DNA of 20,000 nt from an uncultured virus (IMG/VR IMGVR_UViG_3300048580_000371) (taxonomy: Duplodnaviria > Heunggongvirae > Uroviricota > Caudoviricetes), in the IMG/VR virus record IMGVR_UViG_3300048580_000371; one strand, written 5' to 3'. Positions 1-20,000 of this stretch are shown here, in pieces; within the stretch, counting starts at the first letter, position 1, and the number at the start of each line of letters is the position of its first letter. The notes beneath the pieces were generated by a model. That model had not been told where the DNA came from. It did not search any database and saw nothing but the letters and a program-made list of their open reading frames with translations. The translations under genes were made by a program, and so were the position numbers.

Positions 1-2
1 AA

Positions 3-167
3 TACAAATTGGTATTATATGATGAAGTAGCAGAATTTTTAAAAAATAAAGATTTTTTTTGGTCAAGAGATATTGCATTAATAACCGCCCAAAATCATGG
101 TGTTAAATTTTGGTTTAAAAATTCAGATGATTTGATTTATTTTTTATTAAAATGGGGGAATAGATGA
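3..167 (+). CDS. Partial (5'-truncated) FKLxW-family small protein
   Basis: Open frame 3 from the window edge ending ...FWFKNSDDLIYFLLKWGNR*; TGA overlaps the next ATG (ATGA at 164-167). Confidence 0.75.
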   Translation, partial: YKLVLYDEVAEFLKNKDFFWSRDIALITAQNHGVKFWFKNSDDLIYFLLKWGNR

Positions 168-448
168 GTTGTCCATTTCAATTTTATAATCCTGCAACCA
201 ATCATGATGATGTGATAGATTGGTTGGAAGAAAATTATAAATTTAAATTTGAATTCAATTGTAAATCAAGTATTCACACTTGGTTATGGGAAAATTTTGG
301 GGATACAATTTTTGCAATGGAATCAAATGAAGATGGATATTGTAGAGTTATAAATCCATATGCAAAATGGGAGGTAATGGATGGTCATCTTTATATTAAA
401 GACGTTGATGATGCATTAATTTTTAAATTGAAATGGATAGAACAATGA
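164..448 (+). CDS. FKLxW-family hypothetical protein
   Basis: IDWLEEN helix; C-terminus DDALIFKLKWIEQ. Confidence 0.8.
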   Translation: MSCPFQFYNPATNHDDVIDWLEENYKFKFEFNCKSSIHTWLWENFGDTIFAMESNEDGYCRVINPYAKWEVMDGHLYIKDVDDALIFKLKWIEQ

Positions 449-690
449 CAGGTTTCAAACACACAAGGGTAATACCATATAAACACAACTTTGAATATAA
501 ACGAATGTCAAACAATCTATCCAATCAGGCAATGAAAATTTTTCTTGAAAAATTAGAAAATTGGGCTAAACATCATTTAAATGACGAATGGACATGGGAG
601 TTTGATACTTGGGGGAATTTTGTGTTTAAAATAAAAGAAGACAATGACGCTGTATTGTTTAAATTGAAATGGTGTGGTGATGAGCAGTAA
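445..690 (+). CDS. FKLxW-family hypothetical protein
   Basis: ATGA overlap at 445; ENWAKHH; ends DAVLFKLKWCGDEQ. Confidence 0.8.
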   Translation: MTGFKHTRVIPYKHNFEYKRMSNNLSNQAMKIFLEKLENWAKHHLNDEWTWEFDTWGNFVFKIKEDNDAVLFKLKWCGDEQ

Positions 691-925
691 AAAATCAGAT
701 TTTACAGTATTTCATGTCACCTTTAAAAATATTGATAGAACACAATCAAGTAGGGGATACTATACTGATGAATACCAAAATCAATATAAACAAATGGAAA
801 AATGGTGCAACGAAAATATAAATGAAAGATATTGGTTATTCGGGTCATCAGCTTGGGAGGAGTATGATTATGAATGTTGGATTCCACCAAAACATGCAGT
901 AATGTTTAAATTGAGGTGGTGTTAA
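680..925 (+). CDS. FKLxW-family hypothetical protein
   Basis: MEKWCNEN; ends HAVMFKLRWC; start could be 674 or 680. Confidence 0.8.
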   Translation: MSSKKSDFTVFHVTFKNIDRTQSSRGYYTDEYQNQYKQMEKWCNENINERYWLFGSSAWEEYDYECWIPPKHAVMFKLRWC

Positions 926-926
926 A

Positions 927-1202
927 ATGTCATGTATAATAGAAATAAAAATTAAAAATGATTTAAATACTATCAAAAATATTTTAAAAAATATTGTAAC
1001 CATCATTCCTTATAATAACTGGGGGTTTGGAACTGGTGAAACTATAACAGATGACACATTTACATATAATTTCAAAAACAGTTGGTTAGAATGGGCTAAA
1101 AATTCCCCAGATGTGATGTTTTCATCAACTACAAAATTTTGGTTTTATTTTTATTTTAAAACATCAAGTGATGCAATGCTGTTTAAATTGAGGTGTTTAT
1201 AG
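927..1202 (+). CDS. FKLxW-family hypothetical protein
   Basis: SD GAGGTG lies within the upstream motif; ends FYFKTSSDAMLFKLRCL. Confidence 0.8.
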   Translation: MSCIIEIKIKNDLNTIKNILKNIVTIIPYNNWGFGTGETITDDTFTYNFKNSWLEWAKNSPDVMFSSTTKFWFYFYFKTSSDAMLFKLRCL

Positions 1203-1519
1203 TGGACCAGATTATGGTTGGATATTATCAATCAGAAATATCATTTAATGAATTAAATGAGTTTTTTAAATTACACAATATAGACGACCCTTGTATTTTG
1301 GGCAATGTTATGATACTACCAAAACATTTAATTGATATATTTTGTGAAACATTTAGTATTGTTTTTTTTAATAAAATATCGGATGAAATGATAAAATGGT
1401 GTGAAGAAAATATAAAATCATTTTATTCCATTCATGGCGATGAAGAAACTTTGTCACAAAAATATATTTTGATTAAAGATAAAAATGAACATTTGTTGTT
1501 CAAACTTACGTGGGGATGA
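1202..1519 (+). CDS. FKLxW-family hypothetical protein
   Basis: GTG at 1202 after GAGGTG (alternative ATG 1214); MIKWCEEN; ends EHLLFKLTWG. Confidence 0.75.
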   Translation: MDQIMVGYYQSEISFNELNEFFKLHNIDDPCILGNVMILPKHLIDIFCETFSIVFFNKISDEMIKWCEENIKSFYSIHGDEETLSQKYILIKDKNEHLLFKLTWG

Positions 1520-1770
1520 ATATGACAATTGAATATATCAGATATAGTGATTTAAAAAACACCAGCTTGAGAAAAATTAATCAATGGCTGTTGGATAATA
1601 ATATTAAACACGCTTGGGTTGGGTGGAACCCATGTTTTGATAATGATATGTCAGATTTAGACATTGAACTCCAAATTGAATGGGGCATAATGTGTGGTGA
1701 TTATGAAGATGATCCAAAATTTATTGAATTATCAAGAAACGACTACATGCGATTTAAATTGACATTATGA
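1516..1770 (+). CDS. FKLxW-family hypothetical protein (DYMRFKL subtype)
   Basis: ATGA overlap; INQWLLDN, EWGIMCG, ends NDYMRFKLTL; close paralog of the next gene. Confidence 0.8.
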   Translation: MNMTIEYIRYSDLKNTSLRKINQWLLDNNIKHAWVGWNPCFDNDMSDLDIELQIEWGIMCGDYEDDPKFIELSRNDYMRFKLTL

Positions 1771-2000
1771 TTACAACAAAGGATATATGTGAACATGGGT
1801 CTGGGAATATTGTTCAATGGTTAGACGACAACCATATTGAATATTCTTGGGCGAAGGAGTTTGAATATTCTTGGGCGAAGGAGTTTGATCCATCTAAACA
1901 AACACTTGTACTTGAATGGGCAATTATGTCCGGTGGTTCAGATAGCATTGCCATTATAATTTCAAAAAATGACTATATGAGGTTCAAATTGGCATTTTAA
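1767..2000 (+). CDS. FKLxW-family hypothetical protein (DYMRFKL subtype)
   Basis: IVQWLDDN, EWAIMSG, ends NDYMRFKLAF. Confidence 0.8.
   Translation: MITTKDICEHGSGNIVQWLDDNHIEYSWAKEFEYSWAKEFDPSKQTLVLEWAIMSGGSDSIAIIISKNDYMRFKLAF
1837..1888 (+). repeat. Perfect 24-bp in-frame tandem duplication
   Basis: TTGAATATTCTTGGGCGAAGGAGT at 1837-1860 and 1861-1884 (+TTGA); protein EYSWAKEF x2. Confidence 0.95.
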
Positions 2001-2002
2001 TA

Positions 2003-2032
2003 TTGATTTGATAGTGATTAATGATCTACTAT
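2003..2032 (+). promoter_or_regulatory. Putative sigma70-type promoter
   Basis: TTGATT-18nt-TACTAT upstream of SD AAGGAG and ATG 2065; same TTGATT-18 architecture as at 3946 and 11205. Confidence 0.5.
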
Positions 2033-2064
2033 CAATTATTAACTTAACAGAAGGAGTACTAAAA

Positions 2065-2343
2065 ATGAGTATCGCAGCATTATCAACAGACGACAAGGAT
2101 CGTTTAAAAGAAGTTATCACTAAAGCAGCCAAGATGAAATTGGAAGCCAAGGATATTAATGATTCAGTTCGTGATTTAATCAAGAACACAGCCGAACAAA
2201 CAGGCGTTGAAAAGAAAGTCATCGCTGCAGCAGTGAAATATGAATTCAAAGCTCTTGGTAGCGTTGAAGGTGGTGACATCGAGAAAGATAAAGAAGACCT
2301 TTCAGATGTTGAAGAATTATTGCACGTTTGTGGAATTATTTAA
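2065..2343 (+). CDS. dsbA: T4 DsbA-like / GapR-like dsDNA-binding protein
   Basis: SD AAGGAG; 92 aa helical protein LKEVITKAAKMKLEAKDINDSVRDLIKNTAEQTGVEKKVIAAAVKYEFK with an acidic tail, resembling phage DsbA as recalled. Confidence 0.65.
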   Translation: MSIAALSTDDKDRLKEVITKAAKMKLEAKDINDSVRDLIKNTAEQTGVEKKVIAAAVKYEFKALGSVEGGDIEKDKEDLSDVEELLHVCGII

Positions 2344-2350
2344 TCGCTAT

Positions 2351-2384
2351 TATCCCCAGATTAATTTCTGGGGATAGTTTTCTT
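2351..2384 (+). terminator. Intrinsic terminator
   Basis: TATCC(C)CAGA-ttaatt-TCTGGGATA hairpin followed by GTTTTCTTT. Confidence 0.65.
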
Positions 2385-2395
2385 TGGAGGTTTGT

Positions 2396-2674
2396 ATGGG
2401 GCATTATGATGATTATTATGAACAAATTGAAATTAATACTAAAAAAACAAGACAAAGAAAAATTGTAAAAATATGTTCAGAATATAAACAAACCTTTGAT
2501 GATATGACGCTTTTTTTCAGAGATTTTGGTGACATAATTAGTAAAGATGAACTTAATGCAATAACAAATGCTTGGGAAACTTTTCAAGATAAAATTAATA
2601 GAGTTAAAATAAATAATGGGGTTTTGATAACAGACCCTAATATAATAATAAATGAACTTAAAAAAGGAAAATAG
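2396..2674 (+). CDS. Hypothetical protein
   Basis: SD GGAGG at 2386, ATG 2396; 92 aa ORF. Confidence 0.7.
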   Translation: MGHYDDYYEQIEINTKKTRQRKIVKICSEYKQTFDDMTLFFRDFGDIISKDELNAITNAWETFQDKINRVKINNGVLITDPNIIINELKKGK

Positions 2675-2694
2675 AGGATTACTCCTCTATTTTC
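2667..2694. terminator. Probable bidirectional terminator between convergent genes
   Basis: Perfect 12-bp inverted repeat GAAAATAGAGGA-ttac-TCCTCTATTTTC overlapping both stop codons. Confidence 0.65.
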
Positions 2695-3791
2695 AATATT
2701 CCCCTCTTATTTAATTCCTTGGCATAATATAATTTTTCTGGAAACCCTTTTGGTTTTTTAGGTGGATAAATTAATTCTGTTGGAACTGTATTAGATATTA
2801 TCCAAATATCAAATAATTGAACTAATAATTTTTCATTTTGTCGTCTAATGAGTTGTTTCTTTTTCATATTATTTTTTCGTTCATCTGATAATTTAATCCC
2901 AAGATGTGATTTTGACATTTTTTGTCTACGTTCTAATGGAACTGGGACACCATACGAAGGACTGTTTTCACCTGAAAATATTTCTGATAATTTTTTCTTT
3001 GTTTCTTCACTATGATGATGACCATAATGAGCAGCCAATTCACCTGTTTTTCCATAATTAGGGTTTTTTTCACCAGAAACTCTTTCTGATTGTTTTCGTT
3101 TAGTCTCATCAGAGTGTTTATATCCAAATAATGGATTATTTTCACCGGATCGTAACATTGACAATAGTTGTTTTGTTTCTTCTGAATGTTTAAAACCAAA
3201 CAGAGGATGTGCCTCACCTGTAACCCCAAACATTGGATGATTTTCACCTGAAAATATTTCTGATAATTTTTTCTTTGTTTCTTCACTATGATGTTGACCA
3301 TAATGAGCAGCCAATTCACCTGTTTTTCCATACCAATAAGCATTTTCACCTGAATTAGCTTTGTTATATTCAATTTTTATATTTTCAAATACAGAGGCTG
3401 TTATTTTATCAAATCGCTCTGTTCTTGAGCCATTAATAAAGGACCAAAGTGCCACCGTCATCATATTTTTAAATTTTTTATTATTAATCATTTTAACTAA
3501 TAAATGGTGAACAACAAAATGTTCTTTGGCTGACAAAAATACCAAATTATTTTTATCATTATTTCCACCAAACGAACTTGGGAGTATGTGATGATTTTCA
3601 ACATATCCCAATTTTTCCTTGGCTATTTTTCTATTTTTAAAATTTCTTATTTGTGCTTTTTTAATTATCCCTATATACCACTTGGCGTATTTTGATTTAT
3701 TGGACATTTTCCAAATTATATCTAAATAATCAATGTTGTTATCTGTTATAACATTATTTGTGCTTTGATAAATTATTAGATCATTATTCAT
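2679..3791 (-). CDS. Free-standing HNH homing endonuclease with NUMOD3 repeats
   Basis: ENHHILPSSFGGNNDKNNLVFLSAKEHFVVHHLL HNH motif; repeated HSEETKKKLS NUMOD3 motifs; start placed at 3791 by SD AAGGAG and alignment with the other two cassette copies. Confidence 0.9.
   Translation of the reverse strand: MNNDLIIYQSTNNVITDNNIDYLDIIWKMSNKSKYAKWYIGIIKKAQIRNFKNRKIAKEKLGYVENHHILPSSFGGNNDKNNLVFLSAKEHFVVHHLLVKMINNKKFKNMMTVALWSFINGSRTERFDKITASVFENIKIEYNKANSGENAYWYGKTGELAAHYGQHHSEETKKKLSEIFSGENHPMFGVTGEAHPLFGFKHSEETKQLLSMLRSGENNPLFGYKHSDETKRKQSERVSGEKNPNYGKTGELAAHYGHHHSEETKKKLSEIFSGENSPSYGVPVPLERRQKMSKSHLGIKLSDERKNNMKKKQLIRRQNEKLLVQLFDIWIISNTVPTELIYPPKKPKGFPEKLYYAKELNKRGILKIEE
2965..3332. repeat. 92-bp direct repeat inside the HNH gene (2965-3056 and 3241-3332)
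   Basis: One mismatch; 276-nt offset; encodes YGKTGELAAHYG(Q/H)HHSEETKKKLSEIFSGEN twice. Confidence 0.9.
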
Positions 3792-3970
3792 TTTGACATT
3801 TCTCCTTGGTTGTTGTATAAATAACATTGTAGCGGAAAGAGGCATCCTCCTTGGTGTCTGTTGATGGATACGCTAATATTCATCAACCCGCTATAATGTT
3901 ATTTATCTTTTTCTTTAAAATTTGTGTAATTTATTTTCATAAATATTGATTTTTCTTTCTCCATTGTTGT
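3789..3970. repeat. Endonuclease-associated intergenic cassette, copy 1
   Basis: Highly similar to 8500-8647 and 11049-11229: CATTTTGACATTTCTCCTTGG...TATAAATAACATTGTAGCGGAAAGAGG...CCGCTA. Confidence 0.95.
3824..3916 (+). ncRNA. Putative structured small RNA (three-way junction, CUCCUU loop), copy 1
   Basis: TATAAATA at 3816-3823; P1 3830-35/3888-93, P2 3840-46/3853-59, P3 3860-70/3877-87; U-rich tail; copy differences keep pairing through G-U only on the + strand. Confidence 0.6.
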
Positions 3971-3975
3971 AGTAT
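3946..3975 (+). promoter_or_regulatory. Putative sigma70-type promoter for polB fragment A
   Basis: TTGATT-18nt-TAGTAT; SD GGAG before ATG 4003. Confidence 0.5.
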
Positions 3976-4002
3976 TGGTTAATAACAGATGGAGATAAAA
4001 AT

Positions 4003-5700
4003 ATGTATGTTGACGCAATTAAAGATAATGATACTATTTTGTTAGTAGAACGAGTTGATGAAGAACGGGTTTATAGAGAATTCCCTGTTGAATATTATTT
4101 TTATATTGAAAATCCCAAAGGGAAATATACAACCATTTTTGGGACCAAGGCAGAAAAAATTACATCTGCTAATGGAAAAAAATTTAGAGGTGATTTGGCT
4201 ATATATGATAACGAACGAAAATTCGAATCCGACATCAACCCAATATTCAAGTGCCTTGAAAAACATTATCGTGATTGCGAAAACCCAAAATTAAATGTGT
4301 GTTTTTTCGACATCGAAACAGATTTTGACCCGCAGCGCGGTTTTTCGAGTCCCGACGATCCTTTTGCACCCATTACAGCTATAACATGCTATCTCAATTG
4401 GGCAGACCAATTGATAACATTAGTATTACCACCACCAACTGTTTCAATGGATTTTGCCCAAAAAACTTGTACTGAATTTGAAAATACTTTTGTGTGTGAT
4501 TCAGAAGAACAACTTTTAGAAACGTTTTATGATGTAATTGAAGATGCAGATATTCTTTCAGGTTGGAACTCTGGATTTTATGATATTCCATATATCATCA
4601 GACGAACTGAAAAAATCCTTAATAAAGAACTCACAAGAAAGTTGTGTCTTTGGAATAAATTACCACTCAAAAAAGAAGTAGAACGTGGATGGGGAAAATC
4701 AACAACATTTGATCTTGTTGGAAGAGTCCATCTCGACTATCTTGATATCTATAAAAAACATACTTATTCAGAACAACCAAGTTATAAATTGGATTCAATT
4801 GGGTTTGTTGAAGTAGGCGAAACCAAAACCCAATATGAAGGGTCGTTGGATGATTTATATAAAAAGGACTTCAAGAAATTTATTGAATATAACAGGCAGG
4901 ACGTTATGCTCTTGGTAAAGATTGATAGAAAGTTAAAATTCATGGAATTGTCAAATCAGTTAGCCCACCAAAATAGTGTGACGCTAAAAACTACTTTAGG
5001 TTCTGTTGCCCTTATTGAACAGTCCATTGTGAATGAATCCCATGACCGTGGTATGGTTATGGCAGATCAAAAAACCAAAGAAGAGAATGATAAGCATTCA
5101 CTTATCATTTATGATAAAGCAGAACAGGAATACAAGAAATCAGTTGCAGGAGCTTACGTGGCAGAGCCTCAAGTTGGATTATCCCATTGGATAGGCAGCA
5201 TTGACATTAACTCTCTTTATCCATCTGTTATTAGAAGTCTAAACATGGGTCCAGAAACCATCGTTGCCCAAATTAGACAAGATGCTACCAAAAAATGCAT
5301 CACAGATAGATTTGAAGATCAACAAGGACCAGGACCGAAATATAAACAGGCAAGCATGGCAGACTGCTGGAACGGATTGTTTGGATGTTTGGAATATGAA
5401 GAAGTTATGAAGAAATCAGATAAAGAACTTATTCTTGATATGGAAAATGGCGATACTGTCACCATGAAAGCATGGGAAATTTACAATTTTATCTTTGAAC
5501 AAAATAATTCATATTGTCTATCAGCCAATGGAACCATATTCAGAACTGACGTTGAAGGAATTATTCCAGGTCTATTGCGCCGGTGGTATGATGAACGTGT
5601 TGAAATGAAAAACAAAGCCAAGGTGGCTGGGCAAAAAGCATCTGGGGTGGAGGTTAAAGATTCTTCATTGTTGGAACAATTAAAAATGTTGACTTCTTAA
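4003..5700 (+). CDS. polB: Family B DNA polymerase, N-terminal fragment A (3'-5' exonuclease, palm motif A, first fingers helix)
   Basis: ExoI FFDIETD, ExoII GWNSGFYDIPY, ExoIII YNRQDV, AGAYV, motif A DINSLYPSVI, SANG, GIIPGLLRRWYDER; ends before motif B. Confidence 0.95.
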   Translation: MYVDAIKDNDTILLVERVDEERVYREFPVEYYFYIENPKGKYTTIFGTKAEKITSANGKKFRGDLAIYDNERKFESDINPIFKCLEKHYRDCENPKLNVCFFDIETDFDPQRGFSSPDDPFAPITAITCYLNWADQLITLVLPPPTVSMDFAQKTCTEFENTFVCDSEEQLLETFYDVIEDADILSGWNSGFYDIPYIIRRTEKILNKELTRKLCLWNKLPLKKEVERGWGKSTTFDLVGRVHLDYLDIYKKHTYSEQPSYKLDSIGFVEVGETKTQYEGSLDDLYKKDFKKFIEYNRQDVMLLVKIDRKLKFMELSNQLAHQNSVTLKTTLGSVALIEQSIVNESHDRGMVMADQKTKEENDKHSLIIYDKAEQEYKKSVAGAYVAEPQVGLSHWIGSIDINSLYPSVIRSLNMGPETIVAQIRQDATKKCITDRFEDQQGPGPKYKQASMADCWNGLFGCLEYEEVMKKSDKELILDMENGDTVTMKAWEIYNFIFEQNNSYCLSANGTIFRTDVEGIIPGLLRRWYDERVEMKNKAKVAGQKASGVEVKDSSLLEQLKMLTS

Positions 5701-5716
5701 AAATCAATGGTATTAT
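5689..5716 (+). promoter_or_regulatory. Putative sigma70-type promoter
   Basis: TTGACT-16nt-TATTAT overlapping the polB-A stop; SD AGGAG before ATG 5747. Confidence 0.4.
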
Positions 5717-5746
5717 TTAGTATGAAACAATGAACAGGAGAATTTA

Positions 5747-6037
5747 ATGATAAGTTTCTATCTAAATATTGACTCTCCGACAACCAAACATTTTTTTAAA
5801 AGTTTGGTTGAAAAAGATGGGCAGATTACAAAAAACAAACATTGGGAATTTCAAATCTATTATACTTCCCATACATTGTTTACTATAGAATTGTCAACAC
5901 ATATCAAAGGTAATGACCATGCTGGACCAGCATTTGGTATTAACATTCTTGGATTGCAAATTGATTTTGGTATATATGATTGCCGCCATTGGGATTATGA
6001 TAATAATTGTTGGGAAGAATATGAGGAGGAGAAATAA
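5747..6037 (+). CDS. Hypothetical phage protein
   Basis: SD AGGAG; 96 aa; DHAG...YDCRHWD motif. Confidence 0.75.
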   Translation: MISFYLNIDSPTTKHFFKSLVEKDGQITKNKHWEFQIYYTSHTLFTIELSTHIKGNDHAGPAFGINILGLQIDFGIYDCRHWDYDNNCWEEYEEEK

Positions 6038-6378
6038 TGGTACAAGACATTTATAATGATGGTGTTTTTCGTATTGAGTACAATTCATCAAATGGCTTTC
6101 TTCAAGTGCTAACTTGGAAAGTTTATAAAGATAATCAAAGTGTTGAAAAGTTTTTTTCGGAAACAGAAGCAAGAGATTATGTTCATACAGAAATACAGAA
6201 AGGACGAAAAATGTCTAAAGAAAAACAATTGATGGCACTTTGTAAAAAATTTATCGATGAACAAGATATTCATTGTGGGGAAACCATCTATCAATCTGAT
6301 AGAGTGATTGAAAATGCATATAGTTTTATTGAAGATGTTTGTAACATTGTAGGATACAAGGATATAGATGATGAGTGA
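6037..6378 (+). CDS. Hypothetical phage protein
   Basis: TAATG coupling, SD GAGGAG; possible internal start at 6211 (MSKEKQL...). Confidence 0.75.
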   Translation: MVQDIYNDGVFRIEYNSSNGFLQVLTWKVYKDNQSVEKFFSETEARDYVHTEIQKGRKMSKEKQLMALCKKFIDEQDIHCGETIYQSDRVIENAYSFIEDVCNIVGYKDIDDE

Positions 6379-6787
6379 TACCCCTATTGAAAAATTTGTA
6401 GATGATAAAGTTGAAAAATATTTGGCACCGGCGATTGATATTTGTAATAAACTTTCATTTATGCCAAACATGGGCAATGATGGTATCCCAATTAAAGCAT
6501 CATTGAATAAATCATATCATAATTATATTCTTCATGCCATTTGGAATGTAAGTGCATTACCATTATGGGCAAAACGCCTATATGTATTAACTTGTTTTAT
6601 ATCATTCCCGTTTCAAATACTATTAACAATAATAGATATAATTGTTGGATGTATAATGACTGTTTTTAATATTATTGGGATGATTTGTCTTGGTTGTTTA
6701 ATGTTAATCATTTTTGGGATTAATACACTGTATAAAATTTGGACAAATCATGATGACGAACCTTGCAATTTGAAAGGAAACCCATAA
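6368..6787 (+). CDS. Hypothetical membrane protein
   Basis: Long hydrophobic C-terminal segments. Confidence 0.7.
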   Translation: MMSDTPIEKFVDDKVEKYLAPAIDICNKLSFMPNMGNDGIPIKASLNKSYHNYILHAIWNVSALPLWAKRLYVLTCFISFPFQILLTIIDIIVGCIMTVFNIIGMICLGCLMLIIFGINTLYKIWTNHDDEPCNLKGNP

Positions 6788-7363
6788 ATGGCAACACATG
6801 ATGTTTCGGGTAATCTTGGGTGTAGGAAATTTAATTTCGATATATTGGAAAAATTAATCCATATTTTTCCAAGCGAAAAACCAAATGTTACTGTTGGTAT
6901 TGAAACGTTAGATGGCACTATTAACTTTGAAAATGTTGAGGAATTTATTAAATATATTAATACTTTATCCAAACAATGTACCATCACTAAAATAAATGTT
7001 CATATTATTAATGAAAATTATGACAGGGTATATATTTGTTTTAATAGATTTGTAGGAACTTATTATTCTGTGTCAGCCAAAGACCCATTCTTGATGACTG
7101 AAACATCTAATAAAATTAAAGCGTTATTGCCAAAACATACCCCAATTTTACCACCATATATTACCTTTATATTGTTTGGTGTAATATTAGGCGCTTGTTT
7201 GGCATTGTCTTGGTGGTGGGCATATGGTATTATTTTTGGTATATGGATGATTGGTTTGAACCTTCTTGGCAAAAAATTCTTTACAAAGTATCCAATTTGG
7301 CCATTCAACAGCATTGATCTAAAGACCGATGCATTGTTGTTTAAATTGAAATATATTCCATGA
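6788..7363 (+). CDS. Membrane protein ending in the FKLxW-type motif
   Basis: Two TM segments then KTDALLFKLKYIP. Confidence 0.75.
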   Translation: MATHDVSGNLGCRKFNFDILEKLIHIFPSEKPNVTVGIETLDGTINFENVEEFIKYINTLSKQCTITKINVHIINENYDRVYICFNRFVGTYYSVSAKDPFLMTETSNKIKALLPKHTPILPPYITFILFGVILGACLALSWWWAYGIIFGIWMIGLNLLGKKFFTKYPIWPFNSIDLKTDALLFKLKYIP

Positions 7364-7632
7364 AAATATCAGTTATTACTTCTGATAAAACTAAATTTAG
7401 TTATTGGGTATGGGTATACAAAATATATAAGGGTTATGTTAATACTAAACAAACGTCTGTTTGTTTCACCAAAGACTTTATAAATAAAGTTCAAAATGGT
7501 GTGGAACAATTAAAAAAGATGGGTGTTGTGGAATTTCAATTGTGTTATCTTATTAATGATACTTACAATTTAACATTTATTTTTGATAATGCCCAAAACG
7601 CAATGTTGTTTAAATTAAAATGGAGAGAATGA
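7360..7632 (+). CDS. FKLxW-family hypothetical protein
   Basis: ATGA overlap; ends FIFDNAQNAMLFKLKWRE. Confidence 0.75.
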   Translation: MKISVITSDKTKFSYWVWVYKIYKGYVNTKQTSVCFTKDFINKVQNGVEQLKKMGVVEFQLCYLINDTYNLTFIFDNAQNAMLFKLKWRE

Positions 7633-8502
7633 TTAATCTATATATCGTAAATCTAAATTTTTATACTTGGCTCCCTTTCCAGTAGGTTTGTGTGTCCCTT
7701 CCAAAATATTTTTTATAACATTATAACCAATTTTTAATTCAGAAGTTATTTCTTTTAAGGTATTCCATGATTTCACACACACCCCATCAACAAATAATCC
7801 AGCTTTAAATTTGAATTTAAGTTTATTAATTTCATTCATATCTAATTGTTCAACTTTATAATATCTAACATAATGATCTTTTACAAGCCAATGTTGAAAT
7901 TTAGATGCAGCCAATGATAAATTGGTGTGTCCAGTATTAAGAAACACTGCAGCACGATGAATACTAACAAATTCTTTTATAAATTTACCATTTTTATCAT
8001 AAATGCTTGTTTGTATTCTTGTTGGTTGGACTTCTGGTGAAATTTCTGCCATTCTTTGTTTTTCTTCTGGTGTCCACTTATGCCAATTTCTTCCCTTACT
8101 GGCTTCACCTATTAATTTTTTAGCTTCATCTGTATGTGTTTTTCCAAACATTCCATTGTCTGCTCCTATTCTTGCTGGAGGTCTATTGGAAATTCTGGCT
8201 ATATTTGTTAATATTCCAGTGTTATCTACCCGAAGTCCATATTTATAAATAAGAGTTTCTTCAAAATCATATGCGTCATTTTCATCTATAAACCCTTCTT
8301 TAATGATTTGTTCAATAGGTTCCAACCCTTGATTTAATAAATGTTTGATATAATTATCTTTAAATGAATTGTTTGATGAATTACCTCTTTTAACATCTTT
8401 AACGTGGCGTTTTATTCTGTCATTTTTTCCCTTACCAATATAAAAAGGTAAATTTGTTGTTGGGTCTATTAAAGCGTATACATAAAAATTTGTGTCTTTC
8501 AT
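7633..8502 (-). CDS. Free-standing GIY-YIG homing endonuclease with NUMOD3/NUMOD1-like domains
   Basis: FYVYALIDPTTNLPFYIGKG, RIKRH, E..LI..YG, LTN; GKTHTDEAKKLIG. Confidence 0.9.
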   Translation of the reverse strand: MKDTNFYVYALIDPTTNLPFYIGKGKNDRIKRHVKDVKRGNSSNNSFKDNYIKHLLNQGLEPIEQIIKEGFIDENDAYDFEETLIYKYGLRVDNTGILTNIARISNRPPARIGADNGMFGKTHTDEAKKLIGEASKGRNWHKWTPEEKQRMAEISPEVQPTRIQTSIYDKNGKFIKEFVSIHRAAVFLNTGHTNLSLAASKFQHWLVKDHYVRYYKVEQLDMNEINKLKFKFKAGLFVDGVCVKSWNTLKEITSELKIGYNVIKNILEGTHKPTGKGAKYKNLDLRYID

Positions 8503-8647
8503 TTTGACATTTCTCCTTGGTCATTGTATAAATAACATTGTAGCGGAAAGAGGCATCCTCCTTGGTGTCTGTTGATGGATATTGGTAGTATCTATCGACC
8601 CGCTATATCTATTTAGCTTTTTCTTTCAAATTTGTGCAATTTATTTT
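8500..8647. repeat. Endonuclease-associated intergenic cassette, copy 2
   Basis: Highly similar to copies 1 and 3; begins exactly at the GIY-YIG start codon. Confidence 0.95.
8535..8627 (+). ncRNA. Putative structured small RNA, copy 2
   Basis: TATAAATA 8527-34; P1 8541-46/8600-05; P2 8551-57/8564-70 with loop CTCCTT; P3 8571-81/8589-99. Confidence 0.6.
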
Positions 8648-8673
8648 GACTTATGTGATGTATTTCATATAAT
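8646..8673 (+). promoter_or_regulatory. Putative sigma70-type promoter
   Basis: TTGACT-16nt-TATAAT upstream of the MBL gene. Confidence 0.5.
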
Positions 8674-8729
8674 ATTATGAAATGAAGTGTTATGTTTGTA
8701 TCATAACATCTAATAAGGAGGATATTGTT

Positions 8730-9497
8730 ATGACATACAAATTAACATTTTTGGGATCTGGTTCTGCATTTACACCGCCTTGGGGAGATAACTATCAATC
8801 CAATATGGTTTTTCAATCACCATCAGGTAAGAAATTACTTATCGACTGTGGAACACAAGTTCATATGGGATTGCATGACCAAGGCTGGAGTATTTTTGAT
8901 ATTGATGCAGTTTATATCAGTCACCAACATTCTGACCATATTGGAGGGCTGGAAGAGACCGCCTTCAAAACATATTTTACCCCAAATCACCCAAAACCAA
9001 AAATGATCGCTTATGGGAGAATGTTGGATTTTCTTTGGAATGAAAGCCTTCGAGGTGGTCTTGCAAGCCTTCAAGGACAAATGGCAACGTTAGCTACTTA
9101 TTTTGATCTTGTACCAGTTGCCCGTAATAGTGGATTTGAATGGGAAGGCAATGAATTCAAATTAATCCGCACCATACACATAATGGATGGGTTTGATTTT
9201 GTCCCATCATATGGATTAATGTTTGACCTAAATGGTAAGAAGGTATATTTAACCACAGATGCCCAACATTGTCCACACCAAATCATGGACTTTTATAAAA
9301 TGGCAGATGTGATTTTCCAAGATTGCGAAACAACACCATTTAAATCTGGTGTCCATGCACACTATAGCGAATTAGTAACGTTGCCAGATGAAATTAAAAA
9401 TAAAATGTGGTTGTACCATTATCAACCTGGTGATTTACCTGATGCTATAAAGGATGGTTTCTTGGGATTTGTAAAGAAAGGACAAACATTCGAATGA
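8730..9497 (+). CDS. MBL-fold metallo-hydrolase, Apyc1-like (anti-Pycsar) cyclic nucleotide phosphodiesterase candidate
   Basis: SD AAGGAGG; LGSGSAF, LLIDCG, SHQHSDHIGGLEE, LWNESLRGGL, FQDC, GVHAHYSEL, LYHY. Confidence 0.8.
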   Translation: MTYKLTFLGSGSAFTPPWGDNYQSNMVFQSPSGKKLLIDCGTQVHMGLHDQGWSIFDIDAVYISHQHSDHIGGLEETAFKTYFTPNHPKPKMIAYGRMLDFLWNESLRGGLASLQGQMATLATYFDLVPVARNSGFEWEGNEFKLIRTIHIMDGFDFVPSYGLMFDLNGKKVYLTTDAQHCPHQIMDFYKMADVIFQDCETTPFKSGVHAHYSELVTLPDEIKNKMWLYHYQPGDLPDAIKDGFLGFVKKGQTFE

Positions 9498-9730
9498 TTA
9501 AAGGATTTAAAGTAGAATATAAACCAAATGGTGATTATCATCTTATTGAATATACAGGTGATACTGAAGTAAATAGAATTAAATATTCATTGCCTATATT
9601 TGGACAAAATGAACCAATCCAATGGCAAGACATAGATTGGATTAGAAAAGATGATAATTCAGATTATGCTAATTTTTGTCGGGCAAGATTCGTTAATGCA
9701 CAAAAAGCTTTGGAAAAAAGGAGAACATAA
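9494..9730 (+). CDS. Hypothetical protein
   Basis: ATGA overlap; 78 aa. Confidence 0.7.
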   Translation: MIKGFKVEYKPNGDYHLIEYTGDTEVNRIKYSLPIFGQNEPIQWQDIDWIRKDDNSDYANFCRARFVNAQKALEKRRT

Positions 9731-9843
9731 TGTTTTGGTTTTTATTGGTGCTTATATTTTTCTGTGGGTTTATGGCTGGTGTGATTTTTGAAAGAAAACA
9801 TCAACCAGAATTAGAAGAAGATTTAAATGAAGGGCAAGAATAA
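9730..9843 (+). CDS. Small membrane protein (37 aa; not in the ORF track)
   Basis: SD AGGAG, TAATG coupling at both ends; MFWFLLVLIFFCGFMAGVIFERKHQPELEEDLNEGQE. Confidence 0.7.
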   Translation: MFWFLLVLIFFCGFMAGVIFERKHQPELEEDLNEGQE

Positions 9844-10076
9844 TGAACACAATGGCTGCTGTGGTTTTAATTTTAACATATGTATCTGATACTGTAGTTT
9901 ATAACCAGTACATGTCACCAATTTATGTCCAAACCCCAGAAGCGTGTTTTAAAATTAAAAAAAATCTTTATAAAAATCGTGGAAAATGTGTTGATACAAA
10001 AACTGGTGAAGTTCTAATTGAATATGAAATACCAAAAAATATTGGACCAGATACTGAAGTAAAAAGGGTTCCATAA
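9843..10076 (+). CDS. Hypothetical protein, hydrophobic N-terminus
   Basis: TAATG coupling; 77 aa with two Cys. Confidence 0.7.
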   Translation: MNTMAAVVLILTYVSDTVVYNQYMSPIYVQTPEACFKIKKNLYKNRGKCVDTKTGEVLIEYEIPKNIGPDTEVKRVP

Positions 10077-10082
10077 TATAAT

Positions 10083-10114
10083 AAAAAGAGGAGAGGGTGA
10101 AATAACTCTCCTCT
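10083..10114 (-). terminator. Intrinsic terminator for the minus-strand endonuclease gene
   Basis: AGAGGAGAG/CTCTCCTCT 9-bp stem with an A-run on the left (U-run on the minus strand). Confidence 0.7.
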
Positions 10115-10124
10115 GATTATGGGG

Positions 10125-11051
10125 TTAGGTTTGTTCTGTCTTTATAAAATTTTCATAACGAGTTTCGACCATTTCAATTGATATTTTCTTTTGTGTTTCA
10201 TTATCTACAAATATTAATTCAGGTATCCAATTTTTATTACTAATTCTTATAAAATTGTATCCTTGTTTCCAAGCACTATTTTGTTTGAGTCTGTCCCTTA
10301 CTATTTGTTGTTTTGATATTGTATGGAAATATTCACCATCAACTTCAACTAATAAATGTAAATCTGGTATATAAAAATCATATAACCATTGCCCTCTATT
10401 ATTAACATCATTCACTATAAATTGGTGTTCAAATATTATACCAAAATCATTTAAAAATTCTTTAAATAACAGTTCAATATCTGTATCTTTTTTCTTTGTT
10501 GGATTGTTTTTAATATAATTGCACATCGCTATTGATTGTTTTTCTCTGGCTTCTGGTGATGGTATTCTTCCTTTTGGGTGCATTAAATCTGGGAATAAAC
10601 GATTTAATTCTTTTAGTCTTGCCCCAGCTGCATCACGTTGTTCTTGGGTCTTGATAAAAAATCCCAAACCAGGTTGACATTTCCACCCGGCAGCGAATCT
10701 GCGTTGTATTTCACCAATCATAAAGACACGCATAAATTCTTTATGTTCTTCAGTATGGGAACCCCAAGATACTCCTGTTCTTATTTTTGAAAGTTTTTGT
10801 TTTGTTTCTTCAGAACGCTTTATCCCGGTAAGTGCATTGACTACTTTTTGTTTGTATTCATCATTGTGCATTGGATTATTTTCTCTAAAACCTTTTCCCA
10901 AATCATGAGCCAAAGATTCACACACTATTGGACTGTTTGGGTAGAGTTCTTTATATTTGTTAGTATCAATCCCATGTTTTTTTAGATGAGTTTTGGTTAT
11001 TCTTTTAAATTTACAGTTGCATATTTCGCAGGTTATTAAATCCATATTCAT
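10125..11051 (-). CDS. Free-standing Vsr/DUF559-like (EDxHD-type) endonuclease with N-terminal zinc finger and NUMOD3
   Basis: CEIC...THLKKH; RSEETKQKLS; DTDIE, YDFYIPDLHLLVEVDGEYFH, RDRLK, GYNFIRI. Confidence 0.85.
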   Translation of the reverse strand: MNMDLITCEICNCKFKRITKTHLKKHGIDTNKYKELYPNSPIVCESLAHDLGKGFRENNPMHNDEYKQKVVNALTGIKRSEETKQKLSKIRTGVSWGSHTEEHKEFMRVFMIGEIQRRFAAGWKCQPGLGFFIKTQEQRDAAGARLKELNRLFPDLMHPKGRIPSPEAREKQSIAMCNYIKNNPTKKKDTDIELLFKEFLNDFGIIFEHQFIVNDVNNRGQWLYDFYIPDLHLLVEVDGEYFHTISKQQIVRDRLKQNSAWKQGYNFIRISNKNWIPELIFVDNETQKKISIEMVETRYENFIKTEQT

Positions 11052-11229
11052 TTTGACATTTCTCCTTGGTTATTGTATAAATAACATTGTAGCGGAAAGA
11101 GGTATCCTCCTTGGTGCCTGTTGATGGATACTACTAATATCTATCAACCCGCTATACTTATTTATCTTTTTCTTTCAATTTCGTGTAATTTATTTTCATT
11201 AATATTGATTTTTCTTTCTTCATTGTTGT
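11049..11229. repeat. Endonuclease-associated intergenic cassette, copy 3
   Basis: Highly similar to copy 1 over about 180 bp, including the outward promoter. Confidence 0.95.
11084..11176 (+). ncRNA. Putative structured small RNA, copy 3
   Basis: TATAAATA 11076-83; P1 11090-95/11149-54; P2 11100-06/11113-19 with loop CTCCTT; P3 11120-30/11138-48. Confidence 0.6.
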
Positions 11230-11234
11230 ATTAT
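11205..11234 (+). promoter_or_regulatory. Putative sigma70-type promoter for polB fragment B
   Basis: TTGATT-18nt-TATTAT; SD AAGGAGGT before ATG 11264. Confidence 0.5.
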
Positions 11235-11263
11235 TAAAGAATAACAAGTAAGGAGGTAAATCA

Positions 11264-13024
11264 ATGGCAGACTATAATCCAAAAGATTTAACCAAATTAA
11301 TCCAAGAAGGTGATGCTGGAAAGATAAAGGCATATATGGATGAATATGATTTGGTGTTATCTGGGAGTAAAATTGTCCCAAAATCTGATAAGGCAAAAGA
11401 GCATAAGGCTGAAGAAGCCTTTATGGATATGCGGCAGCACAGTCGTAAAATCTTGTTAAATTCGTAAATATTGCGACTTCATGCAGTGATGTATGTCGAA
11501 AAACCCCTTTAACTGCTGGAAACTCTGACCGTGAAAGACGAAGACAATCAGCAGCCAAGCCCTTGAAAAAGGGAAGGTTCAACGACCAGAGAGAAATCTC
11601 GTAGACCCAAGTGGGTCGAAATGGGGGGTATCCTGTAAATCAGGATAGTGATATGGTCTATTCTTTATGGAAACATAAAGCAGCGAAAGCGGGATAAGAG
11701 TAACGACCTTATTCGAATATCAAGTATATGGTGCCTAAAAATTGGGCCATTAATTAGTAATAATTAATTGAAAACCCCTTTAATTGCTGGAAACTCTGAC
11801 CGTGAAAGACGAAGACAATCAGCAGCCAAGCGAAAAGAAATTTTCGAAGGTTCAACGACTATGCGAAAGCAGTAGGTCCAAGTGGATCGAAATGGGGGGT
11901 ATCCTGAAATTTGTCAGGATAGTGATATAGTCTTTTCTTTATGGAAACATAAAGCTGCGAAAGCGGGATAAGAGTAACGACCTTATTTGAAAATTAAAGT
12001 GTTGAACGAAAATATGAGAAATTATGATCCAAGAATTGGCTCCAGCGTTACTATGACTGGAAGGTGTATCTCTCGTCATATGGCTGGTGTTGTGAATGAT
12101 ATTATCTGTGGTGTAAAGGATCATCGTGGGGAATCAATTATATATGGTGATTCTGTGCATGAACGAACAATAATCAATACTAATATGGGATTGTTTACTA
12201 TTGGGCAATTATATGATTATTGTAGTAATAAATGGGAAGAACGTGGAAAATATTTTAGTTCGGATGATACCATAAAGGTTTTATCATATAATCCTGAAAC
12301 AAAACAACCAGAATATTATCCAATCAATCATGTGATTAAACATTGGACAGAAAAAGAAATGTTTGAAATTCGTGATACAAGGAGAATAGAACCAAATGTT
12401 GCAAACACAAATTTTGTTATTGTGACTGCTGATCATTCATTAATGATTGAACGAAATGGTGATTTGGTAAAAATAAAACCAACTGATATATTACCAACAG
12501 ATGTTTTAATTGGTTTGGCTGATGATAATAAAGATGGACAACGTATAGTTTATAAAAGCACTTGTGAAATAAAATCATTGGGTATTGTGCCACAGAATGT
12601 TTATGATATATCAATTAAATCTGATGATAAAAGTAGGCATACGTTTTTTGGAAACAACATTTTATTAAAAAATACAGATTCTGTTAAATGGAATAGTAAA
12701 ATTGATACAAAAACAGGTGAAACATCAATTGAAAATTTATTTCAGACCTGTGAAAAGAAATGGGTTGATGGCGAGAAGGAATATGCTTGGTCTGATGTAA
12801 AGATTAAAGCATTTGATGGTAAGACCAAGAAAGCCAAATACATGCCTGTAAATTATATTTATCGTCATAAAGTATCAAAAGACCAATGGGTTATTAAAGC
12901 AGAAACAGGACAAGAAGTAATAACTACCGGTGACCACTCTATTATGGTTGAACGAAATAAAGAAATTATTGAAGTAAAACCAATTGAAATAAAACCTGAT
13001 GATTTATTGATAATAAATGGGTAA
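11264..13024 (+). CDS. polB: Family B DNA polymerase fragment B precursor: join(11264..11465,11725..11736,12000..13024), 412 aa including inteins
   Basis: Splicing restores motif B RQHSRKILLNSLYGALLNENMRNYDPRIGSSVTMTGR; removing intein 1 gives IIYGDTD (motif C). Confidence 0.92.
11466..11724 (+). ncRNA. Group I intron 1 (259 nt, no ORF)
   Basis: Exon ends in U with P1 TCGT/GCGA U-G pair; P AACTGCTGGAA, Q AATCAGCAG, R TCAACGACCA, S GATATGGTCT; terminal G 11724; splicing restores the frame. Confidence 0.92.
11737..11999 (+). ncRNA. Group I intron 2 (263 nt, no ORF)
   Basis: P1 GCCT/GGGC with U-G; P AATTGCTGGAA, Q AATCAGCAG, R TCAACGACTA, S GATATAGTCT; terminal G 11999; splicing restores the frame. 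Confidence 0.92.
12152..12673 (+). mobile_element. Cis mini-intein (174 aa) at YGD|TD
   Basis: Starts with Ser (SVHERT), block B VTADHSL, block F VYDISI, ends HTFFGNNILLKN with +1 Thr; no endonuclease domain. Confidence 0.9.
12680..13021 (+). mobile_element. N-terminal half of a split intein (114 aa) at YGDTD|
   Basis: Starts SVKWNSKI, block B TTGDHSI, ends IKPDDLLIING* with no block F/G; paralogous to intein 1. Confidence 0.85.
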
Positions 13025-13038
13025 TTTTTAAACAAATT

Positions 13039-13089
13039 GATAAATAATTTATGGTGATATATAGTGTCACCATAAATTATAGGTGGTGA
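13039..13089 (+). promoter_or_regulatory. Late-promoter-like GATAAATA plus hairpin adjacent to the endonuclease RBS
   Basis: 14-bp perfect inverted repeat 13044-13057/13067-13080, then AGGTGGTG and ATG 13091. Confidence 0.55.
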
Positions 13090-13090
13090 A

Positions 13091-14122
13091 ATGGTTGGAT
13101 TTAGAAAAGAAGAATTTTATATAAAAAAATTTGGTGAAGAAAAAGGCAAGGATGAATATCAACGAGTATTAATAGCTCGTGATAAAAGACAATCACGACT
13201 GGACACAGGTAGAGGGGTTGAATATAAAGTTTATACTGAAGAAGATGTTTTAAATGGTGATGCTATTAAATGTCAATGTTGTGGTTATATAACATCGAGA
13301 TTACAATGGACCCACTTTAAATATAAATGTATTATTAAAACGTCAGAAGAATATTTAGAAAAATATCCATTGGCATTAATAGTGGCACCAAATTTAAGCA
13401 AAAAAACATCAATGACTTTAGAAAATATGATTGAGCTTCATGGCGAAATAAATGGAAAAATTAAATGGGAACAATATTGTTTAAAGCAAGCAGAAACTAA
13501 TTCATTTGAATATAAAGCAGAAAAATATAATATATCAGAAGACGATTTTAAAAAATATAATAAATCAAGAGCTGTAACATTAGAAAATTTAATAAAAAAA
13601 CATGGGGAAGACGAAGGATTAAAAAAATGGAATGATTATTGTGATAGACAAAAATATACTTGTTCATTAGAATATTTTATTGAAGAATATGGGGAAGATG
13701 AAGGATTAAATCGTTATACTTATTGGCATGAAAAAAGAGTTTGTAATGGTAATGGTGGAATTTCTGACGCAGAAGAAATTGTATTTGATATATTAGATAA
13801 TTATATTGGGGAAAACGTTAGACAATTAGTTTTAAAACATGATACCATTGATAAACATTATAGATATGATTATGCCAATGTAGAAAAAAGAAAAATAATT
13901 GAATTTAATGGAACTTATTGGCACTGTGATCCAAGAAAATATGTTGAGGATTATATTCATACCAAAACAAAATTAACAGCTGGACAAATATGGGCGAGAG
14001 ATGAGGATAAAATTAATTGTGCCAAACGTCTTGGGTATGATATTATGATTATATGGGAAAAAGACTGGAATACAAATCAAGAAAAAATTATATCTGATGT
14101 TGTATCATGGTGGAATAGATAA
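13091..14122 (+). CDS. Free-standing Vsr-like (EDxHD-type) endonuclease with zinc finger and repeated YGE(D/E)EG-like units
   Basis: CQCCG...THFKYKC; repeats FGEEKG/HGEDEG/YGEDEG; SDAEE, YDY...IIEFNGTYWHCDP, RDEDK, GYDIMIIWEKDW. Confidence 0.85.
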   Translation: MVGFRKEEFYIKKFGEEKGKDEYQRVLIARDKRQSRLDTGRGVEYKVYTEEDVLNGDAIKCQCCGYITSRLQWTHFKYKCIIKTSEEYLEKYPLALIVAPNLSKKTSMTLENMIELHGEINGKIKWEQYCLKQAETNSFEYKAEKYNISEDDFKKYNKSRAVTLENLIKKHGEDEGLKKWNDYCDRQKYTCSLEYFIEEYGEDEGLNRYTYWHEKRVCNGNGGISDAEEIVFDILDNYIGENVRQLVLKHDTIDKHYRYDYANVEKRKIIEFNGTYWHCDPRKYVEDYIHTKTKLTAGQIWARDEDKINCAKRLGYDIMIIWEKDWNTNQEKIISDVVSWWNR

Positions 14123-14136
14123 TAAATGGGTGATTA

Positions 14137-14382
14137 ATGACCGCAATATGTTCTGACAACAATGATTATAGGAAGATAATAACCAATAAGGTTATAAGGG
14201 AAACACTTGATAAATTATTTAATTATTATGATTTAGGTCCAAATAATAGTATACAATCCATATTATCTTTTGTATTTTTACGGACAAGGACAAGACGAAA
14301 TCGCAACAAAGAATTAATATCACAATATAATTTGGTGTTAAAGATGACTTATCCGGATTTATATGATGGATTTAAATTATGA
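14137..14382 (+). CDS. Hypothetical protein
   Basis: 81 aa; ends DGFKL with ATGA coupling (possibly a degenerate motif). Confidence 0.6.
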   Translation: MTAICSDNNDYRKIITNKVIRETLDKLFNYYDLGPNNSIQSILSFVFLRTRTRRNRNKELISQYNLVLKMTYPDLYDGFKL

Positions 14383-14684
14383 GTAGGTGCTTTATTGATT
14401 GGGTGGGGAATGAACATTGGGAACGAGATTCTGACGATGATGGTCCACAATTAGTCAATCAACATTATTCCATGTGGTATAGGAATTATAAAATCCCACC
14501 TGCCCCACCTTCTGGGATTGCCCATAGAGAAAATGGACCAGCTATAATTTATAAAAATTGCAATTTAAAGAAGTTTTGTTTAGATGCTGAAGAATATACA
14601 TTAAAGGAATATATTGACGAATTAATCAAACGTGGTAAGATAAAATCTGAAGATGCATTGGTGTGTTATTTGAAATGGAGTTAG
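14379..14684 (+). CDS. Hypothetical protein with HRENGPA repeat unit and FKLxW-type end
   Basis: AHRENGPAIIY; ends EDALVCYLKWS. Confidence 0.75.
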   Translation: MSRCFIDWVGNEHWERDSDDDGPQLVNQHYSMWYRNYKIPPAPPSGIAHRENGPAIIYKNCNLKKFCLDAEEYTLKEYIDELIKRGKIKSEDALVCYLKWS

Positions 14685-14685
14685 A

Positions 14686-14976
14686 ATGGACAATGGAGTG
14701 AAATCATATCATGTAACTGGTGATTGGGAAGTATTTCGTGTCCCTGTGCCAAAATATATGGAGTGTGAAATATTATATGATGCGATATGGACATGGTGTG
14801 CTGATAAATTGGAAGGTCCATTTAAAGTATTCAATGTTTCTTATGGGTCATCAAAATCTTTTTATAAAAATGGTAAACCAAGCAAAACATTAGAAACACT
14901 TGCATATAGGGAATTAGTTCAGGTTGATATTCAAAGAAAATCAGATGCTATTTTGTTTAAATTAAAGTGGGGGTAA
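14686..14976 (+). CDS. FKLxW-family hypothetical protein
   Basis: IWTWCADK; ends RKSDAILFKLKWG. Confidence 0.8.
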   Translation: MDNGVKSYHVTGDWEVFRVPVPKYMECEILYDAIWTWCADKLEGPFKVFNVSYGSSKSFYKNGKPSKTLETLAYRELVQVDIQRKSDAILFKLKWG

Positions 14977-14978
14977 TA

Positions 14979-15305
14979 ATGTATTATGAAGTATGTTATC
15001 ATAGATTTGCAGGAAAAATAATTCAATCACCATATGAAAATGGTTATCAAATGTCCAGAGAAGAATTTTCTGTTGGTTGTCATTCTACCAATCCATACCA
15101 TTGGACGACAAATCGTTGGGTATTTGAACGTTTAATTTGGTGTAAGGAAAATAATTTAAAATTGGCTGGATTTGACACACAAGCTTATATTAAAAGTTAT
15201 GAAGGACACGAATATAAACCAATTAGAGGTTCATTAATTACTGTATTAGAATTTAGGTTCATTAGAAAATCAGATGCATTATTTTTCAAATTAAAGTGGA
15301 GTTGA
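14979..15305 (+). CDS. FKLxW-family hypothetical protein
   Basis: LIWCKEN; ends RKSDALFFKLKWS. Confidence 0.8.
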   Translation: MYYEVCYHRFAGKIIQSPYENGYQMSREEFSVGCHSTNPYHWTTNRWVFERLIWCKENNLKLAGFDTQAYIKSYEGHEYKPIRGSLITVLEFRFIRKSDALFFKLKWS

Positions 15306-15306
15306 C

Positions 15307-15858
15307 ATGAAATTAACATTGAGTGATGATTTAAGGGAAACACTAAAAACGTCAACGTCAGATATTCAATCTGGGGAAGGTAGTTTGTATTATTATTCTT
15401 CACAAATTTGTGATGCAAGAGAAATGTTAGTATATACTTATATTTGGATGACACTAAAAAAGTATTCATTTGATGATTTTAAAATAATGGTTCAAATGGA
15501 CCCATTTATCCCTATTCAAGATATTAGAAATAGTACTAAATATGTTGTTGTGTTTTTTAATGAAGAAAAATATTTATCATTTGTGGAAACAATAAAAATA
15601 ATTAACGTTGGGACAATGTTCCCTGTATTATCCAATATAGGAAATTGTATTCCTGTTGAATATCCATTAATGGATTACAGTAGTTTTTCCGGCATACCAT
15701 TTGCAGCTGGTGATTCTGAATTTCAAGTATCGCAACATATTATAGATATATTTTGTTGGATGGTAGAAAATTGTCAAGGGAAATATTATCGTTATGGTAA
15801 ATTTTTCTTTTTTGAAACATCAGAAGATGCAATGTTATTTAAATTGAAGTGGAGTTGA
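15307..15858 (+). CDS. FKLxW-family hypothetical protein (long form)
   Basis: FCWMVENCQGKY; ends FFFETSEDAMLFKLKWS. Confidence 0.8.
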   Translation: MKLTLSDDLRETLKTSTSDIQSGEGSLYYYSSQICDAREMLVYTYIWMTLKKYSFDDFKIMVQMDPFIPIQDIRNSTKYVVVFFNEEKYLSFVETIKIINVGTMFPVLSNIGNCIPVEYPLMDYSSFSGIPFAAGDSEFQVSQHIIDIFCWMVENCQGKYYRYGKFFFFETSEDAMLFKLKWS

Positions 15859-15860
15859 TA

Positions 15861-16247
15861 ATGGAAGAATTATTTTTTGAATATGGTGTGTTTTTTAAAG
15901 TCACAGATACAGGGCTTGCCCCAATGGAAGAAATAAAATCATTTAATGAATCATTTTATAATTTATGGAAATCAATTTATGATTGTAAAAATTATAAAAA
16001 TTATGGTGAAAAAGATTGGGAAGTGGTTTTAGTTGAAAACCATTATCAAAAATACTCCCAAAAGAAATGTTCGGTGTTTTGTATGGAAAAATGTACAGGT
16101 GGCTGGGCAACGAGAAATTATTATATCACAAATGGTTCAGATGATATTGATTGTGAAGAATTTAAAAAAACTTTTAAATCTGGCATTGCATATTATTTTG
16201 AAAAACCTGAAGATGCTATATTATTTAAATTATCAATGGAGGCTTGA
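15861..16247 (+). CDS. FKLxW-family hypothetical protein
   Basis: FCMEKCTGGW; ends YFEKPEDAILFKLSMEA. Confidence 0.8.
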   Translation: MEELFFEYGVFFKVTDTGLAPMEEIKSFNESFYNLWKSIYDCKNYKNYGEKDWEVVLVENHYQKYSQKKCSVFCMEKCTGGWATRNYYITNGSDDIDCEEFKKTFKSGIAYYFEKPEDAILFKLSMEA

Positions 16248-16248
16248 C

Positions 16249-16410
16249 TTGTTAAAATGGTTAAAAAGATTAATTGTTGGTTGCGACCATGATTTTGCTA
16301 TTATTAATAGCGTAGCAACAAGAAAAATTGGTGGTTATTTATATAATCAAGAACCAAAGAAAATTTTCTTTTGTAAGAAATGTGGTAAAAAGAAGGAGAC
16401 ATGGGGATAA
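16249..16410 (+). CDS. Small zinc-ribbon-like phage protein
   Basis: SD GGAGG 16238, TTG start; GCDH...CKKCG. Confidence 0.6.
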   Translation: MLKWLKRLIVGCDHDFAIINSVATRKIGGYLYNQEPKKIFFCKKCGKKKETWG

Positions 16411-16721
16411 TGTTAAGGATGCATGGACATGGTTTTCCTGTTTTAACACCAAACTTACCTGAAGGTTATATAGAAAATCCAGGTTGGTATGATGATAATG
16501 TTCTTGAATATACTTTTAGTGGAAATTGGACTGAGTTAACATTTCGCAATGAAGGCAGTTTCACTCTTTATTGGGATAAGTTTGAAGATGCTGAAAATTG
16601 GATTCAAAATAATATTCAAAATTGGCAAGAAAATGCTTGTTGGATTCGGATCAATGATTGTTCGTATTTTTATTTCAAACATTCCAGTGACGCCATGTTA
16701 TTTAAATTGAGGTGGTTATGA
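16410..16721 (+). CDS. FKLxW-family hypothetical protein
   Basis: ENWIQNN; ends FYFKHSSDAMLFKLRWL. Confidence 0.8.
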   Translation: MLRMHGHGFPVLTPNLPEGYIENPGWYDDNVLEYTFSGNWTELTFRNEGSFTLYWDKFEDAENWIQNNIQNWQENACWIRINDCSYFYFKHSSDAMLFKLRWL

Positions 16722-17011
16722 TTATTCATTCATCGCTTGGTGTTTATGATGAAGAAACAATAGATGAATATTTGTTTGATGATCAGGAACATTATCGTCA
16801 AACATTGTATTATTATTATCGTTTGGATAGAAATTTTGAATCAATAAAAATTAGACAATGGTTAGATGATAATAAAATTCCTTATGTAATAGGATGGACT
16901 AAAATTGAAAAGTTACCAAATCCAGGTGAACTTTACAAGTATTCAATTAGATGTTATTTGAAAATATTGCATAAAAAAGATTTCCTAATATGTAAATTGA
17001 GGTGGTTATGA
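16718..17011 (+). CDS. FKLxW-family hypothetical protein
   Basis: IRQWLDDN; ends KKDFLICKLRWL. Confidence 0.8.
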   Translation: MIIHSSLGVYDEETIDEYLFDDQEHYRQTLYYYYRLDRNFESIKIRQWLDDNKIPYVIGWTKIEKLPNPGELYKYSIRCYLKILHKKDFLICKLRWL

Positions 17012-17232
17012 CACATTTTAAAACAAATATAAATTGGATAGATAGATTATTACAAAATGGAGTTGTGGTTATTATATCTCAGTCCAATTATGAAAAAGCT
17101 TTTAATTGGGCAGGGAAAAACATTGAAAATTTTAAATGGTTAGCAATGAACACAATGACCAAAGTACCAAATTATCATTTTTATTTTGAAAATCCCAATG
17201 ATGCAATGATATTTAAATTGAAATGGAGATAA
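17008..17232 (+). CDS. FKLxW-family hypothetical protein
   Basis: FNWAGKN; ends FYFENPNDAMIFKLKWR. Confidence 0.8.
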   Translation: MTHFKTNINWIDRLLQNGVVVIISQSNYEKAFNWAGKNIENFKWLAMNTMTKVPNYHFYFENPNDAMIFKLKWR

Positions 17233-17233
17233 A

Positions 17234-17794
17234 ATGGAAGAAGAATGGGAAACAGAGCCTGATTTTAAAGAAGGAAAATATCTTGGTTACAGTTATAATA
17301 TTAAACGCCATCCAGAGATGAAGCATCTTTGTGGATATGTTGTCGTGCCAAAATCCCATATGTTATATAGGGATGAAAATGTGTGTGAACGTATTATTAA
17401 TTGTCATGGTGGGATTACCTATACAGGTATTGATACAGGGAAGTGGGCAATTGGATTTGACTGTGCCCATTCAGGGGACAAATCACCAAGTCTTGCACAT
17501 TTTTTAAAAAACAGCCCTTATGATAATCCTTATGATAGTGGTGTATATCGTAATATTGAATATGTTGAAAGAGAATGTTATGATATTATTGTACAATTAA
17601 AACAATTGTCTGGCTTTAAATATTATGATATGAGTGGTTATTCATCCAATGATGTTGATGATAAAATTCAGTGGTGCATGGAAAATTGTCGTGGGCAATG
17701 GAAATTTTTGGAAGATTTTTATAATATTATAGTTTTTAAAAACAAACAAGATTTTATGTTTTATCGTTTAAGATGGGGGGTTGGAAATGACTAA
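17234..17794 (+). CDS. Fusion of a CGYV/HGGITY/GFDCAH phage domain to an FKLxW domain
   Basis: HLCGYV, CHGGITY, IGFDCAH then IQWCMENCRGQW...QDFMFYRLRWG. Confidence 0.8.
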   Translation: MEEEWETEPDFKEGKYLGYSYNIKRHPEMKHLCGYVVVPKSHMLYRDENVCERIINCHGGITYTGIDTGKWAIGFDCAHSGDKSPSLAHFLKNSPYDNPYDSGVYRNIEYVERECYDIIVQLKQLSGFKYYDMSGYSSNDVDDKIQWCMENCRGQWKFLEDFYNIIVFKNKQDFMFYRLRWGVGND

Positions 17795-18044
17795 CACCAT
17801 ATTAATAGATTTTATCGATAAAAAATATGAATATGATAAATTTTGGTGGGCATTTTATGTAGATGGAGAAACTGGCTTACCATATTATGACCTTGACACC
17901 AGCTTATTAACTTGGTTGAAGAAAAAAGAAACAATTCATTATATATATTTGACTGCAGACAGGCACAGAAGTCATTTAAGCGGCGTTGAATTTCATTTTG
18001 ACAATAAAGAAGACATGTTATTATTTAAATTACAATGGTTATAG
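17787..18044 (+). CDS. FKLxW-family hypothetical protein
   Basis: LTWLKKK; ends FHFDNKEDMLLFKLQWL. Confidence 0.8.
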   Translation: MTNTILIDFIDKKYEYDKFWWAFYVDGETGLPYYDLDTSLLTWLKKKETIHYIYLTADRHRSHLSGVEFHFDNKEDMLLFKLQWL

Positions 18045-18052
18045 GAGAAAAT

Positions 18053-18283
18053 ATGAATAAGATATTATTAAATAATAATTGTTTTGACTATTCATTTCAA
18101 AATGGTTTTTCCATACACAATGAAGTATTTGAATGGTTAAAAGAAAATAACATCAAATATTTACAAATAACAGACTATATACCTGTTGAAAATAAACCAA
18201 ATTGTTGGGCAGGATTAATATGGTTAGGATTTCAAAACAGAAACGACGCAATGCGTTTTAAATTAAGGTGGGGTGGACAATGA
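18053..18283 (+). CDS. FKLxW-family hypothetical protein
   Basis: SD AGGAG; FEWLKEN; ends NDAMRFKLRWGGQ. Confidence 0.8.
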   Translation: MNKILLNNNCFDYSFQNGFSIHNEVFEWLKENNIKYLQITDYIPVENKPNCWAGLIWLGFQNRNDAMRFKLRWGGQ

Positions 18284-18702
18284 TTAAATATGTAGCTGGG
18301 TTTATTTTTTCGCCAGAACGAGATAGGGTTCTTCTTATTAGGAAAAATCGTCCTGATTTTCAGGCTGGAAAATTAAATGGTATTGGTGGTAAAGTTGAAC
18401 AAGATGAAACATATCTTCAAGCCATGATGCGTGAAACATATGAAGAATCTGGTTTGATAATACACGAATGGACAAATTTCGCAATATTAAATCATCAAAA
18501 CTATTGTATCCATTTTTATATGTCAATATCAGACTACTATTGTGATTTTTTTAATAAAACAGATGAAAAAATTGAAATACACATTGTTAATCAATTATCA
18601 ATTAGAAATGATTTAATGAATCATATTAGATGGTTGGTCCCACTATCTTTAAATACAGACATCAAATTTCCAATTGAATATACAGATATAGGGGTGAATT
18701 AA
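18280..18702 (+). CDS. Nudix (MutT-like) hydrolase
   Basis: Nudix box GGKVEQDETYLQAMMRETYEESGL. Confidence 0.92.
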   Translation: MIKYVAGFIFSPERDRVLLIRKNRPDFQAGKLNGIGGKVEQDETYLQAMMRETYEESGLIIHEWTNFAILNHQNYCIHFYMSISDYYCDFFNKTDEKIEIHIVNQLSIRNDLMNHIRWLVPLSLNTDIKFPIEYTDIGVN

Positions 18703-18711
18703 AACTGTAAA

Positions 18712-19053
18712 ATGGTTTGTAATTGTGAATTTTGTACTATTTTTAGGCGTGTTAAAGATAATCCATATCCTGCAGAAGGAGACATGAATAATTTGTCTTG
18801 GATAGAGGAATTAGAATTAGAAGATATGTTGAAAGCTTGGTATGTTAGAGTTTTTGTTGATGAATTAAAATTTAGAGAAAATGAAGATATGATTAATGAT
18901 TGGTTAGAAGATAATTGTAAGTGTGAATATGATATTCAAGATTTTATATCACAGAAAAACTGTGGAACCATGATAACATTTTTTTATAATAGGAATGATA
19001 ATGGTGAACAAGCTAAAAAAGATGCAGTGTTGTTTAAATTAAAGTGGGGTTAA
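18712..19053 (+). CDS. FKLxW-family hypothetical protein
   Basis: INDWLEDNCKCEY; ends KKDAVLFKLKWG. Confidence 0.8.
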   Translation: MVCNCEFCTIFRRVKDNPYPAEGDMNNLSWIEELELEDMLKAWYVRVFVDELKFRENEDMINDWLEDNCKCEYDIQDFISQKNCGTMITFFYNRNDNGEQAKKDAVLFKLKWG

Positions 19054-19054
19054 A

Positions 19055-19375
19055 ATGAAAGAGATTTTTATGTTTGGATATGCCAATAAATTATATCAAA
19101 AATATAATTACAAAGATTGTGTCACCGGTCAAAAATATCCCCAAGATAGAAAAATCGTTGGTGGAAAGAAATTCTTTTTACCATGGAAAAATACTTGGAA
19201 AGGTGGTTTTCAAATCAGAGATGGTTGTACAACAGAAACAACAAAATATGTTAAAGAATTAAAACAATATGCCAAACATCGTTGGGAATTGACTTGTGAT
19301 GAATATTATGATCGAGTATTGGTGAATTTTATGGACAACAGGGATTTATTATTTTTTAAATTGAGGTGGGGATGA
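19055..19375 (+). CDS. FKLxW-family hypothetical protein
   Basis: Ends NRDLLFFKLRWG. Confidence 0.8.
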   Translation: MKEIFMFGYANKLYQKYNYKDCVTGQKYPQDRKIVGGKKFFLPWKNTWKGGFQIRDGCTTETTKYVKELKQYAKHRWELTCDEYYDRVLVNFMDNRDLLFFKLRWG

Positions 19376-19644
19376 TTTCTTATACCTACAACGATTTTGT
19401 CAATAATACTACCTATTTTAGACCAGGTACTGTTGAGCGTATGCGTTGTTATATGTTATGCAAGGAGAGTGGCTGGTTCCCAGAAATTATTTTTGTATTT
19501 GGTGGAAAAGATTCGACCATTATAATAGCTGATATGATACAATGGTGCAAAGAAAATTGTAAAGGGAAATGGGCGTTTGAAAATTGGTATATTAAATTTG
19601 AAACATCCAATGATGGAATGTTATTTAAAATGAGATGGGGATAA
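19372..19644 (+). CDS. FKLxW-family hypothetical protein
   Basis: MIQWCKENCKGKW; ends SNDGMLFKMRWG. Confidence 0.8.
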   Translation: MISYTYNDFVNNTTYFRPGTVERMRCYMLCKESGWFPEIIFVFGGKDSTIIIADMIQWCKENCKGKWAFENWYIKFETSNDGMLFKMRWG

Positions 19645-19646
19645 AC

Positions 19647-19994
19647 GTGGCTATAAATTATAACACACTTAAAGCAAGCATTAATAATTCTAATACTATC
19701 CAGATTAGTAATTTTAAATATTCAATTGAACCAAAGGTTGAATTTTGTATAGAATATCAACAATGGCTTTACACGCTTGTTAATACAATGAATGAAAAAA
19801 TTAAAATTGATGATTGGATTAAAAATTATTTACAACCAAAAACAGTTATAATTTTGAAACAACATTCAGATATGGAGATATTAAAAAATTGGGCAACAGA
19901 ACATGCTAAAGGAAAATATTGTATTTATTCCACTAATATTGTAATATTTGAAGACAACCAAGATGCAATAATGGTAAAGTTAAAATGGAGTTAA
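19647..19994 (+). CDS. FKLxW-family hypothetical protein
   Basis: Probable GTG start; KNWATEHAKGKY; ends NQDAIMVKLKWS. Confidence 0.8.
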   Translation: MAINYNTLKASINNSNTIQISNFKYSIEPKVEFCIEYQQWLYTLVNTMNEKIKIDDWIKNYLQPKTVIILKQHSDMEILKNWATEHAKGKYCIYSTNIVIFEDNQDAIMVKLKWS

Positions 19995-20000
19995 AATGGC

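Follow-up and report, generated by a model that had tools for sequence, protein, structure and literature searches.

Clustered, diverged paralogues that vary in number between strains are found in the MGF110, MGF360 and MGF505 families of ASFV and in the ankyrin or Bcl-2-like families of poxviruses, which are thought to counter host defences. The plastic regions of T4 hold packed rows of small non-virion early genes between replication genes; their products inhibit host proteins and are mostly unrelated to each other. Bacterial SUKH/Imm polyimmunity arrays are cellular rows of divergent small paralogues (~120-150 aa) with one fold and a different partner for each, and Pfam models of them exist. 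In Bacillus phage G, a jumbo phage, a zinc ribbon has expanded to ~35 copies, an expansion that Iyer et al. 2021 (PMC7824862) termed unprecedented; a role as gene-specific regulators or RNA/DNA chaperones has been proposed for these ribbons.

The locus described in this report is a 20,000-nucleotide stretch of an uncultured Caudoviricetes genome (the window), which carries an array of small genes sharing a C-terminal module. Here too, as with the zinc ribbons of phage G, a single very small domain has undergone lineage-specific expansion in a jumbo phage, but the module differs in lacking a metal-binding Cys/His pattern and in being arranged as helix-strand-strand-helix, and it is spread over many phages instead of being confined to one, at 51-87 and ~206 copies per genome. 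The ASFV and poxvirus families are likewise clustered and diverged, yet differ in fold, host domain and size and have no sequence relation to it. The T4 rows are similarly packed, but T4 lacks this module (0 matches). Unlike the SUKH/Imm proteins, the module was absent from cellular genomes in a pattern scan and has no Pfam model.

Results

Twenty-five family genes lie tightly packed on the + strand of the window, with start-stop overlaps between them, in blocks of 8 (3-2000), 2 (6788-7632) and 15 (14379-19994), and make up more than half of its ORFs (25 of ~43; Table 1). The last block is broken by a NUDIX gene (18268-18702) and by a 153-nt gap (16248-16400). The original prediction, made from the letters alone, had placed 25 genes ending in D-A-x-x-F-K-L-[KR]-W in these three blocks, most of them with an upstream W helix; the ORFs are present, and alignments agree on the ending and show a W-x3-N helix as well as an F-x-F strand. 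It had also supposed the array to be larger than the window, and the array does run past the left edge, since a full-length 99-aa form of the first gene is found in the protein database on a 78,627-bp contig. Genes 7 and 8 are 41% identical. Within the arrays or next to them are a NUDIX gene, a phrog_2164 domain that gave a weak MazG-like match, and an anti-Pycsar Apyc1 gene; this last, situated between the arrays, is the sole hint from context that bears on ideas of counter-defence or docking. In Atu_ph07 the member gp258 and the NUDIX gene gp257 are arranged like window gene 21 and its NUDIX neighbour, and nucleotide-metabolism genes likewise surround the members in PA5oct, Atu_ph07 and Phosso. 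A promoter scan returned sites at chance level (139 versus 129 expected).

Table 1. Family genes of the window, with the match of each to the external profile
Feature	Position	Strand	Profile result
Gene 1, cut at window 5' end; full form 99 aa, P0009	3..167	+	E 4.5e-6
Gene 2, 94 aa; long insert between both strands	164..448	+	E 1.7e-11
Gene 3; database record P0032 begins at ATG 445	433..690	+	E 2.4e-7
Gene 4, 83 aa	674..925	+	E 1.9e-6
Gene 5, 91 aa; C-terminus FKLRCL	927..1202	+	E 3.4e-6
Gene 6, 108 aa from GTG; ATG at 1214	1193..1519	+	E 2.5e-12
Gene 7; C-terminus RFKLTL; ATGA start 1516 agrees with P0004	1510..1770	+	E 1.2e-3
Gene 8; C-terminus RFKLAF; internal EYSWAKEF duplication	1767..2000	+	E 2.8e-4
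Weak member, 191 aa, hydrophobic segments (TM-like), DALLFKLKY tail only	6788..7363	+	neither profile matches at E<0.01
Gene 10, 90 aa	7360..7632	+	E 7.1e-8
Weak member, 101 aa, EDALVCYLKWS tail only	14379..14684	+	self-inclusive profile only; external profile misses
Gene 12, 96 aa	14686..14976	+	E 8.4e-8
Gene 13, 112 aa from GTG; ATG at 14979	14967..15305	+	E 1.2e-10
Gene 14, 183 aa; 142-aa N-terminal part without Pfam match	15307..15858	+	E 1.4e-13
Gene 15; C-terminus FKLSMEA	15849..16247	+	E 6.1e-10
Gene 16, 106 aa	16401..16721	+	E 4.9e-10
Gene 17; ATGA start 16718	16712..17011	+	E 1.3e-4
Gene 18; ATGA start 17008	17002..17232	+	E 5e-13
Gene 19; N-terminal phrog_2164 domain (E 3.8e-29) fused to module	17234..17794	+	E 8.4e-12
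Gene 20; database record P0010 begins at 17787	17781..18044	+	E 8.9e-8
Gene 21, directly upstream of NUDIX gene	18035..18283	+	E 4.3e-10
Gene 22, 113 aa	18712..19053	+	E 1.6e-7
Gene 23, 106 aa	19055..19375	+	E 1e-5
Gene 24; ATGA start 19372 = P0001, 90 aa; AF2-modelled protein	19366..19644	+	E 5.3e-14
Gene 25, 119 aa, P0005; window ends 6 nt past stop	19635..19994	+	E 6.3e-10

An HMM built from 94 modules outside the window (the external profile) was run against the window's 343 stop-to-stop ORFs and recovered all genes but the weak members at 6788-7363 and 14379-14684, hence 23 of 25, at E 5e-14 to 1.2e-3; among 20 x 343 shuffled ORFs there were 0 matches at E<=0.01. The N-terminal parts of the window members had no pairwise similarity at E<0.01 in an all-against-all blastp. 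The proposed division into a constant module of ~45-50 aa and variable N-termini is upheld.

The constant part spans ~41-50 residues in the order helix-strand-strand-helix, according to alignments and an AF2 model. Helix 1 carries W-C/L-x-E-N, a conserved W opens strand 1, F-x-F forms strand 2, and helix 2 is the D-A-x-x-F-K-L-[KR]-W segment with which the protein almost always ends. The AF2 model of a 41-aa module has a pLDDT of 93.9 (helices 2-13 and 30-40, strands 18-21 and 24-27), and within the whole 90-aa product of gene 24 the module is still modelled above 90, the N-terminal 45 residues being modelled poorly; the shared fold that had been anticipated is present in the predictions. Minimal members, of 47-53 aa, are nothing but the module, and the module is predicted to fold autonomously as a mini-domain. 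What varies is an N-terminal extension and a hairpin insert of 0 to ~60 residues, which, judging from the topology of the model, would share one pole of the module with the C-terminus. Conservation of the W, W, F, F, L and W columns, with N/G and D-A at helix ends, would fit the needs of a hydrophobic core and helix caps. Because TM-like segments are rare (1 of 25 window members, 3 of 159 collected proteins and 2 of 208 G002 ORFs), the family appears to be soluble.

The original prediction named no assigned function for the module, and searches of Pfam, PHROGs, NCBIfam and the PDB gave none. Neither Pfam-A nor PHROGs v4 matched the module of any of the 25 window members; 33 outside representatives scanned at E<=1 had no common family, 9 members from cultured phages had no PHROG, and 9 members (7 from the window, 2 outside representatives) had no match in NCBIfam 20. 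PDB sequences gave best E values of 0.17 and 0.44 with profiles A2 and A3, so short a module leaving little power. Foldseek with a 41-residue query, a length at which its power is low, returned nothing at E<=0.001, and the best Z of VIA-align against 48,161 chains was 4.4, within the noise of that search and with little power for this query. Matches in the fold searches were to generic folds or uncharacterised phage proteins only. The 25 genes are a phage-specific multigene family outside every curated library examined.

Several known classes were compared directly. KH, RRM, ACT and ring-building domains have the same local helix-strand-strand-helix topology (rmsd 1.6-2.4 A over 39-41 residues), but at Z of only 3.2-4.4 and with no sequence signal, and they have extra strands or helices; the resemblance is one of arrangement, not membership. 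A type I KH domain runs beta-alpha-alpha-beta-beta-alpha with a GXXG loop between both helices, whereas in the model a single helix precedes the hairpin, GXXG is not conserved in the family, and no Pfam KH model matched. The dsRBD-like fold, including HicA, is alpha-beta-beta-beta-alpha with three strands; minimal members are two-stranded, and neither Pfam dsrm nor HicA matched. Zinc ribbons of the phage G type have two zinc-binding CxxC/H pairs, and no conserved Cys/His pairs occur here, the Cys residues of WCxENC giving way to L, I or V in many members. T4 IP-type internal proteins, which are targeted to the capsid, have a common N-terminal targeting leader and are present in virions; N-termini are unrelated here, and 0 of 7 members in relatives were found in virion proteomes.

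The family extends well beyond the window and is far larger than first guessed. Among 1.84 billion proteins there were 1171 representatives (50% identity clusters) at E<=1e-3, mostly 50-190 aa long; the distance between module end and C-terminus has a median of 1 residue. Sinorhizobium phage Phosso has 51 copies among 735 annotated features, two uncultured jumbo phages have 77 and 87, and a 561-kb phage has ~206, or ~23% of its ORFs. PA5oct has 3 copies and Atu_ph07 3-6, phage G gave a single marginal match, and T4, KVP40, RaK2 and P-SSM2 had 0. The motif pattern occurred in 78 stretches of viral contigs, and the profile matched 77 of 83 sources (window included); a scan with the motif pattern of 596 Gb of cellular genomes gave 12 chance-like stretches and no full module. 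Judged from these sequence searches, the family is restricted to phages.

Comparison of six related loci gave 67 reciprocal-best pairs with recognisable N-termini, in which mean identity was 47% in the N-terminus and 63% in the module; the N-terminus was the less identical part in 55 of 67 pairs, which share loci and are not independent. Array content varies among relatives, as had been suggested, with 3 of 11 members of one locus lacking an orthologue in the other five. N-termini that are specific to orthologues and diverge faster than the module suggest paralogue-specific function. Gene 18 differs from its 85%-identical orthologue P0014 mostly in the hairpin loop, where P0014 has a 3-aa indel and substitutions, and contigs of two other lake runs have an 18-nt gap in gene 8; strain-level changes thus lie in the hairpin.

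Sorting into the virion, one of the roles first suggested, was not borne out in published virion proteomes. None of 3 PA5oct members carries the ESI-MS/MS virion note of that record, which neighbouring genes have, and none of 4 mapped Atu_ph07 members is in virion table S5 of the paper on that phage. Neighbours and many proteins of 9-15 kDa were detected in these proteomes. This is weak evidence that members are non-virion proteins, as absence from virion mass spectrometry says little for small proteins and comes here from distant relatives.

Discussion

Tentatively, with confidence a little short of even, we propose that the multigene family consists of non-virion proteins in which a constant scaffold carries variable surfaces, and that it serves host takeover or counter-defence. 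The module would serve as a stable scaffold on which each paralogue presents its own surface, and the array would be a repertoire of small, soluble, non-virion proteins encoded by rows of tightly packed genes, probably coupled in translation, that lie among genes of replication and nucleotide metabolism. Each paralogue would bind a different host or competitor target; we infer binding, targets, timing of expression and role. Virus multigene families that act in host takeover or counter-defence are marked by clustering of paralogues, turnover between relatives and a phenotype on host range or defence, of which the first two are seen here. A germline binder repertoire, in which a 45-residue scaffold would display its own N-terminal and hairpin surface in each of tens to ~200 paralogues per genome, and these would jointly neutralise many host defence and housekeeping proteins, is possible but doubtful.

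An alternative could be that the module docks on one common partner, such as a chaperone, protease, polymerase or part of the replisome, with the N-termini as cargo or substrates. The near-invariant K of helix 2 and the [KR] two residues on are not obviously part of the core; they are probably exposed and could mark a common ligand. The extreme C-terminal position of the module in ~90% of members, the fusion in gene 19 of an otherwise free-standing phrog_2164 domain, and the existence of two-module proteins are likewise consistent with docking, but 22 longer fused forms have no recognisable enzyme or cargo domain, most members are 60-110 aa and so leave little room for cargo, and most conserved columns are accounted for by the fold itself, which makes this account rather unlikely. 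A minimal KH-, RRM- or dsRBD-like unit, acting as gene-specific regulator or RNA/DNA chaperone, would agree with the two conserved basic residues of helix 2, with the position among replication and nucleotide-metabolism genes, and with weak best structural matches that include KH and RRM (Z 4.4 to 3.5). Z values of 4.4 and below lie within the noise of the VIA-align search, however, the GXXG loop, a third strand and any Pfam KH, RRM or dsrm match are lacking, and because modules are mostly acidic (median pI 5.6; 83 of 116 below pI 7) the module is not a general nucleic-acid binder, so that we regard this as improbable; the pI of whole window proteins spans 4.5 to 9.6.

Two further accounts carry still less weight. 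The expansion could be functionless, with tandem duplication via the conserved 3' DNA word followed by neutral drift of the copies; the module's final 15 nt form a near-repeat (TTTAAAYTRARRTGG-like) in most window copies, and this might promote unequal exchange. Frames are nonetheless open (a stop codon occurs in 4 of the 150 matches listed), related phages retain orthologues that are as little as 45% identical, and conservation of core residues extends over genomes of 30% and 48% GC, so drift alone is very improbable. Packaging in the virion and injection with the DNA is the least probable of all, given 0 of 7 mapped members in the two proteomes and no common N-terminal leader, because the N-termini are unrelated.

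The expansion exceeds the ~35-copy phage G case that was called unprecedented in a 2021 survey (PMC7824862). Jumbo phages are rich in small genes without assigned function; once this family is named, hundreds of hypothetical proteins per genome become a single tractable question, for which cultured systems exist (Phosso, Atu_ph07 and PA5oct) and minimal members of 47-53 residues are suited to NMR. Should members dock on one partner, that partner would be a hub of jumbo-phage biology. If instead members are target-specific inhibitors, they would amount to a ready library of small binders that also documents phage-host conflict. Were the binder repertoire true, it would constitute a natural library of small protein inhibitors, and this mini-domain family would be a main reason for the growth of the clade to 300-600 kb.

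Results

The 25 family genes were found where the original prediction had placed them in the ORF listing, with eight in 3-2000, two in 6788-7632, and fifteen in 14379-19994, all on the plus strand. They are tightly packed, with overlaps of 4-17 nt or gaps of 1 nt, and ATGA or TAAnATG stands at most junctions, which suggests translational coupling. Construction of the next gene's ATG from the K-W codons was considered but seen at just a few of them (433, 18035, and 19635), most being ordinary ATGA or TAAnATG overlaps. There was a good terminator-like hairpin at 2349-2378, downstream of the gene that follows the first block, and a promoter scan of the window gave results at chance level. The sole gap of the third array contains a small frame (16249-16410, plus strand; about 53 aa) whose CDH...CKKC pattern is zinc-ribbon-like; this frame ends in ...ETWG, overlaps the start of the next family gene, and is not itself a family member.

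Aligned members have a common end consisting of a W-x3-N helix followed by W, F-x-F, D-A-x-x-F-K-L-[KR]-W, and 0-5 further residues. Because circularity was to be avoided, an independent profile was built from 94 modules, all from other viral contigs and none from the window; among 343 stop-to-stop window ORFs it matched 23 of the 25 family genes (E 5e-14 to 1.2e-3), with no matches among 6,860 shuffled ORFs. The two genes missed, 6788-7363 and 14379-14684, have the last helix only and are weak members. N-terminal parts of the window members had no pairwise similarity to each other at E<0.01. The original observation of a constant C-terminal module joined to unrelated N-termini thus stands, and its authors' view that the module has no assigned function was borne out in Pfam-A and PHROGs, where no window member had a module match, and in NCBIfam, which gave none for the seven window members and two outside representatives compared. 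Likewise there was no Pfam-A or PHROGs match to the module in 33 outside representatives at E<=1, no PHROG on the module in nine members from cultured phages, and nothing among PDB sequences when these were compared with the module profiles A2 and A3.

One fusion in the window was recognisable (17234-17794), the first 125 residues of which match phrog_2164, a family of unknown function, at E 3.8e-29; a MazG-like PHROG was matched more weakly, and PDB sequences not at all. The phrog_2164 domain of this 186-aa member (17234-17647, plus strand) has a CHGGITYTG ... GFDCAHSGD pattern; elsewhere in phages the domain is free-standing, and here it is joined to the module. None of 22 longer fused forms from elsewhere had a Pfam domain, and one had a weak PHROG match.

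With A3, an alignment of 116 sequences, as input, AlphaFold2 gave a pLDDT of 93.9 for the 41 residues of the module in gene 19366-19644, with elements H2-13, E18-21, E24-27, and H30-40. In the model of the full 90-residue protein the module was above pLDDT 90 and the first 45 residues were uncertain (mean pLDDT 69.4). The module appears to be an autonomous folding unit, since proteins of 47-53 residues with little beyond the module were found. A Foldseek search of the PDB with the module model returned nothing at E<=0.001. The best VIA-align score among 48,161 chains was Z 4.4, the resemblance being to the helix-strand-strand-helix unit of KH, RRM, ACT, SMC-hinge, and secretion-ring domains, which is probably a common arrangement rather than a relationship. 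Matches in BFVD were only to uncharacterised phage proteins, including those of PA5oct and Atu_ph07 (TM by query 0.75-0.89, E>=0.04), and the nearest ESM Atlas clusters consisted entirely of hypothetical proteins of viruses, none with a Pfam family.

Six related 6-kb loci contained orthologues for most members, at 45-99% identity, and array content differed among relatives, in line with the original prediction, in that 3 of the 11 members of one locus had no orthologue. Over 67 reciprocal-best pairs, which are not independent, mean identity was 47% in the N-terminal part and 63% in the module, with the N-terminal part less identical in 55 of the pairs, suggesting that every paralogue retains its own N-terminus and that this changes faster than the module. 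In P0014, a database protein that is a near relative of gene 17002-17232 (85% identical), 7 of 11 differences were in the hairpin loop, including a 3-residue deletion. Gene 1767-2000 has a tandem EYSWAKEF duplication (1837-1890) within its hairpin insert, where contigs from two other lake-water runs have an 18-nt gap. Contig joints in four lake-water runs were considered as gene gain or loss and rejected, the contigs being about 200-460 nt long and the joint sides under 30 nt.

When 1.84 billion cluster representatives were searched exhaustively with the profile, 1171 proteins scored E<=1e-3, mostly of 50-190 aa and some carrying two modules; among the matches listed, the median distance from the end of the module to the C-terminus was 1 residue. 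A word-indexed protein search gave 10 near-length matches, mostly the window's own, and no longer proteins. In IMG/VR the DNA pattern of the last nine residues matched 78 stretches, many of which lie on contigs 300-600 kb long. Bacterial and archaeal genomes totalling 596 Gb gave 12 stretches, none with a full module. A profile built from the window matched 77 of 83 sources (the window and 82 loci), with a maximum of 15 members per 6 kb. A metagenome scan with the last gene missed the window's own contig and gave only a doubtful 19-residue match at one locus (L084), in whose 20 kb no module was detected with the profile.

Module matches in whole phage records searched with the A3 profile (G001-G010 are record labels, G003 and G004 being uncultured jumbo phages)
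Record	Length	Matches	Threshold
G001 (fragment)	154 kb	39	E<=0.01
G002	561 kb	at least 149	E<=0.01
G003	417 kb	87	E<=0.01
G004	462 kb	77	E<=0.01
Sinorhizobium phage Phosso	469 kb (735 annotated features)	51	E<=0.01
G005	306 kb	0	E<=0.01
G006	608 kb	35	E<=1e-5
G007	480 kb	28	E<=1e-5
G008	425 kb	19	E<=1e-5
G009	344 kb	12	E<=1e-5
G010	317 kb	8	E<=1e-5
Atu_ph07	490 kb	6 (3 strong)	E<=0.01
PA5oct	287 kb	3	E<=0.01
Vibrio phage 2.275.O	349 kb	1 (marginal)	E<=0.01
T4, KVP40, RaK2, P-SSM2	169-346 kb	0 each	E<=0.01
Bacillus phage G	498 kb	1 (marginal, within 2014-aa frame)	E<=0.01

A tiled scan of 10,515 stop-to-stop ORFs of G002 found 208 module ORFs at E<=0.01, two of them tile duplicates, leaving about 206, and the shuffled set gave no matches. 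By a crude count the family makes up about 23% of the 910 non-overlapping ORFs of at least 50 aa in this record, and members lie in runs of 30, 28, 25, and 13. The G+C content of G002 is 48%, which shows that phages carrying the family can differ widely in base composition.

The window itself (G+C about 30%) looks, from its sequence, like part of a large phage of the T4 superfamily. Its family-B DNA polymerase, over the first part encoded at 4003-5700, had a best identity of 47% to the counterparts in Phosso, Atu_ph07, and PA5oct. No nucleotide match to the window was found in 50,697 phage records, and its proteins are also in the protein database, there from a 78,627-bp contig. The polymerase is split, with an N-terminal piece (exonuclease and start of the polymerase domain) that stops at 5700 and further parts at 11264-14122, the pieces lying about 5.5 kb apart with other genes in between, including two family members and Apyc1. 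A short exon-like ORF of this region (11264-11467) has the C-terminus KILLNS, and a 343-aa ORF downstream of the intein had no family match. Within the homing-endonuclease-like set, one gene has five NUMOD3 motifs, one has GIY-YIG with NUMOD1/3, and one has a restriction-endonuclease-like C-terminus; the mobile-element load around the polymerase is very high. The Apyc1 gene is positioned between the window's arrays and is probably, by its family match, a cyclic-nucleotide-degrading counter-defence gene.

Mobile-element and counter-defence features of the window
Feature	Coordinates	Strand	Evidence
Group I introns (two)	11437-11680, 11726-11954		Rfam RF00028, 89 and 98 bits
Intein splicing domain	inside ORF 11987-13024
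Homing-endonuclease-like genes (three or four)	2679-3845, 7633-8502, 10125-11051, 13091-14122	-, -, -, +
Anti-Pycsar Apyc1 family protein, 271 aa, metallo-beta-lactamase fold	8682-9497	+	PF23023, 99.2 bits vs cut-off 50

Discussion

The present analysis identifies a multigene family of viruses whose common module is undescribed; literature searches turned up no account of the family. Large eukaryotic virus multigene families and bacterial polyimmunity arrays have a similar mode of working and are unrelated to it. The nearest described likeness is the zinc-ribbon expansion of phage G, with about 35 copies and termed unprecedented (PMC7824862). Compared with those zinc ribbons, the module has a different fold, is common to many phages, and reaches five to six times the copy number. 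The papers on Atu_ph07, AP-J-162, and PA5oct (PMC6102473, PMC11242549, PMC7318152) make no mention of the family in the parts available.

The constant module could be a scaffold, with variable surfaces carried by the many soluble, non-virion members of the family. Judged by topology, the C-terminus would share one pole of the module with the N-terminal extension and the hairpin insert. TM-like segments are rare, occurring in 1 of 25 window members, 3 of 159 stored proteins, and 2 of 208 G002 ORFs. The main rival explanation, which we consider rather unlikely, is that the module is a docking site for one common partner, as the conserved K and [KR] and the strict C-terminal position of the module would suggest. 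Almost no variation is seen in the columns W, D, A, F, K, L, and W, and all except K would be what is needed for a small core of hydrophobic residues and for capping the helices. A two-copy complex prediction of the module gave a homodimer score of 0.21 against a mark of 0.42.

Three further explanations are less likely than docking. Nucleic-acid binding by the module is improbable; the modules are mostly acidic, with a median pI of 5.6 and 83 of 116 below 7, and whole family proteins range from pI 4.5 to 9.6. That the copies are products of functionless duplication is judged highly improbable. Least probable of all is packaging into the virion, and the sorting of members into the particle, which the original prediction had offered as one role, found no support in the cultured relatives. 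None of the three PA5oct members (gp209, gp210, gp237) has an ESI-MS/MS note in the record, where neighbouring genes have it, and none of the four mapped Atu_ph07 members (gp232, gp234, gp255, gp258) is in virion table S5 of the Atu_ph07 paper, while the table includes the adjoining nudix gp257 and many 9-15 kDa proteins. Table S5 and the record number the genes alike, since the polymerase is 276/277 in both.

Members in PA5oct, Atu_ph07, and Phosso are placed among nucleotide-metabolism and replication genes, and at two loci (L083, Phosso 90.7-102.9 kb; L146, Atu_ph07 182-200.5 kb) they adjoin MazG-like, NUDIX, thymidylate synthase, dCMP deaminase, and GroES genes. The window and Atu_ph07 have one arrangement in common, a member immediately upstream of a NUDIX gene (18035-18283 before 18268-18702 in the window, gp258 before gp257 in Atu_ph07). 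Because the observed facts fit a scaffold with variable parts at one pole, the reading we tentatively favour is that the family may be a repertoire of target-specific binders for host takeover or counter-defence.

Follow-up and report, generated by a model that had tools for sequence, protein, structure and literature searches.

Results

Three Unrelated Nuclease Genes Share One Upstream Cassette

The window analyzed here is a 20,000-nt stretch of DNA from an uncultured lake-water phage. It is AT-rich (about 30% GC), with a positive GC skew, and almost all of its genes are carried by the + strand; the minus strand carries three nuclease genes, N1, N2, and N3 (Table 1). All three match PHROG families named homing endonuclease, and their reading frames are unrelated to one another. 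A terminator-like hairpin follows the stop codon in two of them, N1 and N3. N1 also contains an internal direct repeat of 115 nt (2942-3056 and 3218-3332, 276 nt apart and 90% identical), which probably represents duplicated NUMOD3 units. The + strand genes include a split family B DNA polymerase. Part 1 (565 aa, 4003-5700), which is 43-47% identical to its counterparts in the jumbo phages Phosso, Atu_ph07, and PA5oct, ends at 5700, and part 2 (11264-13024) restarts at 11264; about 5.5 kb of other genes, two of the nuclease genes among them, separate the two parts.

Directly 5' of each minus-strand nuclease gene lies one copy of a cassette (c1, c2, and c3; repeat family D2). The original prediction had claimed such a repeat in three copies, and indeed these show 71-89% identity to the reference copy over 157 nt; aligned 230-nt stretches have a mean column identity of 85%. 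The cassette itself measures about 130 nt. In each copy, the common block starts exactly at the nuclease start codon. The + strand genes downstream, and the promoter-like sites of those genes, differ between cassettes. Because the block is common to unrelated nucleases and starts at their start codon, and because the downstream + strand genes differ, the cassette, judged by comparison of these sequences, is part of the nuclease unit.

Table 1. Coordinates of the nuclease genes, the cassettes, and the parts of each cassette
Feature	Coordinates	Strand	Description
N1, homing-endonuclease gene	2679..3791	-	370 aa, five NUMOD3 motifs; Pfam NUMOD3, E 4.8e-43; PHROG 655 "homing endonuclease," E 6.9e-37
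N1, own terminator-like hairpin	2694-2667	-	From terminator scan
N2, homing-endonuclease gene	7633..8502	-	289 aa; GIY-YIG, NUMOD1, NUMOD3; PHROG homing endonuclease match
N3, homing-endonuclease-like gene	10125..11051	-	308 aa; Ros/MucR-type zinc finger plus Vsr/MTES_1575-like nuclease domain
Cassette c1	3787-3943		Directly 5' of N1; common block 3789-3943; similarity to c3 continues to ~3985
c1 -35	3793-3798	+	TTGACA
c1 N1 SD complement	3802-3809	+	
c1 left box	3816-3823	+	TATAAATA
c1 P1	3828-3835/3888-3895	+	
c1 junction	3836-3839	+	AAAG
c1 P2	3840-3846/3853-3859	+	Loop CUCCUU, 3847-3852
c1 P3	3860-3870/3877-3887	+	Variable loop, 3871-3876
c1 right box	3900-3907		TATTTATC; minus strand reads GATAAATA
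c1 U-rich run	3907-3916	+	CTTTTTCTTT
Promoter-like site after c1	3946..3975	+	Second, separate site for downstream + gene; TTGATT-18-TAGTAT; twin in c3
Cassette c2	8498-8654		Directly 5' of N2; common block 8500-8654; R1 124 bits
c2 -35	8504-8509		
c2 SD complement	8513-8520		
c2 left box	8527-8534		TATAAATA
c2 P1	8539-8546/8600-8607	+	
c2 P2	8551-8570	+	Loop 8558-8563
c2 P3	8571-8599	+	
c2 right box	8610-8617		
Promoter-like site after c2	8646-8673	+	c2's own downstream site; TTGACT-16-TATAAT; best sigma-70-like match in window; precedes 8730 gene
Cassette c3	11047-11203		Directly 5' of N3; common block 11049-11203; R1 130 bits; similarity to c1 continues to ~11245
c3 -35	11053-11058		
c3 SD complement	11062-11069		
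c3 left box	11076-11083		TATAAATA
c3 P1	11088-11095/11149-11156	+	
c3 P2	11100-11119	+	Loop 11107-11112
c3 P3	11120-11148	+	
c3 right box	11159-11166		

The + Strand of the Cassette Folds into a Three-Way Junction

The + strand of c1 (3816-3916) folds with an energy of -42.3 kcal/mol, compared with -16.0 +/- 3.1 for 200 shuffled sequences (z -8.4; none of the 200 was as good). Its minimum free energy (MFE) structure is exactly the three-way junction of P1, P2, and P3 that had been claimed for this strand, and the same fold is found in all three copies. In the alignment, P2 and P3 are fully paired (100%) on the + strand of every copy. The repeat and its fold are real.

The pattern of differences between the copies was also informative. 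Five stem columns vary among c1-c3; each changes one side only, and all of the changes are transitions. As originally claimed, these differences preserve pairing on the + strand alone: all five columns remain paired there through G-U, whereas the minus strand acquires one or two mismatches per helix (in each copy, P2 pairs at 5 of 7 positions and P3 at 9-10 of 11). No transversion occurs in any of the 36 stem columns, which speaks for selection on pairing. Five of the seven P3 loop columns vary, and this loop also contains an indel; no differences occur in the P2 loop, at the AAAG junction, or in the P1 core. The copies c1-c3 are near-identical paralogs, and none of their pairs has changed on both sides.

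The element had been proposed to be novel. As this would predict, no Rfam family reached its gathering score in the cassette, the Rfam matches of the window being two group I introns elsewhere. At E values up to 10, the best Rfam score for 3760-4010 was 17.9 bits, against a gathering score of 60. For lack of an Rfam match, we rejected a ribozyme or a known RNA family. A cassette-encoded small ORF was rejected as well: reading from the + strand ATG within P3 gives 10, 13, and 37 codons in the three copies, and an in-frame upstream ATG, at 3845, is present in c1 only.

A Homolog in Another Phage Preserves Pairing in a Re-Spelled Helix

Relatives of the cassette were identified with R1, a covariance model built from c1, c2, and c3. 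The pattern TATAAATA..CCTCCTT..TATTTAT occurs at 94 loci in IMG/VR, of which one, L081, is a true homolog (R1 52.4 bits, E 3.6e-10); the next best locus scored 22.7 bits and matched in the outer stem only. L081 is the single R1 copy on a 16.7-kb IMG/VR contig. It lies 5' of a minus-strand gene that is unrelated to N1, N2, or N3, and whose product is a DUF7487 protein with weak matches to PHROG "homing endonuclease" families. Here too the neighbors are on the + strand, and one of them encodes a 5'-3' exonuclease. P3 of L081 is fully re-spelled yet perfectly paired, with five pairs changed on both sides. When L081 is added to the alignment, 95.7% of cells are paired, a value reached by 2 of 500 shuffles in a control that comprises four sequences and ignores their relatedness. 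L081 also keeps the CUCCUU loop with its closing G's, TATAAATA, the facing GATAAATA, and one U-G wobble in P2, which is invariant in all four sequences.

Other searches yielded no further homolog. Against cultured phages, blastn of 3700-4100 gave no match, and, with short queries, relaxing the E value to 10 brought up nothing but AT-rich chance matches over at most 30% of the query. Exact-pattern scans of IMG/VR for the cassette found no locus, and a 23-mer found two loci in metagenome contigs, both in GC-rich coding sequence unrelated to the cassette. The pattern TATAAATA..GGAAAG..CTCCTT occurred at 12 loci, none with an R1 match. ATCCTCCTTGGTGNCT occurred at 43 loci in IMG/VR, the sole R1 match being once more the L081 contig, and at 120 or more loci in genome contigs, with no R1 match at E below 0.5 among those listed. 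R1 found nothing in four related phage records, two of which are complete genomes of about 306-311 kb, and no relatives of the N2 and N3 proteins were found in IMG/VR.

These data bear on whether the conserved feature is RNA at all. The cassette might be a DNA-level module, a stretch of repeated homology resembling the promoter-early stem-loop (PeSL) units, for which the accessible text of PMC4122927 offers a precedent; such a module would let nuclease genes be swapped or moved by recombination and would carry only ordinary promoter and SD signals. It is true that unrelated ORFs stand behind one identical head. One contig from another lake sample (depth 2.8) links a right flank of the c1/c3 type to the left portion of c2 together with an N2-like gene, and contigs in all four runs from lake samples depart from the right flank at 11211 into other sequence. 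These departing and recombinant-looking contigs are thin evidence, but they suggest that the cassette may exist in additional copies or settings and may be a site of exchange; among short, shallow contigs from other lake samples, no variation was seen inside the c1 junction. Recombination at the cassette may, however, follow from its repetition rather than be its function, and homology alone does not account for the compensatory changes that re-spell P3 in L081, for the invariance of the loop, or for stems free of transversions. We therefore consider a purely DNA-level role very improbable.

Strand Preference and the Minus-Strand Alternative

The core is more stable on the + strand than on the minus strand in all four sequences, by 4.3-11.5 kcal/mol (-27.7 versus -22.9 kcal/mol in c1, -28.7 versus -17.2 in c2, -27.7 versus -23.4 in c3, and -27.3 versus -22.1 in L081). 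Approximately seven stem positions have G-U in some sequence and none has the mirror A-C; the two-sided sign test gives about 0.016, an estimate from four sequences. Because the GC skew of the window is positive, a C-to-T mutation bias on the + strand is possible, and this could contribute to, or mimic, the G-U asymmetry.

If the + strand bias were such a mutational artifact, the functional RNA might instead be the minus-strand leader of the nuclease mRNA, stabilizing the message or tuning its translation, with a decoy SD locked in an AAGGAGG/CCUCUUU hairpin. The scheme would then be that of the T4-family homing-endonuclease controls, a precedent found in the accessible parts of PMC3014915. 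The minus strand of the c1 region does fold well (-35.3 kcal/mol, z -6.05). Moreover, the order of box, structure, SD, and ATG recurs before a + strand nuclease-like gene at 13091, and in many GIY-YIG-type genes of IMG/VR, where 23 of 73 distinct pattern matches have an opposite-strand ORF of at least 100 aa. Against this reading stand the one or two minus-strand mismatches per helix in every copy and the lower stability of that strand in four of four sequences. The decoy hairpin of the window copies is also lost in L081, which has no such complement, whereas the + strand P2 is kept there. Finally, the minus-strand MFE structure leaves the nuclease SD and AUG region open; the probability that the SD is unpaired is 0.49-0.89 in short transcripts. 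In long transcripts it is 0.70 for c1, 0.61 for c2, and 0.60 for L081, falling to 0.04 in c3 only, whose SD then pairs with the complement of a neighboring gene's SD, outside the cassette. The 5' arm of the minus-strand outer stem holds GATAAATA (GCTAAATA in c2), and that stem does not hold the SD. Since the SD is open in cis, the T4 masking-hairpin scheme does not apply, and any control must come from elsewhere. A leader acting on the minus strand is thus, in our view, an unlikely explanation.

We also folded 23 other homing-endonuclease leaders. By MFE, 12 favor the opposite strand and 10 the gene strand; there is no strand bias, and we therefore make no general claim about homing-endonuclease leaders.

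Other nuclease-like genes have leaders of comparable layout. Upstream of the + strand gene at 13091-14122 (PHROG 22677, with a weak match to MTES_1575) lie GATAAATA, a 12-bp hairpin without mismatches, and an SD (13039-13093); the order of these parts is that of the cassette, and their sequence is different. Nine IMG/VR loci (L026, L027, L035, L049, L072, L075, L077, L087, and L109) have products that start M..IY, GIY-YIG-like by reading, and share a leader in which an ATAAATA box is followed by a hairpin (inner GGGA...UCC stem, GYGA bulge), an SD, and an ATG, with no clear MFE strand bias.

The P2 Loop Matches the Nuclease Translation Start

CTCCTTGG occurs six times in the window, compared with 0.23 expected. 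Every cassette accounts for two of these, one being the nuclease SD complement and the other the loop of P2. The exact complementarity that had been proposed between loop and SD holds, CUCCUUGG pairing with CCAAGGAG in all three copies (and at seven of eight positions in L081). The loop had further been described as a mimic of the 16S anti-SD, and C-CUCCUU-GG is indeed a copy of that sequence.

Of 40 genes, the nuclease genes have the starts that form the strongest duplexes with the P2 apex (-17.2 to -17.3 kcal/mol, ranks 1-3), followed by the genes at 8730 (-14.9 kcal/mol, rank 4), 6037 (-13.4), and 11264 (-13.2 kcal/mol, rank 6). The whole c1 core pairs with its own nuclease start at -25.7 kcal/mol; shuffled starts give -12.5 +/- 2.8, and none of 300 equals the real one. 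The L081 core gives -17.0, against -10.2 +/- 2.7 for shuffled starts (5 of 300 as good).

An internal duplication, present in both phages, underlies this match: the antisense sequence of the nuclease start region, together with the box, recurs in diverged form as the segment comprising P2 and the P3 arm. Pairing of the P2 loop and 5' stem arm with the original start region is therefore possible, through 8 + 5 bp in the window and 7 + 6 bp in L081. The predicted + strand RNA would have perfect antisense complementarity to some 64 nt of the nuclease leader, a stretch that does not include the SD.

Promoter-like Signals and the 3' End

TATAAATA had been labeled a T4 late promoter. We do not retain this label: the window shows no enrichment of the motif (7 occurrences versus 5.1 expected), and there is no match to gp55, a T4 gp55 query having found nothing in five related records, two of them complete genomes, by single-sequence tblastn, which has low sensitivity. 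Instead, a sigma-70-like -35 element, TTGACA (TTGACT in L081), lies 17 bp before TATAAATA in all four sequences. For comparison, the promoters of PA5oct are reported, in the accessible text of PMC7318152, to contain TATAATA and TTGAC motifs. The conserved -35 lies within the spacer between the nuclease SD and ATG and is retained although the L081 spacer differs; the 17-bp spacer that follows it in c1 holds the N1 SD complement. TTGAC-N17-19-TATAA is found four times in the window, against 0.40 expected: once in each cassette and once at the separate promoter-like site ahead of the 8730 gene. Sigma-70-like matches overall are not enriched (139 versus 129 expected), and the cassette -10 reads TATAAA, without the conserved final T. 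By either the late-promoter or the sigma-70-like reading, a + strand start near 3828-3831 is plausible.

The minus-strand boxes that had been predicted to face TATAAATA are present in all three cassettes, in the positions claimed for them (Table 1). The right box, which reads GATAAATA on the minus strand, is the same in c1, c3, and L081, and is replaced by GCTAAATA in c2. We regard GATAAATA/GCTAAATA as a candidate promoter for the nuclease.

The U-rich tail claimed for the + strand RNA exists, as CTTTTTCTTT, but not as part of a canonical terminator, because for an RNA starting after TATAAATA it begins 12 nt past P1. The terminator scan listed no terminator-like site after the cassette core. 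With the U-run so far from P1, and without a terminator-like site, the + strand RNA may represent the 5' portion of a longer mRNA from that strand. An outer stem formed from box to box does abut the U-run; it forms only in transcripts that start further upstream.

A longer + strand message raises the question of whether the structure serves the phage's own + strand genes, allowing transcription to restart after an oppositely oriented nuclease gene. The junction would then be a 5' stabilizer, a processing site, or, by means of the outer stem and U-run, a terminator or insulator against read-through, and the anti-SD loop would be incidental. All neighboring genes are on the + strand, and read-through RNA would form the outer stem with the U-run directly after it. 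In addition, the two polymerase parts have c1 and c3, respectively, upstream of them, and these cassettes have about 40 extra bases in common, including a promoter-like site; the genes after c2 and c3 have strong AAGGAGG SDs, hence their pairing with the loop at the energies given above. However, the common block begins at the nuclease start codon and includes the nuclease SD, not the start of the + strand gene, and a promoter-like site of its own, different in each case, precedes every + strand gene downstream of the cassette. In c1 the loop pairs weakly with the downstream SD (-7.5 kcal/mol with the polymerase gene start), and so it does, judging from the sequence of that SD alone (AAGAGGTGA), in L081. 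Service to the + strand genes would also leave unexplained the invariant 8-nt match to the nuclease SD in three of three copies and the 7-nt match in L081. We consider that such a role is improbable.

Discussion

Homing endonucleases are potentially toxic passengers in phage genomes, and, to our knowledge, a hairpin that hides the ribosome binding site (RBS) is the only well-studied way in which they are kept quiet. Our analysis leads us to favor, tentatively and with slightly less than even confidence, a two-faced portable cassette: the nuclease would be expressed from the minus strand and restrained by an antisense, anti-SD RNA made from the + strand. The minus strand would supply a translation start (CCAAGGAG-N9-ATG), a leader, and probably a weak promoter, GATAAATA. 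On the + strand, TTGACA-17-TATAAATA, which overlaps the nuclease translation start, would initiate an RNA at about 3828-3831, and this RNA would fold into the three-way junction, with the P2 loop exposing its copy of the 16S anti-SD. Being antisense to the leader and able to reach the true SD, it would block ribosome binding. The duplex between the RNA and the nuclease leader would trigger cleavage, to which convergent-transcription interference would be added, and the combined effects would keep a potentially toxic nuclease at a low level. The firing of either promoter, the + strand RNA as a separate molecule, and the repression itself are what we infer from sequence. The antitoxin-like function that had originally been proposed for the element is thus kept in part: the fold favors the + strand, the loop matches the nuclease SD, and a promoter-like site precedes P1, whereas the identification of that site as a T4 late promoter is lost.

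A more ambitious form of this antisense model is doubtful, although it deserves mention. In it, the cassette would contain a small-RNA gene that travels with homing endonucleases, born by tandem duplication of the nuclease start, and that silences all copies in trans. Since a nuclease gene acquiring the cassette also acquires a common SD region, a single RNA could silence every copy. Silencing across copies, like general SD binding by the + strand RNA, is something that we infer only; if true, the RNA would serve as an "antitoxin" common to an entire guild of selfish nucleases that are unrelated to one another.

The proposed cis-antisense arrangement has parallels among type I toxin-antitoxin systems. 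In hok/sok and the par locus of pAD1, toxic genes are under cis-encoded antisense control, and in par the antisense match is made through repeated sequence, not by direct overlap of the SD. The cassette has the same face-to-face promoter-like sites, overlapping 5' ends, and exposed loop matching a translation start, and, as in par, its predicted RNA matches the SD via repeated sequence. In all three copies that RNA is complementary to the translation initiation region of its target, as expected of cis-antisense control. Unlike type I systems, however, the cassette has as its putative targets homing endonucleases from four unrelated families rather than small membrane toxins; it is portable between ORFs and without a terminator-like site, and its RNA is a prediction.

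Among phage systems, a first comparison is with the RBS-sequestering hairpins of the T4 family, which contain an embedded late promoter and are described for I-TevI, I-TevII, I-TevIII, segB, and Aeh1 mobE in the accessible parts of a T4 review (PMC3014915). Like these, the cassette is a structured element with a promoter-like box, directly before a homing-endonuclease SD, and presumably limits the expression of a harmful nuclease. It differs in that its SD and start codon are unpaired in cis in short transcripts (the SD of the long c3 transcript excepted), and in that the fold fits the opposite strand, the SD complement sitting in a hairpin loop of the predicted opposite-strand RNA. In the same parts of that review, no small trans-acting regulatory RNA is said to have been characterized from T4 (PMC3014915).

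A second comparison is with CfrI of cyanophage S-PM2, an antisense RNA of about 225 nt to a homing-endonuclease gene and psbA (PMC2984593). Our search of the literature on antisense or small RNAs tied to homing endonucleases returned only CfrI and reviews. Both CfrI, which belongs to a T4-like phage, and the predicted RNA of the cassette are antisense RNAs tied to a homing-endonuclease gene. As set apart by the available description, CfrI is longer and spans a gene junction, and the anti-SD loop and multi-copy cassette do not appear in that part of the account (PMC2984593). Compared with the published systems, as far as these sources are available, the cassette would be a new variant of cis-antisense control, for which CfrI and the T4 hairpins are the nearest precedents (PMC2984593, PMC3014915).

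PeSLs are mobile regulatory cassettes of T4-like phages, composite terminator/promoter units located among co-oriented genes (PMC4122927, accessible text). The cassette resembles them in being a small repeated unit of promoter plus stem-loop that joins unrelated genes and may be a recombination point. By comparison with the same partial description, it differs in carrying a translation start, facing two ways, having a branched fold with an anti-SD loop, and being tied to nucleases. The order of parts also differs, with promoter then structure in the cassette and terminator then promoter in PeSL (PMC4122927).

If the antisense model is true, it represents a different solution to the restraint of nucleases, one that can move between unrelated nuclease genes, and it shows how an anti-SD antisense RNA can arise from a duplicated translation start. 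If, on the other hand, the fold serves only the neighboring phage genes, the cassette is an ordinary promoter-and-leader repeat. In practical terms, it offers metatranscriptome searches and reporter tests a target that is small and concrete.

Other Features of the Window

Several other features of the window were apparent during this analysis. Part 2 of the polymerase gene begins with an exon that aligns with residues 553-588 of a 946-aa relative. It contains two tandem group I introns (11437-11680 and 11726-11954; Rfam RF00028, 89 and 98 bits), which have 45 nt between them and adjoin an ...ILLNS motif; the two introns are almost duplicates (93-98% identity; repeat families D13 and D16). The post-intron ORF (11987-13024) aligns with the relative up to ...IIYGDS and then continues into an intein (Pfam Intein_splicing, E 5.6e-12). 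This is therefore one gene with a split, two introns, and an intein. The gene at 8730-9497 encodes a metallo-beta-lactamase-fold protein with a Pfam match to Anti-Pycsar Apyc1 (E 3.5e-28), which makes it a candidate counter-defense gene whose product would degrade cyclic nucleotides. Finally, 164-2000 and 14137-19994 contain an array of about a dozen small + strand ORFs with the common end motif ...GATGCAATGTTATTTAAATTGAAATGG... (repeat families D1-D8). The end of each overlaps the SD and start of the next gene, and the array looks like a paralogous small-gene family with coupled translation.

Follow-up and report, generated by a model that had tools for sequence, protein, structure and literature searches.

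Can a polymerase gene that has been broken into separate pieces, the pieces themselves being interrupted, still give rise to an active enzyme? The question is raised by a 20,000-nt stretch of DNA from an uncultured virus (IMG/VR record IMGVR_UViG_3300048580_000371), referred to here as the window. The gene in question is that for the replicative family B DNA polymerase of an AT-rich, uncultured phage from lake water, a freshwater relative of the jumbo phages Phosso, Atu_ph07 and PA5oct. Judging from its sequence, we place the probability that it specifies a working multi-part polymerase at about 0.75; selfish elements appear to have invaded the gene five times, and the enzyme is most likely still active. 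This would make it an extreme example of selfish-element invasion of a known kind, bringing together two introns, two inteins and subunit assembly. The elements described in the original prediction were all found in place, and the parts of its reading that could be tested held, which supports the interpretation.

Fragment A and the break at the finger tip

The polymerase begins with the following open reading frame.

4003-5700, + strand: polymerase fragment A, 565 aa (tblastn, Pfam, RB69 gp43 alignment)

In addition to the N-terminal domain and the 3'-5' exonuclease domain (Exo I-III), fragment A includes the beginning of the palm, where motif A lies (DINSLYPS), and the first helix of the fingers; it terminates in the finger-tip insertion. 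It had been said to stop after the first fingers helix, and the alignments bear this out. The intact 1012-aa polymerase of Sinorhizobium phage Phosso aligned with it in one piece over residues 3-570 (tblastn, 47% identity, E 3e-166), and Pfam recognised DNA_pol_B_exo1 (83 bits) and the beginning of DNA_pol_B. RB69 gp43 aligned with fragment A at E 1e-31; the last alignable stretch, residues 495-544, corresponds to its residues 444-493, the first fingers helix.

The break is real and conserved. Four relatives of fragment A (P0125, P0126, P0130 and P0190; 49-60% identity) terminate at nearly the same position, to within a few residues, 16 of 79 IMG/VR loci are split at the finger tip, and the break has been retained across lineages with just 42-60% identity. 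The polymerase frames stay open for 565 and 345 codons, where a stop is expected once per 11.6 codons (8.6% per codon). A chance origin of the fragment A frame is excluded, because an open frame of 565 codons has a probability of ~7e-23.

Fragment B carries two group I introns

The second piece of the gene was resolved into three exons and two introns, with splice sites placed by protein homology and P1 pairing.

11264-11465, + strand: fragment B exon 1, 202 nt (Phosso match, splice reconstruction)
11466-11724, + strand: group I intron 1, 259 nt, no ORF (Rfam, 89.1 bits)
11725-11736, + strand: fragment B exon 2, 12 nt (splice-site reconstruction)
11737-11999, + strand: group I intron 2, 263 nt, no ORF (Rfam, 97.8 bits)
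12000-12151, + strand: extein part of fragment B exon 3, encoding the remainder of the second fingers helix and then the palm strand as far as ..IIYGD in motif C

Fragment B starts at ATG 11264, with the ribosome-binding site AAGGAGG 8 nt upstream; TTG 11987, which bounds the longest ORF, was rejected as a start in favour of this ATG. Fragment B had been credited with its own promoter and Shine-Dalgarno sequence. The latter stands (AAGGAGG), but the promoter was not confirmed: promoter-like sites showed no excess over shuffled sequences (59 vs 65.5 +/- 7.3).

Exon 1 covers the finger-tip insertion, runs on into the beginning of the second fingers helix and closes with the opening half of motif B (..KILLNS); the 62-aa exon-1 ORFs of five related loci (L016, L036, L044, L056 and L066) likewise terminate in ..LNS. 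In tblastn, Phosso residues 591-656 matched 11267-11464 and residues 661-712 matched 11999-12154. Exon 2, with one base of each adjoining exon, supplies the LYGA part of motif B, which is restored solely by the proposed splice sites. Exon 3 totals 1025 nt, and the exons of 202, 12 and 1025 nt share one frame. The spliced product is 412 aa long with a mature extein of 124 aa, so that the splice reconstruction reproduced the extein length given earlier.

Both introns gave full-length matches to RF00028 (11437-11680, 89.1 bits; 11726-11954, 97.8 bits; gathering score 50), and P1 places a U.G pair at each 5' splice site (U11465.G11473 in intron 1, U11736.G11744 in intron 2). When they were aligned with the introns of seven relatives (nine sequences), 41 of the 73 predicted pairs showed compensatory change and the U.G pair was present in 9/9. 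Together with the restored motif B, this backs the claim that two RNA splicing events are needed. Intron 1 sits at the site of the relatives' single intron (7/7 loci, 82-102 bits). Averaged over alignment columns that include the flanks, intron 2 is 87% identical to intron 1, and the P1 pair next to the U.G is G-C in seven sequences and C-G in two, intron 2 among the two. By this comparison, intron 2 is a paralogue of intron 1 whose guide sequence has changed to pair with exon 2.

Two inteins and an endonuclease gene at motif C

The reading frame of exon 3 continues through two inteins, and a further gene follows.

12152-12673, + strand: intein 1, a complete 174-aa mini-intein at YGD^TDS (PDB 9hth_A match; Pfam)
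12674-12679, + strand: two extein codons (TD) between the inteins (reconstruction)
12680-13024, + strand: split-intein N half, 114 aa, at YGDTD^S (NCBIfam intein_Nterm 36.7 bits, cutoff 24.5)
13091-14122, + strand: free-standing Vsr-like homing endonuclease gene after the intein N half (PHROG 22677, E 2e-45)

Fragment B was predicted to end in a split-intein N half inside motif C, with one cis and one trans protein splicing event, and both inteins were recovered, two codons apart. Intein 1 has Ser1, TADH (block B) and VYDI..H (block F), ends in ..LLKN followed by Thr+1, and contains no endonuclease domain. Over residues 6-172 it matched PDB 9hth_A, a solved polymerase mini-intein (E 6.5e-15). 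Its Pfam Intein_splicing match covers profile positions 13-153 of 155 at 23.2 bits, under the cutoff; it also falls under the curated NCBIfam cutoff, and its penultimate residue is Lys in place of the usual His, as in P0347. These last features count against an active enzyme.

The intein N half (12680-13021, followed by the stop codon) has Ser1 and TGDH (block B), covers only positions 10-94 of the 155 in the Pfam profile, and terminates at the usual split point past block N4; its insertion site is that of PA5oct. In an alignment of eight sequences, the splicing residues Ser1, TxxH, VYDI, terminal N, T+1 and the next Ser1 were invariant, as was 'NTDS'. The K/R-H pair described as typical of Ser1 inteins (PMC10189870) is found in both window inteins. 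The pairing of inteins recurs in relatives: P0345, P0347 and L013 have the same two contiguous with palm and thumb, and L014 has a cis intein and a split intein, the C piece lying 119 nt further on. The gene at 13091-14122 also gave weak Vsr and MTES_1575 matches. In L056, L057 and L066 the intein halves are separated by genes to which it is 36-40% identical (E 3e-58 to 3e-68), and it thus occupies the normal position of such a gene in the relatives.

Genes and cassettes around the break

The 5.5-kb gap between fragments A and B was confirmed, but the number of genes in it was not: about 11 had been proposed, and we counted 10 ORFs of at least 75 aa.

3787-3943, unstranded: cassette copy 1 (repeat family D1), between a divergent endonuclease gene and fragment A
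5747-6037, 6037-6378, 6368-6787, 6788-7363 and 7360-7632, + strand: five small ORFs, no family match (ORF list)
7633-8502, - strand: free-standing GIY-YIG homing endonuclease gene (Pfam GIY-YIG, LEM-3_GIY-YIG, NUMOD1, NUMOD3)
8498-8654, unstranded: cassette copy 2, between the GIY-YIG gene and the Apyc1-like gene
8682-9497, + strand: metallo-beta-lactamase-fold gene of the anti-Pycsar Apyc1 family (Pfam PF23023, 99.2 bits, cutoff 50; PHROG 392)
9494-9730 and 9843-10076, + strand: two small ORFs (ORF list)
10125-11051, - strand: free-standing homing endonuclease gene whose product begins with a zinc finger, carries NUMOD3-like repeats and ends in a Vsr/DUF559-like nuclease
11047-11203, unstranded: cassette copy 3, upstream of fragment B

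Neither the five small ORFs nor the later two matched Pfam or PHROG. The products of 6788-7363 and 7360-7632 end in a ..LFKLK(W/Y).. motif, and the small-ORF family with this motif fills both window ends (repeat families D2-D11). The GIY-YIG gene scored 39.8 bits with NCBIfam grpIintron_endo, under its cutoff. The Apyc1-family gene is cargo in the gap and lies outside the polymerase. The gene at 10125-11051 gave weak Pfam matches to MTES_1575 and DUF559 and matched PHROG 559 and 9084; in blastp it is homologous to the A-B gap endonuclease genes of L057 (E 2e-28) and L044 (E 8e-17).

The three copies of the intergenic cassette (~157-190 nt) have 84% mean column identity in a three-way alignment. 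Copy 1 has a branched hairpin fold on the - strand (z -6.05), and the endonuclease gene diverging from fragment A, also on the - strand, probably starts at 3791. On the + strand, the continuation of copy 3 to the ribosome-binding site of fragment B is near-identical to what precedes fragment A. At the edge of copy 2 is TTGACT-16-TATAAT (8646-8673), the region's best sigma-70-like site.

The missing palm and thumb, and a proposed route to the enzyme

The rest of the palm and the thumb (piece C) had been reported absent from the 7 kb after fragment B, and a homology search agreed: residues 713-1012 of Phosso and the C piece of PA5oct found no counterpart anywhere in the 20,000-nt window, neither in the 6,976 bases after fragment B nor in the 4,002 bases before fragment A. 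A profile search for an intein C half in 559 six-frame segments of the window gave as its sole match the C end of intein 1 itself (E 7.9e-6; next E 0.27), so no second intein C half was seen there. We infer a third gene, carrying the intein C half with palm and thumb, outside the window.

In the route that we propose, fragment A would be translated alone, and the two group I introns are predicted, from their ribozyme features and the shared frame, to self-splice from the B transcript, rebuilding motif B across the 12-nt exon. Cis-splicing of the B precursor would then remove the 174-aa mini-intein and link YGD with TD, and the intein N half would trans-splice with the C half on the separately encoded palm/thumb piece, its putative partner, to give YGDTDS. 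Finally, fragment A may bind the B-C product non-covalently at the finger tip, by analogy with the split gp43 of T4-like phages and an engineered split Pfu polymerase.

Alternative explanations

It could instead be proposed that the gene is disabled, a recent deletion or rearrangement after the intein endonuclease gene having removed the intein C half, the palm/thumb and a clamp-like neighbour gene. Fragments A and B would then be intact-looking leftovers, and the phage or this variant would use another polymerase or be defective. The absence of piece C from the window accords with this, as does that of its usual downstream neighbour, a ~240-aa gene which follows C in L013, L014, L021 and L044. 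Among 80 related IMG/VR loci, C starts at most 2,180 nt after the last intein match in 68, and the remaining 12 contigs end within 1,184 nt of that match; C thus lies within 2.2 kb of the intein in 68/68 loci where it is seen. This makes the window an outlier, and a recent deletion would equally account for it. None of the best 120 matches of two protein searches came from a contig of 78,627 bp, the length of the one that contains the window; the queries were a C-terminus profile (2,927 hits, 157-664 aa) and P0067 (1,334 hits, 182-580 aa). Homology of the endonuclease gene to its relatives reaches residue 340 of 343, which would put a breakpoint right at the end of that gene. On the other hand, we found zero decay over 977 codons, two ribozymes and two inteins. 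Depth in run X1, possibly the sample from which the window came, is even at ~35-40 across the region, which suggests an abundant genotype, although depth of a contig is a poor measure here. The A-B gap demonstrates that kilobases of small genes can be inserted into a polymerase break without harm, and the region past the endonuclease gene is full of the same small-ORF family. The contig is moreover part of a genome, the complete records of related phages being 287-490 kb long. On balance, we regard a disabled gene as unlikely.

The repeats raise another possibility, that the contig is a chimera, its parts joined, for example, at the cassette, at the intron cores, which are nearly identical, or at repeats of the small ORFs. 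The 5.5-kb gap, the tandem introns or the absence of C would then be unreal. The window is indeed repeat-rich, with its three cassettes, a 34-nt motif present 12 times and introns sharing 61-84-nt stretches that are 93-98% identical, and the Logan contigs of run X1 break at repeats (8552, 11101, 11543 and ~11802-11986). Yet these contigs tile in window order without differences (3841-8552, 8552-11101, 11101-11543, 11802-11986 and 11958-19723), the stretch 11543-11802 lying outside the Logan pieces listed, and the last of them connects the intein N half with the endonuclease gene and the genes beyond it. A contig of run X2, from another study, covers 11270-11543 without differences. The depth of 43.7 in the intron bin resembles that of the adjoining bins, and the joints between distant places have sides of just 20-35 nt, as short repeats would give. 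Each intron has its own P1, P2 and P6 sequences, compensatory changes and matching exon, which a collapsed or duplicated assembly would not yield. An artefact is thus highly improbable, and a working multi-part polymerase remains our preferred reading.

Relatives and comparison with known systems

The arrangement is less singular than the original prediction held, because its core is common to several uncultured phages. Several IMG/VR phage contigs have the order fragment A, endonuclease gene, fragment B (containing a single intron and an intein N half), endonuclease gene, and intein C half with the C-terminus. In these relatives the whole set spans ~6 kb: the A-B gap does not exceed 2,262 nt, and no more than 2,180 nt separate the intein from the start of C. 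L056, L057, L066, L016, L036, L044, L091 and L014 share with the window the polymerase clade and a finger-tip break holding an endonuclease gene. The L056 group also has a 62-aa exon 1 ending in ..LNS, a group I intron at the intron 1 site and an intein N half in motif C, followed in some loci by a Vsr-like endonuclease gene and then by the intein C half with palm and thumb; these loci carry one intron and, except for L013 and L014, one intein, whereas the window has two of each and no C within 7 kb. Fragment A of P0125 (60% identical) and the intein C half with C of P0067 both come from a 104,555-bp contig, and B of P0496 and C of P0307 from a 54,527-bp contig; since the sizes are equal, each pair presumably shares one contig. 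Our literature search found no paper on the polymerase layout of these IMG/VR contigs.

Set against these relatives, the window has four additions: another intron, paralogous to the first and 12 nt downstream of it, whose guide is retargeted; another intein; genes that fill a 5.5-kb space between A and B; and a C piece probably separated from its endonuclease gene. Judged by the relatives, the ancestor probably had one each of an endonuclease gene in the finger-tip break, an intron in motif B and an endonuclease-split intein in motif C. In this lineage, the intron would have been duplicated to a site 12 nt away and its guide sequence retargeted, inteins would have come to occupy both neighbouring sites in motif C, and other genes would have gathered between A and B and probably also ahead of piece C, after the intein endonuclease gene.

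The 43B cistron of phage 25 also contains a group I intron. Fingers-split gp43A/gp43B polymerases and split inteins in fractured phage genes, which had been taken as established, are supported by the accounts in PMC2677866, PMC3061061 and PMC6892783. The split gp43 of T4-like phages (Petrov, Karam and co-workers) resembles the window in its family B finger-tip break and two cistrons, which in one case are separated by a GIY-YIG endonuclease gene (PMC2677866, PMC3061061). The natural splits described lie 2 bp to 3 kb apart, and split Pfu polymerase has full activity as a 1:1 complex (PMC3061061). These gp43 proteins belong to another polymerase subclade and have no inteins, whereas the gap in the window is larger, with unrelated cargo that includes the Apyc1-like gene.

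In the fractured genes described by Dassa et al. 2009 (PMC2677866), as in the window, the ORF ends in an intein N half and is followed by a free-standing Vsr-like endonuclease gene, and control regions with hairpins accompany the endonuclease genes. There the intein C half comes directly after the endonuclease gene, and in the model presented the halves separate only after that gene is lost (step IV); in the window the C half does not follow, yet the endonuclease gene is still there. The Pseudomonas jumbo phages PA5oct and MIJ3 share the YGDTD^S site with Ser1 and Ser+1, their intein being 38-42% identical to both window inteins and having an endonuclease gene between its halves (PMC6892783). 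Unlike the window, they have a single intein, no finger-tip break and no introns, and their C piece lies directly after the endonuclease gene. Cysteine-less PolB inteins (PolB16 OarG, PMC10189870; 9hth_A) have in common with those of the window Ser1, Ser/Thr+1, insertion in PolB motif C and the K/R-H 'NX' motif; PolB16 is described as split after 15 residues, whereas the second window intein is split at the usual place.

Multiple introns also have precedents. In the Jug phages, as described in PMC12880540, several small ORF-less group I introns lie in essential genes, and the polymerase genes are often split by endonuclease genes. The window differs from these phages, and from Twort, in having two paralogous introns 12 nt apart with guides adapted to neighbouring targets. 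Twort orf142 contains several group I introns.

Fragment A and the break between the fingers helices

The window has a G+C content of about 30%, with short genes lying densely on the + strand. Fragment A, the N-terminal piece of a family B DNA polymerase, is an ORF of 565 aa (4003-5700) which aligned in a single unbroken stretch with residues 3-570 of the intact 1012-aa polymerase of Sinorhizobium phage Phosso. Its domains are the exonuclease (Pfam DNA_pol_B_exo1, 83.1 bits; cutoff 23) and the first part of the polymerase. Exo I-III were readable in the translation as FFDIE, NSxxFD and YNxxD, and motif A (DxxSLYPS) is present as DINSLYPS and aligns to RB69. As originally predicted, the fragment ends after the first fingers helix, its last alignable residues (495-544) corresponding to 444-493 of RB69 gp43; residue 544 is followed by a 20-residue tail and the stop. 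The break lies between the two fingers helices, and each part has its own start and ribosome-binding site.

As a tblastn query, fragment A matched 2,666 phage records, the best being from the jumbo phages Phosso (46.7% identity), Agrobacterium phage Atu_ph07 and Pseudomonas phage PA5oct. Scans for close relatives yielded nothing above 49% identity (4 and 6 loci). Among the protein matches listed, P0125 (60% identical), P0126, P0130 and P0190 are 545-565 aa long and end a few residues from the end of A; most of the others listed are of 726-985 aa. P0125, P0126 and 16 IMG/VR loci were observed to be broken at the same finger-tip place as the window.

Finger-tip splits of gp43 with the parts 2 bp to 3 kb apart, one of them with a GIY-YIG gene, have been described (PMC2677866, PMC3061061), and a Pfu polymerase with an engineered split at this place has full activity (PMC3061061). 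By analogy with the latter, and given the conserved split, A and B would be expected to form an active complex. In five IMG/VR loci (L049, L051, L065, L066 and L092) the A part is itself broken, Phosso residues ~1-116 (or 1-206) being separated from the rest by 0.9-1.3 kb; in L066 a 358-aa ORF overlaps this gap. These interruptions would point to one more place of insertion, in the N-terminal or exonuclease region.

Fragment B is probably rebuilt by removal of two predicted group I introns

Homology to the Phosso polymerase was picked up again at 11267-11464 (residues 591-656) and 11999-12154 (residues 661-712). The first block is an ORF which starts at ATG 11264 and closes with KILLNS and a stop. 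Since this ATG lies 8 nt after AAGGAGG, fragment B has the Shine-Dalgarno sequence of its own that had been predicted; the promoter of its own, predicted along with it, was not borne out, as promoter-like sites showed no excess over shuffled sequences (59 vs 65.5). Terminator-like sites were likewise not in excess (5 vs 4.1).

Two full-length matches to the group I intron model of Rfam (RF00028, positions 1-253 of 253) were found in B, scoring 89.1 and 97.8 bits (gathering score 50). The splice sites chosen were those which restore the polymerase sequence:

to U11465, + strand, exon 1
11466-11724, + strand, intron 1 (final G11724)
11725-11736, + strand, exon 2
11737-11999, + strand, intron 2 (final G11999)
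from 12000, + strand, exon 3

The joined frame is open across 412 codons. Motif B (KxxxNSxYG, in the second fingers helix) is present only once both introns are removed and is rebuilt from the three exons, with KILLNS coming from exon 1 and LYGA from exon 2 and neighbouring bases. The P1 hairpins are short and have a U.G pair at the 5' splice site (U11465.G11473 in intron 1, U11736.G11744 in intron 2), a pair found in 9/9 aligned introns. RNAalifold on the aligned introns gave 73 pairs, 41 of them with compensatory changes, and a covariation term of -14.6 kcal/mol, a support which is only partly independent as the structure was predicted from the same alignment.

A single group I intron (82-102 bits) occupies this place in all seven of the loci given to Rfam, which belong to nine split loci described below, and its 5' and 3' splice sites are those of intron 1. 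Rfam placed the P1 of intron 1 on an upstream AGUCGU, with the 5' end near 11446, which would delete KILLNS; the splice site after 11465 was preferred because it restores motif B, has its own U.G pair and agrees with the seven relatives. None of the seven has anything corresponding to intron 2. The two introns of the window share a mean column identity of 87%, flanks included; their cores are almost identical, and P1, P2, P6 and two other hairpins differ through paired changes.

Three B-type proteins among the relatives (P0344, P0493 and P0494) begin with a stretch reading ..ILNTKDGALLNN at the motif B position. This looks like read-through of the 3' end of an intron lying a few bases off the intron sites of the window. 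When the whole window was compared with 50,697 phage records by megablast, the sole match was to 66 nt of an intron, in a Bacillus SPbeta-like phage. The matching bases, 11916-11981, belong to P9 of intron 2 and share 88% identity with part of Bacillus phage SPbetaL1, where the annotation is a hypothetical protein.

Two inteins interrupt motif C

Following ..IIYGD we observed an insert of 174 aa (12152-12673, referred to as intein 1) which begins with SV, contains TADH and VYDI..H, and ends ..LLKN, before extein residues TD. The residues of a class 1 intein (S1, TADH, VYDI..H and ..KN followed by T) are all in place and are invariant in A3, our intein alignment with eight sequences. Intein 1 matches the solved 173-residue polymerase mini-intein 9hth_A along its whole length (E 6.5e-15), in agreement with the cis intein of the original prediction. 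It scored under the curated cutoffs (Pfam Intein_splicing, 23.2 vs 35.8 bits; NCBIfam intein_Nterm, 21.2 vs 24.5), but nonetheless spans the Pfam domain end to end. Its penultimate residue is Lys in place of His, as in the first intein of P0347 (..LVKN); a penultimate His is common, though not universal, among active inteins.

The second intein (12680-13024) follows TD and is of 114 aa. It begins with SV, contains TGDH and stops right after block N4, the strand that normally precedes the endonuclease insertion or split point; seven relatives stop at the same place. It scored 36.7 with NCBIfam intein_Nterm against the cutoff of 24.5 and its match to the Pfam model is confined to positions up to 94 of 155, as would be expected of the split-intein N half with which B was proposed to end. 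YGD and TD of motif C flank intein 1, and the final S has no copy in the window. The mature extein of B comes to 124 aa, the length given in the original prediction.

Split inteins in PolB have been reported from MIJ3 and PA5oct (PMC6892783). That of PA5oct lies at YGDTD^S, and its N half is 38-42% identical to both inteins of the window. Ser1 PolB inteins with an NX histidine are also on record (PMC10189870).

Relatives share a simpler layout, and the last piece is probably displaced

An exhaustive search with ORF 11987-13024 as query gave 816 matches at E up to 1e-3. P0344, P0346, P0348 and P0354 follow the window colinearly through both inteins and stop where it does, at the split point, and so does P0496, which clusters with P0348; in P0345 and P0347 both inteins are complete and the proteins continue into palm and thumb. 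P0343 is 87% identical over 137 residues and comes from a 758-bp contig.

The gene at 13091-14122 is a free-standing homing endonuclease gene placed after the N half, 36-40% identical to the endonuclease genes lying between the intein halves in the IMG/VR loci L056, L057 and L066. Its first 59 residues (13091-13270) are an N-terminal extension absent in these three, their alignment beginning at residue 60. No intein C half leading into the remainder of the host gene follows the endonuclease gene in 14123-20000, nor does one occur elsewhere in the window. Outside the fragment pieces nothing resembling the palm remainder or the thumb was found anywhere in it, in keeping with their predicted absence. 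The region after 14122 contains only small ORFs and two recognisable genes:

17234-17794, downstream among small ORFs, MazG-like pyrophosphatase gene (PHROG 2164 and 28554)
18268-18702, downstream among small ORFs, NUDIX hydrolase gene

Also missing from the window is the ~240-aa gene found after the polymerase in four relatives.

The B-type alignment was used to scan IMG/VR, 80 loci being kept of 180 relatives and their parts mapped by tblastn. Piece C, the palm and thumb part, was seen in 68 of the 80, starting between -2 and 2,180 nt past the last intein match; the remaining 12 contigs end within 1,184 nt. The distance from A to B in 79 loci ranged from -71 to 2,262 nt. A and B form a single frame in 63 of these and are separate in 16, A being absent from the remaining locus. 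A rough sorting of intein sites by regular expressions placed 52 loci at YGD^TDS (site a) and 20 at YGDTD^S (site b), with 8 unclassified. Two inteins were found only in L013 (both cis) and L014 (cis and split).

Nine split loci were read in detail (L016, L021, L035, L036, L044, L056, L057, L066 and L091). The A ORF stops in the same region in all nine, and an endonuclease gene lies in the gap of most. An exon-1 ORF of ~62-107 aa ending ..LNS was seen in 8/9, that of L021 being slightly longer. The split intein sits at YGD^TDS in L044, L056, L057 and L066 and at YGDTD^S in L035, L036 and L091.

C pieces starting with an intein C half abound (1,334 matches to P0067 at E up to 1e-20). No C-piece protein of the window's own contig was found among the best 120 of 2,927 matches (157-664 aa) or the best 120 of 1,334 (182-580 aa), which is a weak negative, these length limits being such as would hide a C piece itself broken or carrying another intein. 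P0024, the match most similar to P0067, was considered as a partner and set aside, as TDS (site a) and not S comes after its intein C half.

Reading of the polymerase locus

The core design, namely A, endonuclease gene, B with one intron and an intein N half, endonuclease gene, and intein C half with C, is common to several uncultured phages whose polymerases are only 42-60% identical. It would seem to be one that works, since in a defunct gene the breaks, splice sites and catalytic residues would not have stayed in place over such divergence. To this the window adds another intron, another intein and a large gap filled with genes, and its C piece has probably been displaced.

We consider a working enzyme with its last piece outside the window to be the best reading, with a probability of about 0.75, because every part open to inspection is intact. 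The same observation speaks against a recent loss of piece C, which would also leave the window without it and to which we give a low probability. Misassembly is very improbable. A Logan contig of sequencing run X1 spans 11958-19723 with no difference; more than one assembler has thus given the junction after the endonuclease gene, though possibly from the same data. The original prediction is supported overall; the exceptions are the promoter for B, which was not borne out, and piece C, which was not seen.

Fractured genes with split inteins and Vsr-like endonucleases have been described (PMC2677866), and the genes of jumbo phages are widely fragmented by introns, inteins and endonuclease genes (PMC12880540). 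Searches of a library of open-access papers for adjacent or tandem inteins, inteins at YGDTDS and split or fragmented polymerases yielded no account of a phage polymerase with inteins separated by two residues, or of the combined layout. The window is a striking record case and not a new principle: one essential gene would gather cistron splitting, RNA self-splicing and both cis and trans protein splicing, nearly every known non-lethal interruption. The window and its simpler relatives make up a graded series, and the order of invasion can be read from it. Petrov et al. are said to have found that insertion elements converge on polB; their model and that of Dassa et al., on uncoupling of intein halves, can both be tested on this series. 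The paralogous introns with retargeted guides are suited to work on target switching, on splicing order across a 12-nt exon and on exon skipping, and the two Ser1 inteins two residues apart to work on orthogonal cysteine-less inteins. A transcript that skipped exon 2, joining 11465 to 12000, would keep the frame and lose LYGA. Polymerases in pieces are entered under several annotations, as 'hypothetical' or partial genes, and phage surveys therefore count too few of them.

A repeated cassette and the genes around the polymerase pieces

An intergenic repeat of 157-190 nt, the cassette, is present in three copies, beside which lie, among others, the following genes:

3787-3943, 8498-8654 and 11047-11203, the cassette copies
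2679-3845, - strand, endonuclease gene with five NUMOD3 repeats (NUMOD3 145 bits) and internal DNA repeats of 102-276 nt (families D12-D14)
8682-9497, inside the A-B gap, anti-Pycsar Apyc1-family gene (Pfam PF23023, 99 bits against a cutoff of 50)

Each of three - strand endonuclease genes (2679-3845, 7633-8502 and 10125-11051), which belong to three different families, begins at one edge of a cassette; the other edges face the + strand genes for fragment A, the Apyc1-like protein and fragment B. Cassette alignment suggests that the first of these endonuclease genes really starts at ATG 3791 and not at 3845. On the - strand the cassette is predicted to form a branched hairpin just upstream of the endonuclease ribosome-binding site (z of -6.05, -2.94 and -1.48). 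Control elements and hairpins arriving with such endonuclease genes were noted by Dassa et al. (PMC2677866). The copies ahead of A and of B are alike up to the ribosome-binding site, and A and B may be co-regulated through them. The best sigma-70-like site of the region lies directly before the Apyc1-family gene.

Small ORFs at 408-1770, 7321-7626 and 14650-19999 form a family with a 30-60-nt repeat common to their 3' ends, which codes for a C-terminal ..DAxLFKLKW.. immediately before the next start codon. The repeat family D2 has a 34-nt unit in 12 copies, and families D3-D11 are related. Members flank the polymerase pieces on either side and also occur within the A-B gap; none has a Pfam or PHROG match. 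Joints reported between distant places of the window were not counted as alternative arrangements, their sides being of 20-35 nt and coinciding with short repeats.

Taken together, a fuller history can be put forward tentatively, its parts jointly having rather less than an even chance. A replicative polymerase would be made from three unlinked places in the phage. New genes, among them the anti-defence Apyc1 homologue, would have settled in the breaks that selfish elements had made, and piece C would have been separated from its still-present endonuclease gene by the phage's own small-gene family. The same ~190-nt leader or promoter cassette, which also heads three endonuclease genes of three families, would keep A and B in step. 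Intron 2 would be the lineage's own copy of intron 1, moved by 12 nt and with its guide sequence changed; if true, this would be a natural record of a group I intron gaining a new target.

Exact words of the window were absent from the IMG/VR, metagenome and genome contig collections searched, and no phage record contains the window. Near-identical DNA was found in lake-water metagenomes: 0.99 of the words sampled were present in run X1, which may be the source, and 0.38 in run X2 of another study.

Follow-up and report, generated by a model that had tools for sequence, protein, structure and literature searches.

Three similar group I introns within a single gene of phage Twort, orf142, together with exon skipping, were reportedly described by Landthaler and Shub in 1999. 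The excerpted text of PMC3073962 likewise places a trio of group I introns that resemble one another, along with exon skipping, in one ORF of Staphylococcus phage Twort, printed there as orf182, and excerpts of PMC11878797 (NAR 2025) describe Bastillevirinae phages in which genes for DNA polymerase, ribonucleotide reductase and terminase contain group I introns. As far as these excerpts go, it is already published for Twort and the Bastillevirinae that a single phage gene can contain several group I introns of similar kind, that the exons between introns can be small and that exons can be skipped. Very short exons also have precedents: exons of fewer than about four codons flanked by group I or group II introns appear as regular features of mitochondrial genes in the excerpted PMC10352661, two group II introns enclose an exon of 1 nt (PMC12308204), and a 1-bp exon is reported for placozoan cox1 (PMC5436844, in excerpt). 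Related group I introns at different fungal rDNA sites have been taken, in the available part of PMC1299323, as evidence of spread by reverse splicing, the alternative in the excerpted literature being relaxed endonuclease specificity combined with illegitimate recombination.

The pair of introns presented here, in a 20,000-nucleotide stretch of DNA (the window) from an uncultured, freshwater (lake-water) and AT-rich (30.6% GC) jumbo phage, is a new example of this known phage-intron habit and a natural case for the study of intron spread to new sites. The locus shares with Twort orf142 a set of compact, mutually similar subgroup-IA introns, all ORF-less, that lie near one another in a single phage gene, with skipping of an internal exon possible. 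Unlike Twort orf142, the gene is a jumbo phage family-B polymerase, the introns are two in number and the internal exon is only 12 nt long; moreover, this exon encodes invariant catalytic-motif residues, and its skipping should yield a dead enzyme rather than an isoform. The intron-bearing polymerases of the Bastillevirinae, by contrast, belong to family A in the excerpted account (PMC11878797), and the organellar mini-exons lie in organellar genes, often with protein-assisted splicing, where the excerpts do not report the flanking introns as sister copies. As with the fungal rDNA introns of PMC1299323, again in excerpt, related introns occupy different sites of one gene with guides fitted to each site, but here they do so in a protein-coding phage gene, 12 nt apart, with endonuclease genes on both sides and a parallel pair of inteins. 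The locus further resembles the 'fractured genes' and collaborative homing described in excerpts of PMC2677866 and PMC3984707, in that, for a phage replication enzyme, a free-standing Vsr-like endonuclease gene comes after half of a split intein, and in that ORF-less introns adjoin free-standing endonuclease genes. The N-extein and N-intein precede the endonuclease gene in the fractured-gene order; unlike in fractured genes, the C-terminal intein and extein do not follow it within the window.

The polymerase is encoded in pieces. Its first gene (4003..5700, plus strand; 565 aa) carries the exonuclease domain, motif A and the start of the fingers, and its product matches Pfam DNA_pol_B_exo1 (83 bits) and DNA_pol_B (41.6 bits), with 46.7% identity to the polymerase of Sinorhizobium phage Phosso and 45.9% to that of Agrobacterium phage Atu_ph07. 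The second gene opens with exon 1 (11264..11465, plus strand), which has its own AGGAGG ribosome-binding site and ATG, encodes a product that shares 45.5% identity with the beginning of the Atu_ph07 second polymerase CDS, and ends with ...RKILLNS and the first base of a Leu codon. The rest of motif B through to the first half of motif C follows in the extein part of exon 3 (12000..12151, plus strand; LLNENMRNYDPRIGSSVTMTGR...IIYGD), which was placed by alignment to Atu_ph07, Phosso and the related loci L004-L007. When the C-terminal regions of the polymerases of Atu_ph07 and Phosso were searched against the window by tblastn, the C-terminal third of the polymerase had no significant match there, and neither a Pfam scan of window ORFs nor tblastn brought a second family-B polymerase to notice.

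Between these two coding segments lies the micro-exon TATATGGTGCCT (11725..11736, plus strand), whose 12 nt, together with a single exon 1 base and two exon 3 bases, encode Leu-Tyr-Gly-Ala in motif B, which we take to have the form Kx3NSxYG in family-B DNA polymerases. In-silico removal of both introns (522 nt), with the predicted spliced junctions ...AATTCGT/TATATGGTGCCT/TGTTGAAC..., gives KILLNS-LYGA-LLNE, leaves all frames open and restores motif B exactly. The resulting product is colinear with those of all six intron-less relatives (L001, L002, L004-L007) and free of gaps across residues 66-72; a run of 14 residues, KILLNSLYGALLNE, is identical in the three closest (L001, L002, L004), Atu_ph07 and Phosso among them, and the motif B segment reads KINLNSCYGGLLN in L005-L007. 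When the Atu_ph07 protein was used in tblastn, residues 1-66 and 71-122 were covered, and exactly four residues remained for the micro-exon. RF00028 had no match in these six polymerase loci, nor in a further locus, L003. The reading of the DNA made earlier from its letters alone (the sequence-only reading) had proposed that a 12-nt exon supplies L-Y-G-A and that skipping it would stay in frame; the homology upholds the former, and the latter is confirmed in silico, the skipped product reading KILLNSLLNEN.

Both introns are ORF-less and lie on the plus strand, intron 1 at 11466..11724 (259 nt) and intron 2 at 11737..11999 (263 nt). These are the lengths and boundaries that the sequence-only reading had assigned, and the scan with Rfam group I models that it had proposed agrees with them: in the 20-kb window cmscan returned exactly two matches above gathering, both to RF00028 (cut-off 50 bits) and both full-length (model positions 1-253 of 253), at 11437-11680 for intron 1 (89.1 bits, E 6.3e-22) and at 11726-11954 for intron 2 (97.8 bits, E 1.5e-24). 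A T (U) precedes each intron and a G is its last base, as the group I splice-site rules demand. The core of P3, P4-P6, P8 and P9 is kept in both introns; every listed helix of intron 2 is intact, and in intron 1 P2, P6a, P7.1, P7.2, P8 and P9 are intact and P9.1 contains one A x G mismatch. The P8 stem, read by eye from the sequence in intron 1, is ATCCTG/CAGGAT in both copies, which differ in the loops alone. P7 lies outside the nested pairs of the Rfam model and was read from the sequence as GACCA (11584-11588) / TGGTC (11654-11658) in intron 1 and GACTA (11857-11861) / TAGTC (11928-11932) in intron 2. Two hairpins stand between P7 and the 3' strand of P3 in each intron and correspond to P7.1 (GAGA-GAAA-UCUC or UGC-GAAA-GCA) and P7.2 (GACCC-AAGU-GGGUC or GGUCC-AAGU-GGAUC). 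Subgroup IA, to which the T4, Twort and SPO1 phage introns belong, is marked by such extra helices P7.1/P7.2 between P7 and the 3' strand of P3, and by this criterion introns 1 and 2 are subgroup IA-like. Their presence, boundaries and conserved fold are those of self-splicing group I introns, and both would be expected to splice. A twintron or twin-ribozyme reading was rejected because the exon between the introns is needed: the two are neighbours rather than one being nested in the other, and four residues that homology requires come from the 12 nt that separate them.

The guide of intron 1, GCGA (11473-11476), stands opposite the exon end TCGT, and that of intron 2, GGGC (11744-11747), opposite GCCT, with P1 strands UCGU/AA and UUGCGA in the former and GCCU/AA and UUGGGC in the latter (the slash marking the splice site). 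Both follow a common P1 design of four exon pairs, including a U.G at the splice site, two intron A-U pairs and a triloop, in agreement with the earlier claim of different guides that each fit their own exon. The guides differ at two positions, those required by their own exons, and by duplex energies each favours its own exon over that of the other intron: the intron 2 guide reaches +0.5 kcal on the end of exon 1, and the intron 1 guide reaches -2.7 kcal on the end of exon 2 in a register that lacks the U.G pair. P10 pairing is predicted to be negligible (0 to +2 kcal), and the unconstrained fold of intron 2 favours a different P1 register. A separate observation, missed by the sequence-only reading, concerns the upstream exon hexamer AGTCGT (11441..11446, plus strand), the full complement of the intron 1 guide GCGACT. 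Pairing of this guide amounts to -7.3 kcal there versus -3.1 kcal at the homology-required site, the native-context MFE structure picks the hexamer, and Rfam aligned P1 there too. The hexamer is a potential cryptic or competing 5' splice site of intron 1, and the stronger upstream pairing could lead to mis-splicing. Taking the Rfam P1 alignment literally, with the 5' splice site at 11446, loses KILLNS and reaches a stop, and this placement was rejected.

Two inteins follow in the same gene. Intein 1 (12152..12673, plus strand; 174 aa) is a complete mini-intein seated in motif C between YGD and TDS, where relatives have an uninterrupted Y[NA]DTDS; its C-terminal residues are Lys-Asn, and it matches positions 13-153 of 155 of Pfam Intein_splicing at 23 bits, below the 35.8-bit cut-off. 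Only 6 nt, the two codons for Thr-Asp (12674-12679), separate it from intein 2, of which the N-terminal half alone is present (12680..13021, plus strand; 114 aa; ORF stop 13022-13024; Intein_splicing positions 10-94 of 155, 35.8 bits). The two inteins are paralogous (33% identity, E 2e-22), and to our knowledge inteins cannot move through RNA. The intron-bearing gene is flanked by two free-standing endonuclease genes. The homing-endonuclease-like gene at 10125..11051 (minus strand), 213 nt before exon 1, encodes a zinc-finger N-terminus and a Vsr/DUF559-like nuclease C-terminus, with sub-threshold Pfam matches to MTES_1575, DUF559 and ROS_MUCR and matches to PHROG 559/9084/314, annotated as HNH or homing endonuclease. 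The Vsr/DUF559-like endonuclease gene at 13091..14122 (plus strand; PHROG 22677 and 503) comes after the split-intein half and has zinc-finger and C-terminal nuclease segments in common with the former. Endonuclease-like genes number four in the window, and it is a possibility that the neighbouring free-standing endonucleases mobilise the ORF-less introns by collaborative (trans) homing.

Introns 1 and 2 have 223 identical positions (of 259 and 263) and share direct repeats of 61 nt (98%), 84 nt (93%) and 38 nt (89%) at a spacing of 271-274, which bears out the long shared blocks seen in the sequence-only reading. Their longest identical blocks are kept family-wide, a 20-mer being present in 96 IMG/VR stretches and a 42-mer in L003. 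Among family members, which were sampled through one exact 20-mer, the two introns are each other's nearest relatives (up to 48 members compared): their pairwise identity on the family alignment is 81.5%, against at most 72% to 45 others, and in the 3' domain it is 93%, against 81-83% to L003. They are sisters in all three ML trees, which took in 44, 46 and 48 members and gave the pair UFBoot 95, SH-aLRT 37.8 with UFBoot 86, and SH-aLRT 95.5 with UFBoot 95. Differences on both sides of a helix affect four pairs in P2, five in P6a, two in P7.1 and one each in P7.2 and P7, and all 13 both-side changes counted retain pairing; P2, P6a and P7.1 are wholly unlike in sequence between the copies. The P7 difference had been called compensatory, and it is so: the variable pair is U-A in 44 of 48 family members, three are unscorable on the 5' side, and C-G occurs in intron 1 alone. 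Together, these comparisons support the view that the introns are paralogues, probably sister copies, whose guides appear to have been re-tuned; gene conversion between copies 271 nt apart could mimic sister status. By blastn, in which 216 records matched, the introns lie nearest to introns of Twort/K-like Staphylococcus phages (69 records) and of Bacillus phages (34 records). The nearest relatives of introns 1 and 2 all have endonuclease ORFs, and none of the relatives found is located in a polymerase gene. In phage G001, three family introns sit in one gene with intervening exons of 41 and 69 nt. The intron in L003 escapes Rfam at gathering for the reason that an endonuclease ORF interrupts it, and relatives with ORFs are thus overlooked at this threshold.

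We consider it likely that the locus contains two functional ORF-less group I introns that are sister copies, one of them copied next door at the DNA level with guides and helices re-tuned; splicing activity, splicing order and the route of origin, like the 'local' origin of the second intron, are only what we infer. Each intron would fold independently, its guide pairing with the last four bases of the preceding exon and forming a U.G at the cut; guanosine would then open each intron, release would occur after the terminal G, and with the 522 nt lost, exon 1, the micro-exon and exon 3 would be joined to restore the nucleotide-binding motif B. Both ribozymes would make use of the micro-exon: for intron 1 its 5' end would be the 3' exon, and for intron 2 its 3' end would be the P1 substrate. 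The pair would most likely have arisen from a double-strand break made by one of the locus's many homing endonucleases and repaired illegitimately from the resident intron copy, the guide and several helices later being altered through compensatory substitutions, with selection acting to keep an essential gene spliced. In line with a DNA-level origin are the paralogous inteins, the four endonuclease-like genes, the endonuclease-bearing intron relatives and the three-intron gene of G001. Two independent acquisitions, by separate homing into each site from phages that already had a family intron there and with the likeness due to core conservation and later gene conversion, seem to us rather unlikely. 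Conserved motifs do draw several insertions, the longest identical blocks are family-wide, P2, P6a and P7.1 differ as entirely as they would in old separate lineages, and the sister pair is weakly supported in one tree (SH-aLRT 37.8); yet outside the family-wide blocks the copies are still mutually closest, in the 3' domain as in overall identity, the relatives found lie in genes other than polymerases, and the related polymerases are intron-less in six of six cases. The sequence-only reading had instead favoured local transposition by reverse splicing with guide re-adaptation, and of this the paralogy and the re-tuned guides stand. The RNA step itself, in which the intron would have reverse-spliced into the polymerase mRNA 12 nt away, followed by reverse transcription, recombination and re-adaptation of the guide, we regard as improbable. 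It would account for sister introns at two sites of one transcript and for guides that differ as their own exons require, and excerpts of PMC1299323 and PMC3984707 give the presence of related introns at different positions within a single gene as its classical circumstantial argument. However, the present guides misfit each other's sites, a fresh insertion into an essential gene would be poorly spliced until its guide had changed at two positions, no reverse transcriptase was present among the 36 window ORF products or segments scanned (a subset of the ORFs), and the pathway is without direct experimental support according to the excerpted PMC3984707. The gene's two paralogous inteins, 6 nt apart, call for a DNA-level explanation in any case and point to copying at that level.

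Decay, in which the fragmented polymerase gene as a whole, or at least one of the two ribozymes, would survive as a remnant that no longer yields a working enzyme, is in our judgement very unlikely. The gene is broken five ways (split gene, two introns, mini-intein, split intein), the C-terminal part of the polymerase is absent from the window, intron 1 has its competing upstream pairing, and intein 1 ends in Lys-Asn and scores under the Pfam cut-off. Against this, the frames are all open and motif B is exactly restored, no second family-B polymerase was noticed in the window, the arrangement is unchanged in other lake metagenome studies, and the 13 both-side changes keep their pairs and natural variants add compensatory ones, a signature of selection on the fold. 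The variants come from contigs of lake metagenome runs X2-X5 aligned to the window, most of them short pieces that leave many window parts uncovered. Among the 22 runs listed, none is an RNA run that contains the stretch. In a contig of about 90% identity (X4 record 18), intron 1 occupies the same site and P8 gains two more compensatory pairs (11633/11643 and 11635/11641); the X4 variant also shows T11462>G, which would weaken P1 and alter the Ser codon. In two other studies, contigs bridge the micro-exon with zero differences (X2 record 6, 11588-11814; X5 record 30, 11628-11778), each entering in the 3' part specific to intron 1 and, past the micro-exon, leaving in the 5' part specific to intron 2, and other contigs cross the outer intron junctions (X2 record 2, X3 record 14). 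Many members of the intron family do occur in the same lake samples, depth peaks at the conserved cores and most aligned contigs continue unlike the window, as they might if the tandem were an assembly of mis-joined reads from two different family introns; but because contigs of other studies bridge the micro-exon without difference, and with the micro-exon coding for precisely the four missing residues, such an artefact is scarcely credible. An X4 joint that jumps back 259 (depth 2, 13 foreign letters) was taken as another family member aligning to both cores rather than as a rearrangement. Among the mostly short contigs of X2-X5 none joins across either intron as an intron-less or single-intron allele would, and the related polymerase loci scanned with Rfam included no single-intron allele.

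The preferred reading of copying at the DNA level invites a generalisation that we offer tentatively, as a possibility we think somewhat doubtful: the introns 12 nt apart, the inteins 6 nt apart and the G001 introns 41 and 69 nt apart may reflect one DNA-level process of next-door seeding, in which a homing endonuclease cleaves at some offset from the site already taken, the resident element is copied into the break during repair, and guide or extein contacts are re-tuned later. We know of no demonstrated mechanism by which group I introns colonise new protein-coding sites. If next-door seeding is true, this locus would be the first natural, dissectable case of such colonisation, and the near-identical 3' domains of the twin introns would predict that the introns use one another's splice sites and yield an in-frame product that lacks LYGA.

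How group I introns arrive at new sites is an old open question. With its sister introns separated by 12 nt and its guides unlike at precisely the two positions dictated by the exons, the pair could lend itself to bench tests of both routes. The four-codon exon with the invariant Tyr-Gly of motif B escapes ORF-based annotation of metagenomic phages, and the locus as a whole illustrates the degree of fragmentation at which an essential replication gene can, apparently, still be kept.

The second gene of the split family-B DNA polymerase carries a pair of group I introns. The pair was proposed by the sequence-only reading; it is confirmed, and its annotation is solid. Rfam searches of the whole window at the gathering threshold returned exactly two RF00028 (group I intron) matches, each spanning model positions 1-253, at 11437-11680 (89.1 bits, E 6.3e-22) and 11726-11954 (97.8 bits, E 1.5e-24). 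The intron ends are not set by the Rfam model but by the T before each intron and the G as its last base; because these features hold and homology agrees, intron 1 is placed at 11466-11724 (259 nt) and intron 2 at 11737-11999 (263 nt). The long blocks that both introns had been said to share were recovered by a repeat finder as stretches of 61, 84 and 38 nt with 98, 93 and 89% identity at a spacing of 271-274, and the introns have 223 identical positions of 259/263 in a global alignment and a mean column identity of 89% in MAFFT. Assembly artefact is ruled out, as contigs from other studies' lake metagenome runs cross the micro-exon with 0 differences (11588-11814 in X2 record 6 and 11628-11778 in X5 record 30) and further contigs span the exon 1/intron 1 junction (X2 record 2) and the intron 2/exon 3 junction (X3 record 14). 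The stretch is held by 22 runs of 22 studies from lake-water and freshwater metagenomes, one of which, with 98% of the words sampled, is possibly the source; no RNA run is among these 22 on record.

Joining 11264-11465, 11725-11736 and 12000 onward in silico gives an open frame reading RQHSRKILLNS-LYGA-LLNENMRNYDPRIGSSVTMTGR. The nearest polymerases in phage records, from Sinorhizobium phage Phosso and Agrobacterium phage Atu_ph07 (46.7% and 45.9% identity to the N-terminal gene), contain an uninterrupted KILLNSLYGALLNE. When the first 122 spliced residues were compared by tblastn with seven loci (L001-L007), six matched (Atu_ph07, Phosso and four IMG/VR relatives), all colinear over both junctions with their gaps (0, 0, 2, 1, 1, 1) elsewhere; the portal-like locus L003 gave no match. 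Rfam returned 0 RF00028 matches in these seven sources, a search at a gathering threshold that misses the ORF-bearing L003 intron. By tblastn, residues 1-66 and 71-122 of the Atu_ph07 protein find their match in the window, which leaves the 12-nt exon precisely four residues to encode, and a one-base shift of either intron would break the U/G rules and alter conserved residues. The micro-exon (11725-11736) supplies LYGA, as first read, and splicing without it keeps the frame and loses these residues.

Both introns use a common P1 design in which the guide binds four bases of the exon and forms U.G at the cut, and two A-U pairs on the intron side precede a closing three-base loop. Each guide does match its own exon, with exon UCGU paired to guide GCGA (11473-11476) in intron 1 and GCCU to GGGC (11744-11747) in intron 2. 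Both introns have two hairpins between P7 and the P3 3' strand, which we take to mark them as subgroup IA. Differences between the introns cluster in helices with pairing kept: the pairs altered on both sides number four in P2, five in P6a (the entire stem replaced), two in P7.1, one in P7.2 (plus one A-U to G.U change) and one in P7, where intron 1 has C-G and intron 2 U-A, and the sole mismatch, A x G, falls in intron 1 P9.1. The compensatory P7 change noted earlier is thus real, and because U-A occurs in 44/48 members of the family of introns sharing the P4-P6 20-mer (the 5' side is unscorable in three) and C-G in intron 1 only, the derived state is that of intron 1. A natural variant in run X4 (record 18; 42 substitutions and 43 gap letters relative to the window over 11236-11686) shows two more compensatory pairs in intron 1 P8, at 11633/11643 and 11635/11641. 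As read from sequence, this helix-preserving pattern of change is the trace of selection on a working fold, with activity itself only predicted.

The predicted splicing of intron 1 has a potential competitor in the exon. AGUCGU at 11441-11446 precedes the required 5' site by 19 nt and is fully complementary to the intron 1 guide, with a duplex of -7.3 kcal versus -3.1 kcal at the required site, and both the unconstrained fold of intron 1 in its native context and the Rfam P1 alignment select it. We rejected it as the true 5' splice site and consider that it can only compete, because its use removes KILLNS and then reaches a stop; in these folding models the hexamer (AGTCGT in the DNA) may act as a cryptic splice site or trap the RNA in a wrong fold. 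The unconstrained fold of intron 2 favours a register with the splice-site U unpaired, and the P10 pairings predicted for the introns are negligible.

Among phage records, the best blastn matches of the introns are short, with 198/216 records at 60-80% identity and 18 at 80-90%, mainly from Staphylococcus (69/216) and Bacillus (34/216) phages, and none of the 216 covers at least 80% of the query. The P4-P6 core 20-mer is present in 96 IMG/VR stretches, and a 31-42-mer containing the P5 loop in one IMG/VR contig (L003) and six metagenome stretches; it was found in no genome contig. In all relatives with this longer word, one of the loops contains an endonuclease ORF and the host gene is not a polymerase. 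The closest sampled relative, the L003 intron (IMGVR_UViG_3300006879_000202, ~1838-2575, minus strand), interrupts the portal-like gene, contains a 185-aa ORF, and shares an identical 42-nt P4-P6 block and a similar 3' tail. ML trees were built from ORF-less members, to which ORF-deleted L003 and L104 (a further family member) and two introns of the IMG/VR phage G001 were added later; rows whose 20-mer had no P7' motif within 190 nt (54/107 harvested segments) or which duplicated another sequence were dropped. Introns 1 and 2 are sisters in 3/3 trees (44 sequences, UFBoot 95; 46 sequences, SH-aLRT 37.8/UFBoot 86; 48 sequences, SH-aLRT 95.5/UFBoot 95), and in a family sample consisting only of members that share one exact word they are 81.5% identical to each other, with a maximum of 72% to the remaining 45.

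The window (GC 30.6%) appears to be a jumbo phage segment, and its polymerase is broken up five times, by a gene split, two introns, a mini-intein and a half intein. The two-gene split (4003-5700 versus 11264) matches that of Atu_ph07 in position, with 5.5 kb and about ten ORFs between the genes here versus 18 nt between the Atu_ph07 CDSs; Phosso and the IMG/VR relative L004 have a single continuous gene. The insert holds genes for a GIY-YIG endonuclease, an Apyc1-like hydrolase and a Vsr/DUF559-like endonuclease. Both introns break motif B. Intein 1 (12152-12673), a complete 174-aa mini-intein ending Lys-Asn, interrupts motif C between YGD and TDS and is separated by two codons (Thr-Asp, 6 nt) from its paralogue intein 2 (33% identical, E 2e-22), of which the N-terminal half only is present (12680-13021) before the ORF stops (13024). 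By tblastn, the remainder of the polymerase was not found in the window. The second polymerase gene is flanked by Vsr/DUF559-like endonuclease genes at 10125-11051 and 13091-14122 of one architecture, a Cys/His zinc-finger segment with a Vsr/DUF559-like C-terminus. A split-intein half followed by a Vsr-like endonuclease gene resembles the 'fractured gene' arrangement with Vsr-like endonucleases (PMC2677866), but here the C-terminal half is uncoupled, C-intein and C-extein being absent after 13091-14122 within the window.

Several other genes were noted. The Apyc1-like ORF of the insert (8682-9497) scores 99 bits (cut-off 50) against PF23023, the Pfam family of Apyc1 anti-Pycsar nucleases, and free-standing homing-endonuclease-like genes lie at 2679-3845 (five NUMOD3 repeats, PHROG 655) and 7633-8502 (minus strand; GIY-YIG with NUMOD1/3). 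Tandem arrays at 164-2000, 7340-7632 and 14686-19994 comprise at least 19 small ORFs of about 75-190 aa that share a C-terminal motif of the type D-A-x-L-F-K-L-K/R-W, followed by 0-4 residues; for the 5/19 members scanned against Pfam or PHROGs, no family reached the threshold.

The sequence-only reading attributed the pair to local transposition by reverse splicing with guide re-adaptation. Paralogy and re-tuned guides fit a local move, but the data do not imply that route. Reverse splicing is not supported: the present guides misfit each other's site, scans of 36 ORF products or segments showed no reverse transcriptase, and the pathway is described as lacking direct experimental support (PMC3984707). 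The main rival is independent homing followed by gene conversion as the cause of the likeness, and exchange of this kind across 271 nt could exaggerate it. We favour DNA-level copying into the adjoining site, because the 20-kb window holds four endonuclease-like genes, the nearest intron relatives all bear endonuclease ORFs, movement through RNA is impossible for the paralogous inteins 6 nt apart, and a second phage shows the same habit. This phage, G001 (247 kb, complete), has 14 RF00028 matches, 7 over the cut-off, and at its locus L113 (C1:75903-79164, minus strand) three family introns stand in a row in one gene without an assigned function, the exons between them measuring 41 and 69 nt. 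P6 of the third holds an endonuclease ORF as a 780-nt insert; this intron and the second are identical at 227/248 aligned positions, though sisters only with support 0/56.

The pair adds to a known type, as multiple similar introns per phage gene, tiny exons and exon skipping are already described. Three similar group I introns in a single ORF, with exon skipping, are reported for Twort (PMC3073962), polymerases dense in introns and inteins are reported from crAss-like and Jug phages (PMC7886860; PMC12880540), and mini-exons of fewer than four codons are regular in mitochondria (PMC10352661). Among the titles listed for group I introns with mini- or micro-exons there is no phage case, and Bastillevirinae supplements may hold comparable ones. 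What is uncommon is the detail: a 12-nt exon encoding the invariant Tyr-Gly, sister introns with re-tuned guides, and a parallel intein pair. Because of these features, the intron pair is a good natural system for studying ectopic intron spread.
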